Shown: positions 1 through 64,000 of the stretch, in pieces
How the letters are laid out: each line of letters begins with the position of its first letter
Position numbering within the stretch: the stretch's first letter is position 1
IMG/VR virus record: IMGVR_UViG_3300035661_000010
Reading direction: 5' to 3' (one strand)
Origin: a virus
Length of the DNA: 64,000 nt
Program-made: the position numbers and the translations under genes
The notes under the pieces: model-generated
Databases searched by the model: none
The model's input: only the letters and a program-made list of their open reading frames with translations
What the model was told of the DNA's origin: nothing

Positions 1-1
1 C

Positions 2-289
2 CACTGGCATGGCGCGATCATGAACACGATGGCCTACGGCGACGGACTTGATCACGTAAAGAACGACGACATCAAGCACTTTCATCGCATCGCGATGATG
101 ATGGCGTTCATGGACCGAGCCGACTGGCATGGCGCGATCATGAACACGATGGCCTACGGCGACGGACTTGATCACGTAAAGAACGACGACATCAAGCACT
201 TTCATCGCATCGCGATGATGATGGCGTTCATGGACCGAGCCGACTGGATGGCTCTCCAGCACGCCTTCTTGGAGCTGGAGACGGATTGA
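2..289 (+). CDS. Hypothetical protein, 5'-truncated by window edge
   Basis: Frame open from position 2 to TGA 289; stop overlaps the next start (TTGA). Confidence 0.6.
   Translation, partial: HWHGAIMNTMAYGDGLDHVKNDDIKHFHRIAMMMAFMDRADWHGAIMNTMAYGDGLDHVKNDDIKHFHRIAMMMAFMDRADWMALQHAFLELETD
3..247 (+). repeat. Perfect 120-bp in-frame tandem duplication
   Basis: Positions 3-127 are identical to 123-247; duplicates 40 aa of the ORF ending at 289. Confidence 0.95.
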
Positions 290-630
290 ACACGTATCGC
301 ATCATCAAGCAGCCCTCCGGGTTCACCTATGTGTGCATCCCAGATCTGTTCCCAGGCCACCCTCGTGAAAACGAAGAGACGGTTTGGGAGGGAGAAGCGG
401 AGGACATGAAAGGCGCGTGGGCAAAAGCTGCGTCCGAGAAACTTCAAACGCTCGACTTGCGCAGCGGATTTCTGGGTACGACCAAGCCAAAGCCTCTACG
501 TCCGAAGACGATGTCGACGGACGAGGTGAAGCACGTTCTTCCGCCGCCAGCGGCGCAGGCTATCCTGGAGGCAGGGCTGATACCGGCTACGGTAGGCATC
601 AAGAAGCAACCGCCGAAGAAGAAGATCTAA
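286..630 (+). CDS. Hypothetical protein
   Basis: GGAG RBS, TTG start overlapping the upstream stop. Confidence 0.6.
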   Translation: MNTYRIIKQPSGFTYVCIPDLFPGHPRENEETVWEGEAEDMKGAWAKAASEKLQTLDLRSGFLGTTKPKPLRPKTMSTDEVKHVLPPPAAQAILEAGLIPATVGIKKQPPKKKI

Positions 631-639
631 GAGGAACCA

Positions 640-1443
640 GTGGACAACGTTATTCGGCTCGTTGATGCGAGAACACGCAAGCACTTGCGAAAGGCTCTCG
701 GTGGCTACGAAAAGACAGCAAACGTGGGCACGCTCATCAGCGTGCTCGGCAACGAAGACCTGAACCTGAAGGTCCGAAAAGCTGCGATGGCTGAGATCAC
801 CAGGAGGTACCTGGTATCGGTGAAAGACCTCGCTGGCCAGCTCATCGGCCGCCGGTTCACGGTCGAGGAGAAGCTCTTCGAGAATCCAGTCGAGGCCATG
901 TCCCAGAGGAACGGAGAAATCTTCGCTGAGAAGCATGCCAAGCGCGCAGACCTTTGGATTCGTCTCTTCGTCCAATCGTCGATGAAGTCCGAGGCAGCCA
1001 CGTCTTGGCTCGCTCTGTCGCTGCACCATCGTCAGCTCTCGATCGACTTCGAAAGCGTGAAGGCGCTCGTGGCCGCCAGTCCAAAGGAGGCGAAGGTACC
1101 GTTCCTCAAGGAGGCGATGTACGGCTTCGGCGAGAACACTGTCTGGGTCGGGCTCAAGTGGCCGTTCGATGGAGTCAGAGTGAACGTACCGCCGTCGAGC
1201 CCAGCTTTCACTAACGTGACGAAGTGGGTCGTCACTCCGTTTTTTGCAGATTGCACCATCTGCAAGAATCGGATCGAGACCATGAGCGACGGCCGCCTTC
1301 GTTGCCCAGGCACGGACTACCCGCGCCCGCCTAGTGTGGTCATGGCCAACGTTGCCGAGAATGGGTGCGCTTCATTCGAGAATGAGAACGAGCCAGTCAG
1401 ACGCCTTCATCTGGAGGCAGTAGCAAAGGAGCAACGACAATGA
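640..1443 (+). CDS. Hypothetical protein with C-terminal Cys cluster
   Basis: GAGGA RBS; 267 aa; CTIC...C...C near C-terminus. Confidence 0.7.
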   Translation: MDNVIRLVDARTRKHLRKALGGYEKTANVGTLISVLGNEDLNLKVRKAAMAEITRRYLVSVKDLAGQLIGRRFTVEEKLFENPVEAMSQRNGEIFAEKHAKRADLWIRLFVQSSMKSEAATSWLALSLHHRQLSIDFESVKALVAASPKEAKVPFLKEAMYGFGENTVWVGLKWPFDGVRVNVPPSSPAFTNVTKWVVTPFFADCTICKNRIETMSDGRLRCPGTDYPRPPSVVMANVAENGCASFENENEPVRRLHLEAVAKEQRQ

Positions 1444-1655
1444 GCCAGAAAGCAAGCAAGAGTGAAGATCCAACGCCACGCTGCGTGACGTGCGGCGAAA
1501 CGCATGACGTAAGAGTGGAACCAGTACCGCCGTTCGGCGCGTTTCAGAAGTACAAGGAAGGCTTGTACTCATGTCCGGTGCCGCCAATGCCAAGCGGTCG
1601 GTGGACGGAGGATTCGTGGGTTCGATGGATCACGAACCACGGAGTGTGGCTGTGA
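1440..1655 (+). CDS. Small Zn-ribbon-like hypothetical protein
   Basis: AAGGAG RBS, ATGA overlap, CVTC motif. Confidence 0.55.
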   Translation: MSQKASKSEDPTPRCVTCGETHDVRVEPVPPFGAFQKYKEGLYSCPVPPMPSGRWTEDSWVRWITNHGVWL

Positions 1656-2098
1656 GCTCGGTCGCTAGCGCTCCGGCTACAGATCGAGCAGAGACGTACG
1701 AGGACCTCTCATACTTGCTCGATGAAGAGTGCAAAACGACGGGCGCGGAACGACGCGAGCTTGTCGAGAAGACCACGAGGATAAACGCAGAGGCTTGGCT
1801 CTACTCTGATCGATACGGTAGCTACCGATACGTATTGAGGGTCGATAACGCGATCGTCTGTGCGCTTCAGTTCATGAGCAAGGACGAACAGAACGCCACC
1901 CTCACGAACGCGTACACGCACATGAGCCATCGTCGTCGCGGGTACGCAAGGTACTTGCTCGAAGTTGCGATGAAGAAGTTTCGGCAGCCCGGGACAACGC
2001 TCGCCAGCATCAACTTCTCGAAAGATCGTTCACTTGTCGGAGAGGCGTGGGTCACGAAGATGAGCGACACCTTCTGGCCGTGCCGTGTTCGACGGTAA
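1652..2098 (+). CDS. GNAT-family acetyltransferase
   Basis: Motif A-like LTNAYTHMSHRRRGYARYLL; GTGA overlap start. Confidence 0.65.
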   Translation: MSSVASAPATDRAETYEDLSYLLDEECKTTGAERRELVEKTTRINAEAWLYSDRYGSYRYVLRVDNAIVCALQFMSKDEQNATLTNAYTHMSHRRRGYARYLLEVAMKKFRQPGTTLASINFSKDRSLVGEAWVTKMSDTFWPCRVRR

Positions 2099-2667
2099 TG
2101 ACATGGATCCCAACTTTTGCAGAAGGCACTGGTGACATCATGGACGATGACAAGATCAAGATCGACGCTGGCGAATGGGAGAAAACGAAGCGCGTCTTCG
2201 ATGAGATCAAGGCAATGTGTAAGCGCCACCAGATCGTCGTGATCGTGGGGTCGCCGTCGCATGCGAATCGTCAGATCAATGAGCTGAAAGATCTTCCGTT
2301 CGGAGACTTCTCCGAGATCGTGTCAGAGATTCCGAGTGTGTATGTCTCTCTGATCTTGCTCGACGAGCCGAAGGGCGAGATGACCATGAAGGTCCTCAAG
2401 AAGCGTCGCGTCACCAACGTGAAGGAGATGACGCGAGAGGATCTGGAGTCTGTCGTCACCGACGTTCAGGCAGTCCTGTGGCCGTTCAATGACGAACGAG
2501 ATCAGGAGTACGAGTGGGGTGCCGACACGATCGAATATGTTGCGAGGGCACTCGATGATCATGGGCTCGGTCCGGGTACCGTGGTGCCAGTTCCAGAGGA
2601 GGCAAAGTGCACCTGCGCAGCTCGTCTCGGATTGCCGCATTCTCAACCGTGCGAGATTCACGGTTGA
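2098..2667 (+). CDS. Hypothetical protein
   Basis: TAATG overlap; start could be the downstream ATG (MDDDK). Confidence 0.6.
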   Translation: MTWIPTFAEGTGDIMDDDKIKIDAGEWEKTKRVFDEIKAMCKRHQIVVIVGSPSHANRQINELKDLPFGDFSEIVSEIPSVYVSLILLDEPKGEMTMKVLKKRRVTNVKEMTREDLESVVTDVQAVLWPFNDERDQEYEWGADTIEYVARALDDHGLGPGTVVPVPEEAKCTCAARLGLPHSQPCEIHG

Positions 2668-2671
2668 TGCC

Positions 2672-3109
2672 ATGAGTAACCCTACAAGACAGAACTGGGC
2701 AAAGCTAAGCAAAGAGGCAGCCGCCGAGATCGAGCGTCGTGCTCGAACAATGAGCAAGGCCGAAGCAGCCAAGTCCTTGAACATGGGCGTCTACACGCTC
2801 TATGGTTTGCTGAGCGGCGGTACGGCTCGACCAGACACGATCAGGCGCCTCGAAGAGACGGTCCGAAAGCAGGCCGAAGAAGCGAGGAAGCATGACGAAG
2901 AGCAGGGCGGAAGCGACCAAGACGTGTGCCTATGTAGTGAAGTGCGACTACAAGGGGAGGACTCCGCCTCGACAGTGCAAGGCAGATGCGAAGAAGGGGT
3001 CATGAGCACTGCGGTACCCACCTCTACGTGTTGTCCAAGTACGCTACGAGCGAACGGCTCGATGGAGGATTCTGTATCTGGTGCTCGCAGCCAGCGAAGA
3101 GGTATGTGA
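2672..3109 (+). CDS. Putative HTH DNA-binding protein (3' end uncertain)
   Basis: MSKAEAAKSLNMGVYTLYGLLSG..RPDTIRRL resembles an XRE/Cro HTH; 3' part overlaps the frameshifted Zn-finger gene. Confidence 0.5.
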   Translation: MSNPTRQNWAKLSKEAAAEIERRARTMSKAEAAKSLNMGVYTLYGLLSGGTARPDTIRRLEETVRKQAEEARKHDEEQGGSDQDVCLCSEVRLQGEDSASTVQGRCEEGVMSTAVPTSTCCPSTLRANGSMEDSVSGARSQRRGM

Positions 3110-3168
3110 GGGATGGAGTGACAATCGCTCTATGCCAGAAGTGCGGCAAGAGCTTGGCAAGCTTCTGA
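2892..3168 (+). pseudogene. Zn-finger protein split by a +1 frameshift at AAGAAGGGGT (2991-3000)
   Basis: Removing one G joins MTKSRAEATKTCAYVVKC...RQCKADAKKG to HEHCGTH...CIWC...CQKC. Confidence 0.55.
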
Positions 3169-3180
3169 TGGGAGAGACCT

Positions 3181-4086
3181 ATGGTCGCAGAACGTAGAGC
3201 AAGGATCGATTTGTACTGTGGGCCGCTAAACAGCATCGAGCGGCGCCAGATACCTGGGATCGACATGAAGGGCGGATATGTCGCCGAGCGAAAGTACGAC
3301 GGCATGTGGTGCGCCTGGCATGTCGATCACGCCGGGAGCAGCGATCACAGGTTCGAGTCTCGTACCGGCCTCGACTGCGATGGGTCAGACATCGACGGTC
3401 TCCAAGGGATCGACATGGGGCCTGTTGGCAGGGGCACGGTCCTCATCGGTGAACTGGAGGCCGCCTCCGAGCTTGCGACGAAGTCGTACAAGCAGCTCGG
3501 ACATCGGAGGTTCTTTGTTTACGACGTGGCCATCTACCAGGGCATCGACCTCCGTGGTCGTCCGTACAGGGAGCGCCAGGCAGTCCTGCGAAAGCAGATC
3601 TGGTACGCGATCCCAAGAACGCACCAGAGGAAGGTCGTGCTCGCAGAGCAGGTGTTCGACGGGTTCTTGCCATTCTACGATCGCATCCTGTCCGAAGGTG
3701 GCGAAGGCATAGTGCTGAAGCCCCTGGATCTGGCGGCCCGACCGACGAGAGCTGATGGGAAGACCCCGGAGTGGCTCAGGGTCAAGCCATGGAGAACGGT
3801 CGACTACATCGTCGTTGGTCCGGCCCGAACAGAGAAGGGGGAGCTGAGCGCGAAGCTTGGCCTGTGGGGGAACGGAAAGCCGCGTGTTGTCCTTCAGTGC
3901 TCGCTCCCAGATCTCGAGCTGGACGAGTCAGGAGAGAAGCTTGTCCAGGAGGGGCAGGTCGTCGAGCTCTATGGGCGCGAGCTATTCGATTCAGGTGCGA
4001 TTCGTCATGCTGTATTCCGGAGGTGGCGCAAGGACAAGACCCCGGAGATGTGCACTGGTGAGCCGGTTGTCCTTGGCGAGGTCTAG
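3181..4086 (+). CDS. lig: ATP-dependent DNA ligase
   Basis: Motif I ERKYDG, III LIGEL, IIIa FFVYDV, IV EGIVLK, V WLRVK, C-terminal R..VF.RWRKDK. Confidence 0.9.
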   Translation: MVAERRARIDLYCGPLNSIERRQIPGIDMKGGYVAERKYDGMWCAWHVDHAGSSDHRFESRTGLDCDGSDIDGLQGIDMGPVGRGTVLIGELEAASELATKSYKQLGHRRFFVYDVAIYQGIDLRGRPYRERQAVLRKQIWYAIPRTHQRKVVLAEQVFDGFLPFYDRILSEGGEGIVLKPLDLAARPTRADGKTPEWLRVKPWRTVDYIVVGPARTEKGELSAKLGLWGNGKPRVVLQCSLPDLELDESGEKLVQEGQVVELYGRELFDSGAIRHAVFRRWRKDKTPEMCTGEPVVLGEV

Positions 4087-4103
4087 TCACGAAGGGAAGA
4101 GCG

Positions 4104-4490
4104 ATGATGGTTCCGGTCAAGCGTCAGGTCTGTGTGAACGGCAAGTCTCTGGGTTGGTTCGTTCGCGATGAGAATGGGGACTGCAAGATCGTTGGAGGCG
4201 GTGACCTCTCACAGGTCGAAAGAAAGCTGCTCAACTTGTGTTTCGAGGTGCTGAAGCACTCGGTCTGTCGCAACGGACACTTCCCGAGCGAAGAGCAGAT
4301 GCATGCGAACGCCGTGCGGCTTGCGGTACCGACGTATGTCATCGGGCCACTGTTTGCTCATTCGAACGAGAGCCTCGCCAGGCTTCTCGGTGTACCTCCG
4401 TCACTTGTCATGACACGACGCGAGCAGATCCTTGCCTACCAAGGTCACGGTCGCATCCCGATCAACATCCTTGGTGGTGGCGATGCGTGA
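4104..4490 (+). CDS. Hypothetical protein
   Basis: Operonic ORF, 128 aa. Confidence 0.55.
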   Translation: MMVPVKRQVCVNGKSLGWFVRDENGDCKIVGGGDLSQVERKLLNLCFEVLKHSVCRNGHFPSEEQMHANAVRLAVPTYVIGPLFAHSNESLARLLGVPPSLVMTRREQILAYQGHGRIPINILGGGDA

Positions 4491-4809
4491 TGAAGGCGCT
4501 CGTGCCAGAGCGGCCAAGGCCAGCCTGGAGCGCCTTCACACTGTCCTGGCAAGGAAAGGCCAAGGACAGACGCTGAGAGACAACAGCATCACGATTCGCT
4601 CGATCAACGAGATGATCGGATTCTGGAAGACGATTCGAGCACTCAGAAGCAAGGTTGCCCTGCTGAAGGGTGAGCTGGTCGAGTACGGGTGGGCATGCGG
4701 CTGCAATGCGCTAGCCAGCAACGGAGCGGTCACGCAGTTGGTGAAGTGCAAGGAGCACGGAGGCGTAGACGACTTTGAGTTCGATTCTTTCGACGAAGAG
4801 CAGCTCTGA
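4483..4809 (+). CDS. Hypothetical protein (CGC...C..H, acidic tail)
   Basis: Overlapping start, GGTGG RBS. Confidence 0.55.
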   Translation: MRDEGARARAAKASLERLHTVLARKGQGQTLRDNSITIRSINEMIGFWKTIRALRSKVALLKGELVEYGWACGCNALASNGAVTQLVKCKEHGGVDDFEFDSFDEEQL

Positions 4810-4810
4810 G

Positions 4811-5206
4811 ATGACCAGGCGAGATTCGCCGCTGCGCGTCTCCACCATGTTGATGGGGACGGGAACGGAAAAGAGGCAGACGAGGTTGAAGAAGGTATAC
4901 GGGCTCGACCAAGCCTTCTCGATGAAGAGGTCTGGAACCAGGTACCTCGTGTACGTGGAGGACCACTGGGTCGGCGAACTGCCGACGCTGGCTGCTCAAG
5001 CATGCTGCGCGGCCGACGATAGCGGTGTGGAGGTCGGGCTCAAGATGGCGAAGGTGGTCCAGGTTCCGTACGCCCTGGCAGATGCGAGACGAGCAGCGTT
5101 CGAGTTGTTCGATCGTCATGAGAGTGATGCGCCGAAGAAGGTCTTTGGCGTGTTGGTGGTGGTGGAGATCGGAAAGGCGAACGAGGTCCGAGGGCTTCTT
5201 CGATAG
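4811..5206 (+). CDS. Hypothetical protein
   Basis: Operonic ORF. Confidence 0.5.
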   Translation: MTRRDSPLRVSTMLMGTGTEKRQTRLKKVYGLDQAFSMKRSGTRYLVYVEDHWVGELPTLAAQACCAADDSGVEVGLKMAKVVQVPYALADARRAAFELFDRHESDAPKKVFGVLVVVEIGKANEVRGLLR

Positions 5207-5213
5207 GTCGAAC

Positions 5214-5510
5214 ATGAGTCTGGAAGATGACACGAAGGCGCTGCAAGCGTCAGCGCAGAAGGCAGGACAGTTGGCGGAGATCATCGGCACGCTCGCGGCG
5301 CGCGTCATCCCTCAAGATGGCGAGTTCGTGCTCGTGTTCGCGGTGGTGAGGCAGGAGGACAAGGCTTTCGCGGTCGGCTCGACACCACGACTGAAAGACC
5401 CAGCCAAGGACATGGAGGACATCTTCCGTACGGTCTTGAAGACGATGGAGGGCTCGAAACCACAGGCGGTCGTACAAGGAGATGTGCCGAAGGACCCAGC
5501 GCTCCACTGA
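5214..5510 (+). CDS. Hypothetical protein
   Basis: AGGT RBS, operonic ORF. Confidence 0.55.
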   Translation: MSLEDDTKALQASAQKAGQLAEIIGTLAARVIPQDGEFVLVFAVVRQEDKAFAVGSTPRLKDPAKDMEDIFRTVLKTMEGSKPQAVVQGDVPKDPALH

Positions 5511-5664
5511 TCGCACGGGCGAAACCAAATCCTGGCCACACGAGGCCCTCAATGCCATCATCCTATCCCCTCCACAACCCCCTCAGGCCCAAGCCATACG
5601 GAAGCACACGGACAGCTTCACGCATGCCCACGGCCAGTCACCTCAACACTCTCGGAGACACGAC

Positions 5665-5985
5665 ATGGTTTGGACTCTGCCCCCGATCTTCTGTGGTTGG
5701 GTCGTCACACGCGTCAGAGACCTGAAGCTGCCGGACCCGGCCACCTTCGACGTGCAAGCGTATGTGAAGGAAGCGTCGAACGGAGACCTCGTCAACGACA
5801 TTGGACGTCCGCACATAGTTGCTCACATGGATCACGACACAGCTCTCAAGGTTGCCGCGGATCACTTCGGGATCATTAAGTCGACAGACGAACTGACGCT
5901 TGTTGCGCTGCGGGTCCCGGAGGTTAGCAAGGGTACGGTAGTCCTTCGGTACCACAAGGACAAGGTCATCGCCGACGAGGTTTGA
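5665..5985 (+). CDS. Hypothetical protein
   Basis: GGAG RBS after a C-rich intergenic gap. Confidence 0.55.
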   Translation: MVWTLPPIFCGWVVTRVRDLKLPDPATFDVQAYVKEASNGDLVNDIGRPHIVAHMDHDTALKVAADHFGIIKSTDELTLVALRVPEVSKGTVVLRYHKDKVIADEV

Positions 5986-6007
5986 GCGCAAGCGCTTGCG
6001 GAGACAG

Positions 6008-6493
6008 ATGAGCAACAAGAACGCAGCAAAGATCGTCGAAGTCCTGGATGGAGTGCGAGTTGCTCACAGCCCACCATGGGACATGAGAGCGAACATGTTC
6101 TGTGTGTCTCCAGGGACGCCTGTAGTGGATGGTGTCCACATGCACGTTCGTCGAACGTGGGCGGATGCCGATGAGATCGACATCGTCGTCGCTGTCGATA
6201 CCGGGTACCTCGACTGTGGATGCAACGGAGAGCGACGCATGCGCGGGCATAAGGCTCACGTGAATGGACACCTCTCGGAGCAGGCTTGGTACATGGAGCT
6301 GTGTGCGATCCATGTGCAGAAGCAAACGGCTCGCAAGCAGAGAGTGATGATGGGTGGGCAAGGAGCCAACGGCACCATGCTGCTCCTTGCATTCAGCGAC
6401 GAAGAGCTAAGGGAAGAACTGCGACGAAGAGGAAAGGGCAATGACCATGAGCAAGAGCGAAGAGACGAAGAAGCGAAACCCACCACTGACTGA
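6008..6493 (+). CDS. Hypothetical protein
   Basis: GGAG RBS. Confidence 0.55.
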   Translation: MSNKNAAKIVEVLDGVRVAHSPPWDMRANMFCVSPGTPVVDGVHMHVRRTWADADEIDIVVAVDTGYLDCGCNGERRMRGHKAHVNGHLSEQAWYMELCAIHVQKQTARKQRVMMGGQGANGTMLLLAFSDEELREELRRRGKGNDHEQERRDEEAKPTTD

Positions 6494-6644
6494 CGGCGAT
6501 CGCGCGAACATCCTGGCGATGGCCATAGGTTTCTGTGAAGACCTTGGCGACGACATCGAGATCATGAGCGACTCGAAGATCGATGAGACCCCCGGATGGT
6601 TCTGGGTTCATGCCCGCGTGTGGGTGAAAGGACCTACGTCGTGA
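6441..6644 (+). CDS. Hypothetical protein
   Basis: GAGG RBS; stop overlaps the next GTG. Confidence 0.45.
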   Translation: MTMSKSEETKKRNPPLTDGDRANILAMAIGFCEDLGDDIEIMSDSKIDETPGWFWVHARVWVKGPTS

Positions 6645-6976
6645 GCGGCGAGCAGGGTCCGGCACTAACGCAGATGGAGTTCAAGGGCGATGACTTCGAT
6701 GTCGCGGAGAAGATAGCTCGCCGGCTTGGGTTCAAGCAGACGGCCTACACATCGTCGTCGGCTCTCTGGGGTCTGTTCTGTCTTCCAGATCGACCGACCC
6801 AGAACAGAGGGTGCATCATCAAGACGAAGGAGCTCGGCATGCTCTTCGTCCAAGATGTCGAAGACATGCTGCTCGATCCACAGTCCCTCAAGCCGGCAGA
6901 GGTCGAAGTGGTCAGGCACGAGAAGCCTCAGTCACTTCCCATGTTCGATGGCCCTGGGAAAAAGTACGAGTACTGA
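6641..6976 (+). CDS. Hypothetical protein
   Basis: GTGA overlap. Confidence 0.5.
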   Translation: MSGEQGPALTQMEFKGDDFDVAEKIARRLGFKQTAYTSSSALWGLFCLPDRPTQNRGCIIKTKELGMLFVQDVEDMLLDPQSLKPAEVEVVRHEKPQSLPMFDGPGKKYEY

Positions 6977-6977
6977 C

Positions 6978-7400
6978 ATGGACAAGAAATACAAGGAGTG
7001 GATCGCGGCCTACCTGGCTCGCGAGAAGTACGCCGTTCTTGGAAAGTGTCGCCCTGCCGTCGAAGAAATGGTGAAGGTCTTCCCCGAGCTGAAGATCGTC
7101 AAGGGACACGTAGACGTGCCGCTTTGGCCAAAAGACTCGCGTCGTGGCCACTGGTGGCTGGAGACAGAAGCGGGGACGATTGTCGATCCGACAGAGTCGC
7201 AGTTTCTGTCCATCGGTCGGTACATCCCATGGGTGCCCGGTGAGAAGGTTCGCGTCGGGCGGTGCATGTACTGCGGAGATCAGATCTGGGCAGCAATGAT
7301 GTCTTTGGACACGGCTCCTCCGCACCAGAGCTTCTGTGACAACAACGGCAAGTGCTTCAAGGCGTTTGCTGAAGACATGGGCGAGAGCGTAACGGAGTAA
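6978..7400 (+). CDS. Transglutaminase/papain-like-fold protein with C-terminal Cys cluster
   Basis: GKC ... GHWWLE ... IVDPTESQF Cys-His-Asp triad pattern; CMYC...C...C. Confidence 0.5.
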   Translation: MDKKYKEWIAAYLAREKYAVLGKCRPAVEEMVKVFPELKIVKGHVDVPLWPKDSRRGHWWLETEAGTIVDPTESQFLSIGRYIPWVPGEKVRVGRCMYCGDQIWAAMMSLDTAPPHQSFCDNNGKCFKAFAEDMGESVTE

Positions 7401-7411
7401 GGAGAGCGAAC

Positions 7412-7684
7412 ATGAGGATCGAGACGAACGGAATCAGCGTGTGGAAAGCCGGGAACCATCGGGTCAAGGTGGAGCTGGTGGAGAACAAGAGTCCGACCGA
7501 GGACTACTCGGGACCGAACGCCAGAATCATGGACCAGAAGGGTGAGATCGACGCCTTCGTCTACAACTGCACGGCGCTCCAGGGTCGATTCGTGAAGGGC
7601 GAGAAGGTCGCGTTCTTCTTGATGTCGGTCGATCCTCACGGAGTCATCGAGATCGGCGACAAGATCCCGAAGGCGGCCTGGTAA
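7412..7684 (+). CDS. Hypothetical protein
   Basis: AAGGAG RBS. Confidence 0.6.
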   Translation: MRIETNGISVWKAGNHRVKVELVENKSPTEDYSGPNARIMDQKGEIDAFVYNCTALQGRFVKGEKVAFFLMSVDPHGVIEIGDKIPKAAW

Positions 7685-7699
7685 CCAAGGAGAGCGTCG

Positions 7700-7882
7700 A
7701 TGAGAAGGCTACCAGTCCTCATGGATGAGGAAATGCTTGCGGTGAACACCGACGACATGAAGCGTCTGATCGAAGTGGTCGACAGCTTCTTGAGGACGAC
7801 CGCGAAGAAGTGGTCGGACAAGGAGCGCTGGCCGTATATGCGGATCCTTCAGACCCTGAAGAGGACGAGCGGAGATGGTTGA
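7700..7882 (+). CDS. Hypothetical protein
   Basis: AAGGAG RBS. Confidence 0.5.
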   Translation: MRRLPVLMDEEMLAVNTDDMKRLIEVVDSFLRTTAKKWSDKERWPYMRILQTLKRTSGDG

Positions 7883-8279
7883 TTTCAACAAGCTGCTCCG
7901 GGAGAAGCTCGGCCCCGAGAAGTACGCTCAGATGGAGCGCAAGAAGGAGTATCTCGCCAAGGAGAAGAAGAGTCACCGTGACATGAGCGATGACGAGTTG
8001 ATCGTCACTGCTTTGCACGACTGGCACAACTGCTCCTGTACGTGCGACGTTGGAGCTGCCACCGAGTATCCAGAAGGAACGAAGAGAGGGCATGTCAACG
8101 GCTACAACAAGTACGACTGCGTGTACGAGGCAGCCTTGGTCTTCAGGCTGTTGCCTGAGTTGATCATCCGACTCATGCGCGACTCGGATCACTTCAAGCA
8201 CTTCGTCGACCAGCTCGCCGCGGGCGAGACTATCAAGTGTCCAATGACGAACTGCACCGGCTATGTGGAGCTGCCGTGA
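7875..8279 (+). CDS. Hypothetical Cys-rich protein
   Basis: Operonic; CSCTC and CPMTNC. Confidence 0.6.
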   Translation: MVDFNKLLREKLGPEKYAQMERKKEYLAKEKKSHRDMSDDELIVTALHDWHNCSCTCDVGAATEYPEGTKRGHVNGYNKYDCVYEAALVFRLLPELIIRLMRDSDHFKHFVDQLAAGETIKCPMTNCTGYVELP

Positions 8280-8587
8280 AGCCGTTCGAAAAGATGCTGC
8301 GGCTCACCTTGGATCTCTATGAGCTCGAAAAGAACGGCAAGAGCGACGGGCCCGAAGGAGACGCCATCAGAGATCAAATGGACGGACCTTGTGGTTGGGG
8401 CGGCCCAGCGTCGAAAGACGGTCTGCTGACCGACCGAGAGAAGGAGCTGCTGTCGAAGGTATCGTCAGCGCTTCGTCGAATCGTAGATGGCGACACGTGC
8501 CCATGCAAAGAAGGAACGGTTCGACAGTGCAAGATGTTCAGCTGTGGCTGCTTGCACTGCGACAAGTGCGAAAGATCGTTTGGTTGA
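8276..8587 (+). CDS. Hypothetical protein with C-terminal Zn ribbon
   Basis: GTGA overlap; CPC...CLHCDKC. Confidence 0.55.
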   Translation: MKPFEKMLRLTLDLYELEKNGKSDGPEGDAIRDQMDGPCGWGGPASKDGLLTDREKELLSKVSSALRRIVDGDTCPCKEGTVRQCKMFSCGCLHCDKCERSFG

Positions 8588-8606
8588 GCAAGACAAGGAG
8601 AAGACG

Positions 8607-9293
8607 ATGAGCAAGGACAAGAAGACGGAAGAGAAGAGCGACGAGGCGGTCCGCATTGTGGCGCTGTCCGCAGTGGTGGACGTCACCCGCGAGGACCTCG
8701 AAAAGGCGCCGAGCGATAGAGCGCTCACGCTCGTAGAGAAGTCGAAGAACCTCGTCTTCCACGGCAGTGTGAAGGACATGAGCCCGGTGGAGAAGGTGCG
8801 CGCATTCGTTCTGGTGACGCGTCTTGCCAACGCTCTCGATCGTCGCAAGAAGGTTCTCCGCAAGGAAGTCGACGAGATGCTCGCCGAGAACGCTCCCACA
8901 CTGAGTGATCGCGAGGTTCGACTGGAGGCTGGCGAAGGCTTCGCCGCGGTCAGCAAGAACGGCAGCTACGGAAAGAAGGTCCTCAATAGGGACCGAGCCA
9001 TTGCTCTCCTCAAGAAGAAGGAAGAGGAGACGGGGAAGCCGCTCGTCGGCACGTGCATGGTTATCCCGGAGCCACCGCCTCCGTACTTCTCACAGGAGAA
9101 GTTCGAGGCGCTCGTCACACTCGGCATCCTCAAGGCTGATGATGTCAGTGAGTGCATGGACGACGTTCCCGTCTCGACAACGGTGACGGTCGACTGCGAC
9201 GAGATCTATGATGTGGCGATCGCCGGGGCAATCCTCGGGCCCGACCTCGCCGTGAAGAAGGCGCTGAAGAAGGGCAAGAAAGAGTCGCTGTGA
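8607..9293 (+). CDS. Hypothetical protein
   Basis: AAGGAG RBS, 228 aa. Confidence 0.7.
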   Translation: MSKDKKTEEKSDEAVRIVALSAVVDVTREDLEKAPSDRALTLVEKSKNLVFHGSVKDMSPVEKVRAFVLVTRLANALDRRKKVLRKEVDEMLAENAPTLSDREVRLEAGEGFAAVSKNGSYGKKVLNRDRAIALLKKKEEETGKPLVGTCMVIPEPPPPYFSQEKFEALVTLGILKADDVSECMDDVPVSTTVTVDCDEIYDVAIAGAILGPDLAVKKALKKGKKESL

Positions 9294-9610
9294 GCCAGCA
9301 ACCGAGCAGAGTCGACAGGGAGCCGTTGGTGCATGTCCTCTTTGAGGCATGTCCGACGCGCGAGATCACGCAGGTTCCCTGTCCGAACTTCGGCGCCACC
9401 GGAGATTGTGACTCGTGCATGTTCGCGTGGGACTCGCTCGCGATCACTCTCTACGATGCGTGCGTCGAGCTCGAAAAGAGGCGCTCGAAACATCGACGCC
9501 TCGCACTCGCAGCAAGTAGACACGCGAAGGCAGCCGTCGAGCAAGACAATCCATCCAAGGAAGTCCTGGCGGAGTTGAACAAGAAGCCAGATGGCGAAGA
9601 CGGTTCGTAG
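9290..9610 (+). CDS. Hypothetical Cys-rich protein
   Basis: GTGA overlap. Confidence 0.5.
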   Translation: MSQQPSRVDREPLVHVLFEACPTREITQVPCPNFGATGDCDSCMFAWDSLAITLYDACVELEKRRSKHRRLALAASRHAKAAVEQDNPSKEVLAELNKKPDGEDGS

Positions 9611-9643
9611 TTGGTACTACTGTGTGGAACGGAGAAGATCATC

Positions 9644-9829
9644 ATGGATGCAAACCAGCTCGAATCGGTCTCGTGCACGAACTGTGGCAAGCACTTCAAG
9701 TTTCCGGTGGGAACGCTCACGGCCGCCGGCAAGTCGAACTTTCGGTGCACTGGATGCGCAACGTCCACGCTCGAGGCCAACGTGCAGACGCACGCGCAAT
9801 CTGGAAAAAAGCTCCTCACCGAAGGATGA
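9644..9829 (+). CDS. Small Zn-ribbon protein
   Basis: CTNC...CTGC; GGAG RBS. Confidence 0.55.
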   Translation: MDANQLESVSCTNCGKHFKFPVGTLTAAGKSNFRCTGCATSTLEANVQTHAQSGKKLLTEG

Positions 9830-9835
9830 CCTGGA

Positions 9836-10300
9836 ATGACAGCCAAGTCGTGCAAGCACTGCGGTACCGTCCTCTTGATGTGCGACTACTCGTCCACCGA
9901 GTGTTCTGACTGTCGAAAGGAGGCCAAGAACGCCGGGGTCGCATGTGGAAAGTGCAACGTTGTCTTTACGGCCAAGAACATGTCTACGGTCACGGTGCGT
10001 GCCCAGTCAGCAAGTTCTGCCAGCCACAGAACGCACAAGGTTCGGTACTGTTCTGAGTGCTTCACAAAGGTCGAGGCCGGACTCTCGAAGCAGTCGTCGA
10101 GCCAAGAGAAGGTCATCGCAGATGCGGTGAAAGCAAGGGCCGACCGAGTCAAGCAGGTCAGGCGCGACAAGAGAAAGTCGAAAGCAGAGTCGGAAGGAGT
10201 GCCGCCAGTCCAGCCAGACATGCCAAGGCGTAGACACACCGAGTCAGCTTCGACTAGCAATGGAGACGATGAGCTTGGGGCATGTGATCGAAGGCAATAA
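9836..10300 (+). CDS. Double Zn-finger hypothetical protein
   Basis: Four CxxC pairs (CKHC, CSDC, CGKC, CSEC). Confidence 0.6.
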   Translation: MTAKSCKHCGTVLLMCDYSSTECSDCRKEAKNAGVACGKCNVVFTAKNMSTVTVRAQSASSASHRTHKVRYCSECFTKVEAGLSKQSSSQEKVIADAVKARADRVKQVRRDKRKSKAESEGVPPVQPDMPRRRHTESASTSNGDDELGACDRRQ

Positions 10301-11051
10301 GAACTGGGAAGTGGTGAAGGCAGACAGCACTGTCTTCCTGAAGACACTTCCCAATGACACGTTCGACGCGTGCATCACGGATCCTCCGTACGACAAGAAG
10401 ACGCACAAGGGCGCTCGCAGCGTTGCGAAGAAAGGCAAAGGTACGCGCGTTCACGCCATCGACTTCGATTCGCTGAAGAACGTCCAGTTCGTACACGAGC
10501 TGCTGCGCGTCACGCGTCGATGGGTCTTGGTGTTCTGCCCACTGGAGATGTTCGGTCTCTACCAGCAGGCGGTTGGAGAGAAGCAGTGGATCCGAGCTGG
10601 TGTCTGGGACCGTGTCGATGGAGCACCACAGCTATCCAGCGACCGACCGGCCCAGGCCGCAGAAGGTATCGCCATCATGCACAAGCGCGTAAAAGGTGGC
10701 GGCTCCATGCACTGGAACGCGCACGGTAAGCGTGGCATCTGGCGTCATGGAGTGGAGCGCGTCGAGAGGCTGCATGAGACGCCGAAGCCAGTGTCGTTAA
10801 TGCGCGAGCTCGTTCAGGACTTCACCGACCAGGGAGAGCTGGTCTTGGATGCGTACGCCGGTTCGTCGAGCACTGGTGTGGCCTGCCTCCAGCGTGGACG
10901 TCGGTTCTTCGGCATCGAGCGGGATGCTGAGGGTAAAGACTACGTGCAGACGTCACGAACGCGGCTCCAGGGCATCGACGAGGGCCTGTCGTTCAGCCAG
11001 AAAATGGCTGGATGCCGTTCGGTGAAGCAGCAGCTGCTCTTCCAAGAATGA
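10269..11051 (+). CDS. DNA N6-adenine/N4-cytosine methyltransferase (beta class)
   Basis: Catalytic DPPY near N-terminus, HETPKP, SAM-binding VLDAYAGSSSTG, FFGIE. Confidence 0.9.
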   Translation: MSLGHVIEGNKNWEVVKADSTVFLKTLPNDTFDACITDPPYDKKTHKGARSVAKKGKGTRVHAIDFDSLKNVQFVHELLRVTRRWVLVFCPLEMFGLYQQAVGEKQWIRAGVWDRVDGAPQLSSDRPAQAAEGIAIMHKRVKGGGSMHWNAHGKRGIWRHGVERVERLHETPKPVSLMRELVQDFTDQGELVLDAYAGSSSTGVACLQRGRRFFGIERDAEGKDYVQTSRTRLQGIDEGLSFSQKMAGCRSVKQQLLFQE

Positions 11052-11282
11052 GTGCAATTCTGACGCGGTGACGCAGTTTTGTGCGCGCAGTTCGCGCAGT
11101 CTGGGCCGGAAGGGCACGGTAGCGGGACACCGCGTGCTTGCGCACGAGTCGCTGGCGCGGTACCTTACTGCAAGCACTGGCGCACTTATGGGTGTACCTA
11201 CGAACTTTCTTCCGGCACCCTCTCTCCTCACCTTCCCTCAACGGGGCCCCCAAGAACATGACGACGAGCACGGGAGAGATGG

Positions 11283-12113
11283 ATGCAGTGGAAAGTCCGA
11301 AGGCCAGAGGAACGAATTGTGCCAACCCATGAAACGCTTCGAGATTCGAACGTACTCGACGGAGCGTTTCGCACGTATGTGTGGCTCCTCACGGAGCAAG
11401 AGAATGGGAGCATCGACTTCGAGGGTCACGCAGTAGCAAGAGGTATCGGCCTCTCCAAGCTGCGCGATCAGGTAGAGCAGCTAGAGAGAGCAGGTCTTGT
11501 CGTGTTGAATCGAGTCGACAGCGTGATGGAAGTGCAGCTCACCAATCCGGTGGCGCTGTATCAGTCGCGTCCACCGACTGTGTTCAATGACACCCGCGAT
11601 GAGCTCTTGGCATCGCTCTCGCAAAGTAGTGCCGAGCGGTCCAAGGCCGTGGATGAGCGAAGAGCTGCCAAGCCGTTTCGGAAAGGAATGGACAGGGAGG
11701 ACGAAGAGAGGCCGAGGAAGGACCCGAAGTTCAGCTCACATACGCTCTACGGTCACTGGAAGGATGCATGGAGTCGTTCGTTCCCGACCGTCGAGATCGT
11801 CAAGTGGGACATCCAGAGCATGTCCATCGCGAAGAACCTGATCGCGAGGATCGGTCCTGACAGAGCTACGAAGCTGGTGGAGCTGACTATCGAGAACTGG
11901 ACGTCCATCACTCGACGACACAACTTTCGAGGGTACCCCACGATTGGCTGGTGCTTGAAGTTCCTGGACTCGATCGGTCAGGAGCTTCTCTCGGGTCAGA
12001 AGATCGGAACAGACAGAGTTTCCAACGATTCCAGAACGAGGGCCCTCAACAAGGGCGAATATGATGAACGCGGTGCGACAGGAGAAAAAGACGTTGGGTG
12101 GGGTGACGGCTGA
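11283..12113 (+). CDS. Putative replication initiator (N-terminal wHTH)
   Basis: AFRTYVWLL...VARGIGLSKLRDQVEQLERAGLV winged-HTH-like; directly upstream of the DnaC-like loader. Confidence 0.55.
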   Translation: MQWKVRRPEERIVPTHETLRDSNVLDGAFRTYVWLLTEQENGSIDFEGHAVARGIGLSKLRDQVEQLERAGLVVLNRVDSVMEVQLTNPVALYQSRPPTVFNDTRDELLASLSQSSAERSKAVDERRAAKPFRKGMDREDEERPRKDPKFSSHTLYGHWKDAWSRSFPTVEIVKWDIQSMSIAKNLIARIGPDRATKLVELTIENWTSITRRHNFRGYPTIGWCLKFLDSIGQELLSGQKIGTDRVSNDSRTRALNKGEYDERGATGEKDVGWGDG

Positions 12114-12774
12114 GCGACCGGTGGTCGTGCGCCCGGCTCGTCCTCTGACCCAAGAGGACCTGGTGCTCATGCGGCTACCGGAACGCTACTGGTCCGCCTC
12201 GTTCGACGGCATCTCCGAAGGGAAACACAAGCGAATCGTCGGCAAGTACGTTCAGCGCATCCAGGACGCCATGAGTCGTGGCTTCGGCCTCTTGCTCTGG
12301 GGTGCGAACGGCACCGGGAAGACCAGTGCGGCCGTCGTGTGCGCAAAGCATGCCCGTCGCAATGGCTTCACGACCCTGTTCATTCGAGCTGCGGACCTTC
12401 TGCGTTCGGATGTGAACAAGACCTACTTCGACGCTACTCGCACGCAGACAATCCTTGATCGAGCTAAGGCTGTGGACCTACTGATCGTGGATGACCTCGG
12501 TAAGGAAGGTCACCCCGGTACCGGGTACATGGCCGGCTATGCTACCGACCTGTTCGAGGATCTTGTCAGGGATCGTTCGAGTCGACTTCGGTCGACGATC
12601 TTCACGACCAACATGACTCCCGCTGACATTCAGAAAGGGGGCGAGGACGGCATCTACAAGAAGTCGATGGCCCACGTCCTGAAGGCCTCCACCCTTGCAG
12701 TAAAGGTTGAAGGTGACGACCGCCGCAAGACGGAGGTCGACGAGCTGTCGGCCGCACTGTCTGGCGACGAATAG
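12061..12774 (+). CDS. dnaC: DnaC/IstB-like AAA+ helicase loader
   Basis: Walker A GANGTGKT, Walker B LLIVDDLGKE, TIFTTN, GDDRRK; true start may be slightly downstream. Confidence 0.85.
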   Translation: MMNAVRQEKKTLGGVTAERPVVVRPARPLTQEDLVLMRLPERYWSASFDGISEGKHKRIVGKYVQRIQDAMSRGFGLLLWGANGTGKTSAAVVCAKHARRNGFTTLFIRAADLLRSDVNKTYFDATRTQTILDRAKAVDLLIVDDLGKEGHPGTGYMAGYATDLFEDLVRDRSSRLRSTIFTTNMTPADIQKGGEDGIYKKSMAHVLKASTLAVKVEGDDRRKTEVDELSAALSGDE

Positions 12775-12790
12775 TCTCAAAGAGAGGGTC

Positions 12791-12832
12791 TCAATGGCCT
12801 CGTGGTTCGCTCCACGGGGGCCATTGATTTTT
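12791..12832 (+). terminator. Rho-independent terminator-like hairpin
   Basis: TCAATGGCCTCGTGG / CCACGGGGGCCATTGA stem followed by TTTTT. Confidence 0.6.
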
Positions 12833-12887
12833 GGTACTGTGAGCGACCCTCACTGACGCAGAGCAATGGACGAAAAGGCAAAGACAC

Positions 12888-14213
12888 ATGGATCTCGATA
12901 GGGGCACCGTGGCAGCAGCGCTGAAGGAAGGCGCGGACTCGGTGAAATTCGTCAAGCGGTACCAGCTTGGCGGGAAGTACTTGAAGGGGGACGCTTCGCT
13001 TGCTTGGCGAATTGTCGAGCGGCACGTTTCTGAGTTCAACGACATTCCTACGTTGCAGGTCATCCAGAAAGAGGTTCCCAGCTTCCAGCTACCGGAAGAA
13101 GAGATCGACAAGCTGGAGTACTACGTTTCTGAGCTTCGCTACCGCGACCGTCAGGAGAGCTGGAACAGGCTCGGACCAGACATTGGGAACCTGGTGGTGA
13201 AGCAGAAGGATTTCGAGAAGGCGACCCATCGAATCAAGTCCTTCTTGCGTGAACAGGAAGAGAAAGAGCTGGTTGATCGCCAGATGGTCCGATCGCTCTT
13301 CGATATGACGCCGCTGGTGCGACAGAAGTACTTGGACATGAAGGAAGGGAAGATGGGCGTTCCGTTTCCCTGGTCCAGGATGAACAACATCACGCTTGGT
13401 GCGGAGCCTGGCGACAACACCGGATTCTTCGGACGACTGGGGATGGGCAAGACCCACGCTCTACTGCTTTCATGTCATCACGCATGGAAGTATGCCGGGT
13501 CCAAGACCCTCTTCGTCTCGCCAGAGATGAAGCAGATCTCGCTTGCGCAACGAATGTTTGCTTATGACCTTCGCCTTCCACATGGACTCGTTCGTCGTGG
13601 CAAGCTCGATGAGTTCACGGAGACGAAGTTCTTCGAGGAGCTCGACAAGTTTGCCTCGATGGATGGCATTTACATCGTCGACGACTCGTTCAGGATCACG
13701 CTCGACCTGCTCGAGGCCGCCATCGATCATGTGCGACCAGACATCGTCTATGTCGACGGTGTCTACATGGTTCTCGCGGAGCGCGGTCTCAATCAGAAGG
13801 AGAACGCGGACGCCGTAGCTGTTGGCCTGAAGATGATTGCCAAGAAGAAGGCAGTGCCGATTGTTTACTCGTCACAGTTCAATCGGACAGTGCAGAAGAA
13901 CGATCCGTCAACGTTCACGGCAGAGGGTGTCGGCATCTCGGATCATTTCGGCTGGTTCGCCGACAACATGTTTGCACTGATCCAGACGGACGATATGAAG
14001 GCAGACCGAGAGATGGTCTTCAAGGCCATCAAAGCTCGCGAGGCAAGCGGAGACGATGAGGTTCGCGTGAAGTGGGATTGGGAGCACCAAGACTTTTCGC
14101 AGTGCGGAGACGAAGAGAAGGGCAAGTTCCAGGATGCGGACTACCAGGCTTACGGTGGCCAGGGAGCGCCGACCAACGACCAGCCAGGACCAGATGACGA
14201 TCTACCCTTCTGA
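12888..14213 (+). CDS. dnaB: DnaB-like (SF4) replicative helicase
   Basis: GRLGMGKT, FVSPEM, IVYVDGVY, LKMIAK...PIVYSSQFNR, K.R motif; ends DDDLPF. Confidence 0.88.
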   Translation: MDLDRGTVAAALKEGADSVKFVKRYQLGGKYLKGDASLAWRIVERHVSEFNDIPTLQVIQKEVPSFQLPEEEIDKLEYYVSELRYRDRQESWNRLGPDIGNLVVKQKDFEKATHRIKSFLREQEEKELVDRQMVRSLFDMTPLVRQKYLDMKEGKMGVPFPWSRMNNITLGAEPGDNTGFFGRLGMGKTHALLLSCHHAWKYAGSKTLFVSPEMKQISLAQRMFAYDLRLPHGLVRRGKLDEFTETKFFEELDKFASMDGIYIVDDSFRITLDLLEAAIDHVRPDIVYVDGVYMVLAERGLNQKENADAVAVGLKMIAKKKAVPIVYSSQFNRTVQKNDPSTFTAEGVGISDHFGWFADNMFALIQTDDMKADREMVFKAIKAREASGDDEVRVKWDWEHQDFSQCGDEEKGKFQDADYQAYGGQGAPTNDQPGPDDDLPF

Positions 14214-14241
14214 GGTAGCGACAGGAGCAAGGAGCAAGGAC

Positions 14242-14589
14242 ATGGCACTGATCACGATCGACTTCGTAGCAATGAACGACGATAGGGGAGAAACGGAACT
14301 CCTTGCCAGAGTGCGTTGGCCGTTCCTTCCTCGAACTGGCGAGACAGTCGTTCTGAGAAGTCTTCGTGTGAAGGCTGACGAAGAGAAGGAGCTCGACGAG
14401 CAGAGAACGGAAGACGTCATGTTCGTGGTCGAAGACATTCAGTACAGCGCCGACGCGCATTGGACGATTGGTCGTACCAAGGAAGGTGTCGAAGCGGAGC
14501 CGCAGGAGGAGTACGACGTCGAAATTTTCCTGGTGTTGCCACCGGAGTCGCGCAGCTGGACTGGGCTTCAGCGTACGGAGACGACGTGA
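14242..14589 (+). CDS. Hypothetical protein
   Basis: AAGGA RBS; WPFLPRTGETVV. Confidence 0.6.
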   Translation: MALITIDFVAMNDDRGETELLARVRWPFLPRTGETVVLRSLRVKADEEKELDEQRTEDVMFVVEDIQYSADAHWTIGRTKEGVEAEPQEEYDVEIFLVLPPESRSWTGLQRTETT

Positions 14590-14918
14590 TGAGTCGCGAA
14601 TCGTATGTGTACAAGGACGAGATCATCTGCGGCATGTGTGCCCGTGATGTCTTTGCGAAGCTAGATCCTAAGGGATGCGCAGATGACACTGGTGACTCTG
14701 ACACGTATCCACAGGAGATGCCCACCCCGCTCGGAGCCTCAGACTGGCTTATGCATTGCGAGTGGTACTGTTACTTCTTCGGCAATGCGTTGACCGAACG
14801 GGGCCGTCAGATCGCCATCCAATCCATGTGTCGGCGGCTGAAGGAGGCTCAAGCAGCAACAGCGCGTCATCGACGCATAACGAATCAAGGATGGCTCTCC
14901 GATGGCCCGGATTCCTGA
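14589..14918 (+). CDS. Hypothetical protein
   Basis: TGATG overlap; CGMC...CEWYC. Confidence 0.5.
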   Translation: MSRESYVYKDEIICGMCARDVFAKLDPKGCADDTGDSDTYPQEMPTPLGASDWLMHCEWYCYFFGNALTERGRQIAIQSMCRRLKEAQAATARHRRITNQGWLSDGPDS

Positions 14919-16065
14919 GGAGGTCATCCGGCGCGTCAGGTCCGAAACAGACCTGGTGGAGTTGATTAGCCTGAGCGTGCGACTTCGTCGCGCGGGGCAG
15001 AACTTTGTCGGGTTGTGTCCGTTCCATCAGGAGAAGTCGCCCAGTTTCAACGTCAGCAAGAAGAAGAATTTCTACCATTGCTACGGATGCAAAGAGAGTG
15101 GAGATGCCATCGACTGGGTGATCCATCAGGAAGACGCGTCCTTCAAAGATGCGGTCCTTATGCTCGCCAAGGATCTCGGGATCGACGTTCAGGGAGGCAT
15201 CGAAGGCGAGTGGAACTGGACGCTGAAGGATCCGCCGCCGCCGCCACCACGACCTCTGCTTCACACGTGGCCAGAGTCATCGATCGCTCGGTTCGCCAAC
15301 AGGATGCCAAAGTACATGATCGAACGCGGCATCATGATCGACACGGCGAAGGCGTACGAGATCGGGTACGACCGAGAGGAGAAGAGGGCCACCTTTCCTG
15401 TTCGAAAGCCGACCGGTGAGCTGGTGGGCATGTCCGGACGCTCCACCATCGGCGCCAAGCTGAAGTACATGCACTACCGAATCGACCAGCAGGAGTGGCG
15501 CGCGATCGCTCGAATTCCACGCCACCTCTACGACTCGATGGACGAAGACGAGATCGAGGCAAGGTTCGCTCGGTGGCCAAAAGCTCGCACGCTGTACGGC
15601 GCCCACGTAGTCGCTTCGCAAGCGCTTGCGCCAGCAGGCGGATGGAGAGACGGCAACCTGTACCTGGTAGAGGGGCACATTGACGTGCACGCCTTCTATC
15701 AGCGTCGACTACGTGCAGTGGCGTCCATGGGCTCGTCAGTCAGTGCGGAGCAAGGAGACATGCTTGCCGAGCTCGTTCCTGTTCGTGGCAACCTCGTCAT
15801 ATGCCCCGACCCGGACATGCTCTACAAGAAGCCGAGAGGAAGCGAAAAGACACTGTTCGAACTGTACGTGCTGAACATCAAGGAGGTGATCTACGAGCGA
15901 CACCCCATCTGGCACTTGCTCTTGCCGGGCATCCGTGTTCCAGAGGGGCGTGACGTAGCGATGATGATGGACGAAGAGTTGGACGCCTGTGTTAGGGTTG
16001 ATCCAGCAAACGTCAACGATGACGAGTTCGAGACCGCGTACGCAAAGCTGACGCGGCTCGCCTAG
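14902..16065 (+). CDS. dnaG: DNA primase (CHC2 Zn finger + TOPRIM)
   Basis: GLCPFHQEKSPSF...YHCYGC; FPVR...VGMSGR; LVEGHIDV; DPD. Confidence 0.93.
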   Translation: MARIPEEVIRRVRSETDLVELISLSVRLRRAGQNFVGLCPFHQEKSPSFNVSKKKNFYHCYGCKESGDAIDWVIHQEDASFKDAVLMLAKDLGIDVQGGIEGEWNWTLKDPPPPPPRPLLHTWPESSIARFANRMPKYMIERGIMIDTAKAYEIGYDREEKRATFPVRKPTGELVGMSGRSTIGAKLKYMHYRIDQQEWRAIARIPRHLYDSMDEDEIEARFARWPKARTLYGAHVVASQALAPAGGWRDGNLYLVEGHIDVHAFYQRRLRAVASMGSSVSAEQGDMLAELVPVRGNLVICPDPDMLYKKPRGSEKTLFELYVLNIKEVIYERHPIWHLLLPGIRVPEGRDVAMMMDEELDACVRVDPANVNDDEFETAYAKLTRLA

Positions 16066-16099
16066 GGGACGAACCCCACCACCACATGGAGAAGAAGAA

Positions 16100-16972
16100 A
16101 TGGCAGACACGAACGATACGGAAGCGGATTGGTTCCAGGACACCTCGCCTGAGACGATCAAGAAGGAGCGCGAGGATCGCTCTTCGTCATTCGCCAGGAA
16201 GAACCAGCGCCGCGTTTGGCTTCCGCCTCCTGGGCCACGCGGCCCCGGCGGTGAGTTCGAGGGGGTGTTCCTCGACGACAATCCGCGTGCGATCCACGAG
16301 CACAGCTTGTTCTTGAACGGTTCCCGCAAGGGGAACTGGTTCACGTGCATCAAGAAGCTCGACAACCGCGACAAGCCTGCGCTCAAGCCATTCTGGGGCG
16401 GATGTCCGCTCTGCCAGAGCGGTGACGAGGCGTACTACATCGCGTTCCTCACGGTCCTCGACACCACCGGCTTCGTCATCTCAAGAGGCAAGGATCGCGG
16501 TAAGGAGGTGAAGAACTTCCGGAAGCTGCTCCCGCTCAAGCTCGACGGCGTCGAGTGGCTGAACAAGGAGAAGAAGATCCGCAAGAGCCTCATCGGCGCG
16601 AAGTACCACTTCTCGCGCACGAAGAAGCAGCAGGCGGTCTACGGCGAGGCGTCGTACATGGACAAGGTCGACCTCAATGCCGACGAGTTCAAGTACACGT
16701 CCGATAAGGACGGGAAGGTCTACGAGCCGACTCCGTACGAGTACGGCAAGATTCTCGCTCCGCTCAGCCGCAACGAGCTTCTCTCGATCGTTCAGCAGAT
16801 GAAGCAGCAGTCGGAAGCGGAGAAGCACGGCGCCAGACCGAAGGGCGGCGCTCCCGTCGACGAAGAAGAGGGATACGCCAACGGCGCCGACGACGAAATC
16901 CCGTTTGCCTTGAATGGAGACGTTGTCAGCTACAGGCACGAGCGCCGAAAGGGATTGGCTTTCAAGTTCTAG
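16100..16972 (+). CDS. Phage single-stranded DNA-binding protein (Zn-binding, acidic tail)
   Basis: HEH...C...CPLC metal-site pattern, acidic region ending DDEIPF, position after primase. Confidence 0.65.
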   Translation: MADTNDTEADWFQDTSPETIKKEREDRSSSFARKNQRRVWLPPPGPRGPGGEFEGVFLDDNPRAIHEHSLFLNGSRKGNWFTCIKKLDNRDKPALKPFWGGCPLCQSGDEAYYIAFLTVLDTTGFVISRGKDRGKEVKNFRKLLPLKLDGVEWLNKEKKIRKSLIGAKYHFSRTKKQQAVYGEASYMDKVDLNADEFKYTSDKDGKVYEPTPYEYGKILAPLSRNELLSIVQQMKQQSEAEKHGARPKGGAPVDEEEGYANGADDEIPFALNGDVVSYRHERRKGLAFKF

Positions 16973-16999
16973 GACATGAAGGTCTGTTTCAATTGACTT

Positions 17000-17052
17000 G
17001 AACAACGACCCGGCTCCAGCCTCCTGAAGATTCAGGGGCCGGGCCGTTGTTC
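17000..17052. promoter_or_regulatory. Long intergenic hairpin
   Basis: 18-bp stem GAACAACGACCCGGCTCC / GGGGCCGGGCCGTTGTTC (1 mismatch, 1 G-U); TTGACT at 16993. Confidence 0.6.
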
Positions 17053-17070
17053 ACCTACGAAGAGCCACAC

Positions 17071-19437
17071 ATGCCCAAAGTCTACGTCAGCGGCCTCGCT
17101 TGGCTGGACGTCAGCAGTTATGACTTGACGCGCATCGCGTCTGTCAAAGCTGCCTGCACGCTCAATCCACGAAGGACCAGCAAGCATCAGACAGAGAAAG
17201 ATCTCGAACCCATCGAGCTGTTTCAGCAGAGGGAGAGCCTGCTCGGAGTTCCGCGCGAGTACTTCATGAAGCACCGTACGATGGACCACGAACCGGTGTA
17301 CCGGGTAACCCCTGGTCGCAAGTGGGCGAAGCAGTACGCGAGCGCCTTCACTCTACGAGACGACCAGCCTGATGCGGTCGAAGCTGTCATGCTCAGAATG
17401 ACAGAGCCTTTTGGTGGAGCCGTGGTTCAGGCTCCAACCGGATGGGGGAAGTGTCTAGGGATTGGTACGCCGGTTCTCAGATACGACGGAAAGATTGTCT
17501 TGGTAGAGACGCTGAAGGTTGGCGATCTTCTGATGGGGCCAGACAGTAGGCCAAGGAAGATCTTGTCGACGTGCCGCGATCACGGACCGCTCTATCGGAT
17601 CGTTCCGACAAAGGGTGGAGATCCGTGGGTATGCAATGACGTCCATGTGCTGACGCTCGTTCACACGGAGGACGGCAGGATCGTTGATGTACCGCTCAAC
17701 GAGTACCTACGGAAAAGTGCGAACTGGAAGCGGGTCTACAAGCAGTTCGCACCAGAGAACGGTGTCGAATTTGTTCCGAGGAAAGATCCGGAGGTCGATC
17801 CGTACTTCCTTGGAGTCTGGTTCGGTGACGGCACCAAGAGCCTGAAGGCCGTGTCGGTGACGACCATGGATGCGGAGATCGTGCAGATGCTACGAGACGT
17901 AGCTGCGTCGTACCGACTCAAGGTTCGGAAGGAAGATAATGACGGCACCAAGTGCCCGACCTACTTTCTGACCCACAACGGTCGAGTAAAAAATGACTGG
18001 AACGAACTGCTGAAGAGGATGAGGCACATCCTTGGAAAGGATGTCCGGATCCCGGACTCGATCCGATTCGGATCGAAGAAGATGAGAAGCGAGTTCCTTG
18101 CTGGATTCATCGACTCCGATGGGCACAACAACGATGGCTGTTACGAGATTGCGCAGAAGAGAAAGGATTACGCAGAAGCCATCATGTTCATCGCAAGGTC
18201 TCTTGGGTTCTTTGCCCGAATGAGGCCGAAAGTTGTCAATGGAACGACGTACTGGAGGATTCATCTGCACGGAGACTTCAGAAAAATTCCGATTCGGATC
18301 CCAAGGAAGATCCATAGTGGCAAGCTCCGGCACGGAGTTGAAGGTGGAACCAGGAACAAGCTCGCAACGAGGACCGGCTTCACGGTCGAACCGTTGGACG
18401 ACGGAGAGTACTTCGGGTTCGAGCTGGACGGTGACGGACGGTTCCTGATGGGTAACTTCGTGGTTACTCACAACACCGTCTTCGCGGTCGAGGTAGCTCG
18501 GCGCCTCGGGGTGTTTACCGCGGTGCTTGTGGAGAAGGAGAAGCTCAGAGATCAGTGGATCGAGCGCATCAAGCAGCAGATCCCAGGGATCCGGGTTGGC
18601 ATCCTTCAAGAGAACAGATGTGACATGGACTCGGATGTCATCGTCTGCATGCTGGACTCGATGACAGGTCGCGAACACAAAGACCTGTACGAACAAGTTG
18701 GCTTCGTCATCGCTGACGAAGTGCATCACATGGGTGCTCGTACAAGAGCGCCGATCCTCGCGCGGTTCTCGGGTCCATGGAGACTCGGGCTCAGCGCAAA
18801 GCCAAGCCGCATCGACGGGTGCGAAAGGGCGTTCTACGACAACATCGGACCCAAGGCATACATCGCTAGTGTCCGCCGTCTCACCGCCCGCGTCTTCTTC
18901 AGGAAGACGTACTGGCGTCCGATTACGACACGAGACTTCAACCCGGAGAAGGTTAGCGACCAGACGCTTCTGAACATCATGTGCGCAAGCGTCCCACGCA
19001 ATGAGCTGATCGTCTCTGACTTGATCAAGGCCGTTATCGCTGGGCGCAAGGTCATCGTGTTCAGTGCGCGCAGGAAGCACCTGGACACGTTGCGAGACAT
19101 GTTTGCCAGGCAGAGGCCAGCAGGGAAGACGGACGGCTTCCTGAGGGGTGGCATGTCAAAGAAAGACCTTCAGCGCACCGATCGGTGTGATGTGCTCTGG
19201 GCCACGTACGAGTTCGCAAAGGAGGCGTACGACAACCCGGACATAGACACCGTGTTACTCGCCACGCCTGTTTCCGATCCAGAGCAGCCGGTCGGTCGTG
19301 GCACCAGGTGGAAGCCAGACAAGAAAGAACCGTACGTGCTCGATTACGTGGACAGCGGACCCACGATCTTCGAGAAGCGACACGACCGACGCAAGTCGGT
19401 CTACAAGGCGATCAAAGCATCCATCGGCAAAGACTGA
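17071..19437 (+). CDS. Superfamily 2 helicase (UvsW/XPB-like) containing an intein
   Basis: LRDDQ Q-motif, APTGWGK|T split by intein, DEVHH, GLSA, EQPVGRGTR. Confidence 0.9.
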   Translation: MPKVYVSGLAWLDVSSYDLTRIASVKAACTLNPRRTSKHQTEKDLEPIELFQQRESLLGVPREYFMKHRTMDHEPVYRVTPGRKWAKQYASAFTLRDDQPDAVEAVMLRMTEPFGGAVVQAPTGWGKCLGIGTPVLRYDGKIVLVETLKVGDLLMGPDSRPRKILSTCRDHGPLYRIVPTKGGDPWVCNDVHVLTLVHTEDGRIVDVPLNEYLRKSANWKRVYKQFAPENGVEFVPRKDPEVDPYFLGVWFGDGTKSLKAVSVTTMDAEIVQMLRDVAASYRLKVRKEDNDGTKCPTYFLTHNGRVKNDWNELLKRMRHILGKDVRIPDSIRFGSKKMRSEFLAGFIDSDGHNNDGCYEIAQKRKDYAEAIMFIARSLGFFARMRPKVVNGTTYWRIHLHGDFRKIPIRIPRKIHSGKLRHGVEGGTRNKLATRTGFTVEPLDDGEYFGFELDGDGRFLMGNFVVTHNTVFAVEVARRLGVFTAVLVEKEKLRDQWIERIKQQIPGIRVGILQENRCDMDSDVIVCMLDSMTGREHKDLYEQVGFVIADEVHHMGARTRAPILARFSGPWRLGLSAKPSRIDGCERAFYDNIGPKAYIASVRRLTARVFFRKTYWRPITTRDFNPEKVSDQTLLNIMCASVPRNELIVSDLIKAVIAGRKVIVFSARRKHLDTLRDMFARQRPAGKTDGFLRGGMSKKDLQRTDRCDVLWATYEFAKEAYDNPDIDTVLLATPVSDPEQPVGRGTRWKPDKKEPYVLDYVDSGPTIFEKRHDRRKSVYKAIKASIGKD
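17452..18474 (+). mobile_element. Intein with LAGLIDADG homing endonuclease (341 aa)
   Basis: Starts CLGIGTPV, block B CNDVHVL, YFLGVWFGDG and FLAGFIDSDG, ends VVTHN followed by Thr. Confidence 0.95.
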
Positions 19438-19452
19438 ACAAGGAGCCCGGAC

Positions 19453-20094
19453 ATGGCGACGACGAGAAAGAAAGCGACACCAGTTTCGCAATCAGAGCCG
19501 GAGGAGATGCCCATCGAGTCGAGAGACATGTTGCCTCGCAATCCGGATGGAAGGATCAACAACTGCGCAATCGCTTGCGTGACAATCGAGAGCGAGTGCC
19601 AGATGTGCAAGGGTATCTGCCCAGACAAGCAGAAGTTCGAATCGGGTGGAGCGTTTTCGACAACACCGATCATAGGTCGTCGGACCGAAGAGTCCGGGTC
19701 CGACATCGAAGCTGATGGTGAACGCGTCATCGTTCAAGAGCAAAGCGTCACGCAGGAGGTCGCCAACGGTGACGTGAAGCGCGGAACAGTCGTCGTGCGT
19801 AGTCAGCTCGACAAGCTGGATCCCACTTTCAGGTCACGAGAGATCGAGGTAGAGGCGTTCGTCACACAGCCCGCGATTGTCTCGAGATCGTTCGAGGCTG
19901 TCATTCTCGGGGTCGATGGATACCCTAGGGGCAAGACCAGCGTCTTCGTCTCATGGCCTTGCTATCGAGAAGAGTTCCAGGATGCGATGACTCTCGTGAG
20001 GAAGGTCGCGAAAGAGGAGCTACGCGTCGAGCTTGCCTCCGCCAAGGAGAAGCTCGACCGCGTTAAGTCGAAACCGAACAGCGGTCGCCTGTAG
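19453..20094 (+). CDS. Hypothetical protein
   Basis: AAGGAG RBS; N-terminal Cys cluster. Confidence 0.65.
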   Translation: MATTRKKATPVSQSEPEEMPIESRDMLPRNPDGRINNCAIACVTIESECQMCKGICPDKQKFESGGAFSTTPIIGRRTEESGSDIEADGERVIVQEQSVTQEVANGDVKRGTVVVRSQLDKLDPTFRSREIEVEAFVTQPAIVSRSFEAVILGVDGYPRGKTSVFVSWPCYREEFQDAMTLVRKVAKEELRVELASAKEKLDRVKSKPNSGRL

Positions 20095-20112
20095 GCGAAG
20101 GAGACAGACAAG

Positions 20113-21621
20113 ATGGCTTTGATTCCGAGGGCGGACAGTCAAGACGTAGAGAAGACAGCGGCAGACGCGGAGAAGAAGCGAAGACTCAACGAAGCTGTGC
20201 GAAAAGCGCAGGACGCCAAGGCGATCAAGAACCTTGCGGAACGCAAGAAGGGCGTCGACATCGTCGTCGACAAGATGCAGAAGGACTACGGGAAGGGTGC
20301 GCTCACGTTGATGAGCGATCACGCGCTCGACATCCCTCGCATCTCGACCGGCCTGCTCTCGATGGATGTGCACACGGGCGGAGGCGTACCGAAGGGCCGC
20401 ATCACCGAGTTCTTCGGACCCGAAGAGAGCGGAAAGACAACGCGCATGGCTGCCACCATCGCGCAAGCCCAGCGAACCTGCGTTCACTGCGGCAAGCGTG
20501 GGCGCTTCATAGTTTATGGCACGGTGAAGGTGCCGCTGCCTGGTGACATGAGCCTGGAGGTGCCGAACCACGTTCTCGTCGAATGTCCGTGCGGCAACCC
20601 GCGTCAGTTCATGGCTGCGCACTTCGACATCGAGGGTTCGTACGATCCAGTCTGGTTCATGGCCCAGGGCGTTTGGCTAGAGCACTGCTTCCTGTCTCGC
20701 CCCATCGTTCTCGAAGAAGCGGTGGACGTCGTGCAGGGCGTGCTCGAGTCCGGGAAGTTCGACATGGTGTCGTTCGACTCGGTGGCCCAGGGAACGTCGA
20801 AGCAAGAGGTGGAGAAGTCGGCGGCCGACGCCACCGTTGGCCTTGCGGCCCGTCTCTACAACAGCGCCATGCGTCGATGGCAGGTCATGCAGAACCAGAC
20901 CTATCGCCGCGCGTTCGACAAGGGTGACATGGTCGCCGTGAACTGCATTCCGACCATTCTGCTCATCAATCAGGTGCGCATGAAGGTCGGTGGCTACGGC
21001 AATCCTGAGACGACTCCAGGAGGAAACGGGATCCGCTTCTCTGCATCGCTTCGCATTCGATTCCAGGGTGCAGAGGCCGCAAAAGAGGGCGGAGGTGACG
21101 CAAGCAAGGGAATCAGCGTTGGCGAGAAGCAGACCGGCGGCTACCTGAAGACGCACGTGATGAAGTTCAAGATCGCGAAGTCGAAGGTCAGTCCGAAGGG
21201 CTACGGCGGCGAATACCTGCTCGTTCAGGAAGACACGCCATTCTACAGGCTCGGCGAGATCGACCAGTCCAACGATCTTGTCGAGTTCGGCCTCAAGTCT
21301 GGTGTCATCTACGGTGAGCCGAACTCGTATCGGATAGAGGGGGTCGTCGAAGACCCGAAGAACGTGTCGAAGAAGGAGTTGGACAAGCTCGAAGGCGTAC
21401 TCCCGCTGAAGCGATTCCGCGGCAAGAGTGAGATGGAGCTGTTCATGTCGGAGAATCGCGACGAGGCCCGACGCATCTACGATCTCATTGTCTTCAAGAT
21501 GACTGGCACGTCCTACGACGGAACGCTCGGCGGACCCGTCCCGTCGAACGTTGTGGAGGATGACGTCGAGTCTGATGGAGACGAAGACGAAGAGAAGGAC
21601 GAAGCGTCCGACGACGAGTAA
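20113..21621 (+). CDS. recA: RecA/UvsX recombinase with Cys4 insertion
   Basis: ISTGLLSMDVHTGGGVPKGRITEFFGPEESGKTT, FDSVA, VGLAARL, INQVRMKVG, ETTPGGNGIRFSASLRI, KSKVSP. Confidence 0.95.
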   Translation: MALIPRADSQDVEKTAADAEKKRRLNEAVRKAQDAKAIKNLAERKKGVDIVVDKMQKDYGKGALTLMSDHALDIPRISTGLLSMDVHTGGGVPKGRITEFFGPEESGKTTRMAATIAQAQRTCVHCGKRGRFIVYGTVKVPLPGDMSLEVPNHVLVECPCGNPRQFMAAHFDIEGSYDPVWFMAQGVWLEHCFLSRPIVLEEAVDVVQGVLESGKFDMVSFDSVAQGTSKQEVEKSAADATVGLAARLYNSAMRRWQVMQNQTYRRAFDKGDMVAVNCIPTILLINQVRMKVGGYGNPETTPGGNGIRFSASLRIRFQGAEAAKEGGGDASKGISVGEKQTGGYLKTHVMKFKIAKSKVSPKGYGGEYLLVQEDTPFYRLGEIDQSNDLVEFGLKSGVIYGEPNSYRIEGVVEDPKNVSKKELDKLEGVLPLKRFRGKSEMELFMSENRDEARRIYDLIVFKMTGTSYDGTLGGPVPSNVVEDDVESDGDEDEEKDEASDDE

Positions 21622-21631
21622 GGAGGTCGAC

Positions 21632-21958
21632 ATGGTCGATATAGAAAAGCAGAAGCCGAAGACGATAGACATTCGTCTCCTGTTTGTTGGTCGTGCAGAG
21701 CTTTCTGATGGAAAGCTCGGGCGGAAGTACTACCGAGTACCGGATGGCCGGAAGGATGCTCCGCGCCAGAGCTTCAACAACAACATGGTGTCCGTGTACT
21801 CGAAGCAGGTTGGTCGAAGACGGCCTGGAAATTACGTCATCGAGAGGCTGGAGCCGCTACGTAATGCGTACTGGAACCTCGAAGGCAGAGCCCGCGCCGC
21901 GTTTCTGGCACGCGTCGTTGCAAGCATCACCAGCCATTCGTCGTTGAAGAAGAAATGA
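21632..21958 (+). CDS. Hypothetical protein
   Basis: AAGGAGG RBS. Confidence 0.6.
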   Translation: MVDIEKQKPKTIDIRLLFVGRAELSDGKLGRKYYRVPDGRKDAPRQSFNNNMVSVYSKQVGRRRPGNYVIERLEPLRNAYWNLEGRARAAFLARVVASITSHSSLKKK

Positions 21959-22356
21959 AGTACGAGGTTAGATCGATCGCACTTCGTACCGACAAAGCTC
22001 CTAAGCTCCGCAAGCAAAAGAAGCGAGCCATGGCGATGGAGAAGAAAACGGCCGAGACGTTCGGCGGTCGGCGTCAGCCCAGGTCTGGAGGAGGTATGTT
22101 CAACAAGGGCGACGTGAAGTGCCCGAGCGTCCTCTTCGACGACAAGTACACCGATCAGAAGAGCTACTCGCTCACGCAGAAGGACGTCGCCAAGTTGTGC
22201 TCGGAGGCGATGCAGGAGAGAAACAGAAACCCAGCCTTCAAGATTCGGTTCGACAGTCCGATCGAAGGGATGGAGATGTTTCCAAAGGAGTGGGTCGTCA
22301 TCCCTGCCTCGTTCTTCAAGGAGCTGATGGCAGCATTCGAGAAGCGCGATGAGTGA
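21955..22356 (+). CDS. PD-(D/E)xK Holliday-junction resolvase-like endonuclease
   Basis: E..TAETFGGRRQPRSGG...KGDV...DDKYT pattern of Hjc-like phage resolvases. Confidence 0.7.
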   Translation: MKYEVRSIALRTDKAPKLRKQKKRAMAMEKKTAETFGGRRQPRSGGGMFNKGDVKCPSVLFDDKYTDQKSYSLTQKDVAKLCSEAMQERNRNPAFKIRFDSPIEGMEMFPKEWVVIPASFFKELMAAFEKRDE

Positions 22357-22777
22357 AGACGAGATCGAGTCGCTCATCGACAAGATCCTCGTCGAGTGGG
22401 ACAGGAAGTCGAAGCGCTGGGGTCGTGAGGTCGTTCATGGAACACTGATCGACGACGAGAAAGCACCAGGGGGATTCAGGGATCCGTTCGAAGAGCTGAA
22501 CGAGAAGCACCACGGGATCATCGACGAGTGGTTGAGGGCTGCCTGTATGGAGCTCACCAAGAAGAAGGTGGAGGATCCCATGTCGAGGATCTGCACCAGA
22601 ATGCTGAACACGAACAAGCCGCAGAACAGTCCAGGAGGAAACCTGGCCATGCACCTCATCACGGTGAGGGCCATGCGCAGCGTCCACTGGATGAAGCGGT
22701 TCAAGGAGAAGGACTGGGACTTCGAGATCGCGAAGACAGAGCTGATAGCTCGTGGAATCATGAAGAAGAGAGGGTAG
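22349..22777 (+). CDS. Hypothetical protein
   Basis: Overlapping operonic ORF. Confidence 0.6.
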   Translation: MSEDEIESLIDKILVEWDRKSKRWGREVVHGTLIDDEKAPGGFRDPFEELNEKHHGIIDEWLRAACMELTKKKVEDPMSRICTRMLNTNKPQNSPGGNLAMHLITVRAMRSVHWMKRFKEKDWDFEIAKTELIARGIMKKRG

Positions 22778-22782
22778 AGACG

Positions 22783-24387
22783 ATGAGTATGGGAATGGCC
22801 AACGAAGAGCAGATGGTGACGGTTTCACTTGGTGGCGAATCGCGCCGAGTGTCCAAGTCAAAGGCCATGGACGTCGCAGACGAGCTTCACAACAAGTACG
22901 GAGGCGCTCCGCAGATCGTGGAAGATGGCGTCCCTGATGCCGTGACCGATATCAACGACAATCCGTACATGAACGATCTGAAGAAGCAGATCGACGACGG
23001 GGGCAACAAGAGGACGCTCGTGGTAAAGAAACCGGTCGGAGCTGACCGAGACACCAGCGAAGGCGAGATGTCCTGGGAAGGCAAGCTGCGATCGCTCATG
23101 GACAAGGCGGCGGCCGAGGAGGCTGGGTTCGCACCGGCTCAGACGGTCTACGAGCGCGGCCGACTGGTGAAAAGTATCGGTGTCGAGAACGCAACGAGGG
23201 GCCGTGTCGAACACAAGAAGAAGCCAACGGTGAAGGAGTACTGCGAGAGCTTTATCAAGCAGATCGAGACCGAGGACCGAGAGGACATGATCGTCACCTC
23301 TACGGACCTCCGCATGCAACCCAATGGGATGATCTACTGCCCGAAGGACAAGAGCGTCGAGCTTGCCCTGGCCGCCCCGGCGTTCGGCAGCTTCCTCGCG
23401 CGGTCGAAGATCACCGGCGGCGACTACCTGAAGCGGTGTTGGCCAGAGCTTCGCGCTCACAACGTGAACGAGTGGCTGGCCTTCATGGAGGAGATGGGCG
23501 TTGTCGACGATGACGACGTCGAGCTCGGGCCCGTCGAGCTGAAGATGCGCACGCGCAAGAACGGCAACCTGATCGGAACGGACCGCGAGGTCTTCGGCGT
23601 GGTGAGTCCCGGCTACCAGGACTACGACGTCGACATCATTGCAGAGGCTCTCGCGAAGGCTGCTCCGAAGGACGCCCGCGGCACTGTCACGTACGACGGC
23701 TACCGAGCAAGGTTCGAGGTCATGTTTCATTCGAACGTGAAGCCAAAGGACTACGTCGCTGGAGAGTTCTTCAAGTCGGGCGTCATCATCGGAACGGACG
23801 ACACGGGCAAGGGCGGCATCATCGGCAACGCAGCCGTCTGGCAGAACCTCTGCTTGAACCTCATCGTCATCGACACGCAAGAGCAGAACCTCTTTCGCAT
23901 CAAGCATGTCGGCGATGTGGATGAGATCGCCGAGAAGTTCGAAGTCGGGTTCGTCGCATGCCTGAAGAAGATCGAGTACTTCATGACGGCATGGGGGTAC
24001 GCGGTACACGAGAAGCTCACCGACAGCGGCAAGGTCGTCGCCATCGACGAGGACCAGGAGATTCCGATCAAGCTTTCGGATCTCATGCCCGGCATCTTCA
24101 GCGGCATCATGGAGCGCGAGCTCGTTCCGGTGAGGGCTCGCAAGGAGGAGGCCGTCCCGAAGCTGATGCAGATGTGGGAGAAGGACACGTCCGCCGCCGC
24201 AGGGCCGACGCGAGCAGCCGTAGTGAACGCGTTCACCAGGTACGCTCACGAGGTCCAGCAGCCGACCCCGTGGCTAGAGGATGACATCCAGCGTGCCGCT
24301 GGCCAGCTGCTCTATGGAAAGAGGAAGTCGGACGGATCCAGAACGAGCCCGGCCCCGCTTCCGTTTGAAGAGTTCGTTCCAGCCTGA
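22783..24387 (+). CDS. DUF932-like phage/plasmid protein
   Basis: VFGVVSPGYQDYD, D.G.G, CLN, RIKH, AVVNAFTRYAH. Confidence 0.6.
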   Translation: MSMGMANEEQMVTVSLGGESRRVSKSKAMDVADELHNKYGGAPQIVEDGVPDAVTDINDNPYMNDLKKQIDDGGNKRTLVVKKPVGADRDTSEGEMSWEGKLRSLMDKAAAEEAGFAPAQTVYERGRLVKSIGVENATRGRVEHKKKPTVKEYCESFIKQIETEDREDMIVTSTDLRMQPNGMIYCPKDKSVELALAAPAFGSFLARSKITGGDYLKRCWPELRAHNVNEWLAFMEEMGVVDDDDVELGPVELKMRTRKNGNLIGTDREVFGVVSPGYQDYDVDIIAEALAKAAPKDARGTVTYDGYRARFEVMFHSNVKPKDYVAGEFFKSGVIIGTDDTGKGGIIGNAAVWQNLCLNLIVIDTQEQNLFRIKHVGDVDEIAEKFEVGFVACLKKIEYFMTAWGYAVHEKLTDSGKVVAIDEDQEIPIKLSDLMPGIFSGIMERELVPVRARKEEAVPKLMQMWEKDTSAAAGPTRAAVVNAFTRYAHEVQQPTPWLEDDIQRAAGQLLYGKRKSDGSRTSPAPLPFEEFVPA

Positions 24388-24395
24388 GGAGAGGC

Positions 24396-24740
24396 ATGTC
24401 TGAGATCACCAACTTTGGCGCAAGCATCGACCTCATGAAGTCAGTGGAGTCGTACGTGCTCGGAAGGCTGAGTTGGTGGTCTCGGGTGTTTTTCTGGATT
24501 GCTCGCCGACACCAGCGAATGGGTCGCGCCGCCGTCGAAGTGTGGATGACGGGTCGTACCAAGGAGAAGGTCGACGAGACGACTTTGAACGACCTGCACA
24601 ACGGGTACTGGCAAAAGTACCCATGGATGTCGTCGCTCTACCTCGCGCTGAGAGAGAGCGGCGCAATTGGACGCTCCGCCTCCGAAGATCCCTTGCGAGT
24701 GCACGGGACGAACGGTACGGTGCAGAACCTACGACGATAA
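24396..24740 (+). CDS. Hypothetical protein
   Basis: GAGGAG RBS. Confidence 0.55.
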   Translation: MSEITNFGASIDLMKSVESYVLGRLSWWSRVFFWIARRHQRMGRAAVEVWMTGRTKEKVDETTLNDLHNGYWQKYPWMSSLYLALRESGAIGRSASEDPLRVHGTNGTVQNLRR

Positions 24741-24758
24741 GCCAGGGCAGGTGACGAC

Positions 24759-25169
24759 GTGGACGTGTACTTCGACATGAAAAGCGGTGAGTTTGTCCTT
24801 GATCCGGACGAAGAGGACATCGCCAAGACGAACAGGGATCGGTTCGTTGTTCTGAACAGATCCGCTCGAGATCTGTGGCCGATCCTGCCAGGGCACATCG
24901 TCAAGGATGGCAGCACCTTCAATGGTCAGCCGTACACGCACCTGATTTCTGTGGACGACACGGAGGGTCATGTGACGTCGACATTGCCTCCAGAAGCTAC
25001 CCAGAAGGTGCTCTTGGCAGTGGCCACGCAAGCGCTTGCGGATTCGAAGGGCGAAGAGCATCGAGAAGACGAGGCTGCCAATCGGTTCACGGAGGAGACG
25101 GACGACTTCGTGATCGAGCCACGGCTGGACGATTACTCGTCCTACCCGGACGAGGACCCTGATGTCTGA
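24759..25169 (+). CDS. Hypothetical protein
   Basis: AGGTG RBS, acidic tail. Confidence 0.55.
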   Translation: MDVYFDMKSGEFVLDPDEEDIAKTNRDRFVVLNRSARDLWPILPGHIVKDGSTFNGQPYTHLISVDDTEGHVTSTLPPEATQKVLLAVATQALADSKGEEHREDEAANRFTEETDDFVIEPRLDDYSSYPDEDPDV

Positions 25170-26082
25170 TCTGCTCGATCTCTTGAACCCGTCTTCGGTC
25201 ATCATGACGGACGATGCCGGGGAAACGTTCGGCAAGCGCCTCTTCAAGTCGCTGAAAATGGAGAAGAAGGTCGAACCCATTACGGCGAAAGGATGGCTTC
25301 GAGGGAGCGCCATCGGTGACATGTGCGCCCGCGAGGAGGTCCTCGTTCATCGTCTCCAGAAGACGCGGATCAGGGAGGAGTCCGGCGGCGGAGCGATGGT
25401 CTACGGCATCGGTTCGAACTTTCATTCATGGGTGCAGAAGAACGCACACCCGTTTCTTGTGGGCACGTGGAAGTGCATGAACAGGATTCGGATGCCGGAT
25501 TGGCCGAAGGGCGCTTACCGATTCTGTGGCTACAGGACAGACTCTGACGAACACCCGCGCGTTCCTTTGCCCAAGACGGCGTGTCCACGCTGCCTGGGCG
25601 AAGACAAGTGGAAGTATATCGAGCGGATGTACGTCAACAGGGAGTACCGGGTACGCGGCCATCCTGACGGGTTTCGTCGGATCACGGATGATCCGGATGA
25701 CGACGAGATCCTGGAGTTCAAGACCCAGGCTGAGTGGGGATGGAAGACCAAGGTCGAACCGTTCGCCGCCTACATGAAACAGGTACAAGTCTACCTGTGG
25801 CTCACCGGACTGAAGAGAGCTCGCATCGTTCTTGTGAACAAGAACGGCGGCGGCGACAGCCCGAATGGATGGTTCAAGGAGCACGTGTACGGTCGGGACG
25901 AAAACGAGATCGAGATGATCAAGCGGAACGCGCGGAACGTCTGGAACGGCATCAGCGAGAACAAGCTTCCAGAGCGCGTCTGCTCCACGCGATCTTGCAA
26001 GAGAGCTGAAAACTGTCAGCTCATGAACCACTGTTTCGCAACGAATGAAGGTGTTGTCTATGGACACGCAGCAGAGTTCTGA
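25162..26082 (+). CDS. Cas4-like / RecB-family PD-(D/E)xK exonuclease
   Basis: N-terminal MCARE, G..FH, GHPDG, EFKT, QVQVY, C-terminal C....C.....C.....C; extra CxxC insert. Confidence 0.8.
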   Translation: MSDLLDLLNPSSVIMTDDAGETFGKRLFKSLKMEKKVEPITAKGWLRGSAIGDMCAREEVLVHRLQKTRIREESGGGAMVYGIGSNFHSWVQKNAHPFLVGTWKCMNRIRMPDWPKGAYRFCGYRTDSDEHPRVPLPKTACPRCLGEDKWKYIERMYVNREYRVRGHPDGFRRITDDPDDDEILEFKTQAEWGWKTKVEPFAAYMKQVQVYLWLTGLKRARIVLVNKNGGGDSPNGWFKEHVYGRDENEIEMIKRNARNVWNGISENKLPERVCSTRSCKRAENCQLMNHCFATNEGVVYGHAAEF

Positions 26083-26812
26083 GACCAAGCAGACGATCGA
26101 GGAGAAGTACCAGTTCATCTTGCCGATGACTGGCCGAGTGCTCGTCGAGCTGGAGAAGGTGGTGGCGGAGAAGAAGGTCGGGTCCGTATGGATCGTCGAC
26201 ACGACCGCCAAGAACCACAAGTACCGGAAGGGCGTCGTCGTCAGTGTGAGCAAGGACGGCGTTCTTTGCGTGGGCGGCAAGCTGAGCCCGCACCTTCTCA
26301 AGTCTGGCGATGCGGTGCTGGTGCTTCGAACCGCTGGCCGTGACGTCTCGGGAGGTGCTGGACTGAAGCCTGGCACGCTGTGTTCGATCTGGGAGAACTA
26401 CGTTCTTGCGATTGTGCAGAACGACGAAGGAGGAGAGAAGATCATGGAACTCAAGCCGATGTATGACCGCGTGGTGCTGAAGCGAATCGAGGGCAGTGAC
26501 AAGACGCCCGGCGGGATCTTCATTCCGTCTACGGCTCAGGAGAAGAGCGACAAGGGGGAGGTTATTGCAGTTGGAGAAGGCCGACTGATGCAAGACGGAA
26601 CGGTTCGCAAGATGGCCGTCGAGATCGGAGACCAGGTCTTGTTCAGCAAGTTCGCCGGCACCGAGGTGAAGATCAACGTTCCGAAGAAGGTGCAGGTCGG
26701 CAAGGACTCGAACGACGCACCGATCTACGAGGATCGCGTGGGCGAGGAGGAGCGCGTTATCGTCAAGGAGGACGACATTCTGGCCGTCATGCCCAAGGCC
26801 AAGGTCTCGTAG
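26045..26812 (+). CDS. groES: Co-chaperonin with two tandem GroES domains
   Basis: Domain 1 LPMTGRVLV...GVVVSVS..G...GDAVL...ENYVLAIV; domain 2 LKPMYDRVV...TPGGIFIP...GEVIAVGEG...GDQVLFSKFAGTEV...EDDILAV. Confidence 0.88.
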   Translation: MKVLSMDTQQSSETKQTIEEKYQFILPMTGRVLVELEKVVAEKKVGSVWIVDTTAKNHKYRKGVVVSVSKDGVLCVGGKLSPHLLKSGDAVLVLRTAGRDVSGGAGLKPGTLCSIWENYVLAIVQNDEGGEKIMELKPMYDRVVLKRIEGSDKTPGGIFIPSTAQEKSDKGEVIAVGEGRLMQDGTVRKMAVEIGDQVLFSKFAGTEVKINVPKKVQVGKDSNDAPIYEDRVGEEERVIVKEDDILAVMPKAKVS

Positions 26813-26817
26813 CAGTC

Positions 26818-27351
26818 GTGTCGGTCGTCCTTGGACTCGATTTGTCGCTCACGAGCGCCGGAGCAGTCATCCTGTCGCAAGCACTTGCGAAGCCGCTTTC
26901 GATGACGACCGGGTACGCGTTGCCGAAGAAAGGGATCAAGGGACAGAGGAAAGAGCCGCTACCGGAGCGCGCTCGTCTCGATCGTCTCATTCAGATCGCG
27001 ACGCATCTGGTCACGTTTGCGAAGGCGAACGGAGTGACCGCAGGCTTCGTCGAGAACTACGCATTCAATAGGCCGTACCAGGCCGCCCACTGCGGCGAGC
27101 TTGGAGGGGTCGTCAAGTGTCAGTTCTTTGTGAACCTCGGGATTGTGCTACAGCCAGTGACCGTGTCTTCGGCGCGCAAGTTCATGTGCGGGAAGATCCC
27201 TGCTTCAGCGAACAAGAAGACATGGGTGCAAAAGTTCCTGGCAAACAGGAACATCGAGTTCGATTCGCTGGACGAATCAGATGCGTACGTGATTGCTAAC
27301 TGGGGAATGAACGCGGTCGGGCTTCCGGCCATTTCTAGTGAGGAAGAATGA
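26818..27351 (+). CDS. ruvC: RuvC-like Holliday-junction resolvase
   Basis: VLGLDLSLTSAG, FVENYAF, ELGGVVK, DESDA. Confidence 0.85.
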   Translation: MSVVLGLDLSLTSAGAVILSQALAKPLSMTTGYALPKKGIKGQRKEPLPERARLDRLIQIATHLVTFAKANGVTAGFVENYAFNRPYQAAHCGELGGVVKCQFFVNLGIVLQPVTVSSARKFMCGKIPASANKKTWVQKFLANRNIEFDSLDESDAYVIANWGMNAVGLPAISSEEE

Positions 27352-27686
27352 GTCGAGGAGGCAGTATCGTCGCGACAACAGGCAATGTCGGAGACCCGAT
27401 CGTTTTCGGAAAGACGCCGAAGAACGAGGACTGTTGCTCGTTCATGCTGGCTCTCGAAGAGCGAAACCAGACGTTTCCGACGTGGGTGAAGGTCAACATC
27501 TACGACGCGGGCAACGTCACTATGTGTAGGGAGCGCCTACTCAAGGGGGCCAGCGTCACCGTGTACGGGAAACTTATGAACCGAAGACGTTCGAGCAACG
27601 AGCTCGCGGTCGAAGTGAAGGCGAGCGAGATCATCTTCAACGGCTCGACCGTCCGCAACAATGTGAATCAGGAGCAAGGTCGATGA
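27348..27686 (+). CDS. ssb: Short bacterial-type SSB (OB fold, no acidic tail)
   Basis: GNVGDP...F.LA...TWVKV...L.KGASVTVYGKL...EVKASEI. Confidence 0.75.
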   Translation: MSRGGSIVATTGNVGDPIVFGKTPKNEDCCSFMLALEERNQTFPTWVKVNIYDAGNVTMCRERLLKGASVTVYGKLMNRRRSSNELAVEVKASEIIFNGSTVRNNVNQEQGR

Positions 27687-28609
27687 CGACAGAAGACACC
27701 GCAGAGTTGAATGGTCAGAAGCTCGTGAAGAAGAACAAGCCCAAGAAGGACGAGAAGGCTGCCAAGGCAAAGAAGCCGAAGAAAGCAGACGACGCTGACC
27801 TCGAAGCCTCTGGCAAAGAGTCCGGAGAAGAGGAGGAGGTTCGTTCGATCATCCTGACGCCAGAAGAGAAGGAGAAACTCAGGTCCGAAGTTCGCTCCTA
27901 CAGCGACAAGATCGAGAACCACTACTTCGATCTTGCCGCTCTGGTGTACCAGGTATACGACTCGGCCTCGTACCTCGACTGGGAAGGCCCGATCCACGAC
28001 GACGAGACAGACAAGACCGAAGTCCGGAAGTACCTCACGTTCGCGGAGTACGTCGAGAACGAGCTTGGTATGGGTCAGCGCACCGCCGACTACTTCGTCT
28101 CGATGAGCCGGTTCTTCCTGATCGATATGCAGGACCACCCCGAGGTAACGACCAAGGTCAAGAAGCTCGGCTGGTCGAAGACCAAGGAGCTGGTCGGCGT
28201 CGTCAACGCGGAGAACGTCGATGAGTGGGTGGAGAAGGCCCAGAAGATGACGGTCTCCCAGCTCGCCGCAGCTTGTCGATCTGCCCTTCGTGGAGACGAT
28301 GACAAGGACGACAAGAACGACGTGAAGCGAAAGTCGTTCACGTTCGTGGACGATCAGATCGATGTCGTCGAGAACGCGCTCGATCACGCCAAGGAGACGT
28401 CCGGCAGCGACAAGGATGGGTTCGCCATGACGCTCATCTGCCAGGACTATCTGGCTGGCGCCGTTCGTCCGAAGGAAGGTTCGCAGCAGCTTGCGTACAT
28501 CAAGCGCATGGAGTCGATCTTGGGTGGCATCAAGCTCATCGCGGTCGATGCTGATGCCAAGAAGGTCGTGTACGGCAAGCGTACCTTCAGCAGCTTGAGC
28601 GAGGACTGA
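27683..28609 (+). CDS. Putative DNA-binding protein
   Basis: TFAEYVENELGMGQRTADY HTH-like block, LGWSK; Lys-rich N-terminus. Confidence 0.6.
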   Translation: MTTEDTAELNGQKLVKKNKPKKDEKAAKAKKPKKADDADLEASGKESGEEEEVRSIILTPEEKEKLRSEVRSYSDKIENHYFDLAALVYQVYDSASYLDWEGPIHDDETDKTEVRKYLTFAEYVENELGMGQRTADYFVSMSRFFLIDMQDHPEVTTKVKKLGWSKTKELVGVVNAENVDEWVEKAQKMTVSQLAAACRSALRGDDDKDDKNDVKRKSFTFVDDQIDVVENALDHAKETSGSDKDGFAMTLICQDYLAGAVRPKEGSQQLAYIKRMESILGGIKLIAVDADAKKVVYGKRTFSSLSED

Positions 28610-28611
28610 TA

Positions 28612-29718
28612 GTGGAGGCGAAAGCTGTTATCGGATGGGATCCGTCTGCGTTCGCGGTCATCGCATCGCGAATTCAGATGGCCCTTCAGACAGGACATGT
28701 GTCCCTCGGCGACAGTACGAAGCTGGTCGAGGGACTGTGGCCTGGTGAGGGTGGAGATAGGCATAGCGTCGTCGTCTCGAATGGGACCACGGCGCTGGAG
28801 CTTGTCTGGCACTTGTTCAGGCCAAGGGTCGTGATTGCTCCAGAGATGACAGTGCCGATGGTGCACTGGTCCGCAAAGAACAGCCCAAGCCGCCCAACCC
28901 TGATCAAGGTTGATGTCGACGACACCCTCTGCGCCGACATCACCAAGATCGATGAAGCGATCGAACTCGCGAAGCTGAATGGATCAGACCTCTCGGATGT
29001 GGCCGTGTGCTACGTCATGACCGCAGGACTCGTAAGTCCGGGACTGGCTGCCGCAGCCGTAAGGTGGCGCTCGCTCGGCGTCAAGGTCGTGCTCGACATG
29101 AGTCACGCGCACGGCGCCACGTACAACGGATACGCTCCGTACACGTGGGCTGACGCAGCTACTTGGTCCTTCTACGCTACGAAGGTGCTGACCAGTGGCG
29201 AAGGCGGCATTGCATGGTTCAGTGACCCTCAGCACGCGGAGGATGCGAAGATCGTCGCGAACCAAGGAAAGAAGCGCGGTACCGGCAAGTTCATGGTGGA
29301 AGGCCGAGGGTATCGGCTCAGCGAGTTCGCGGCAGCCGTCATGGCCTACGAAGTCACCATGGCCCGCACGGTCTACCAGAAGCGACAGAGTGTCGCGAAG
29401 TCGTACGAAGGTTTCGGGATTCCTGGGTTGCACCAGTTCGTCCCTCAGCTTCAGACCTCGTTCTACAAGTACGTGGTACCCGTCAGTGCCACCAAGTTCG
29501 CTCCAGATTCAGCCGATGCTGTGGAAGAGGCTTTCGCTTCTCTTGGTGTTCGCTGTACTGGTCGCGTTCATGGGTTCTCCGAAAACGGAGGCCGCCCATG
29601 GTCAATGCCCAGAGCAAAGTTCTGGGCTCAGAATCACGTCTGTCTCCCGGTGGGTCGTCTCATGCATCCGATGATGCTGGAGACGATCGAAGAAGCCTGG
29701 AAACAGATTCGCAAGTAA
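28612..29718 (+). CDS. DegT/DnrJ/EryC1/StrS PLP-dependent sugar aminotransferase
   Basis: VSNGTTAL, LDMSHAHGA, SFYATKVLTSGEGG with catalytic Lys, GYRLSEFAAA, CLP. Confidence 0.88.
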   Translation: MEAKAVIGWDPSAFAVIASRIQMALQTGHVSLGDSTKLVEGLWPGEGGDRHSVVVSNGTTALELVWHLFRPRVVIAPEMTVPMVHWSAKNSPSRPTLIKVDVDDTLCADITKIDEAIELAKLNGSDLSDVAVCYVMTAGLVSPGLAAAAVRWRSLGVKVVLDMSHAHGATYNGYAPYTWADAATWSFYATKVLTSGEGGIAWFSDPQHAEDAKIVANQGKKRGTGKFMVEGRGYRLSEFAAAVMAYEVTMARTVYQKRQSVAKSYEGFGIPGLHQFVPQLQTSFYKYVVPVSATKFAPDSADAVEEAFASLGVRCTGRVHGFSENGGRPWSMPRAKFWAQNHVCLPVGRLMHPMMLETIEEAWKQIRK

Positions 29719-29752
29719 ACGCTCCGGCATTCAAACAAGAAAGAGACAGGTC

Positions 29753-30733
29753 ATGGCGACAACGTATGTGAGCATCGACAAGATCGAGACGAAGCCCCAG
29801 GTCCGGACGGTTTGGGAGCAGTCTGCTCTCGAAGAGCTGTCCGCCAGCGTGAAGGAATACGGCATCCTGGAGCCCCTGGTCGTTCGCTCGAAGAGCGGCA
29901 AGGACTCTGGGTACATCCTGGAGATCGGACGCCGGCGCCTTGAAGCTGCCAAGATGGCCGGACTGAAGAAGGTCCCCGTCACGGTCACCAAGGAGCCGGT
30001 CGCGAACACGCCGGTCATCCAGCTCATCGAGAACCTCCAGCGCGAGGACATGAACGACATGGACCTCGCGAATGCGTTCAAGGGAGTCATGGAGACCCAG
30101 AGCCTCACGTTAGACCAGCTCGCCGAGAAGATCTCGAAGACGAAGGGCTTTGTGAAGCAGCGTCTCACGCTGACGAAGGCTGCCCCTGAGGTTCAGGAAG
30201 CCGTCCGTCGTGGCGACATCGAGTTCAGCGGAGCTCGCGCGTTGTGCGGTTTGCCGAAGGAGGAGCAGGCCAATGCACTCCAGGAAGCTGTCGCTGAGGA
30301 GGCGGAGGCGCGCAAGGATCGCGACGAGCGGAAGGCCAAGATGCTCGACCTCCCGGGCGTCGTTCGTGCAGAGTCGGGGGAGACCTCCGACGAGGAAGAG
30401 AAGGGAGAGGCGAAGGGTGAGGCGAATGCCGATTCCGAGGACAAGCAGCGCAAGCAGCGTGTGTCCAAGAAGAAGACGGAGCCGAAGGCGAAGACGTCCA
30501 CGGTCAAGCGCATCACGCGCCGCCGCAAACGCGACAAGGCCGGCGCCCAGACCACCGCACGTCCGGTCGCCGAGCGCCTGGAAGAGAAGACGAAGGAGTG
30601 GGTGGCTGGCTTCATCGACGAGGACACCAAGGGCAAGGGCCTCGACGAGCAGCTCAGCGCCCAGAGCGCCAGGAACCTGCTGAAGCGGTTCACGGCGTAC
30701 TTGCTCGAACAGCGCGCCCTCATGGTTCGCTGA
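29753..30733 (+). CDS. parB: ParB/Spo0J-like protein with HTH
   Basis: QVR...LEELSASVKEYGILEPLVV, GRRRLEAA, LIENLQREDM, LTLDQLAEKISKTKGFV. Confidence 0.88.
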   Translation: MATTYVSIDKIETKPQVRTVWEQSALEELSASVKEYGILEPLVVRSKSGKDSGYILEIGRRRLEAAKMAGLKKVPVTVTKEPVANTPVIQLIENLQREDMNDMDLANAFKGVMETQSLTLDQLAEKISKTKGFVKQRLTLTKAAPEVQEAVRRGDIEFSGARALCGLPKEEQANALQEAVAEEAEARKDRDERKAKMLDLPGVVRAESGETSDEEEKGEAKGEANADSEDKQRKQRVSKKKTEPKAKTSTVKRITRRRKRDKAGAQTTARPVAERLEEKTKEWVAGFIDEDTKGKGLDEQLSAQSARNLLKRFTAYLLEQRALMVR

Positions 30734-30739
30734 GGTTAC

Positions 30740-30765
30740 GTAGGGGGCCCATCAAGGCTCCCTAC
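30740..30765. promoter_or_regulatory. Inverted repeat immediately after parB
   Basis: GTAGGGGGCC-CATCAA-GGCTCCCTAC; no U-tract. Confidence 0.45.
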
Positions 30766-30817
30766 CACCCCACCCTCAGGAGCCAAAACGAGGCCACGGG
30801 AGGCTTCGGTAGCCATC

Positions 30818-31573
30818 ATGCACGGAGCCACCATGGGCATCCTCGTCAGCGTCCATCAGCCCCAAGTCTTCCATTCGATTCATCTGCTCAGTCGCATCAT
30901 CAGATCCAACGTTCACGTGGTCATGGATCTGGCCCAGATCAACCGAAAGGTGGGGATGGCCACCTACCTGCTAGGCAGACGCGACGAAGATCCGGATCGT
31001 TCGCCCATTTCCATGAAGGTGCCGGTAAGCGGCGGAAACAGGGTCTCCTGTCTTGAGGCGAAAATCGGCGTTGATGACGGATGGGTCGACAAGCATCTCG
31101 GAATGTTCGATCACTTGTACTCACGAGCGACGCACTACCAAAGCACGAGACGACAGCTGGCTCTTTGTCTGACCGAATGGAGAGGGGCCAGTTTCGCATC
31201 GTTCGGGACCATGTGCCTTCGGTTTGCCTTTGGAGCCATGGGTCTCGAAAACCCGCCGACAGTCTTCAAGGAAAGCAGCCTACGAATGCCTGTCGTCGGC
31301 GAAGATGGTACTGACCGCATCGCAGGTCTTGTGCAGACGGTCTACGGAACCGGGTACTACTGCGGAAGGCCAGAAGACAGGCCGTATCTGGACGAGGATC
31401 GCCTCCGAGCTCGCGGAATCAAGACTCACGCTCAAGACTTCGTTCCACCGCCGGATGGAAACCTATCTTGGGTCCATGTGCTCGCGAAAGAAGGCCGCCA
31501 AGGACTACAGGCTGCCTTGATTGCAGGTCCACGCGACAAAGCAACGGACAGGGTGCTGCACTTTGCGCCGTAA
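30818..31573 (+). CDS. WbqC-like protein
   Basis: VHQPQVF, MDLAQ, DRI..LV...GTGYYCG, YLD...RGI. Confidence 0.7.
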   Translation: MHGATMGILVSVHQPQVFHSIHLLSRIIRSNVHVVMDLAQINRKVGMATYLLGRRDEDPDRSPISMKVPVSGGNRVSCLEAKIGVDDGWVDKHLGMFDHLYSRATHYQSTRRQLALCLTEWRGASFASFGTMCLRFAFGAMGLENPPTVFKESSLRMPVVGEDGTDRIAGLVQTVYGTGYYCGRPEDRPYLDEDRLRARGIKTHAQDFVPPPDGNLSWVHVLAKEGRQGLQAALIAGPRDKATDRVLHFAP

Positions 31574-31584
31574 CTTCCTCAAGA

Positions 31585-31636
31585 CCTACGGCACCCTCTT
31601 GATAGAATCACTACTCCCACTTCCCACTCCCAACGG
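31585..31636 (+). promoter_or_regulatory. Repeated intergenic element, copy 1 (putative phage promoter, TAGAAT)
   Basis: 23/26 identical to 49916-49941, followed by a similar C-rich tract. Confidence 0.6.
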
Positions 31637-31653
31637 AGAGCAAGGTCATCGAC

Positions 31654-32814
31654 ATGAACGAGAAGCAGACTGGTTTCTTCGAAGCGCTGGGCGAAAAGCC
31701 ACCTGAGCCAAAGAAGGCGAAAGAAGAAAAGCGCACTCATCCGACCATCAGGTACGTAGAGGTAGAAGCGCAGACGTCGGCCGGGAAGTACAAGGTCGAC
31801 CTATTCGAAGGAGTGTGCTCCTGCTCGGCTCCAGTCGGGGAGGGGTGCTTCCACCTAAGGAAGGCCCGCGACGTCCATCTGAACAAGTGTGCCAAGACGC
31901 GGCACGAAGCCGTCAGTGCGATGCACAAGGAGATTCGACGCGGAGATGTTCAAGCCTCCCTGTACTGGGCGGACATCCTGTCAAGGCACTCCGACTACTA
32001 CGTAAAGCGGTACGTTCGTCAGATCGTGGGCGAGGAGACGAGGAACTGGAACCTGTACTGGATGGCCCTTCGTCCAGGCGAGCACTCGTACCGAGACATG
32101 GTCGGAGCGATCGCCAGCTCGAGGAAGAAGTGGGAACACAAGAACGTCTGCCGTCCGTTCAAGGAGCAGCTGAAGGCGTTCTGGGACCTCAACGAGAGCA
32201 ACTACGACTTCAAGCCCGGCGAGGAGCTGATCGAAGAAACGCGCGCCGCTCTGAAGCGTGACGACATGCCATTGATCTTCAAGCTCTTCGCGGCCATCGA
32301 ATGCAAGGAAGAAGACGAGACGACCTTGGCTTTCGAACATGTCCTGTGTGAAGAGGTTGAGCATCGGTTCGAAGACATGAAGAATCTCAAGTTCTTCATG
32401 GAGAAGTACCCGGGGTGGACGGGGCGCGACAATTGGGAGAATCGTCTCACCATGATCGAGATGCTCACCGGCGCATGGGACAAGACCATGAACGAGTTCA
32501 TCCACGATCCAGAAGGGGCCTACGAGTACGATGACGGTGCGCTTCTGAAGAAGTTCCCAGACTACGTTTACGACAAGCATCTGATTCAGGGGCAACGTCG
32601 CCTGGAGAAGTACTTCGACAAAATTGGTCCGATGAAACCTATGCCAGACAAGCTCGACATGCGCTGGTCAGGTCAATTTATGGGCGTCTCTTGGAGGTAT
32701 GCTGCGTACGTCCAGTTCGGCGACAACTACGTCAACGCCAGGTGGGAGGACGTGAAGTGGTCGAAGGAGTTCTGGGAGTACACGCTGTCCATGCAGAAGG
32801 CTTGTGAGGGGTAA
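31654..32814 (+). CDS. SWIM Zn-finger + MgsA/RarA C-terminal-like protein
   Basis: CSC......GCFH; SAMHKEIRRGD..ASLYW...IVGEE; PDYVYDKH; no Walker A. Confidence 0.6.
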   Translation: MNEKQTGFFEALGEKPPEPKKAKEEKRTHPTIRYVEVEAQTSAGKYKVDLFEGVCSCSAPVGEGCFHLRKARDVHLNKCAKTRHEAVSAMHKEIRRGDVQASLYWADILSRHSDYYVKRYVRQIVGEETRNWNLYWMALRPGEHSYRDMVGAIASSRKKWEHKNVCRPFKEQLKAFWDLNESNYDFKPGEELIEETRAALKRDDMPLIFKLFAAIECKEEDETTLAFEHVLCEEVEHRFEDMKNLKFFMEKYPGWTGRDNWENRLTMIEMLTGAWDKTMNEFIHDPEGAYEYDDGALLKKFPDYVYDKHLIQGQRRLEKYFDKIGPMKPMPDKLDMRWSGQFMGVSWRYAAYVQFGDNYVNARWEDVKWSKEFWEYTLSMQKACEG

Positions 32815-32817
32815 AGA

Positions 32818-33561
32818 ATGGAACGCGTTCACGGTCTTGTCATGGTGCAGCAGCCCCAGGTCTACCCGAAGTTGCACCGAATTCATCGGTGGCTTCGAGT
32901 AGAGCGATACGTCTGCATGGACGACGCGCAAGTTGATCGTCCTGGTGGTATGGCTCGCTTCAGCTTCGTGCACAACAACGAGCCGCATCGAATCTCGATT
33001 CCGATTACGGGCGGCAAGCGGGTCGCATGCAACCAGGCTAAGGTTTATCTGGACATCGGCCACATGCGAACGATCAAGGAGCACGTTCGAGTCACCCTCG
33101 GCAAGATGAAGTACGGTCAGGAGGTGAGCGAGTTCGTTGCCAAAACGCTAGACATGGCTCCACACTCGCTGTCGTTCGCCGAATGGACGGAAGCATGCAT
33201 GACGTATCTGACGATCTTGCTGTGCGAGCTGCCTGGATTCCAGGGGCCAGCCCGGTTCCTGGAGTCGAGGATTCCGTCCGTAAAGACGTCCGGTCCATCG
33301 AATCGGATCCTGAGCGTCGTGAAGCTTGTTGGGGGTACCGCGTACTACACAGGCAGTCGCGGCTCGCCCAGCCGTGACTACCTTGACGAGGTGACCTTCG
33401 CCGCTGAGGGGATCAAGATCCTGGAGCAGCAGTTTTACACGAACGACTTTCCAGTTGGTCTTGGCGACCGGACGTTTCTGGAGACCTGGGCAAGGTATGG
33501 TCTGACAGGAATGCTGGACATCCTGAATCGCGGAACGCTCGACAACAAGGAAGTCACCTGA
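32818..33561 (+). CDS. WbqC-like protein (second paralog)
   Basis: VQQPQVYP, MDDAQ, ISIP, NRILSVVKLVGGTAYYTG, DYLD..FAAEGI. Confidence 0.75.
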   Translation: MERVHGLVMVQQPQVYPKLHRIHRWLRVERYVCMDDAQVDRPGGMARFSFVHNNEPHRISIPITGGKRVACNQAKVYLDIGHMRTIKEHVRVTLGKMKYGQEVSEFVAKTLDMAPHSLSFAEWTEACMTYLTILLCELPGFQGPARFLESRIPSVKTSGPSNRILSVVKLVGGTAYYTGSRGSPSRDYLDEVTFAAEGIKILEQQFYTNDFPVGLGDRTFLETWARYGLTGMLDILNRGTLDNKEVT

Positions 33562-35141
33562 TGCAACGACGCGTTCTCCTTGTGCCGCAGCTCGGACTTT
33601 CTCGCGCTCGGAGCGATTCTTCCTATCAGTTCATGATGGATCTGATTCGCTCATCGAGAGAGATGGATCGGAAGTTCTTCTTCTACATGATCCTGCCAGA
33701 GTGGGCCCAGGACCCGTGGCCTGATGAGCCGAACCAGTTCACGATCACGGTGCCGATGAACAAGGACTTCTGGATGAACGAGATGATCGGCGTTCCGGCT
33801 GAGCCTCTCGCAGAAGCCTTTTGTCGTCGTGGCGGCAAGTACATCGTCGACATGCTCTACACGGAGATGGTTCGACCAAGCTGGTACATGGGGCAGGTGA
33901 TCAGTGACTATCGGTCGCGTCACAGTTTGCCAGTGTTCATCACTGATCCGATCACCATCGGCGGCTGGGTAAATCGAACATGGGAGCACCGGGTGGCGAA
34001 CGCATACTCGTACCTGCACGGGTACCCGCTTGCCACGTCGACGTTCGAGGAGAATGGCTACCGAGAGCTGGTCACTGACTTCTTCAGGCCCGCGTACATC
34101 GACAAGTTCAACCAGCGCATCCACCGGGTGCCGGTCGCGATCGACATCGCCTCGTACCAGAAGGTTAGAGACGAGGAACAAGGCAACAAGCACGAGAAGG
34201 TCTCGCTCTTCTGCGGCATGCGATTCAACGAAGACAAAGGCATCAAGTTCATCATGGATGTCTTCCGTACGCTCTACGCCAGCGGCCGTGACATCTACGT
34301 GTGCTCGACGACGGGGACCGATCAGATCAAGGGCACTCAGCAGATCCCGGACAAGGACATGTCGATGCTCAAGACGATGAAGTTCGGATGCCCTCGCGAC
34401 GAGTACGTTCAAGAAGCTGCCAGGTGCCACGTCTTCTTGTCCGCGTCGAAAGTCGAGTCGTTCGCGATGCATATCGTTGAGCAACTCACGCTCGGCCTCA
34501 TCGGAGTCCTGCCAAATGCTCAGTGGGTATGGGACTGGATCCCGAAGGAGTATCCGTTCGTCTACGAGCCTGGCGATCGCGTCGAGGCGTACACGATGAT
34601 CTCATGGGTCATGGATAACTACGAGCGGGCCTACGAGATGGCCCGACCGTTCATGGACTATGTCGCGAAGGCTTACGACTCGAAAGAATCCTCTAAAGCG
34701 ATCTTTGATGCGTTCAACCAGAGGATCGACGAGCGATTCGTTGACTACACGAAGAAGCCCCTGCGCTTCTCGAAAGGTGGCAAGTTCCGGTACCCGTTCC
34801 GCCTTGAGGTCTGTGACGCAGCAGATTCACTGGGCGAGAGCTTCTCGATGCCGCAGCTGCTCCAGGTGCTCAAGGCGCGGATGAAGGGCACAGACGTCGG
34901 CGTCTTCACCAAGCTCGGAGGACCGAGACTGGGCGTGCCTACGCTCTACGACATTCGGATGATGTTGGAGTCGTACGGTTGGACGGATGCGTGCGACGGA
35001 CCCAAGGTCAGGTTCGTGCGCGGGGACAACGTCATCGTTCCGAGCCACGCCTACGCAGATCAGATCGCTGCTGCCAAAGCAGGAAAGATTGCCCACGCCG
35101 CTGAAGCTGCTGCCGACGAAGAGGAGGATCTCGATGTATAA
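33561..35141 (+). CDS. GT-B fold glycosyltransferase (GT4-like)
   Basis: VPVAID, RFNEDKG, HVFLSASKVESFAMHIVE (E-x7-E), extra C-terminal domain. Confidence 0.8.
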   Translation: MQRRVLLVPQLGLSRARSDSSYQFMMDLIRSSREMDRKFFFYMILPEWAQDPWPDEPNQFTITVPMNKDFWMNEMIGVPAEPLAEAFCRRGGKYIVDMLYTEMVRPSWYMGQVISDYRSRHSLPVFITDPITIGGWVNRTWEHRVANAYSYLHGYPLATSTFEENGYRELVTDFFRPAYIDKFNQRIHRVPVAIDIASYQKVRDEEQGNKHEKVSLFCGMRFNEDKGIKFIMDVFRTLYASGRDIYVCSTTGTDQIKGTQQIPDKDMSMLKTMKFGCPRDEYVQEAARCHVFLSASKVESFAMHIVEQLTLGLIGVLPNAQWVWDWIPKEYPFVYEPGDRVEAYTMISWVMDNYERAYEMARPFMDYVAKAYDSKESSKAIFDAFNQRIDERFVDYTKKPLRFSKGGKFRYPFRLEVCDAADSLGESFSMPQLLQVLKARMKGTDVGVFTKLGGPRLGVPTLYDIRMMLESYGWTDACDGPKVRFVRGDNVIVPSHAYADQIAAAKAGKIAHAAEAAADEEEDLDV

Positions 35142-35403
35142 GCTCGGGGAGAGAAAGCTGACCAGTACGCAGTACGAGACGTTGAAAGCGATTGATCAGT
35201 ACATCAAGACGATGGGGCATGCGCCCACGCATCATGAGCTCGCCGAGGTCATGAGGCTTCCGAATGCGCGGGCCGTAGCGAATCGTATCGACGCGCTCGT
35301 CAACAAGGGTTACCTGGATCAGACGAAGTTTCAGCCACGAGGGATTCGACCCTCGAAGAAGGCAACGTCCGAGTATCCAGAGCTGGGAAGAATTGCATCA
35401 TGA
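35134..35403 (+). CDS. LexA-type DNA-binding domain protein (no peptidase domain)
   Basis: LTSTQYETLKAIDQYIKTMGHAPTHHELAEVM...AVANRIDALVNKGYL....PRGI. Confidence 0.8.
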   Translation: MYKLGERKLTSTQYETLKAIDQYIKTMGHAPTHHELAEVMRLPNARAVANRIDALVNKGYLDQTKFQPRGIRPSKKATSEYPELGRIAS

Positions 35404-36503
35404 GACCGAGTCGCAGTGACATCGAGCAGATCTTCGAAGGACGTCGCACCGTTCTGTACGCGCACGACCTCCGAGAGAGCCTGCTCATGGACAACGTGTC
35501 CCCATTGAGCTGCGACTTCACGCTTTCGGATGCTTGCCAGCACAAGTGCCACTTCTGCGTCGACGATCGCAACGAGGTTTCTGGCCCGATCATGTCCGAG
35601 GAGGACGCCTTTCGGATCTTGACGCAGCTTCGCAAGCTTGGCGTGATGAGCGTGAACTTCGAAGGCGGAGGCGAGCCAACCATCGCTCCCGCTTTCGTGG
35701 CGGCCATGCGCCATGCTCACGGCAGCGGGATGCACGTCGGGCTCATCACGAACGGCGGCATGCTTCACAAAGAGGAGATTGCAAACACGCTCCTCGACTG
35801 CGCACGCTACGTGCGCATCAGTCTCGATGCGGTGTCCCCGGAGACTCACGAGACGAGTCACGGCGTGAAGGGGCAGTTCAACAAGATCGTCGAGTCCATC
35901 AAGGAGCTCGTTCGACGTCGAGACGCGAAGACCTCGTCGCGGTCACCGTACGAAAAGCTTCCGGTGATCGGACTTGGCTACCTCATCGACGAGAACACGT
36001 TCCAGGGCATGCACCACGCCTTGGCACTTGGGGAGCATACGGGTGTCGACTACGTGTCGTATCGACCCATGCACAGCGACAAGAAGTATGGTGGGTACTA
36101 CCTTCGAGACGACATGAACTTCGCGCACTCGCAGGCGTTGAAGAGGGTCTCCGAAGTGGAGGGTGGTTCGCGAGTCTACGCAGCGATCGACTGGCCCACC
36201 TCGAAGTATGTGCCCACCAAGAAGTGTTTTGCTCACCGAGGCAAGATCACGGTAGGAGCGACGGGCGACGTCTACACGTGCTGTAACAAGCGGTACAACC
36301 AGGACTACAGCTTCGGTCAGCTCAGGCCTGACGTGCCGCTCGAGCGCCTATGGAGCGGGCCGAAGCGCAAGGACGTCATCAAGCGCCTGGAGAACGCCCT
36401 TCAGGACATGAGCCAACACTGCTCCTCTTGCAACAGCGACGATCTGAATCGAACGTATGTGGAGATGAAGCGTCCGAACCTGCATCACCGCTTCATGGGT
36501 TGA
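35400..36503 (+). CDS. Radical SAM enzyme with SPASM/Twitch domain
   Basis: CQHKCHFC, GGGEPT, ITNG, ISLDA, C...GDVYTCC, CSSC. Confidence 0.92.
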   Translation: MRPSRSDIEQIFEGRRTVLYAHDLRESLLMDNVSPLSCDFTLSDACQHKCHFCVDDRNEVSGPIMSEEDAFRILTQLRKLGVMSVNFEGGGEPTIAPAFVAAMRHAHGSGMHVGLITNGGMLHKEEIANTLLDCARYVRISLDAVSPETHETSHGVKGQFNKIVESIKELVRRRDAKTSSRSPYEKLPVIGLGYLIDENTFQGMHHALALGEHTGVDYVSYRPMHSDKKYGGYYLRDDMNFAHSQALKRVSEVEGGSRVYAAIDWPTSKYVPTKKCFAHRGKITVGATGDVYTCCNKRYNQDYSFGQLRPDVPLERLWSGPKRKDVIKRLENALQDMSQHCSSCNSDDLNRTYVEMKRPNLHHRFMG

Positions 36504-36621
36504 AGATGGAGAAGCAGACGTCGTTGAACCTGGACTCGCAAGAGTCGATCGACATCATGACTCGCGAGGAGTTTGGGTACGCGAGAGCAGCGCTGCATAC
36601 CCAACGGAGCTTCCGCTCTCA

Positions 36622-37095
36622 ATGAACGGAGCGGTCTTCTCGGAGTCCGAGCACTATCGGTACCGATTGTGGCGTGTCTGGTCGAAGACGAAGGGTCGAG
36701 TCCTGTTCGTCATGCTCAATCCGAGCACGGCAGACTTCAAGAAGAACGACCCTACGGTTCGAAAGTGCATCATGTACGCCCAAAAGTGGGGCTATGGATC
36801 GGCCGAGGTCGTGAACATCTTCGCCTGGAGGTCTACGGACCCGAAGGCTCTCTACGACGCCAAGGACCCGGTCGGACCTGAAAACGATCGTCACATCCTC
36901 CAGGCCGCGGGCAACGCGCAGAAGATCATCTGTGCCTGGGGTGCTCACGGCGCCCTCAAAGGCCGAGGTCACAACGTGCTGCGCATGCTTCGTGATGACG
37001 GGTACCAGGTACAGGCTCTCCATCGAACGAAGGATGGACAGCCCGGACATCCCTTGTATCTCGCTGGAAGTGCGGTACCTGTCGACTTTCTATGA
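36622..37095 (+). CDS. DUF1643 family protein
   Basis: YRYRLWRVW, MLNPSTAD..NDPT, VNIFAWRSTDP, CAWG, HPLY. Confidence 0.88.
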   Translation: MNGAVFSESEHYRYRLWRVWSKTKGRVLFVMLNPSTADFKKNDPTVRKCIMYAQKWGYGSAEVVNIFAWRSTDPKALYDAKDPVGPENDRHILQAAGNAQKIICAWGAHGALKGRGHNVLRMLRDDGYQVQALHRTKDGQPGHPLYLAGSAVPVDFL

Positions 37096-37376
37096 AAGCT
37101 GACCAGGTCGTCTGTCCACGCTGTCTCGCGAACCACGGCCACAAAGCACTCGGATGCGCTACGCCACACACGCATGCCCACATGATCTGTGGGACGTGCA
37201 ACTGGTCGTGGACGACCTACGACGTCTCATACCTGAAGCTGGAGAACGTGTTCGAGAGGTTCAGGAACGGACTCGATCCGGAGCCTGTCTTCGAGAAAAA
37301 CGACGGAACGAAAGACGAGTCGAAGTGGTGGGTGAACGACGACGGTTCGCATAGAGCGAACCCCGACGTGAGGTAA
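37092..37376 (+). CDS. Small Zn-ribbon protein
   Basis: CPRC...CGTC; ATGA overlap. Confidence 0.55.
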   Translation: MKADQVVCPRCLANHGHKALGCATPHTHAHMICGTCNWSWTTYDVSYLKLENVFERFRNGLDPEPVFEKNDGTKDESKWWVNDDGSHRANPDVR

Positions 37377-37388
37377 GGACGAAGAGCC

Positions 37389-37841
37389 ATGGCAAGATGG
37401 AACGTTGGCGAGAAAAACGGCCAATGGAAGGGTGGTCGAACCGTAACCAAGGACGGGTACGTCTTGATCATGGTCGGAAAAGACCATCACCTCGCAGACG
37501 TTCGTGGATACGCGTACGAACATCGCCTCGTTGCGGAGAGAAAGCTTGGAAGAAGACTTCGTCGCGATGAAGAGGTTCATCACGACGATGAAAATAAGTC
37601 GAACAACAGTCCTGGCAACCTAGTCGTGACACGCGGCACCAAGAGACGACTTCGACATTTTGTTCATCATCGCACCAAGCCTTCTGTGCTGAAGAGACCA
37701 GAACAAAGAAATCGCACTGTGCTCTGCGCTTGCGGTTGCAAGACGGAGATGAAGAGGTTCGACAAGTACGGTCGACCAAGACGATTCATGCCAAGTCACA
37801 ACATGAGAGTGAGGGCACGATGGGCCAAAAAACGTCCATAG
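37389..37841 (+). CDS. HNH endonuclease-like protein
   Basis: WKGGR..GYV, YEHRLVAERKLGRRL, EVHHDDENKSNN..NL, CACGC. Confidence 0.85.
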   Translation: MARWNVGEKNGQWKGGRTVTKDGYVLIMVGKDHHLADVRGYAYEHRLVAERKLGRRLRRDEEVHHDDENKSNNSPGNLVVTRGTKRRLRHFVHHRTKPSVLKRPEQRNRTVLCACGCKTEMKRFDKYGRPRRFMPSHNMRVRARWAKKRP

Positions 37842-38632
37842 AGTGGTGCGACCATACGTTCAACCCGTGGGCTGGATGTGCGAAGATCAGTCCAGCTTGT
37901 AAGTCATGTTATGCGGAAAACATCTCGCATAGGTTCGGCTGGAATGTATGGGGCACCGAGTCCCCTCGAAGGTTCTTCGGCGATAAGCACTGGAACGAAC
38001 CGGTGAAGTGGGACCGCGCCGTCAAGGATCCCAACAAAAGACCCAAGGTCTTCTGCGCGTCGATGGCTGATGTATTCGAGCTGCGGAGCGATCTTGATGT
38101 CCACCGCGATCGCCTGTGGAAGCTGATCGAAGCTACGCCTGGCCTCGTTTGGCTGCTGCTCACGAAGCGTCCAGAGAACGTGAAGAAGATCTATGGAGAG
38201 ACGCTACGAGCCAACATGTGGCTCGGTACGACGGTCGAGAACCAGAAGTACACGTCACGCATCGAGAGCCTGTTGAGAATCAACGCTCCGGTGAGGTTTC
38301 TGTCATGTGAGCCGATGCTGGGCCCGATCGACTTCAACACGTGCGGCATTTGGCATCCGGGAATGCATGACATGTACCTGGAGGGCGTTCACTGGGTCAT
38401 AGCAGGAGGAGAGTCTGGGCCAGGAGCTCGTCAGCCAAGCCTCGACTGGTATCGAACGATCCGCGATCAGTGTGGGTACGCCAAAGTGCCGTTCTTCTTC
38501 AAGCAGCACGGTAACTGGGCGCCTGGAGCGAACGGGCTTGTGCGGCTCCGGAGTAAGAAAGACGGAGGCCGCCTACTGGATGGCGTCGAACACAACGGCG
38601 TCCCCCTCGACCAGAACGGGAATCCGCGATGA
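37820..38632 (+). CDS. Phage Gp37/Gp68 (DUF5131) radical-SAM-like protein
   Basis: TSIEWCDHTFNPWAGCAKISPACKSCYA, VFCASMADVF, LLTKRP, LSCEP, WVIAGGESG, FFFKQ. Confidence 0.92.
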   Translation: MGQKTSIEWCDHTFNPWAGCAKISPACKSCYAENISHRFGWNVWGTESPRRFFGDKHWNEPVKWDRAVKDPNKRPKVFCASMADVFELRSDLDVHRDRLWKLIEATPGLVWLLLTKRPENVKKIYGETLRANMWLGTTVENQKYTSRIESLLRINAPVRFLSCEPMLGPIDFNTCGIWHPGMHDMYLEGVHWVIAGGESGPGARQPSLDWYRTIRDQCGYAKVPFFFKQHGNWAPGANGLVRLRSKKDGGRLLDGVEHNGVPLDQNGNPR

Positions 38633-39072
38633 ACCGCAACGGCATGGAGGAGTGGGAGGTCAACGTTCAGCAACGTCCGGCCCGCGAGAACCACCACCTT
38701 GTCTGTCCTGAGTGCGGCGCGAAGCTCGTTCTTCGTTCTCGTAGGGACGGGAAGTGGTTCTACGGATGCGAGATGTGGATGGACACGAAGTGCGACGGCG
38801 GGATCGGGGCGCATCCAGACGGCACACCGCTCGGGATCCCGGCGAACAAGGAGACGAAGAAGGCGAGGGTCGAGGCCCATCGATCCTTCGATCGCCTTTG
38901 CACCGAAGGGAAGATGTCGAAAGGCAAAGCCTACAAGTGGATGAAGAAGACGTTGCAGCTCGCGAACGGCATGAGCCACATCGCGATGATGACGAAGAGT
39001 CAGTGCGAGGCACTGGTGGCGGCAGTAGACACGAAGCTCGGGAAGAAGGAACAGCATGTCGACGACAGATGA
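38629..39072 (+). CDS. Zn-ribbon protein (DUF3268-like)
   Basis: CPECG...FYGC...C...IGAH.DGTPLG.PA...R.EAH..FD.L...AY.W...HI. Confidence 0.7.
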   Translation: MNRNGMEEWEVNVQQRPARENHHLVCPECGAKLVLRSRRDGKWFYGCEMWMDTKCDGGIGAHPDGTPLGIPANKETKKARVEAHRSFDRLCTEGKMSKGKAYKWMKKTLQLANGMSHIAMMTKSQCEALVAAVDTKLGKKEQHVDDR

Positions 39073-40696
39073 AAAGGTGTACACGCTCCTCTGCCCATTC
39101 GGAGGGATTGGCGCAGGAGCCTTGGGATTCCTTCGTGCTCGGTTGAAGATGCTCGGAGTCGAGGCTCGGTGGAAGGTCATCGGCAACATCGACAACGACA
39201 AGCTTGCCTGTGAAGACTTCGAGTACCTGACGAAGTCGAAGGCCGTCTGCGCCGACATCCAGGCGATGACGGCCAAGGAGCTGATCGCTCACTTCGGTCC
39301 GGAGCCACCGGACGCTGTCTTCAGCAGCCCGCCGTGCAAGGGCTTCAGTGGTCTGCTCTCGGAGAAGCGGTCGAAGACGGACAAGTACCAGAAGATGAAC
39401 CGGCTCATCCTCGACTGGATGGAGCTGATGTTCAAGGCATGGCCAGAAGGCCCTCGGCTCGTACTCATCGAGAACGTGCCCAGGATCCAGTCACGCGGCG
39501 CTCCGCTTCTCCGCCAGATCAAGGAGATACTGAACGCGCACGGTTACGTCTGCCACGGCAGCACTCATGATTGTGGTGAGCTCGGTGGTCTCGGCCAGCA
39601 TCGTCAACGCTTCCTGCTCGTTGCTCGAAAGTATAAAAAGGTCCCTGCGATTCTGTTTCAACCGATCAAGAAGCGGGTGAAGGCGTGCGGCGAAGTCCTG
39701 GAGAAGCTGCCCATGCCGAATGATCCGGCTGGCGGCCCCATGCACGTTCTTCCAAAGGTCTCGTGGTTGAACTGGGTCCGGTTGTCCCTCATCCCAGCTG
39801 GTGGAGACTGGAGGGATCTCCCGGGCGTGCTCGAGGAAGGACAGGAGCGCCGATCCAAGTTCAAGCGTAAGGCCGTTGAGAGCTGGTACGCACCAACGGG
39901 GACGATTGGCGGACCGGGCTCGAATGGTGTCGAGAATGTCGCGGATCCGCGCGTCACGTCCATCTCGAACAGCCAGAACACTCACCAGAACAAGTACGCC
40001 ATCATCGAGTGGGACAAGGCAAGCAAGACTGTCATCGGAGCGGCGAGGCCAGGCTCAGGAGCCCTGAACGTGGCTGACCCTCGCATCCCCAAGGACATCA
40101 AGCTCAACATCGTGATGCCACCTGCGGTCTGCTACGACCATGGCTATGGGGTCCTGGACTTCTGGAATCAGCCATCCTCCACCATCGCCGCGGGGTCAGC
40201 TGTAGGTCAGGGCGCGTATTCGGTAGCTGATCCTCGCCTGATCCCGAAGGCAGAGCCGTACAAAGGAACGTACGGAGTGCTCGACTGGAAGGAGGTGGCG
40301 AAGACCGTCACCGGCAACGCTCGTCTCGATACGGGCACGTTCGCCGTGGCGGATCCGCGAGACAACCGTCCGCACTGGATTATCAACAAGCTCACGGACA
40401 AGCCACCGTTCGTCCCAGTCATCGTAGCCGAGGACGGAACGTGGCACCGACCGCTAACCACCCTGGAGCTTGCCGCCCTTCAGTCGATCCCGACAGAAGT
40501 GGACGGGAAGCCCTTGAAGCTCGCCGGGAACAGCATCTCTGGCTGGCGCGAGCGAATCGGGAACGCCGTTCCGGTGGACACGGCTGAAGCCATTGGCGTA
40601 AGGATGCTCACGGTCCTTCTGGAGAGCGATACGAACGCATTCATGCTGTCTTCTGGTGGAGCGGTATGGGTGGAGCCAGCACGGCTCGACTCGTAA
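39056..40696 (+). CDS. dcm: DNA cytosine-C5 methyltransferase
   Basis: Motif I FGGIG, IV SPPCKGFS, VI ENVP, VIII QHRQR, IX RPLT..ELAALQ, X IGNAVP. Confidence 0.93.
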   Translation: MSTTDEKVYTLLCPFGGIGAGALGFLRARLKMLGVEARWKVIGNIDNDKLACEDFEYLTKSKAVCADIQAMTAKELIAHFGPEPPDAVFSSPPCKGFSGLLSEKRSKTDKYQKMNRLILDWMELMFKAWPEGPRLVLIENVPRIQSRGAPLLRQIKEILNAHGYVCHGSTHDCGELGGLGQHRQRFLLVARKYKKVPAILFQPIKKRVKACGEVLEKLPMPNDPAGGPMHVLPKVSWLNWVRLSLIPAGGDWRDLPGVLEEGQERRSKFKRKAVESWYAPTGTIGGPGSNGVENVADPRVTSISNSQNTHQNKYAIIEWDKASKTVIGAARPGSGALNVADPRIPKDIKLNIVMPPAVCYDHGYGVLDFWNQPSSTIAAGSAVGQGAYSVADPRLIPKAEPYKGTYGVLDWKEVAKTVTGNARLDTGTFAVADPRDNRPHWIINKLTDKPPFVPVIVAEDGTWHRPLTTLELAALQSIPTEVDGKPLKLAGNSISGWRERIGNAVPVDTAEAIGVRMLTVLLESDTNAFMLSSGGAVWVEPARLDS

Positions 40697-40765
40697 CCTA
40701 CGTTCGTTGCATGCAAGCGTCACCGCGTTGTAGAGTTTCCTTCGTACCTACCGAAGGAACGATCG

Positions 40766-41563
40766 ATGTACAGCTCGAATGGCGTTGCACTATCAAAGTC
40801 GTGCACCGCACCCATGGTCGACAGCAGTGACCTGCTCGGGGATCAAGAGGCGCTTCGCAAGCGCTACGCAGAGGACGGCTACCTGAAGTTCTCGGGTCTG
40901 CTCCCAAAGAAGCGGGTACTCGGTATCCGGAAGCTGTACTTCGACCTGTTCAACTTCAAGTCGGATGGGTGTCCTTCACATGGAACGCCAGGCCATCCAG
41001 CTTTTTCGTTTGTTCGGTCGGAGGTCTTCGATTCGTTCGCCAAGCCAGAGGAGATGTTTCAGATCTCTGAGGCGCTCTTGCAGATAGATTCAGTGGTTCC
41101 GCTCAAGCGGAGACCGCTCCGTCACTTCAAGAAAGGACACGCTGCCTCGCGGGCGCATGCGGATCTGAGCTACGTCGATCAGGGCACCAAGGACGTCGTC
41201 ACGTTCTGGGTGCCGATCGGGGACTGTCTCGCAGATACGGGGTCTCTCACGTACCTCGAAGGATCGCACAAGATCGGCATCGACAAGCTGCGTCAGACGA
41301 TGAGCGATCGCACCGACAGTCCGAATGACAAGCGGCGCCTCAGCCACGATCTGCAAGCACTTGCGGAACGAACGGGAAGGAAATGGCTGGTCAGCGACTT
41401 CGAGGCTGGAGACGTGGTCTGCCACTCTCCGTACATCATCCATGCTTCGCTCGACTGTCGCACCGATGAACCGCGGCTATCCACGGACCTTCGCTTCGTG
41501 CGGCTCGGAGACGAGATCGACCCGCGCTGGTTGAAAGACTGGCGAGCAGACGACGGTTACTAG
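40766..41563 (+). CDS. PhyH-family Fe(II)/2-oxoglutarate dioxygenase
   Basis: EDGYL, AHAD..Y, TFWVPIGD...GSLTYLEGSH, GDVVCH...HAS...RLSTDLRF. Confidence 0.88.
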   Translation: MYSSNGVALSKSCTAPMVDSSDLLGDQEALRKRYAEDGYLKFSGLLPKKRVLGIRKLYFDLFNFKSDGCPSHGTPGHPAFSFVRSEVFDSFAKPEEMFQISEALLQIDSVVPLKRRPLRHFKKGHAASRAHADLSYVDQGTKDVVTFWVPIGDCLADTGSLTYLEGSHKIGIDKLRQTMSDRTDSPNDKRRLSHDLQALAERTGRKWLVSDFEAGDVVCHSPYIIHASLDCRTDEPRLSTDLRFVRLGDEIDPRWLKDWRADDGY

Positions 41564-41638
41564 CTATAGATCGCTCGTTTTCGAACAGAGACGGTTGTAT
41601 GAATCGGTCATGGACAAGAGTCCGGACAGGTTCTTCTG

Positions 41639-42424
41639 ATGAGAGTTCTGGTAGTCGCTCCGCATGCGGATGACGAAGTGCTCGGAGCTGGTGGGTACAT
41701 GGCGAAGCTCGCCAACGCTGGTCACGAGGTCTTCGTCTTGATCATGTGCGATCGTTCAGAGGGGCATTCGTACGATCCGCAGTTGATCGGATTCCTTCGC
41801 GATTGCGCCCTGAAAGCAAACGCGATTCTTGGAACGAAAGCGGTGTTCTTCGCTCACCTTCGCGAGGAACGACTTGACACGTCACTTTCGGACGTCATCG
41901 TTCCGATTGAGAAGCACATTGCCATGATCCGTCCATCACTTGTGATGCTGCCGCATCGAGGCGACGTGAACCAAGATCATCGAGCGGTCTTCGAGGCTGG
42001 GCTTGTGGCCACGCGCACGCTCGGTAACTGGGAAGACAAGTACACCGAGAACGAGCTCCGCGGCGCCGCTTCTCCGTACAAGCAGAAGGAGAAGACGGCT
42101 CGACGTTACAACGTGCAGAAGGTCCTCTGTTACGAGGTCCCCTCAACGACAGAGCAAGCTCCGCCAGGGTGGGGGTTCAATCCGAATGTCTTCGTCGACA
42201 TCACCGACACTCTGGAACAAAAGGTAAGAGCTCTCGCTTGCTACACCAGCGAGACGGATGCCTTTCCGTTTCCTCGATCTCTCGAAGGTATGCGAGTGGT
42301 CGCTAGGTTCAGAGGTATGGCTGCCTCCTTCGAAGCCGCCGAGGCGTTCGAGTTGAAAAGGGAGATCGTGTTCACTACCAACGGAAGCAGTACGACGAAG
42401 AGTAAGGTGAAGAGGAAGCGATGA
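41639..42424 (+). CDS. PIG-L/LmbE family N-deacetylase
   Basis: VVAPHADDEVLGAGG, DVNQDH, YEVPSTT, PNVFVDI, AEAF. Confidence 0.92.
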   Translation: MRVLVVAPHADDEVLGAGGYMAKLANAGHEVFVLIMCDRSEGHSYDPQLIGFLRDCALKANAILGTKAVFFAHLREERLDTSLSDVIVPIEKHIAMIRPSLVMLPHRGDVNQDHRAVFEAGLVATRTLGNWEDKYTENELRGAASPYKQKEKTARRYNVQKVLCYEVPSTTEQAPPGWGFNPNVFVDITDTLEQKVRALACYTSETDAFPFPRSLEGMRVVARFRGMAASFEAAEAFELKREIVFTTNGSSTTKSKVKRKR

Positions 42425-42951
42425 GTGAAAAGATCGGAGAGTTCAGGATCTCGAACCTCGTTCCTGAGGACTACGCATCGATCATCTCTGTCGAGATATC
42501 GGCCTTCAGTGGAGACAAGGTGATGGGCGTCGAAAACATCGCGGACCTGTACGTGTACGACGGACTCAGGTTCTCGCTCAAAGCCACTGTGGACGACAGT
42601 GACATGGTTGGCTACATGCTCGTGCACGTGATGGCGGAGAACGAGAGTCGTCGCATGCTCTACCTGGCTGACTTCGCCGTCAGACCAGAGTTTCAACGCA
42701 TGAACGTCGGATGGCAGATGATGCGGTCGTTCATGTGCGCGATGAAAGAAGAGAGGGTTGTTACGCTCTTCGACATGGAGCTTGTCGAAGGCTCACACAA
42801 GATGATGGAGAAGCGTCGCGACGACATATCGAAGCTCGGGTGGGAGAAGCTGAGCGAGCACAAGCTCTCCGACTATCACGGCGATCAAGACCATGCCTGG
42901 TACCACCTGTACGCGCTCTGCCCGAAAGACACCGATGCTGGTTCAAGATGA
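42421..42951 (+). CDS. GNAT acetyltransferase
   Basis: VGYML...LYLADFAVRPEFQRMNVGWQMM. Confidence 0.8.
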   Translation: MSEKIGEFRISNLVPEDYASIISVEISAFSGDKVMGVENIADLYVYDGLRFSLKATVDDSDMVGYMLVHVMAENESRRMLYLADFAVRPEFQRMNVGWQMMRSFMCAMKEERVVTLFDMELVEGSHKMMEKRRDDISKLGWEKLSEHKLSDYHGDQDHAWYHLYALCPKDTDAGSR

Positions 42952-43810
42952 ACACTTGGTGGACTCGCTCTTCCTCGATCTGAAAGAGAAGAACGCGCAG
43001 CACGTAGCGGACACCCTCTGGTATCGAAAGGCCATCACTGGTCGCGCCAAGCCGTTTGTGTTCATTGGTCGACAGAGTCATGTGTTCGCGTGGCAGCTCG
43101 AAAGCGGAGCCTCTGAAGTGTGGGGCGGCGAGACGTTCGTGGAGCAAGATGCGCTTCCGATGAACGAGGTCGACGCTTGTCAGTTCGTCGAGGAAATGCC
43201 GAAACCTTTTTGGTCGTTCACGTCTGGCGCCCATGAGATCTTGAAGCCAAAGCTCCAGGACGAGTACTCGTCGATGCGGATCGATCTTTGTCCATATCGA
43301 TCGATGGAAGAGTACGAGGCCACGGTCTGGTCGAGCAAGCGTCGCCGAAACCTGACTCAAGAACTTCGCCAGTACGACAGGTTCAGTAGATCGCTGTCGA
43401 CACTATTTGATGCGCGGGATCTGTCATGGTTGCTGGACCTGAATGCGACTGTGTCCATCAAGATGGGCGAGGTTCCGTACTACGAGAGTGGCAACAGGCT
43501 CGGAGGCTTGTGCAAGCTTCTCGGAACTGCGTCTGCGCTGGGATTCTATCGGTGCCTCAAGATCTACGATGGCGAGCGCCTCGCGGCGGCGGAAGTGTTT
43601 GTCGAGCATGCGCCGACCAGATCGATCCTGTCATTCATGGGGCACGCGCTTCCTGAATACTCAGGACTCGGAAAAGTCCTGTACAAAGAAGTGATCGCCA
43701 GAGCCATCAGCGTTGGAATCGAAACGGTCGACGTTGGAAATTACAAGAGCGACATCAAACTTCTGTTCAAGTATCGACCGCTGCCAACGTACGACGTGGA
43801 GATTGTGTGA
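42935..43810 (+). CDS. FemAB/CelD-BcsL-like GNAT-fold transferase
   Basis: IDL..YRSMEEY...SSKRRRNL...LAAA...YSGLGKVL...AISVG...VDVG. Confidence 0.6.
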   Translation: MLVQDEHLVDSLFLDLKEKNAQHVADTLWYRKAITGRAKPFVFIGRQSHVFAWQLESGASEVWGGETFVEQDALPMNEVDACQFVEEMPKPFWSFTSGAHEILKPKLQDEYSSMRIDLCPYRSMEEYEATVWSSKRRRNLTQELRQYDRFSRSLSTLFDARDLSWLLDLNATVSIKMGEVPYYESGNRLGGLCKLLGTASALGFYRCLKIYDGERLAAAEVFVEHAPTRSILSFMGHALPEYSGLGKVLYKEVIARAISVGIETVDVGNYKSDIKLLFKYRPLPTYDVEIV

Positions 43811-45189
43811 TGAAAAAGGTCTTTGTTACAGGAACATGGGGCCGACCGAACGGACTCGAAGCCAACATCTATCGTTCAACCAACGGAGACGCACTCGTTC
43901 GTCGATACCCGGACTTCGATGAGTACGACGTTTGGAAGAATGCACATACCACCGCGGATCACGATCCGTTTGGTGACGGCGAGAAGAGAGACTGGGCCAA
44001 GTACTACGGTCACATTGACTCGATGATCAAGAGCGGCAAATGGGACGCGATCATCTGCTGTTTCCTCGACGATGCCATCACTGGAGGGATGTCCAAGTAC
44101 GCGGAGAAGATTCCAACGCTGTGCGTGAACAGAGAAGCGGCCAGGCTCGAGGACGACCGATGGTTTGCTCGATCGGTTACGTCGAAGTACGGCGTGGCCG
44201 CTTCTGCAATGGAGCTCGTCCGGACAAAGCAGGAGGCGCTTGCCTTCCTGAGTAACGACTGCCCGTGGGAGGGATGCGTTGTGAAACTGCTCGACTCCAC
44301 GACACATGAGGTCGTTGCGGAGATCTACGATACGAAGAAGGAAGCCATCTCGGCCATCGAGTCGCGGCCAGACGCTTGGTTTCCGAGCGTCATCGAAGAG
44401 AAGCTGTCTGGTCACGAAGTCGCGTTCTCGGTGCTCGTCAGCCACGAAACAGACCAGATCATCCCGATGGTCACCGATTTCGAGTACACGCGGTTGGCCA
44501 CCGGAGACCTGGGTCGAGAGACGAGCGAGATGGGCTCGCACGACATCGCTGGAGTCTCTGACAGGGTGCTCCAGGAAATCTTTTGGCCAATGATGCCTTG
44601 GTTCAAGGAGGTCGGCTACACGGGCTGGCTCGATGCGAGCTGCATGTACAATCCGAAGACAGACACGCTAACGGTTTTCGAGTTCATGACCAGACTTGGA
44701 AGTAGCCAGTTCGAGCTGGCGATGACACTGCTCGGCACGGACTTCTCGGAAATCGTCCAGAGGATGCACCGAAAGGCCCTTCGTCCAGACGATGTCCGGT
44801 GGCGGTACAAGCACGGTGTAGGCGTTGTGGTCTGCGACAGCTACGCGATGACCGGAGAAAGTGACCGCCGACACATTGTTTCCGGTCCGGTGAAGGAACT
44901 GATCTACGGTCGCGTCTTCGCCGACTACGGCTTCCAGACGCTGTCGAGAATGAACTGTGTCTTCGACAAGCAGGAACGCATGGTGACGAGAGGCGATCGC
45001 GTCTACAACGCCATTGGAGCTGGTGACACGTTTCCCATCGCGAAGAAGCATGCCTACAGCGTTGCTCGGTTCTGCAAGTTCACGGGCGCGTACTACAGGA
45101 CAGACATCGGCTATCGCTGGGAAGACGATGAGGCGAAGGGCGCGCTGGGTGAGAGCGGGGTCCTTCCGAGAGGCTGGTACCGAGAATGA
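43810..45189 (+). CDS. Diverged PurD (GAR synthetase)-like ATP-grasp ligase
   Basis: AARLEDDRWFA, VIEEKLSGHEV, FEYTRLATGDLGRETSEMG, GYTGWL, FEFMTRLG, VTRGDRV, YYRTDIG. Confidence 0.8.
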   Translation: MKKVFVTGTWGRPNGLEANIYRSTNGDALVRRYPDFDEYDVWKNAHTTADHDPFGDGEKRDWAKYYGHIDSMIKSGKWDAIICCFLDDAITGGMSKYAEKIPTLCVNREAARLEDDRWFARSVTSKYGVAASAMELVRTKQEALAFLSNDCPWEGCVVKLLDSTTHEVVAEIYDTKKEAISAIESRPDAWFPSVIEEKLSGHEVAFSVLVSHETDQIIPMVTDFEYTRLATGDLGRETSEMGSHDIAGVSDRVLQEIFWPMMPWFKEVGYTGWLDASCMYNPKTDTLTVFEFMTRLGSSQFELAMTLLGTDFSEIVQRMHRKALRPDDVRWRYKHGVGVVVCDSYAMTGESDRRHIVSGPVKELIYGRVFADYGFQTLSRMNCVFDKQERMVTRGDRVYNAIGAGDTFPIAKKHAYSVARFCKFTGAYYRTDIGYRWEDDEAKGALGESGVLPRGWYRE

Positions 45190-45764
45190 AGGTCAAGATT
45201 TCGTTATGGAATCCGCTCGAAGACGTGATCGAAACGTTCATGTTTTTGCTTGGATTGTCGGGCTCCATCGTCTTCATGCGTCACAGGTGGCTGGCGCTTG
45301 CTGCCGCGCTGATTGGTGCCCTTGGAGCCGCGAGACTCCTGACCCAGGCCATCGGGCGTTCGCGTCTGCGCAACAGCATGCGTTACGTCACAGTCCACGG
45401 GCTCATGATCGTTGGGAACCGGGTACCCTCTCCAGAGTACGTGGAGCAGGTGATTTCGGAGACGTTCGAGTGGCTCACCGAAAACGCACGGTTCGAGGAG
45501 AAAGACTTCGAGAGACTGCTTCATGGGTGTGTTCTCGAAGTCATCGACGCACCGTTGCCGGAGTGGTGCGACCTCACATGCCCGTGGGCATTGCTTCCAT
45601 GGGACTCAGGCAAGTGGATGCGTTGCGGAATGAACGATGGGCGCAAGCTACCGGCTCTGCCGCATGTTTTGTTACATCGCGCGATGTACGTGAAGTATGG
45701 GATGATCGAGTCAGTTGATGTGCATGAAGCGGCCGATGACGTCGGCTTCGATAGGACGGGCTGA
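45186..45764 (+). CDS. Hypothetical membrane protein
   Basis: Two N-terminal hydrophobic segments; HVLLH. Confidence 0.55.
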   Translation: MKVKISLWNPLEDVIETFMFLLGLSGSIVFMRHRWLALAAALIGALGAARLLTQAIGRSRLRNSMRYVTVHGLMIVGNRVPSPEYVEQVISETFEWLTENARFEEKDFERLLHGCVLEVIDAPLPEWCDLTCPWALLPWDSGKWMRCGMNDGRKLPALPHVLLHRAMYVKYGMIESVDVHEAADDVGFDRTG

Positions 45765-45766
45765 AC

Positions 45767-46795
45767 ATGGCGAATGAAAAGAAAAAGACGCAGCCCGTAT
45801 CTACGGACCCGCCGGCGCCTGCTACCGAAACGTTGCCGTCAGCTCCCATGCCGCCCACTCCAGCGTTCGACATGGCGATGCCCCCAATTCCGTCACTGGC
45901 CGGGGCAAGTCTTCCGGCCTTTGCGATGACTCGCATAGAGACGGTCAAGACTGAGGTTCACAACGCTGAGCCTGTGACCGAGAGCAAGTCGCTCAAGGTG
46001 TGGGACGTTCCGGTCGACCTCATCGATCCAAACGTAGACAACCCGAACGAGATGGACGAGGAGACCTTCAACGTTCTCGCAGAAGAGATCGACGAGCAGC
46101 ACGAAGGTTCACCTGGCTTCATCGAACCGATTCACCTGGTCCGCTTGAACAACGGTCGATTCCAGCTCGTTGGCGGAGAGCACCGATGGCGAGCAGTGAA
46201 GGCTCTCGGTAGGAAGACGATTCCAGCCTTGATCTTCGAGGGAGGCAATTGGGACAAGGAGGAGTTCCGGGAGTTCATGCTCTTCCGCTTGAACCACCTC
46301 CGCGGCAGTTTGAACACCGACAAGTTCCTGAAGCTGTACCAGAAGCATGCCGAGAAATATGGCAACGAGCAGCTTCAAAGGCTCTACGCCTTCACCGACA
46401 AGGACTACTGGGCAAGCCTCACGGGAGGCACGAAGCAGGCGCTCAAGGACATGGGCATGTCGCAGGAGATGCTCAACGACTTCGACGAGAAGAGCAAAGA
46501 GGTAAAGACGGTCGACGACCTCGCCTCCATCCTGAATGGCTTGTTCTCGAAATACGGGAACGACCTTCGGTACAACTTCATGGTCTTCGTTTTCGGCGGC
46601 AAAGAGCATCTCATGATCCGAATGGACAAGGAGATGACTGCCCAGATGGAGAAAGTGAAGAGGTTCTGTCGAGACAATCAGATCGACGTGAACCTGCTCT
46701 TCAAGCCAGTGGTGAGTCGCATCAAGGACTTCGCAGAAGATCCAGAGACGCTGGCCAGGCTGAAGTCGACCGGTGAAGTCGACGGCTTCAAGTGA
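45767..46795 (+). CDS. ParB/Srx-domain protein
   Basis: VPVDLIDPN.DNPNEM, GFIEPI, LVGGEHRWRA...LG; Pro-rich N-terminus. Confidence 0.82.
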   Translation: MANEKKKTQPVSTDPPAPATETLPSAPMPPTPAFDMAMPPIPSLAGASLPAFAMTRIETVKTEVHNAEPVTESKSLKVWDVPVDLIDPNVDNPNEMDEETFNVLAEEIDEQHEGSPGFIEPIHLVRLNNGRFQLVGGEHRWRAVKALGRKTIPALIFEGGNWDKEEFREFMLFRLNHLRGSLNTDKFLKLYQKHAEKYGNEQLQRLYAFTDKDYWASLTGGTKQALKDMGMSQEMLNDFDEKSKEVKTVDDLASILNGLFSKYGNDLRYNFMVFVFGGKEHLMIRMDKEMTAQMEKVKRFCRDNQIDVNLLFKPVVSRIKDFAEDPETLARLKSTGEVDGFK

Positions 46796-46913
46796 CGTAA
46801 TCTCGCAAACATAGACTCGTTGACACGCGGCAGATTTGCATGCGGACGCGAACGTGTGTCATGGTGCCGGGCCTCGCATCCGGCTGGGCAGTACGACAAC
46901 AAGGAGAGAGACG

Positions 46914-47636
46914 ATGAACTTGGTGATGTCAATCGTTGTGTGGCTTGTGAGTGCGATGATCGGCTGGGTTCCATTGACCGATCACCGCGGCAACGGAGAT
47001 ACGCAGGCTCAGACGGAGCAGAGGTATGAGGACATCGCGCTCGACGCGTTGAAGGTTGCCTTCGACGAGAACGAGAAGCCGATCTTCTCTGGAGAGTTTG
47101 GTCGTACCAGGACGGCGCTCCTCATGCTTGCCATCTCGCGATGGGAGTCGAACTACGCCAAGAGGATTGACAGCGGTGACTGTCGCAAGGGTGAATGCGA
47201 CAACGGCATGGCAATGTGCATCATGCAGGTACACGCCGAAGGCGGCGGGCTCGTGCTCGAAGGCGACACGTACAAGTTTGCCAACAGCAAGAGCAAGGTT
47301 TGGAGGGACGAGCACTCCGATCAGATCATCGACTTGAAGGCGCTCAAGGATCGAAAGAACTGCTTCAGGGCGGCGCTGCACAAGATTCGCGAATCCTTCA
47401 TGGCGTGTTCGTGGATGTCGGTCGAAGACCGGCTCGGGATCTACACGGGCGAAGGATGCAAGAAAGACGCTGAAGGGCACCCGAAGCCAAACATGCTGAG
47501 CAGAACCAGGGTGAAGACGTACCTCTGGGCCATGAATCGAACGGTGGCGATCCCTGTCAACGATGCAATGATCGCCCCCATGTTTAGGTCGGTCGACGGA
47601 CTGTCAGTGGTGGATACGGCTACCGTGGATCGTTGA
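46914..47636 (+). CDS. Secreted/anchored lysozyme-fold (transglycosylase-like) protein
   Basis: AAGGAG RBS; hydrophobic N-terminus; AISRWESNY and CIMQV match SLT motifs ES and GLMQ. Confidence 0.55.
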   Translation: MNLVMSIVVWLVSAMIGWVPLTDHRGNGDTQAQTEQRYEDIALDALKVAFDENEKPIFSGEFGRTRTALLMLAISRWESNYAKRIDSGDCRKGECDNGMAMCIMQVHAEGGGLVLEGDTYKFANSKSKVWRDEHSDQIIDLKALKDRKNCFRAALHKIRESFMACSWMSVEDRLGIYTGEGCKKDAEGHPKPNMLSRTRVKTYLWAMNRTVAIPVNDAMIAPMFRSVDGLSVVDTATVDR

Positions 47637-48147
47637 GGACGATGTTGTAGCGACGACTGTCTTCGTTGACCATCTCGTCGTAGTGATGCCTCATGTCCGC
47701 GGGCGTGAGCTCGTGCAGCAGCTCGTATATGGTGGCGACGTGTGCTTCGACTTCGTCGCTGCCATCGTTCATCGTCTGGAGAATTCGGCTCGTATGAGCA
47801 CACGTCCCCATGATGATGATCCGACCATCGGTCAGAGGAAAGAATGGGTAGATCTTGCAGTCGGTTGCCCACTGAACCTTGCCCCCAGCTGAAGGGTGGA
47901 TGCCGCAGCCATGGCTTGAGAGAAACGAGCAGTTTCCGTTGCTGTAGATGGTGAGTCGAACGGTTCCGTCGACGATAGACCCGATATCGGCCATCGTCTG
48001 ATGTAGCGGCTGGTCCTCGATGCTCACTAGAATCTGATCGTCGTCCTTTCCGTGACAGCAGTACGTGCATCCGTCGCTGGCGCAGTCTGTGAAGTAGGCG
48101 ATGGAAGCTGAGAGTCGAGCCCATTTCGATTCTTTGGTTTCGTTCAT
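47620..48147 (-). CDS. YkgJ-like CxxCxxCC Fe-S/Zn cluster protein
   Basis: CASDGCTYCC...CSFL....CGIH...DCKIYPF. Confidence 0.75.
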   Translation of the reverse strand: MNETKESKWARLSASIAYFTDCASDGCTYCCHGKDDDQILVSIEDQPLHQTMADIGSIVDGTVRLTIYSNGNCSFLSSHGCGIHPSAGGKVQWATDCKIYPFFPLTDGRIIIMGTCAHTSRILQTMNDGSDEVEAHVATIYELLHELTPADMRHHYDEMVNEDSRRYNIVLNDPR

Positions 48148-48195
48148 GTCAGAGATAGGATGCATCAGGGGCAAGAAAGCCTCAATGGAGGATGC

Positions 48196-49101
48196 ATGGA
48201 TCTTTCGCTCTACAAGGCAGGAGCTCGCCCTGACTCTACGGAACAGCACGACGCGGCTCCGGATTACGAGTCCAAGTACAAAGCCGGGGTCACCAGGATT
48301 TCGTCGCTGTACGTGAACATGGCATCGGACCTTCGCCAGTTCAGTCCCAGGACCAGGCATGACCAGGGCGGCGCAGGTACGTGTGTCACGAACTCCGGGA
48401 CGCGTGGGCTAGAGATCAAGCGCGTCATGAAGTTCTTCGCTGCTGCCAAGGCGCGAGGGCTGTCCGATGCAGATGCTCTGAAAGAGGCGTTTTCCAACCA
48501 CGTAGCTCTCTCTCGGGCTGCCTTGTACTATGAGGCACGCGAGCTGATGGAGCCGATGGAGATCGACAAGGACTCGGGCACTAGAAACTCGCTCGCCGCC
48601 GCCGCCCTGTCGACGTGGGGCGTCCCGCCAGAGGTTCCGATTGTCGGCCGGCCTGCATCTGAGTGCTGGGGGTACTCGGACCAGCTGGCGTACCTCTGTA
48701 CGCCCCCGAGCTGGATGGCGATGAGGAGCGCTGCCGCGCACAAGATCAACGGCTGGGCGAAGCTGAAGTCGACAGGGTCAGATCTCGTCGAAGACGTCAT
48801 CGCGAACCTGGCTGTCGGCAACCCAGTGTGGTGGGCGAAACCGGTCGGAGCGAATTACCTCCAGTACAAGAAAGGCGACGTCATCAGGCCTGTCAACGGA
48901 ACGGTGGCTGGCAACCATGCCACCCTGCTCGTCGGCTGGGATCCGCTCAAGAACGGGGGCGTCTTCTGGGACGAGAACTCGTGGGCGAACTCGTGGGGTG
49001 ATGATGGCTTTGCAATGGTCTCGCCGGACGTCATCGAACAAGAAGGTTTCGACCTGATCGTGCTCGAGGGTGGATGGGAAACATGGCTAGAAACGGTATG
49101 A
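48196..49101 (+). CDS. Papain-family (C1) cysteine peptidase
   Basis: GGAGG RBS; DQGGAGTC, GNHATLLVGWD, ENSWANSWGDDG. Confidence 0.88.
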   Translation: MDLSLYKAGARPDSTEQHDAAPDYESKYKAGVTRISSLYVNMASDLRQFSPRTRHDQGGAGTCVTNSGTRGLEIKRVMKFFAAAKARGLSDADALKEAFSNHVALSRAALYYEARELMEPMEIDKDSGTRNSLAAAALSTWGVPPEVPIVGRPASECWGYSDQLAYLCTPPSWMAMRSAAAHKINGWAKLKSTGSDLVEDVIANLAVGNPVWWAKPVGANYLQYKKGDVIRPVNGTVAGNHATLLVGWDPLKNGGVFWDENSWANSWGDDGFAMVSPDVIEQEGFDLIVLEGGWETWLETV

Positions 49102-49546
49102 CCGCTGCACATCGCTTGATTCCAGGCCTCACCAACTGGAAGCGAATGCATCGACGATGCTCTCCGAAGAATAAAGAAAGCGACGTTATTACTTCGACCG
49201 AGGCATTGTGGTTTGCAGTCGATGGAAGACGTTCGATGGGTTCCTGGAAGACATGGGTCAACGACCAACGAAAGATCACACGATCGAGCGTATGAACAAT
49301 GACGGTCCGTACACCAAGTCCAACTGTTGCTGGGCCACCAGGAAGACGCAGGCAAGAAATAGAAGTAGCACTCGACTACTGACGCTCAACGGAAAGACTC
49401 AGTGCTACGCAGCATGGGCAGAGGAAATGGGATTGAGTCAAAATACAATCTACAATCGTCTGAGAATCGGATGGTCTGTTGATGAAGCGCTCACGATGAG
49501 GCCTTCACCATTTGGTAGAGGCATACGGAATCAGGAGGTGGCATGA
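49098..49546 (+). pseudogene. HNH endonuclease-like gene with frameshift near 49175-49181
   Basis: WKRMHRRC in one frame continues as YYFDRGIVVCSRW..F..FLEDMG.RP...TIER.NNDG.Y...NC.WAT in another. Confidence 0.75.
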
Positions 49547-49914
49547 GTACGTTCAAGAAAGCGTCCCAGGTCTTCGTTTGCTTTGTGGCCTCGCTGATCG
49601 TGATCGCGTGTGGAGGTTCGAACCAGATCCCTACGCATCACGCAGCCACGGACACCGCGAGCTGCGATTCGGCCTGCAAGCACTTGCGGGGCGAAGATGG
49701 ATCTGGGTTGAATTGCCCGGAGGGTCAGCCGCTCCAGCCGGACAAGGAGCATCCGAAGGGACAGACCTGCACTGAGTTCTGTGAGTACACGCAGAGCCAG
49801 GGACATGCCCTACACCCGTCGTGCGTCGTGAACGTGAAGTCGTGCGAAGAAATCGAGCCACTCTGTCAGCGAAAGAGCTCACTGAATGGTGCCGAACCAA
49901 GCCCTTTTCACTAG
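49543..49914 (+). CDS. Cys-rich putative lipoprotein
   Basis: GGAGGT RBS; basic-hydrophobic signal and VIAC lipobox; 8 further Cys. Confidence 0.7.
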   Translation: MSTFKKASQVFVCFVASLIVIACGGSNQIPTHHAATDTASCDSACKHLRGEDGSGLNCPEGQPLQPDKEHPKGQTCTEFCEYTQSQGHALHPSCVVNVKSCEEIEPLCQRKSSLNGAEPSPFH

Positions 49915-49915
49915 T

Positions 49916-49965
49916 CCCACGGCCCCCTCTAGATAGAATCAAACTCTCCCCCTCCCACCCAATCG
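49916..49965 (+). promoter_or_regulatory. Repeated intergenic element, copy 2 (putative phage promoter, TAGAAT)
   Basis: 23/26 identical to 31585-31610. Confidence 0.6.
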
Positions 49966-50129
49966 GGGGGGGCGGTCTACGTTCGTTTCGGACAGATACC
50001 CGTGGTTTTCGATACGGAACACACTGGGCCGCACCAACGCATGCGGCTGATGTCCGCGACACTTTGATGGACGACGATGTCCGGCTCGCCCAACAGACGC
50101 GACTCGGTCACCGCCTTTGGAGGACTCCC

Positions 50130-50570
50130 ATGAGTATGGACAGACGGCTTTGCGCTCTACTGCACGAATGGATCTCGATGCTGAAGCCCAACGGCGTCTA
50201 CGAAGACTGGATGATATGTGACCTGGAGAAGGTCGGCATCCTGTACGACGAGAAGGCCAAGATGATCGGCAACGTGAACATGGGCATGCATCCGATCCGT
50301 GTCTTCACGCTTGATGAGTGGTGTGAGCGTTTCAAGAAAGAGGCCGACGCCAAGAGCGAGCTCTCTGGAACGCTGCCAGAGAGCTGGAAGGGAATGCTTG
50401 GTGTCGAGATTGCAGAAGACATCTGCAAGATGCTCAACATGCCGCCCATCTGGATGAACTTCACGGGCCAGGAGCACAGGTTCAACGCCTGCTTGGACAT
50501 GCTGAAGCACGTAGCCAACATGGAGCAAGGTCATGGACAGAAAAAGACACCTCAAGGCCCTGCGGGCTGA
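50130..50570 (+). CDS. Hypothetical protein
   Basis: GGAGG RBS. Confidence 0.6.
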   Translation: MSMDRRLCALLHEWISMLKPNGVYEDWMICDLEKVGILYDEKAKMIGNVNMGMHPIRVFTLDEWCERFKKEADAKSELSGTLPESWKGMLGVEIAEDICKMLNMPPIWMNFTGQEHRFNACLDMLKHVANMEQGHGQKKTPQGPAG

Positions 50571-50900
50571 TCTCGATACCGCAACGTGTACAGAGCTATC
50601 GACGCGACCATCTCGTCGATGATCGACATTGCGCGCTACGACAAAGGCTGGACCACCCCATTCACGGTCGGATGCGACGCCTGCTGCTATGACTTTGCTC
50701 TCGTCACTCAGTACGAGATCATTCCGATCATCGACTCGCTCCGAAGGCTGCCAGCATCATCAAAGGAGAAGATGCGAGCCTCGCTTGAGGCTCGGGTCTC
50801 CAAGATGTAGTTCATGGGAATCGACATCCGATTCTGGCTTCGTACACATCAGCCACAAAAGGACAGACGGCTGTCGCGCTCATGCTCTTGCCAGCGATGC
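50533..50900 (+). pseudogene. Degraded YkgJ-like Cys-cluster gene (3' end uncertain)
   Basis: GCDACCYDFALVTQYE motif; upstream ATG out of frame; premature TAG at 50808. Confidence 0.4.
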
Positions 50901-51036
50901 TTCTGGCGGCATGGAGACTTGTGGAGGGAAAGAACGAGAGCTACGCACAATGGTTCAACGCGCTCGCACTAGAGGCAGAAGAGGTGGATCAGGTCTGAGA
51001 AATCGATACGATGAATTTGTAGACAAGGAGTTTGTC

Positions 51037-51378
51037 ATGGGACAAGTAGGCACACAGACGACGATCAAGCGACGCAGAGCCACGAAGACGGAGCCGGAGG
51101 CAACGGCGCTGCCGGCCGTAGTAGAGGACAAGGGAATCTCGAAGAGAGAGAAGAAGCAGCTCTTCGAAGCGTACGAAGACGCCTCTGGTGAGAAGGTGGA
51201 CGCCCAGGATGCCTTCAAGAAGGCCGAGGAGAAGGTCAGCCAGATCGTGAGGGAGATCCACGACAAGTGTGGCAACGGGCCCTTCCACTGGAGCGGGAAG
51301 ATCGTCACGATCGCTTCCCGCAACGGGAAGTGGTTCTTTCGTAGCAAGAGCGACGAGGACATCGAGGTCATCGGCTGA
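51037..51378 (+). CDS. Hypothetical protein
   Basis: AAGGAG RBS; followed by a terminator. Confidence 0.65.
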   Translation: MGQVGTQTTIKRRRATKTEPEATALPAVVEDKGISKREKKQLFEAYEDASGEKVDAQDAFKKAEEKVSQIVREIHDKCGNGPFHWSGKIVTIASRNGKWFFRSKSDEDIEVIG

Positions 51379-51406
51379 AAGGTGTACCGGGTACCCAAAC
51401 CAGGAG

Positions 51407-51442
51407 GGCGGCAAGGAGAGGTCCTTGCCGCCATTTGCATTT
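51407..51442 (+). terminator. Rho-independent terminator
   Basis: Perfect 11-bp stem GGCGGCAAGGA-GAGG-TCCTTGCCGCC followed by ATTTGCATTT. Confidence 0.7.
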
Positions 51443-51454
51443 CAAGGAGAAGGC

Positions 51455-52000
51455 ATGGACACTCAGCTACTGAAGAAGCTCACGAACAAGGCCGCTTTCC
51501 TCAAAGAGGGATCGATCCTTGGGTTCCCGTTCTCCGCAAGGCTCGCGGGAGCCATGTACAACTGCGCAACCAACGGTTTCTACGCGGTTGCTGTGCATGG
51601 ACCGGCAGAGTACCCGATGCGCAAGCTCGGCGATGCTGCCAGCTGGGACAAGTTCATCAACTTGTTCGAGGATGTGCTCCCGTTCAAGTCTGCATGGAGT
51701 GATTGCAATGAGTTCGAGGCCATCCGTTGGTGGGCAGGGACGCCAACGTGGGAGGTAGATGAGGATGGACACTCGAATGTGTTTGCTCCGGGCAGCCTTC
51801 TGGGCGTCCTCTTGAACAAGGAGCTTCTTTCGCAAGTGCTTGCGGTGGTGCCGTGCCCTAGAAGTCAGGTCAGGGTTCGGGTCACACAGACATGGTCCGA
51901 TCCGATTATGTTTGCCTGTAGGGAGTGGGCGTTTGTCCTCATGCCTCTCCAGCACCCAGGTGGCGACAAGGTCGATACGTTTTGCTCAAAGCGGAGGTAG
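51455..52000 (+). CDS. Hypothetical protein with sliding-clamp-like motifs
   Basis: ATNGF.AV and LNKELL...PIMF...FVLMPL resemble DnaN segments ATDGHRL and YVVMPM. Confidence 0.4.
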   Translation: MDTQLLKKLTNKAAFLKEGSILGFPFSARLAGAMYNCATNGFYAVAVHGPAEYPMRKLGDAASWDKFINLFEDVLPFKSAWSDCNEFEAIRWWAGTPTWEVDEDGHSNVFAPGSLLGVLLNKELLSQVLAVVPCPRSQVRVRVTQTWSDPIMFACREWAFVLMPLQHPGGDKVDTFCSKRR

Positions 52001-52009
52001 ACTGAGGCC

Positions 52010-52711
52010 ATGAGCGAAACCGAACAGACAACAGACCAAGCAGCCGAGCCCACGCCGGAACCCAAGGTAGAGACTCTCGTTCCTACCGTGCGAACCACAC
52101 CCACGATGACGCAGTACGCTCATGCGCTTCTGAAGGTGTGGCCGGAAGCTTCGAAGGCCCAGGCGGCAATCCTGTGGGCACAGTTCGCCGTCGAAACCGG
52201 CGCGGGAGCATGCTGCTGGAACTGGAACCTTGGCAACGTGAAACATGTGAAGGGTGACGGCTTCGACTACATGGCGCTGAAGGGCGTCTGGGAGATCGTC
52301 AACGGCCAACGCGTCGAGATCCCTGCCACCGATCCGGGGGCGTGGTTTCGATCGTACCCGGATCTGGATACGGCGATGCACGGACACTTCGTCTTCCTCC
52401 AGAAGCACTACGCTCCTGCGTGGAAGTACGTGATTGGTACGCCCACCGAAGGTCCAAGTGTCGAGTCCTTCGTGCATGCGCTCAAGGTGAAGGGTTACTT
52501 CACAGCTCCGGAAGACGCGTATCGGAATGGCATGAAGGTGCATTTCGACAAGTTCATGGTCGCGTCCGGCTATGATGAGGCGCTTGCGGCCATCAGGGCT
52601 GAGCAGCCTGTAGACAAGACGCCGCAGCCGATCCCGCACATCTATGCTGGCGTCGATATCGAGCCGCTCAAGTACGACTGGACTGACGACGACAGGCCAG
52701 TCGTCGCGTGA
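52010..52711 (+). CDS. GH73/FlgJ-like glucosaminidase (endolysin-like)
   Basis: AQFAVETG...NLGNVK...FRSY...F..ALK.KGYFTAP..Y. Confidence 0.75.
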   Translation: MSETEQTTDQAAEPTPEPKVETLVPTVRTTPTMTQYAHALLKVWPEASKAQAAILWAQFAVETGAGACCWNWNLGNVKHVKGDGFDYMALKGVWEIVNGQRVEIPATDPGAWFRSYPDLDTAMHGHFVFLQKHYAPAWKYVIGTPTEGPSVESFVHALKVKGYFTAPEDAYRNGMKVHFDKFMVASGYDEALAAIRAEQPVDKTPQPIPHIYAGVDIEPLKYDWTDDDRPVVA

Positions 52712-53226
52712 TCGACTCCATCCCTCAGGACATCAACGATCAGATCGCCATCGCCACTGCGACCGAGAATCTCGTTCAGGTGCTCGGTCCGGAGAACGAA
52801 TGGTGGTTGGTCGCCCCGTTCTACGTTGCACCCGTAGGTATCGGTCAGGCAGAGACTCTCGCCGAGAGTCTTGGGTTCGAGCTCCCGACACCGAAGCTGG
52901 TGGACGCCATCTACGAAGCGTCCGATCTCAAGGTCGATGCCTCTAAGATGATCTTCACGCCAAAGGAAGGATCGGACTACTCGTTCAAGACGATGGCGTC
53001 GCAAGCCACCTTCGACATCACGTACATGAAGCTGACCAAGCAGATCCTCGGGAAGTCGTTCACGCTGCTTGGCGGCTCGCACAAGGACGTCGTGAAGAAA
53101 GACGGCGTCATCGGCATCTACGGATGGCAGCCTGCACGAGGTTCTACGATCCAGGGCTTCTACACGAAGCACGACCACGGCTGGATCGACTACAGTCAAG
53201 GCTTGCGGCTCGTTCGACGAGCCTGA
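52708..53226 (+). CDS. Conserved-looking hypothetical protein
   Basis: LPTPKLVDAIY, GSHKDVV, IYGW, H...WIDYSQGLRLV; GTGA overlap with the muramidase. Confidence 0.65.
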   Translation: MIDSIPQDINDQIAIATATENLVQVLGPENEWWLVAPFYVAPVGIGQAETLAESLGFELPTPKLVDAIYEASDLKVDASKMIFTPKEGSDYSFKTMASQATFDITYMKLTKQILGKSFTLLGGSHKDVVKKDGVIGIYGWQPARGSTIQGFYTKHDHGWIDYSQGLRLVRRA

Positions 53227-53283
53227 TACGACACGTTCAGCAGTGGCAAGACACATGCAAGGCCGTAGACACTGGAGTGTCCA

Positions 53284-53739
53284 ATGACGATCCACAAGGT
53301 GAAGATGTGCGGCTGCGGCCACGAGGCGAGCTGGCACGCGGAGAACGGTACTGGTCCATGTACGTATGGGCACGATCACCCGTTCAAAGGCTGTACCTGT
53401 GAAGGTTTCGGTCGCCGCCGACACCCGGTACCTTCCGATGATCCGGCGCCGAAGGCGAAGGTTCCTTGGATGGAGAAGCGGCTGAAAGAGATCGGCAACC
53501 AGCTCGACGTCCTGGAGCGCGACTTCGCCCGCGGTATCAAGGCCGTGAGGACGAATGTCGACATGCTCTTCTCGAACTTCGATCCGGTAGCACGGATGAA
53601 GGAAGTCAGAGACACACTCAAGTATCAGCTGGATCGAGTGAACAAGTACGTCGCGTCGGCGGAGGCTGCGCAGAAAGAAGCTAGGAATGGTGGCAGTCAA
53701 AGAGTGCCACGAGTGCAAGAAGAATCGAAAGACGAGTGA
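53284..53739 (+). CDS. Hypothetical protein (Cys/His N-terminus + coiled coil)
   Basis: GGAG RBS; CGCGH...H...C...CTC. Confidence 0.6.
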   Translation: MTIHKVKMCGCGHEASWHAENGTGPCTYGHDHPFKGCTCEGFGRRRHPVPSDDPAPKAKVPWMEKRLKEIGNQLDVLERDFARGIKAVRTNVDMLFSNFDPVARMKEVRDTLKYQLDRVNKYVASAEAAQKEARNGGSQRVPRVQEESKDE

Positions 53740-53879
53740 GTTCGGCCCATGCAAGGCGAGCCGTGATGGCCTCGCATACTGGTGCAAGAAGTGTCGTTCT
53801 GACCACGAGGATGACCGCTCGTGCAACTTCTGAAAGTCGTCGATGACCGGCGATGAGTTTCGAGAGAGGATGAAAGAGG

Positions 53880-54782
53880 ATGCCGTATTCAGCCAAGATC
53901 ATTGCTGACTCCATTGGTCCCACTGGAGCTCGCCTGACGACGTGGGAATTAAGTTATCCAAGGTTTTGTCATAGTGAACTCATGACTCACCGTATGTTCT
54001 CGCGCAATGCTGCCAGTTCGCGTGCCATCCCGCTCGAGAAGATGCTCAGTCGAGTCTCGGAAGATCCGGCTATGCCCAAGTTCTGGGGAGAGAACCAGTC
54101 CGGCATGCAAGCCGCTCAAGAGTTGTCGACAGAGGACATCGAAGAGGCAAAGAGGATCTGGCTCGAAGCGCGCGACCTCATGGTCAAGTACGCCAGGAAG
54201 CTCGGATCGCCGAAGGACAAAGGTGGGCTGAATGTTCACAAGCAGATCGCCAACAGGCTCACTGAGCCGTGGATGCACATCACTGTGCTCGTGTCGGCCA
54301 CGAACTTCATGAACTGGTATGGGCTACGCGATCACGCGATGGCCCAGCCCGAGCTTGCCTGGGTGGCTCACGAGATGCTCCAGGTCATCAAGGCAGCAAA
54401 GCCGGTGAAGATGCCATTTGGTAGCTGGCACCTACCGCTCGTTCCAGACGAGAACAAGCTTCTGCGTGAAGGCTTCTCGGAAGACGACATCAAAATGATC
54501 TGTGCAGGGCGTTGTGCACGCGTCTCGTACCTGACGCATGATGGTCAGCGAGATCCGAAGGCCGACATCGAGCTCGCCACGAAACTGCTCTCGAATGGCC
54601 ACATGAGTCCGTTCGAGCACGCGGGGAGAGCACTCGAAGAGCTGACATGGTCCGGCAACTTCAGGGGCTTCGAGCAGCTCAGGAAGACGCTTCCTGGTGA
54701 GTCTCTGTTCGCGCACAACTCGAACATGGCGGAGCTGATGGAGATCGAGGGTTTGTCTGTGACTGATCGGCTGGCCGTATGA
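53880..54782 (+). CDS. thyX: Flavin-dependent thymidylate synthase-like (phage Thy1 type)
   Basis: ELMTHRMFSRNAASSRAIP, HKQIANRLTEPW, LRDH..AQPE, CARVSY, HMSPFEH. Confidence 0.85.
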   Translation: MPYSAKIIADSIGPTGARLTTWELSYPRFCHSELMTHRMFSRNAASSRAIPLEKMLSRVSEDPAMPKFWGENQSGMQAAQELSTEDIEEAKRIWLEARDLMVKYARKLGSPKDKGGLNVHKQIANRLTEPWMHITVLVSATNFMNWYGLRDHAMAQPELAWVAHEMLQVIKAAKPVKMPFGSWHLPLVPDENKLLREGFSEDDIKMICAGRCARVSYLTHDGQRDPKADIELATKLLSNGHMSPFEHAGRALEELTWSGNFRGFEQLRKTLPGESLFAHNSNMAELMEIEGLSVTDRLAV

Positions 54783-55087
54783 ACTGGAAGCGTAAGGACA
54801 TGCCAACGATCATGAGCGGTATCGTCGTTCGATACCAGCTCGACGATGGATACTACTCGGGCGAGGTCTCGGTATCGCGCGAAGGTGTCGCTATCAGTGG
54901 CGTTTGGCCCACGATGTGCCTCGAGGCCGATCTGGAAGAAATGAAAGCCGTTATGGAGTTGGCTCGGCATCAGTATGCACACATCGTCAAATCGCAGAAG
55001 GCACGGCCCTTCGATGATGATCTTGTCATCCTGAGAACGAAGATCGGTTCGTTCGCCATTCGAAAGGTCGAAGCATCGTCCGTGTAA
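54779..55087 (+). CDS. Hypothetical protein
   Basis: ATGA overlap. Confidence 0.5.
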   Translation: MNWKRKDMPTIMSGIVVRYQLDDGYYSGEVSVSREGVAISGVWPTMCLEADLEEMKAVMELARHQYAHIVKSQKARPFDDDLVILRTKIGSFAIRKVEASSV

Positions 55088-55110
55088 AAGAGCCGTGGTA
55101 TGAATGACTC

Positions 55111-57033
55111 ATGTCCACGGATGCGCTGACGTTCTCGTCGTCCGAAATTACGCTCCACTGGCTGGAGCAGTACGTCTCCGATGGCCTCAACCGAAAACTC
55201 GGAGCCACATCGGCGCGCGGCGTCTACAGAGGCTTCGATCTCGTTCCGTCCGTGACGGACCTTCACGTCACAGTGAAAGCAGACCCGACGTTCCTGGACC
55301 ATGCAGCCCAGGTCATGCTCAACGGAGGCGAGCACGGTGTCGCTGTCAAAAAGAGCGGCGGCGACTTCGACATCGACCTCACGGCCTTCGCGAACAAGAC
55401 GGTCGTCCTGGCCTTGTACGTGAACTACACGGTGAGCGCGACCACCACAGGCGCGTTACGCATCTACCAGCTGTACCCAGTAGACCAGTTTACTGGAGCG
55501 ACAGAGAAGCCGATCCTCACGATCCTCGGGACGGTCCGCGTTCCGGGTGCCGGTACCATTGCGGACGAAGACATCACGCCAGGGCTGCGCATGGAGGCGT
55601 GGGCCGAAGCAGGTCGTGCCGCCACCATCCCGAGACAGCTCATTCGCAACGGCAGCTTCGAGCAGTCGGAGGTTGGGTCTCTGGGGCCATACTCGGCCTG
55701 GTACTGGGTCAAGAATCCGGCGGGCGCTTCGATCAGCTACTGGACTCCGATCAAGACAGACTCTGCCAACAGCGGTGAATCCCGAAGCATGGAGCTTCAG
55801 TGGGTGAACGCGACAGGAGCCGTTTCGTCATCGATCGGTCAGGCCGTCAATGCGCAGGTCGCGGTCGGTGACTACATGCGTGTTCGCCTCAAGGTAAAAG
55901 CCCTCCAGGTTCCGTCCGGAGGATCGCTCAAGATCGTTCTGAACTACCAGGACATCGACGGTGTCGATATGGGTGCGCCATCCGTCTATACGATTCCAAT
56001 GACCGCGGTCGATGCGATCTATCGACAGATCGATCAGAAGTTCAAGGTTCCGTCAGGGGCAGCCTTCCTCAGCCACTTCGAGATTGTTGCGGACAACATC
56101 GTCGCAGCTAGCGATGCGGCCGTCGTTCGTGTCGATGATGCAGAAGTGTGGGCAGACACGCGTACGCCCGCCAAGGTATTGAAGAAAGACGTCGCACAGA
56201 GCGTCATGGCCACGGCGCTCCAGCTTCTGCCAGATCCCGCCAACGGTGGAGCAGCAGCCGTTGCTGACCTCGCTCGAGCTTTGTCTCTCGCTTTGGATGC
56301 ATCGGGTGCAGAGGCGGTTGTGAACGCGGGACGTCGAGACGCCGGGACCGTGAACCATCCGATCTTGCAATGGCTCGGACGCATGAGACTCGGTTCTGGA
56401 AAGACCAGTCTTCTTGATCCGACGCTCACAACCACGCACGACGCCTCTGGCGGAGTCGCTCCAGTGTCACTGATCTGGGAGAGCGTCCCTACTTCCGGAA
56501 CGACCAAGACGCGCATCTACGTTTCGATGACTGGTGAGTTCATCGTTACCGTGAATGCTGCTGCAACCGTGAACGTCACGCTCACATGGGCAAAAGACAC
56601 CGCAGGCACCGCGGCCGTGAAACTGTCCGTGGGGTTCCTGAATGCCCAAGCCGATGTCATCGGCTACGTACGCCTCGCTGCAAACGACACGAACTGGACA
56701 GAGAGCGGCTGGGATGAGGTTGACAGCGTTGTCGGCATCACGCGCGCCATCGGCATTGCCGACACGATGGACAGTGCCGGTGGGCACGACAAGTTCGTCA
56801 CCTTCACCGCTGGATCGATCACGTATGCTCTCATCAATCCGGCTCTCTTCAAGGGTCGAAGCTTGATGATGGCGGACAACTCGTTCCTGCTGGCGTTGGG
56901 CGCAGGGATTACGCTGACGCGCTTCGGTACGGAGAAGATCGATGGCGTAGCAGCGGACTACGAGCTGAACATGCCAGGTGGTCGCTGGGTGCTGAAGTCA
57001 GATGGCGTTGACTGGCACTTGTTTTCTTGCTGA
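55111..57033 (+). CDS. Putative tail/baseplate or receptor-binding protein with CBM-like domain
   Basis: 640 aa, Thr/Ala/Val/Gly-rich; LIRNGSFEQ...VRVDD CBM-like segment; C-terminal EKIDG...LKSDGVDW. Confidence 0.6.
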   Translation: MSTDALTFSSSEITLHWLEQYVSDGLNRKLGATSARGVYRGFDLVPSVTDLHVTVKADPTFLDHAAQVMLNGGEHGVAVKKSGGDFDIDLTAFANKTVVLALYVNYTVSATTTGALRIYQLYPVDQFTGATEKPILTILGTVRVPGAGTIADEDITPGLRMEAWAEAGRAATIPRQLIRNGSFEQSEVGSLGPYSAWYWVKNPAGASISYWTPIKTDSANSGESRSMELQWVNATGAVSSSIGQAVNAQVAVGDYMRVRLKVKALQVPSGGSLKIVLNYQDIDGVDMGAPSVYTIPMTAVDAIYRQIDQKFKVPSGAAFLSHFEIVADNIVAASDAAVVRVDDAEVWADTRTPAKVLKKDVAQSVMATALQLLPDPANGGAAAVADLARALSLALDASGAEAVVNAGRRDAGTVNHPILQWLGRMRLGSGKTSLLDPTLTTTHDASGGVAPVSLIWESVPTSGTTKTRIYVSMTGEFIVTVNAAATVNVTLTWAKDTAGTAAVKLSVGFLNAQADVIGYVRLAANDTNWTESGWDEVDSVVGITRAIGIADTMDSAGGHDKFVTFTAGSITYALINPALFKGRSLMMADNSFLLALGAGITLTRFGTEKIDGVAADYELNMPGGRWVLKSDGVDWHLFSC

Positions 57034-57057
57034 ATGTGTAGACTGATGAGGTAGAAC

Positions 57058-57939
57058 ATGGCTCGACCGCAGCAGAAGAAGTTCACCACATCCGGCTCGT
57101 TCGCCGTCCCGCCGAATGTGTTCATGATGCACCTTCGCTTCTGGGGAGGCGGCGGCGGCGGCGGCGGCGGATGTGGAGGCCAGCAGGGGGCAACCACAAT
57201 AACGGCTTGCGGAGGCTCTGGTGGAGCCGGGTCTCAGGAAGTAGACCAGTTCGTTCCGGTCACCCCCGGCGACACGATTACCGTCACCCTTGGTGCGGGC
57301 GGAACGGCGGGCGTGGCGGGCGCGACCAACGGTGGAGCTGGCGGTCACGGAGGCGATGGTGGAGACACCACGATTCAGATCGGCGCCAACACGTACACCG
57401 CATCAGGTGCCGGTGGCGGACGCGGAACGCTCGGCATCTCGGCCACCCCGTACATCACGCTTGGTGGCTGTGCGGCCAAGAGCGCTACCGTCGAGTTTCC
57501 AACGTCCACTGGAACGTCAGGCATCCAGGACGGTGCCGGACTGACAAGACGAGCTCACGGCGACGGTGGCTGGTCTGGTTCTGGAGGGTCCACGATCTCC
57601 AGCGGCGCCGCCTCTGGAGCGAACAGCAAGAACGGAAACGCAGGAGGAGCACTGTCCATCGGAGGGGCCAACAACGGCGGCATCGGCGGCTGTGGATCTG
57701 GTGGCGGCGGAGCGGGTCCTGGCGGTCCAGGTGGAGCTGGCCAGAACGGTAGCAACGGTAGCAACGTTCCCCTCGCCTCGACCATCGGTATTGATGGCGT
57801 GTCACCCGCGCCCAACAGTGGAGCAGGTGCTTCAGGCGGCTCTGGTGGTGGCGGAAACCAGATCGGTGGATTTAACAGTAGCGGTGGAGCTGGTGCGGTC
57901 GGTGGGACAGGCTACGCAGAGATCACGTGGTGGCAATGA
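57058..57939 (+). CDS. Glycine-rich tail-fibre-associated protein
   Basis: FTTSGSFAVP...WGGGGGG...VPVTPGDTITVTLGAGG...GGTGYAEITW. Confidence 0.75.
   Translation: MARPQQKKFTTSGSFAVPPNVFMMHLRFWGGGGGGGGGCGGQQGATTITACGGSGGAGSQEVDQFVPVTPGDTITVTLGAGGTAGVAGATNGGAGGHGGDGGDTTIQIGANTYTASGAGGGRGTLGISATPYITLGGCAAKSATVEFPTSTGTSGIQDGAGLTRRAHGDGGWSGSGGSTISSGAASGANSKNGNAGGALSIGGANNGGIGGCGSGGGGAGPGGPGGAGQNGSNGSNVPLASTIGIDGVSPAPNSGAGASGGSGGGGNQIGGFNSSGGAGAVGGTGYAEITWWQ
57148..57170 (+). repeat. (GGC)7 microsatellite encoding poly-Gly
   Basis: Directly visible. Confidence 0.9.
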
Positions 57940-58664
57940 TCATAGGGATCAGTGGAAAGGCCAGGTCTGGAAAAGACTCTGTTGCCGAAGCAGTCCGCAA
58001 CCAGGTTGGCGCCTTCAGTATGGCCATGTCCGATCCAGGAAAACGATTCCTGAGAGACTGCTTCGGCTTTACGCACGAGCAGCTCTGGGGTAACAAGAAA
58101 GAGGCTCAGGACCTCAGATTTCCGCTGAGCTCGAAGATGCTTGCGGTCGCGGAAGCAGAACACAAGGCTGCGATCTACAGAGGCGATCACGACCATGTCA
58201 TGGAGACGCATCTGACGCCGAGGAGGACGTTCCAGGTCATGCTGGAGGGTCTTCGCGAGCTGTACGATCCTGTCTGGATCGACCTCGTATTGTCTCAGGC
58301 CAAGCTGTTGCTTGAGAGTGAAGGTACCTGGTATTCGCCAGCGGACGGCATCTTCGGTTCTACCGTCGCACGTGATCCGATCCCGGCGGTGCTCATCACC
58401 GACGTTCGTAACACGAACGACATGAAGCGGCTACGTTCGCTGGGCCACAAGGTTGTTCGAGTTCGTCGCCGGGAACCAGGTCTCACTGGCGCAAGAAGCG
58501 TTCACATCAGTGAGACGATGCAGGACGACATGGACGACATGTTCTTCGATGCGGTGATCGATAACGATTCGAGCCTTGGTCACTTGAGAGATATAGCCAT
58601 CACGATGTATCGATCGTTTCTCGATGGAGAGCATCGATCGGTAGAAGGGCTCTGGCTGAGATAG
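57936..58664 (+). CDS. Deoxynucleoside monophosphate kinase (T4 gp1-like)
   Basis: IIGISGKARSGKDSVA, TPR..FQ, WID, ITDVR, HISE, VIDND. Confidence 0.85.
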   Translation: MIIGISGKARSGKDSVAEAVRNQVGAFSMAMSDPGKRFLRDCFGFTHEQLWGNKKEAQDLRFPLSSKMLAVAEAEHKAAIYRGDHDHVMETHLTPRRTFQVMLEGLRELYDPVWIDLVLSQAKLLLESEGTWYSPADGIFGSTVARDPIPAVLITDVRNTNDMKRLRSLGHKVVRVRRREPGLTGARSVHISETMQDDMDDMFFDAVIDNDSSLGHLRDIAITMYRSFLDGEHRSVEGLWLR

Positions 58665-58673
58665 GAGATCGAC

Positions 58674-59339
58674 ATGAGTGAGGGCACTGACGAGAGAATC
58701 GGACCGTGGATGGGGACGTGGAGCGGAGGTAGGTTCTATCCGCTCGATCCAAGACCAGAGGAGGTCTTCCTGCTCGACATTGCGCAGTCACTGTCGAAAC
58801 AGTGTCGTTACCTCGGACACAGTCTGAGGTTCTACTCGGTGGCGCAGCACTCGACGATCTGTGCCACTATCCTGCTCGGATCGCACGGGCCGCTAATGGC
58901 GATGCAGGGACTTCTGCATGACGCCGCGGAGGCGTACCTCGGAGATCTGATTAGCCCGCTCAAGATCGGGACCAGGATAGGGGAGATGTACCTGGAGCAC
59001 GAAGCCAAGCTGCACGACGTCATCATGACTCGATTCGGACTGTTCGCCGGCGACCTGCCAGATCCGGTGAAGGAAGCGGATCGACGGGTCCTTGCCACCG
59101 AGGCAAAGACTCTCGTCGCGTCCACCAAGGGATGGAACCTTGCTCAGCCGTACGCGTTCCTTGTTGCCCCGGTGGGCCCGGAGGAGGCGCTGATGCAGTT
59201 TTTGAAGACGGCCGACATGCTATGGAAGATGCTCCACAACGGCCAGTCGGTCTACCATGTGAGCAACCCCACCTTCTCCTCATCTCCGCCGCCCAAAGAG
59301 GTTACGGAAGCTCTCGGAGAGCCTACGCCAGCCTTCTAA
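58674..59339 (+). CDS. HD-domain 5'-deoxynucleotidase (YfbR/YfdR-like)
   Basis: DIAQSLSKQCRYLGH...YSVAQHS, LLHDAAEAYLGDLISPLK, VKEAD. Confidence 0.88.
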   Translation: MSEGTDERIGPWMGTWSGGRFYPLDPRPEEVFLLDIAQSLSKQCRYLGHSLRFYSVAQHSTICATILLGSHGPLMAMQGLLHDAAEAYLGDLISPLKIGTRIGEMYLEHEAKLHDVIMTRFGLFAGDLPDPVKEADRRVLATEAKTLVASTKGWNLAQPYAFLVAPVGPEEALMQFLKTADMLWKMLHNGQSVYHVSNPTFSSSPPPKEVTEALGEPTPAF

Positions 59340-59424
59340 GTGGGATCACAAGTCGTAACTTGTAAACTGCACTGGAACGTGGCTCCTTCGTAGTGTACGA
59401 AAGCAGTATGAGGGATCGTCAGCC

Positions 59425-59934
59425 GTGACCGTCTTTGTACGTGACAACGGACTGGAAGGCGCGGAGCACGAGATCGAGTTCGTCGATTGCGGCGGTCTCG
59501 ATGAGTACTACGCAGAGTTGTTTCTTCTACGAGACGGAGAGTCGCGAATCCTTGGACTCGTGCCTCGCCGTATGTGGAAGGAGCACAAGGTGCTGATCCC
59601 ATTCGAGCAGTGGCTCGGGCCTGACGATTTCTTCGTTCAGCAGAAGGATTCGAACTGCGCACATGTCAGCGCCATGAAGGCCGGCAAAGCGCAGCACTTC
59701 AGGCTGAACATGGAGATGTGGGGCACGGCCCCAGCCGAAGTCATGCTTCCGGTGTTCAAGACGTGGCGAGCAATGTACCGAAAAGGCTGCTCCACTGCGT
59801 TCGCTCGTGCGGCATACTTGGTGACCAGAGCCAAGGGCGAGCTCGAAACGTTCGTGAACGGCAAGACAAATCCGAGACAGTTGATTCTCGACGACGAAGA
59901 GGAGAAGGACGATGGAAGAGAGGGCACCGGATAA
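59425..59934 (+). CDS. Hypothetical protein
   Basis: GAGG RBS, GTG start. Confidence 0.55.
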   Translation: MTVFVRDNGLEGAEHEIEFVDCGGLDEYYAELFLLRDGESRILGLVPRRMWKEHKVLIPFEQWLGPDDFFVQQKDSNCAHVSAMKAGKAQHFRLNMEMWGTAPAEVMLPVFKTWRAMYRKGCSTAFARAAYLVTRAKGELETFVNGKTNPRQLILDDEEEKDDGREGTG

Positions 59935-60199
59935 GAAGCGAGCCACCCCTATGTGCAGACGCTGCGCCAAGGGCGTGCACTGCCCTGTGGGCATCAAGCT
60001 CCAGAGAGAGCTCCAGCTCGCTCGAGATCTGCACGCTCTCGACGACAACAAGGGACGACGAAAGCGTCGCGTCAGGGCGTACAGGGCTTGGCAGAAGCAC
60101 GTGAGCGGAGAGAAGGTTCAGACGATGAACCTGGTCCTTCCGGAGACGGACTTTGTCGTCATCGACTTCGGATGCATCGGCATGGTCGGTGTCGCATGA
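59912..60199 (+). CDS. Hypothetical protein (CRRC....C)
   Basis: AAGGA RBS; ATGA overlap with next ORF. Confidence 0.5.
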   Translation: MEERAPDKKRATPMCRRCAKGVHCPVGIKLQRELQLARDLHALDDNKGRRKRRVRAYRAWQKHVSGEKVQTMNLVLPETDFVVIDFGCIGMVGVA

Positions 60200-60447
60200 G
60201 CAAGGTTGCGGGTCTGAACGCACATCGGCTCAAGAGCAATCCGGAGGAAGCCAAGTTCGCCATGTGGTGGGACAGGTGGAATAGGCACGGTAGCACGCTT
60301 GCTCACGCCCTCTACGTTGGCGATGGTGACGGATCTCACCCACCGGAGCCAAGCGAGCGCGACAAGATCGTTGCTGCCACCGTTATTCAGTGGCTCGGGT
60401 CTCCGACTGGGAAAGCGTTCCTGAACGACGTCGGCTACGAGAAGTAG
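60196..60447 (+). CDS. Hypothetical protein
   Basis: ATGA overlap; AATVIQWLGSP.G..FL. Confidence 0.6.
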   Translation: MSKVAGLNAHRLKSNPEEAKFAMWWDRWNRHGSTLAHALYVGDGDGSHPPEPSERDKIVAATVIQWLGSPTGKAFLNDVGYEK

Positions 60448-60466
60448 AACGACAAGGAGGTTGGTC

Positions 60467-60742
60467 ATGGATATCGTGAAGAGGGCGAAAGAGTCCCTCA
60501 AGGGACAGGCGCGCCGAGCGGTCACCAAGATGCGTCTGCGCAATCGCTTGCGGAGCCCAGAGCCTCTCGGGCTCGGCGACCTCCTGGAGCTTGTTTCAGC
60601 CAGCTTGGACGAAGCCTGGGACGAACGGGACCGCAAGCGAGAAGAGGGAAAGGAACGCTATCGCGCTCTCGGTTTCGCCTACGACGACGATGATGCGGCT
60701 GACTACTACGACGTGTTTCACCACGACGTGGGTGACAGATGA
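60467..60742 (+). CDS. Hypothetical protein
   Basis: AAGGAGG RBS. Confidence 0.55.
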   Translation: MDIVKRAKESLKGQARRAVTKMRLRNRLRSPEPLGLGDLLELVSASLDEAWDERDRKREEGKERYRALGFAYDDDDAADYYDVFHHDVGDR

Positions 60743-60948
60743 GCGAGCCAAATGACTACGACGACGAGCAGCTCTTTGAGAGCTACTGCCGCATGACGTG
60801 TTTGAGCGGAAGCGAGCGTGGGAGATGTCCGTGCAAAAATCCAAAGGAATGCAAGCTGCAAGAGCACCCAGACTACGCAGCTCATCGAGAGCAGGCGTCG
60901 ACGATGATGGGTCTGATGATACAGGCGGACCCGCATCGGAAAGAGTGA
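60739..60948 (+). CDS. Small Cys-rich hypothetical protein
   Basis: ATGA overlap. Confidence 0.5.
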   Translation: MSEPNDYDDEQLFESYCRMTCLSGSERGRCPCKNPKECKLQEHPDYAAHREQASTMMGLMIQADPHRKE

Positions 60949-61628
60949 GGTACCGGGTACCGCCCAAGAGATGGAACCCTGACATCGTCATCAACCAGCT
61001 CGCGACGGTGTACGGCGTCACGATTCAGTGGAAGCCGTTCGGTGACATGCAGAAGAACATCCGCGGCCCGTACGTGCACGGGTGCGTTCCAGAAGAAGAA
61101 ACGGTCGTCTTCGCAACGAACCGTGGCCTTGAGGCAGGTGTAGAGGTATACCTGCACGAGCTTGTACACGTCATCACGCAGGCGCCGTACTCGACCATCG
61201 ATCAGCAGCCAGAGGAGCACATGCTCTTCCAGTTCGAGCGCGCGCTCGCAAAGGAGGTGCTTGATCGGTACGACTACGAGCGCGTCGTGAAGTGGCAAGA
61301 GTGGACCATGATGAGGGTCGTCGGAGACGGTGTGGCGCTCGGCAGCTACCCGTACTACTGGAGCACGAGGTGGTGGAAGGAAGGCTACCGACGATGTCGG
61401 CTGGTTGGTCTTCTGGACAACGACAATAGACCAACCTTCGAAAGGGCTGATTGGTGGAAACTGCCCATCGAGCTCGAAGCGGTGGGTCGATCAACATTCA
61501 GCAAAAGGGAGACAGACAGATGGACGGAACTGCACGCGTACGACAAAAAAGAAAGAAGGATTCGGCACACGGAATGGGAAAGGCTCAGATCCGCTCGTTA
61601 CCGACTCCTCGCGGGCCCTTCCCTTTGA
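60945..61628 (+). CDS. Putative zincin (HExxH) metallopeptidase-like protein
   Basis: YLHELVHV followed by EE; GTGA overlap. Confidence 0.55.
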   Translation: MRYRVPPKRWNPDIVINQLATVYGVTIQWKPFGDMQKNIRGPYVHGCVPEEETVVFATNRGLEAGVEVYLHELVHVITQAPYSTIDQQPEEHMLFQFERALAKEVLDRYDYERVVKWQEWTMMRVVGDGVALGSYPYYWSTRWWKEGYRRCRLVGLLDNDNRPTFERADWWKLPIELEAVGRSTFSKRETDRWTELHAYDKKERRIRHTEWERLRSARYRLLAGPSL

Positions 61629-61633
61629 CTGTC

Positions 61634-61933
61634 ATGTTCGACAAGACGGTGATGCGGCCAGGCTGCATCCTGATTCAGGCGGCTGCGGGCATGCTGATTG
61701 GTCCTTGGGATCTGAACTTGATCTCGCATGGAGAGGGCTGGCTCGTGAGTCATACGGTAGACATGAAGCCGTACACGATTCACACGAAAGAAGAGTTCGA
61801 TCAGGTAAGGATGCTCGTCATGGGCTTCCACATGGTCAAGGAGAACGAGCGTGTCGAGCGATCCGAAGAAAGAGCAGGACTTGATGCCCCTCGACTGCGA
61901 GGTCGAGCGCGAGAAGATGCTGAAACAGGCTGA
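61634..61933 (+). CDS. Hypothetical protein
   Basis: Operonic ORF. Confidence 0.45.
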   Translation: MFDKTVMRPGCILIQAAAGMLIGPWDLNLISHGEGWLVSHTVDMKPYTIHTKEEFDQVRMLVMGFHMVKENERVERSEERAGLDAPRLRGRAREDAETG

Positions 61934-62036
61934 CGAAGATCCATTCGGTATCAACGAAGATGAAGGCGACGATGAGTAGGTTGCACACGGCAGGCGGGGC
62001 CTCTGTTGCATCGAAGAGCATTCCGGGCAAAGACAA

Positions 62037-62330
62037 ATGAGAGACCCGCTGTTTGGACTCTGGGATGAGGTGCGCGAGCCGTTTCGCGTGATGCCGGAGC
62101 TCAGATGGAACAGCAGCAATGCGGAGCAGTACGTGCTCAAGGCGATCCGCAAACATGTGCGCACCGACTTCCTCGGTCAGCCGTACCAGCCGAACCAGAA
62201 GAAGAAGAAGCCTCGCGGGCCCAGGGCAAAGTCAAAGGATAGACACGCGCGAAATGTGTTCGAGCATCGAGTGCAGCTCATCCTGGCGTTCTGGAGATCC
62301 AGTCGTCGTGAGATCATGGAGAGAACATGA
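62037..62330 (+). CDS. Hypothetical basic protein
   Basis: ATGA overlap with next ORF. Confidence 0.5.
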   Translation: MRDPLFGLWDEVREPFRVMPELRWNSSNAEQYVLKAIRKHVRTDFLGQPYQPNQKKKKPRGPRAKSKDRHARNVFEHRVQLILAFWRSSRREIMERT

Positions 62331-63058
62331 AGTGGAAGCTGATCGACGTACTGCCAACGGGCGAGGTCGCCGGACTTGGTAGCGGTCCAGACTTCGATAG
62401 AGTTGTCATGTCCAAGACGTATCCGAAGTCGACGTTCGGCCAGATGCTTCGTCAGGGCCGGCTCAACGAAGACATGACTCTCCGCACAGCCGCCATCGCG
62501 AGCGGAATGACGGTGGTCGAAATCAGCTCGCTTGAGCGCGGCCAGCAGACGCTGTCGAGCGAGCAGTGGGCACAGTTGTTCTCGCTCTTGTTCGATGGAA
62601 CGAACAGGCCTGTTACGCGGCGCCACCAAAGGCTGCTGAACGATGACCTCAAGATCAAACGCATCGTCCTTCGGGATCCGAGTGGCCTGATACAAGAGAG
62701 CGTGATGGAACTGCTTCGAAAACGTCTGCATGAAAGACTGCATGAAAGACTGCTCGATGCACTGGTCAGCCTAGATGATGTCAAGCTCGTATGTGATCAG
62801 GCCATCGACAGCATGCAGAGCCTCGTTCCTCCGACGCGGCACGACTACTCGATCGAAGGAGATAAGATCGTCATCTTGTTCTCGAACACGAATGACGAGG
62901 TCTACGACATCCTCGCGAAGACGTTCATGGAGTGTGCGATCAAGAAGTACGGGTCTGTGCCAACGGAAAGCTTGGCAGCCTTGTTCAAGACGCTCGAAGT
63001 GCATCGCCCACTCGCCAAGAAGGTGCTCATGGATCTCATGCTCGAGGACGAACGATGA
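62327..63058 (+). CDS. XRE-family HTH protein
   Basis: FGQMLRQGRLNEDMTLRTAAIASGMTVVEISSLERG; 12-bp tandem duplication at 62726-62749 (LHER x2). Confidence 0.75.
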   Translation: MKWKLIDVLPTGEVAGLGSGPDFDRVVMSKTYPKSTFGQMLRQGRLNEDMTLRTAAIASGMTVVEISSLERGQQTLSSEQWAQLFSLLFDGTNRPVTRRHQRLLNDDLKIKRIVLRDPSGLIQESVMELLRKRLHERLHERLLDALVSLDDVKLVCDQAIDSMQSLVPPTRHDYSIEGDKIVILFSNTNDEVYDILAKTFMECAIKKYGSVPTESLAALFKTLEVHRPLAKKVLMDLMLEDER

Positions 63059-63378
63059 GCGTTCATTTGTGTGATCGCCACATCACTCGCAAGGAGCAGC
63101 TCGGCTACCTGGAGTGGCACGACAAAGCAGCCCAGTCAGCCCGGAAAGGAGAGAAGCAGGTTCGCTGCACCCAGTGCAGTCTGTACTTCTTCCCATGGGA
63201 GATGAAGTCGACTCCGAAGAAGAAGCGTCGTACGAAGAAGAGATGCGTGTTGCCATTCTCGTCTTCTGTTTCGTTGCCGCCAGCTGCTCCAGCCAAGAAG
63301 CGCAGACAAGGCCAGATCACGGCGACTGTATCCCGCTCGGAGAAGCGCTCAAGTGCTCGCCAGACTTCGTCACGCTGA
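63055..63378 (+). CDS. Hypothetical protein (CTQC)
   Basis: GAGGA RBS; ATGA overlap; 3' part overlaps the next ORF. Confidence 0.5.
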   Translation: MSVHLCDRHITRKEQLGYLEWHDKAAQSARKGEKQVRCTQCSLYFFPWEMKSTPKKKRRTKKRCVLPFSSSVSLPPAAPAKKRRQGQITATVSRSEKRSSARQTSSR

Positions 63379-63452
63379 AGACATGCTACCGATGCTACGC
63401 ATTCGGAGACGCATCGAATGACGCGGGCATCTGCTGTCGATGCTGTAGCTGA
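63243..63452 (+). CDS. Small Cys-rich putative lipoprotein
   Basis: MRVAILVFCFVAASC signal/lipobox; ends CCRCCS. Confidence 0.5.
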   Translation: MRVAILVFCFVAASCSSQEAQTRPDHGDCIPLGEALKCSPDFVTLKTCYRCYAFGDASNDAGICCRCCS

Positions 63453-63487
63453 AAAGAGAAACGGTCACCCTCTTGCGAAGGTGACCG
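63451..63487 (-). terminator. Terminator between convergent genes
   Basis: CGGTCACC/GGTGACCG stem; A-rich run on its left gives a U-tract on the minus strand. Confidence 0.6.
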
Positions 63488-63598
63488 ATTCAATGAGTGC
63501 CTCTGCCCATACCCGCAGTGTGCTCGTCTTGTAACGAGTCGACCAGTCAGAGGTTTCTTTGCAGAACGGACGGCATACCGCTCACTCTCCTCCTTGCC

Positions 63599-63964
63599 TC
63601 AGGTTGCCGGGGCAGTCGGAGGCGCGTCGGGGGCAGCGGGGGCAGCGGGGGCCGAAGCCGTGTTCGCGACGATTGCAGCAGCAAGCGGATCGGCCGAAGC
63701 CTTGAGCTGCGCCGCGAGAGCATCGACTGCTGCCTGGTTGCCAGAGTTCGCCGCGAGCTCCGCAGCGATGGTCTGGATGAGGTGGATCGCAGAGGCCTCT
63801 GCGTCGGTGTTCGCCTTGACTTGAGCCGTGAGAGCAGAAAGGTCGAGAGCCATCTTGAATTCTCCTTCGAGGACGACTGCAAGAGCGAACTCGATCTTCC
63901 GTTGCGAAGCCCGTACGTCGGCAAGCTCCGAGAGAACGAGGTCCAGTTTCTTGTTGGGGTCCAT
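63599..63964 (-). CDS. Ala-rich helical phage protein with Pro/Ala tail
   Basis: MDPNKKLDLVL...; second in-frame start at 63853 with GAAGGAG RBS (MALDLSALTAQV...). Confidence 0.6.
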   Translation of the reverse strand: MDPNKKLDLVLSELADVRASQRKIEFALAVVLEGEFKMALDLSALTAQVKANTDAEASAIHLIQTIAAELAANSGNQAAVDALAAQLKASADPLAAAIVANTASAPAAPAAPDAPPTAPAT

Positions 63965-64000
63965 GTTGTTGGAACTGAAGAAAACCACGCCAACGAGCCG

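Follow-up and report, generated by a model that had tools for sequence, protein, structure and literature searches.

What does a phage gain from a run of sugar-amination, deacetylation and amide-forming genes interspersed with ParB-type genes, and to which molecule would the resulting sugar be attached? We address this question in a window of 64,000 nucleotides (IMG/VR record IMGVR_UViG_3300035661_000010) from an uncultured phage with a 159-kb genome. An earlier note on this DNA had proposed a single pathway in which an amino sugar is built, acylated with an amino acid and attached, most likely, to (hydroxymethyl)cytosine. Our analysis suggests that the phage most likely uses this cluster to decorate its own DNA with an amino sugar, which is then remodelled with amino acids. 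DNA is the likeliest target, with a chance that we judge to be about even.

Extent and conservation of the cluster

Every gene of the cluster lies on the + strand, and neighbors overlap slightly or are separated by short gaps; profile searches against Pfam matched all of the domains named in the earlier reading of this co-oriented run. The conserved gene set spans 19 kb. It begins at position 27683, not at 28612 as previously placed, because the gene immediately upstream, encoding a 308-aa protein, is a member of the conserved core. Fourteen genes are collinear in a relative (L004/L009), at 24-68% protein identity, and subsets of the cluster recur in distant phages. The linkage is therefore not due to chance: rather than being scattered, the homologues keep their order, as expected of the one functional, conserved phage cluster that had been postulated. 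The catalytic motifs are intact and conserved, including CxxxCxxC plus the SPASM cysteines of the radical SAM enzyme, HxD...H of the PhyH-family dioxygenase, the SFYxTK lysine of DegT and PHADDE of PIG-L.

The surroundings consist of replication and nucleotide-metabolism genes and not of the structural region, and the cluster enzymes lack membrane segments and are predicted from hydropathy to be soluble. Profile searches of the genome found no NDP-sugar synthase, NTP_transferase, SDR, flippase or polymerase, in agreement with the earlier note, which had not listed the SDR. We count the missing NTP_transferase and SDR, the lack of membrane segments and the replication neighborhood in favor of DNA as the target. 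No description of a pathway with this enzyme combination was found in the literature searched, again as previously stated.

A core of glycosyltransferase and ParB genes

Four genes of the cluster form a core that is free-standing in other phages:

27683..28609, + strand: core gene 1, 308-aa protein rich in Lys and Glu, whose C-terminal half is helical and HTH-like (phrog_17202, 1.8e-26)
29753..30733, + strand: core gene 2, ParB1, a canonical ParB with N-terminal nucleotide-binding domain and HTH (ParB_N 1.4e-17; HTH_ParB 3.3e-16)
33561..35141, + strand: core gene 3, GT4-type retaining GT-B glycosyltransferase (Glycos_transf_1 6e-4, a weak match below the gathering score)
45767..46795, + strand: core gene 4, ParB2, with the ParB N-terminal domain only and a distinctive C-terminal domain (ParB_N 7.7e-11; phrog_26387 1.3e-49)

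The complete core stands alone in three minimal loci (L022-L024) and in the P0130 contig. ParB1 is immediately 5' of the glycosyltransferase gene in all four, and in L022-L024 a homologue of the 308-aa protein immediately precedes ParB1-GT-ParB2. The glycosyltransferase-ParB2 pair alone is found in L025-L028, Agrobacterium JP1, Rhodobacter RcTiptonus and related phages, Arthrobacter phages and Vibrio phages, and a ParB2-type gene lies 3' of the glycosyltransferase in every examined locus with enough flanking sequence. Because both the core and the pair stand alone elsewhere, the glycosyltransferase travels with DNA-associated ParB proteins and not with the sugar genes. Many phages have ParB genes, which could also act in partition, a point that we count against DNA as the target. 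ParB1 carries the GxRRxxA and ENLQRxD(M/L)N boxes, and the ParB2 motifs NPNEM, GEHRWxA and LNxLF..G..L...FMVF.YGGK.H are kept across 14 loci. The 308-aa protein has a 48% identical homologue immediately 5' of DegT in L004; the absence of an HxD motif rules it out as a dioxygenase.

The GT-B fold of the glycosyltransferase is backed by a predicted structure (pLDDT 92.8), whose Foldseek neighbors in the PDB are BshA, MshA, PglA, PimA and HepE (TM normalised by target at most 0.79), with WaaG also among its GT4 neighbors. Residues ~413-487 form an additional C-terminal domain (alpha-beta-alpha-alpha-beta-beta) that precedes an acidic tail and, from its topology, appears winged-helix-like.

Tailoring genes and a proposed route

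Judged by sequence comparison, this core is enlarged in the present lineage by nine conserved enzymes and related proteins, and a further conserved gene is coupled to the ligase:

28612..29718, + strand: DegT/DnrJ/EryC1-family PLP aminotransferase, predicted to convert a sugar keto group to an amine (Pfam 7e-34)
30818..31573, + strand: WbqC-like protein a (PF08889 7e-11; conserved in L004)
31654..32814, + strand: 386-aa protein with SWIM zinc finger and MgsA/RarA C-terminal-like domain (CxC..CxH motif)
32818..33561, + strand: WbqC-like protein b (PF08889 1.9e-10; 35% identical homologue in L004-L006/L009)
35400..36503, + strand: radical SAM enzyme with SPASM domain (Pfam 5.7e-17 and 1.2e-8)
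40766..41563, + strand: PhyH-family Fe(II)/2-oxoglutarate dioxygenase (PF05721 3e-14; HxD...H triad kept)
41639..42424, + strand: PIG-L/LmbE-family de-N-acetylase, predicted to convert GlcNAc-glycoside to GlcN-glycoside (PF02585 7e-20)
42893..43810, + strand: Acetyltransf_6 (FemAB/CelD-like GNAT-fold), predicted acyl or aminoacyl transferase (PF13480 8e-6)
43807..45189, + strand: PurD-like ATP-grasp amide ligase (GARS_A 2e-12; GARS_C 1e-8; GARS_N absent)
45186..45764, + strand: 192-aa protein whose N-terminus contains hydrophobic, transmembrane-like segments (hydropathy)

DegT, which keeps the SFYxTK lysine, scores far under all NCBIfam equivalog cut-offs and has homologues in L004 (47%), DLP3 (gp98, 28%) and L021. 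The radical SAM enzyme (homologues at 48% in L004 and 44% in L007) keeps both the CxxxCxxC motif and the cysteine clusters at its C-terminus, matches SkfB, viperin, DesII and BlsE weakly in the PDB, and is a candidate sugar C-H oxidant of the BtrN/DesII kind or another radical tailoring enzyme. PhyH has a 43% identical homologue in L004; its best PDB matches are the small-molecule hydroxylases PtlH, SnoN and PhyH. PIG-L is the best-conserved member of the set (68% identity to L004 and L007), with further homologues in DLP3 (gp96), DanielleIgnace (gp92), L020, L021 and Arthrobacter phage Prairie (gp66); its closest NCBIfam model, BshB1, scores 50.8 bits where the cut-off is 182.5. The WbqC-like proteins are candidate N-acyl or aminoacyl transfer enzymes, and WbqC adjoins PIG-L and the glycosyltransferase in L021 and L020 as well. 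Acetyltransf_6 homologues lie immediately 5' of a PurD-like gene in L002 (33%) and L004 (29%). A comparison with 5.8 billion proteins gave the PurD-like protein just three close relatives, each of them phage-like; PurD-like genes also occur in L021 (one) and L002 (two). We rejected its identity as a GAR synthetase (TIGR00877, 113 bits with the cut-off at 288; GARS_N absent). The 386-aa protein is nearest to a viral Atlas cluster (MgsA_C 43%, SWIM 21%, score 0.91) and has homologues in L004 (35%) and L008 (55%), with the two domains in reverse order in L021. As a replication-associated domain within the conserved set, SWIM/MgsA_C is counted in favor of DNA. The 192-aa protein matched no family in profile searches; a 24% identical homologue occupies the same position in L009/L010. 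That a conserved member looks membrane-anchored counts against DNA.

The logic of the cluster suits amino-sugar tailoring after glycosyl transfer, with a GT4/BshA-like transferase, PIG-L, an oxidant plus DegT, and several amide-forming enzymes. By analogy with the chemistry of these families, we propose that the phage glycosylates its DNA and tailors the sugar on the polymer, a reading to which we give roughly half of our belief. The HTH-like protein, ParB1, the GT4 enzyme with its winged-helix-like domain and ParB2 would guide the transferase to phage DNA once this has been replicated, and the glycosyltransferase would add an N-acetylhexosamine from the host UDP-sugar pool, most likely from UDP-GlcNAc; BshA and MshA, which its model resembles, are both UDP-GlcNAc enzymes. 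PIG-L enzymes act after transfer, on GlcNAc glycosides, and here PIG-L would strip the N-acetyl group to expose a cationic amine. The radical SAM-SPASM enzyme, PhyH or both may oxidise a sugar carbinol, and DegT would transaminate the resulting ketone, giving a second amine. Acylation or aminoacylation of the amines would fall to the two WbqC proteins, the PurD-like ligase and the FemAB/CelD-like transferase, and a cap may come from the GNAT in this phage. We infer the donor sugar and the order of steps, as we do the DNA target. If true, modified positions would carry a bulky zwitterionic or cationic adduct and be shielded from nucleases.

The tailoring sets are variable and swappable, a diversification typical of an arms race. 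L021 carries SWIM/MgsA_C-SDR-PurD-like-MTase-PIG-L-WbqC, DanielleIgnace a second glycosyltransferase and PIG-L, and L007 an SDR (38% identical to DLP3 gp97), not PhyH, between radical SAM and PIG-L. The cultured Stenotrophomonas phage DLP3 carries a smaller, previously unrecognised version of the module (PIG-L, SDR, DegT, MTase, GT, ParB). DLP3 and DLP5 are reportedly temperate, DLP5 being described as a phagemid, which we set beside the possible role of ParB genes in partition as a point against DNA.

The acceptor of the sugar

DNA as the target gains support from the invariable pairing of glycosyltransferase and ParB together with published ParB/glycosyltransferase hypermodification loci. 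Phage T-dioxygenases are activated by ParB on dsDNA, and their commonest neighbors are glycosyltransferase (31%), ParB (27%) and terminase (19%) genes (PMC13229309); the ParB proteins here may play a role analogous to that activator. Phage glycosyltransferases place HexNAc on 5hmC (bioRxiv 10.1101/2023.12.21.572611), and DNA arabinosyltransferases also resemble BshA (PMC13326640). In Prairie, the PIG-L homologue lies within ParB_N - Tet_JBP - TET-associated GT - PIG-L, an accepted DNA-hypermodification layout. DLP3 DNA resisted 15/15 restriction enzymes, and no deazaguanine genes were reported (PMC7326821). We count both the DLP3 resistance and the Prairie context for DNA.

Against DNA we count the lack of a known enzyme that creates a hydroxyl acceptor on a base. 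Profile searches found no Tet_JBP in the genome (Prairie serving as positive control) and no ThyA homologue; both are likewise absent from the minimal GT-ParB loci and DLP3. The genome's ThyX-like gene belongs to a family present in >1000 phages and is not specific to such clusters. CTGCAG is wholly avoided in the genome (0 observed versus 32 expected), and the observed/expected ratio falls below 0.5 for several further 6-bp palindromes. The CTGCAG avoidance argues against blanket protection, since it would be needless if every C or T bore a bulky adduct.

The same enzymology could serve a protein acceptor: virion proteins, as in the capsid and tail glycosylation of mycobacteriophages, a host protein, or the ParB and HTH proteins of the cluster. 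The amino-sugar peptide would then affect stability, host takeover or immunogenicity. We regard a protein acceptor as unlikely, if the strongest rival. GT4 enzymes take many substrates, no base-activating enzyme is present, restriction-site avoidance persists, and virion proteomics of DLP3 detected its SDR gp97 (PMC7326821). Most SPASM radical SAM enzymes mature peptides, and this one matches SkfB and the sactipeptide and mycofactocin maturases best in the PDB and NCBIfam. However, a protein acceptor leaves unexplained both the ParB-type genes flanking the glycosyltransferase in all lineages examined and the SWIM/MgsA_C partner; the cluster lies in the replication and not the structural region, and the restriction-resistant DLP3 DNA would need a separate cause.

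Somewhat less probable still is a soluble small molecule, such as a bacillithiol/mycothiol-like conjugate or an aminoglycoside- or peptidyl-nucleoside-like compound on a host metabolite, with the ParBs as neighbors or regulators. GT4, PIG-L, amide ligase and GNAT mirror the reaction order of MshA-MshB-MshC-MshD and BshA-BshB-BshC, BshA and BshB1 being the closest characterised relatives; DegT, SPASM radical SAM, PIG-L, PhyH-type dioxygenase and glycosyltransferase recall butirosin/kanamycin tailoring (BtrS, BtrN, BtrD, KanJ), and the radical SAM enzyme is weakly similar to BlsE and DesII. Yet all scores fall far under equivalog cut-offs, and a scaffold maker (2-deoxy-scyllo-inosose or inositol-phosphate synthase, Cys ligase), an exporter and a resistance gene are absent. 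The minimal core, a glycosyltransferase with three DNA-binding-type proteins and no further enzyme, would be odd for a metabolite pathway.

Attachment to DNA by way of 5hmC, with the C5 methyltransferase making 5mC, PhyH oxidising it and the glycosyltransferase acting on the product, was the entry step first envisaged, and we consider it improbable. By gene-by-gene comparison with relatives, the methyltransferase is one of several lineage-specific inserts:

34987..35403, + strand: LexA-type HTH protein (PF01726 6e-14, residues 56-119); real start probably downstream of the listed ORF start; no homologue in L004/L007
36622..40696, + strand: insert block outside the conserved core (Pfam), comprising the next six
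36622-37095, + strand: DUF1643 (Pfam), the only gene of the block to recur, in L007
37092-37376, + strand: 94-aa ORF
37389-37841, + strand: HNH (HNH_3; Pfam)
37730-38632, + strand: DUF5131 (Pfam)
38629-39072, + strand: DUF3268 zinc ribbon (Pfam)
39056-40696, + strand: C5 DNA methyltransferase (DNA_methylase, Pfam; SSPPC motif IV)
42421..42951, + strand: small GNAT acetyltransferase (PF00583 8.6e-6); no BLAST homologue in L004/L002

The methyltransferase and PhyH genes are neighbors here (39056-41563), the Fe/2OG triad of PhyH is intact, and methyltransferase, dioxygenase and glycosyltransferase form a proven layout elsewhere (PMC8256090; bioRxiv 10.1101/2023.12.21.572611). However, the methyltransferase shares its non-conserved insert with an HNH gene, and the block has no homologues in L004/L009, which retain PhyH directly next to radical SAM. 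PhyH belongs to PF05721, closest to small-molecule hydroxylases and not to TET/JBP; L007 has an SDR in its place; and the pair is in neither the minimal nor the DLP3 module, although the DLP3 set lists an MTase. Of the earlier proposal, DNA as the target is strengthened by the ParB pairing and the published loci, but attachment to (hydroxymethyl)cytosine through these two enzymes is not supported. The variable region of the methyltransferase holds four ADPR repeats, and its closest solved structure is DNMT1.

Least probable, and very unlikely, is that the cluster works from the cytoplasmic side on a glycolipid or glycopolymer of the host envelope (GlcN-lipid as for PIG-A/PIG-L or PimA; lipid II as for FemX), remodelling it to block superinfection. 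Lipid-linked sugars are substrates of the PIG-L and FemAB families, PimA and WaaG are structural neighbors of the glycosyltransferase, and one conserved member has transmembrane-like segments. LPS modification was also proposed for DLP3 gp102 by its authors (PMC7326821), but flippase, polymerase, GtrA/B-type gene and membrane glycosyltransferase are all absent, the enzymes are predicted soluble, the cluster lies where early DNA-metabolism genes typically do, and the ParB coupling is left unexplained. The glycosyltransferase family comprises 392 clusters at 50% identity, and its best viral matches are Arthrobacter phage glycosyltransferases, each adjoining a ParB gene.

Gene content, surroundings and conservation of the cluster

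The window covers positions 70333-134332 of an IMG/VR phage record 159 kb in length and 93% complete. From 27.7 to 46.8 kb, every long ORF lies on the + strand, and neighboring ORFs either overlap or are separated by short gaps. The genes referred to by name below are the following.

27683-28609, + strand: 308-aa HTH-like protein (unk308)
29753-30733, + strand: ParB1, with ParB_N and HTH_ParB
30818-31573, + strand: first WbqC protein (WbqC-a)
32818-33561, + strand: second WbqC protein (WbqC-b)
33561-35141, + strand: glycosyltransferase (GT)
39056-40696, + strand: C5-methyltransferase (C5-MTase)
43807-45189, + strand: PurD-like ligase
45186-45764, + strand: 192-aa protein
45767-46795, + strand: ParB2, with ParB_N only

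Pfam fully confirms the domain list that the earlier note had drawn up from sequence: DegT, ParB_N with HTH_ParB, two WbqC, Glycos_transf_1 (weak), a LexA HTH, Radical_SAM with SPASM, DUF1643, HNH, DUF5131, C5 DNA methylase, PhyH, PIG-L, GNAT, Acetyltransf_6, GARS_A with GARS_C and a second ParB_N. It also assigns DUF3268. A 386-aa protein without a Pfam assignment contains the SWIM signature CxC..CxH and comes closest, among Atlas clusters, to a viral MgsA_C/SWIM family. The catalytic motifs of the cluster enzymes are intact and conserved. As the genes upstream encode DnaB, a primase, an intein-bearing helicase, RecA and Cpn10, and those downstream a papain-like peptidase, a glucosaminidase, ThyX and a dNMP kinase, the cluster is located in a replication and nucleotide-metabolism region.

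Several of these flanking genes have features of their own. An intein whose homing endonuclease is of the LAGLIDADG type (Hom_end_hint, Hom_end) splits the DEAD/ResIII helicase (17047-19437), and a similar intein-bearing helicase lies close to the GT-ParB genes of another carrier contig, P0130. RecA (20113-21621, 502 aa) has a long N-terminal extension, and a 255-aa protein (26045-26812) contains two Cpn10 (GroES) stretches. Downstream are a 266-aa ORF with a signal or transmembrane segment (46836-47636), a papain-family (C1) cysteine peptidase (48160-49101) and a glucosaminidase-type lysin (52010-52711).

At the nucleotide level, GenBank phages gave no Megablast match to the 18-kb stretch; protein searches recovered a related lineage in Logan assemblies. 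This lineage is rare, since PurD-like, GT and PIG-L queries run against IMG/VR and metagenomes added almost no close relatives. Its main representative, a 71-kb contig (L004/L009), carries homologs of 14 window genes in the same order at 24-68% identity: unk308, DegT, ParB1, WbqC-a, SWIM/MgsA_C, GT, WbqC-b, radical SAM, PhyH, PIG-L, Acetyltransf_6, the PurD-like ligase, the 192-aa protein and ParB2. Subsets of the cluster recur in three fragments (L002, L007, L008). The earlier note had named homologs scattered without linkage as evidence against a pathway; what we find is 14 genes in conserved order.

The LexA-HTH, DUF1643, 94-aa ORF, HNH, DUF5131, DUF3268, C5-MTase and small GNAT genes are not conserved. 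DUF1643 and DUF5131, considered as pathway members, are general mobile-element or phage genes, and we leave them out. In L004, PhyH lies directly 3' of the radical SAM gene; the C5-MTase is missing between them and is thus part of an insert, together with a homing-type HNH gene. Judged by this gene order, the methyltransferase cannot be an obligatory first step. The route proposed earlier, in which methyltransferase, dioxygenase and GT act on cytosine by way of 5mC and 5hmC, fares badly for the same reason, as L004/L009 keep the radical SAM-PhyH-PIG-L order and have no C5-MTase; as a special case of DNA modification, we regard it as quite improbable. Motif IV of the C5-MTase reads SSPPC, as in CmoX carboxymethyltransferases, and its variable region has four spaced repeats ending in ADPR. 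An identity as CmoX is not supported: CmoA, the Cx-SAM synthase (TIGR00740), has no match in the phage genome, and the PDB matches include no CmoX structure.

The glycosyltransferase and its ParB partners

A full HMMER scan for the GT over 1.84 billion representatives defined a family of ~392 clusters, most members of which have 470-500 residues and align end to end. In every readable context with sufficient flanking sequence, the GT is followed downstream by a gene of the ParB2 type. Three IMG/VR loci (L022-L024) have the order unk308 - ParB1 - GT - ParB2 and no other cluster genes, four more (L025-L028) have GT - ParB2, and P0130 has ParB(HTH) - GT - ParB_N. In GenBank, the GT-ParB2 pair is found in the Arthrobacter phages DanielleIgnace, KellEzio, Kitkat and BeatusComedenti, in Agrobacterium phage JP1, in four Rhodobacter phages, in Vibrio phages and in Stenotrophomonas phage DLP3, usually just upstream of the terminase. 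On this comparison of gene orders, the window's cluster is a four-gene core spread apart by tailoring-gene insertions. The tailoring enzymes themselves form an intact and conserved set around the ParB-GT core. Immediately 5' of the GT-ParB pair, Rhodobacter and Agrobacterium phages (L012:7549-7938 and L013:983-1399) carry a small 'DprA-like' (SLOG-type) protein with no homolog in the window's genome.

ParB1 has the hallmarks of canonical ParB, with the GxRRxxA and ENLQR boxes and an HTH, and by sequence the features of a CTP-type protein. ParB2 lacks an HTH; it carries the motifs NPNEM and GEHRWxA and a C-terminal domain that is both conserved and distinctive. We rejected it as an orthologue of a ParB associated with TET/JBP dioxygenases (5mYOX), with which it has only the generic ParB_N core in common. 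We also rejected unk308 as a divergent dioxygenase, since it is helical and HTH-like and lacks an HxD motif. An uncontrolled complex prediction for GT and ParB2 scored 0.00 and counts neither for nor against the pairing.

The GT model (AlphaFold2, 58-sequence alignment) has a pLDDT of 92.8. By Foldseek it falls with the retaining GT4 enzymes, its best matches including the UDP-GlcNAc-dependent BshA (TM normalised by target 0.75-0.79, E ~1e-12) together with MshA, PglA, PimA and HepE; the best viral matches are Arthrobacter phage GTs. Residues ~413-487 form an extra alpha-beta-alpha-alpha-beta-beta unit with no Pfam match, which, going by the order of its secondary-structure elements only, may be winged-helix-like.

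Tailoring enzymes and candidate chemistry

PIG-L is the commonest companion gene of the core and also the most conserved (68% identity), which points to an N-acetylhexosamine that is deacetylated following its transfer. To our knowledge, all characterised PIG-L/LmbE enzymes deacetylate a sugar after it has been transferred. The top NCBIfam match of the window's PIG-L is BshB1, at 50.8 bits against a cut-off of 182.5. No BshC/MshC ligase is present; the ligase here is PurD-like, with GARS_A and GARS_C detected and GARS_N missing. We rejected GAR synthetase (phosphoribosylamine-glycine ligase) as its identity: its TIGR00877 score is 113 bits, with the cut-off at 288, identity to bona fide PurDs is at most 29%, close relatives are only phage-like, and the neighbors are sugar enzymes with no purine-pathway context. 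The ligase's 192-aa partner contains transmembrane-like segments.

The radical SAM protein has CQHKCHFC plus conserved C-terminal CC... and C..C motifs (CxxxCxxC and auxiliary-cluster cysteines) and may act on either a peptide or a sugar substrate. PhyH (PF05721) has small-molecule hydroxylases as its nearest solved relatives. For WbqC, sequence and profile searches gave no PDB relative, a database word search no homologs and the literature nothing useful; its model is poor (pLDDT 57).

Tailoring sets vary among carriers. In DLP3, the order is PIG-L - SDR - DegT(WecE) - class I MTase - x - x - GT - x - ParB - x - TerL, with PIG-L, DegT, GT and ParB homologous to the window's genes at 27-30% identity. 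L021 has DegT(fragment) - MgsA_C/SWIM - metallopeptidase - SDR - PurD-like - MTase - PIG-L - WbqC - GT - ParB, L020 has WbqC-like - PIG-L - GT, and DanielleIgnace has a second GT and a PIG-L. Within the window's own lineage, L007 has an SDR, 38% identical to DLP3 gp97, between the radical SAM gene and PIG-L. A tandem of PurD-like paralogues (L002:1186-4398; 50% and 35% identical to the window's) directly 3' of PIG-L and Acetyltransf_6 suggests two successive amino-acid additions in that phage. A 516-aa PurD-like ligase in a 227-kb ENA contig, probably a jumbo phage (L003:8059-14580; 34% identical), is surrounded by a JmjC/cupin protein, an MT-A70 fragment and ORFs of 193 and 753 aa, with GT and PIG-L not nearby, and may represent a different use of the family.

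From family chemistry, we propose that GlcNAc would be transferred from host UDP-GlcNAc and its N-acetyl group removed by PIG-L. Oxidation of a sugar carbinol would fall to the BtrN/DesII-like SPASM radical SAM enzyme, to PhyH or to both, and to an SDR in DLP3, L007 and L021; DegT transamination would give a second amine. For amide formation, the candidates are the ATP-grasp ligase related to PurD, the FemAB/CelD-like transferase and, less surely, the WbqC proteins, with an optional acetyl cap added by GNAT.

Target of the modification and relation to known systems

That the target is DNA, with the amino sugar tailored on the polymer, is in our view about an even call. It is favored by the obligate coupling of GT to ParB, the SWIM/MgsA_C partner, the genomic location, and the lack of NDP-sugar synthases, SDRs and membrane machinery in genome or cluster. 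It is favored, too, by published work: phage thymine dioxygenases have a ParB-like activator on dsDNA, and their commonest neighbors are GT, ParB and terminase (PMC13229309); phage GTs attach hexose, HexNAc and heptose to 5hmC (bioRxiv 10.1101/2023.12.21.572611); and DLP3 DNA was reported to resist 15/15 restriction enzymes tested, the modification not being identified there (PMC7326821). This resistance is the one indirect sign of a modified nucleoside in virion DNA. Arthrobacter phage Prairie has the order ParB_N - Tet_JBP - TET-associated GT - PIG-L, its PIG-L being homologous to the window's, so a phage PIG-L does occur within an accepted DNA-modification layout.

Other observations count against DNA or leave the question open, beginning with the base-activating enzymes. 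TET/JBP (PF12851) is absent from the 159-kb genome, from DLP3 and from the records behind five other loci (L011-L013, L023, L024), a meaningful negative because the same search detects the Prairie enzyme (E 4.9e-8). ThyA homologs (PF00303; dNMP hydroxymethylase/hydroxylase) are likewise absent from the genome and from four carrier phages, the control being positive in 10/14 genomes; DLP3 and the minimal-core phages lack both. We rejected the ThyX-like gene (53880-54782) as a hidden hydroxymethylase: it is an ordinary phage ThyX, 39% identical to DLP3 gp107, of a family present in >1000 phages of many types. CTGCAG does not occur in the whole 159018-bp genome (~32 expected under a Markov model), and CTCGAG, CAGCTG, ACCGGT and AGGCCT have observed/expected ratios <0.5; given this strong avoidance of particular restriction sites, the modification, whatever its nature, does not shield every site. 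PhyH, with small-molecule hydroxylases as its solved relatives, and the transmembrane-like 192-aa protein are counted on this side as well. We consider a protein acceptor rather unlikely, a small-molecule product somewhat less likely still and an envelope glycolipid substrate very improbable. As the earlier note had stated, no NDP-sugar synthase, flippase or Wzy-type polymerase is visible: the genome has neither NTP_transferase nor SDR, and with no multi-pass membrane protein in the cluster, a captured O-antigen or capsule locus is rejected.

Returning to DNA as the target, the system appears to work like ParB-associated post-replicative DNA glycosylation clusters, with a sugar chemistry that mirrors bacillithiol/mycothiol synthesis and aminoglycoside tailoring. 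Clusters of 5mYOX ± C5-MTase, GT and ParB (Burke 2021, PMC8256090; Pyle 2023, bioRxiv 10.1101/2023.12.21.572611; O'Toole 2026, PMC13229309) show the same GT-ParB coupling, are likewise often near the terminase, have variable sugar-modifying neighbors and include HexNAc among proven adducts; ParB2, with ParB_N and no HTH, is like the published activator. Unlike them, no GT-B/ParB2 locus tested, the window's included, has a TET/JBP; the GT is of the GT4, GT-B kind, with an extra C-terminal domain, and not TAGT/GT-A; two ParB types and an HTH-like protein are present; and the tailoring set is far larger. Pre-replicative systems (T4 glucosyl-5hmC; RB69 and Acinetobacter DLP3 arabinosyl-5-hydroxycytosine, PMC13326640) also use GT-B transferases resembling BshA on phage DNA and diversify their glycans in an arms race, but they require a ThyA-homolog dNMP hydroxymethylase/hydroxylase, which the window's genome lacks. 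Having no base-activating enzyme, the system fails the defining test of both families. In the CmoA/CmoX/CmoY 5-carboxymethylcytosine-glycine pathway (PMC12783734), an ATP-dependent amide ligase couples an amino acid to a DNA base adduct and ParBc proteins are frequent neighbors, and the window's MTase shares the SPPC motif; that ligase, however, is of the AMP-forming asparagine-synthetase type and the window's is ATP-grasp, and the window's MTase is not conserved in relatives.

Bacillithiol and mycothiol synthesis (BshA/BshB/BshC; MshA/MshB/MshC/MshD) has the same order of reactions, from GT4 GlcNAc transfer through PIG-L-family de-N-acetylation and ATP-dependent amino-acid ligation to GNAT acetylation. 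All window scores fall far below the equivalog cut-offs, however; the ligase is an ATP-grasp PurD relative rather than BshC/MshC, and DegT, radical SAM, PhyH, the two WbqC, the FemAB-like protein and the ParB context have no counterpart there. Aminoglycoside tailoring (butirosin/neomycin/kanamycin) employs BtrS/NeoB DegT-type transaminases, the BtrN radical SAM dehydrogenase, the BtrD/NeoL PIG-L-type deacetylase, the KanJ PhyH-type dioxygenase and the BtrJ ATP-grasp enzyme. At the family level only, the likeness is that an attached, non-nucleotide-activated sugar is oxidised and transaminated, GlcNAc is unmasked and an amino-acyl side chain is added. Unlike those pathways, the window has no 2-deoxy-scyllo-inosose synthase or other scaffold enzyme and no close sequence similarity, and its context is a phage with ParB.

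A bolder and unlikely version is that the four-gene core is a self-sufficient DNA glycosylation machine needing no pre-installed hydroxymethyl or hydroxy base, which would be a new way of glycosylating DNA. Loaded at a site specific to the phage, a ParB clamp would tag the DNA as the phage's own and bring in the transferase or activate it. The sugar would then go onto a canonical base or onto some acceptor as yet unrecognised. In this lineage, GlcNAc on the DNA would be converted in place to an aminoacylated diamino sugar, by chemistry that we know otherwise only from the mycothiol and aminoglycoside pathways.

The literature searched contains no description of a GT, PIG-L, DegT and amide-ligase pathway on DNA, in agreement with the earlier note, which knew of none. 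If DNA is the target, an amino-sugar peptide assembled on the polymer would be a first among nucleic-acid adducts; phage hypermodification chemistry would widen to de-N-acetylation, radical/oxidative transamination and the ligation of amino acids, all on a sugar bound to DNA, and glycosyltransferases would become the second enzyme class with ParB-type partners, after thymine dioxygenases (2026). With no known base-activating enzyme, which atom the transferase glycosylates is a sharp, testable question, and one answerable by mass spectrometry because carriers are in culture (Stenotrophomonas DLP3/DLP5, Arthrobacter DanielleIgnace, Agrobacterium JP1, Rhodobacter RcTiptonus). Such adducts affect restriction, CRISPR and sequencing behavior of phages and are relevant to therapy candidates, and the enzymes could double as DNA-labelling tools.

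Among cultured carriers, DLP3 and DLP5 (Delepquintavirus) have gp96-gp104 oriented as in the window, with ParB after the GT in both. DLP3 differs in using an SDR and a class I methyltransferase, in having its cluster abut the terminase, and in lacking radical SAM, PhyH, WbqC, FemAB-like, PurD-like and ParB1 genes, all present in the window. The published annotation reads gp96-gp104 as LPS modification plus Erm (PMC7326821), with gp99 an Erm erythromycin-resistance methylase and gp102 an LPS-modifying GT. Both lie inside a PIG-L-SDR-DegT-MTase-GT-ParB cluster (L016, MT110073.1 64670-71229) and may act instead in modifying a sugar or DNA. The DLP3 virion proteome contained gp97, the SDR.
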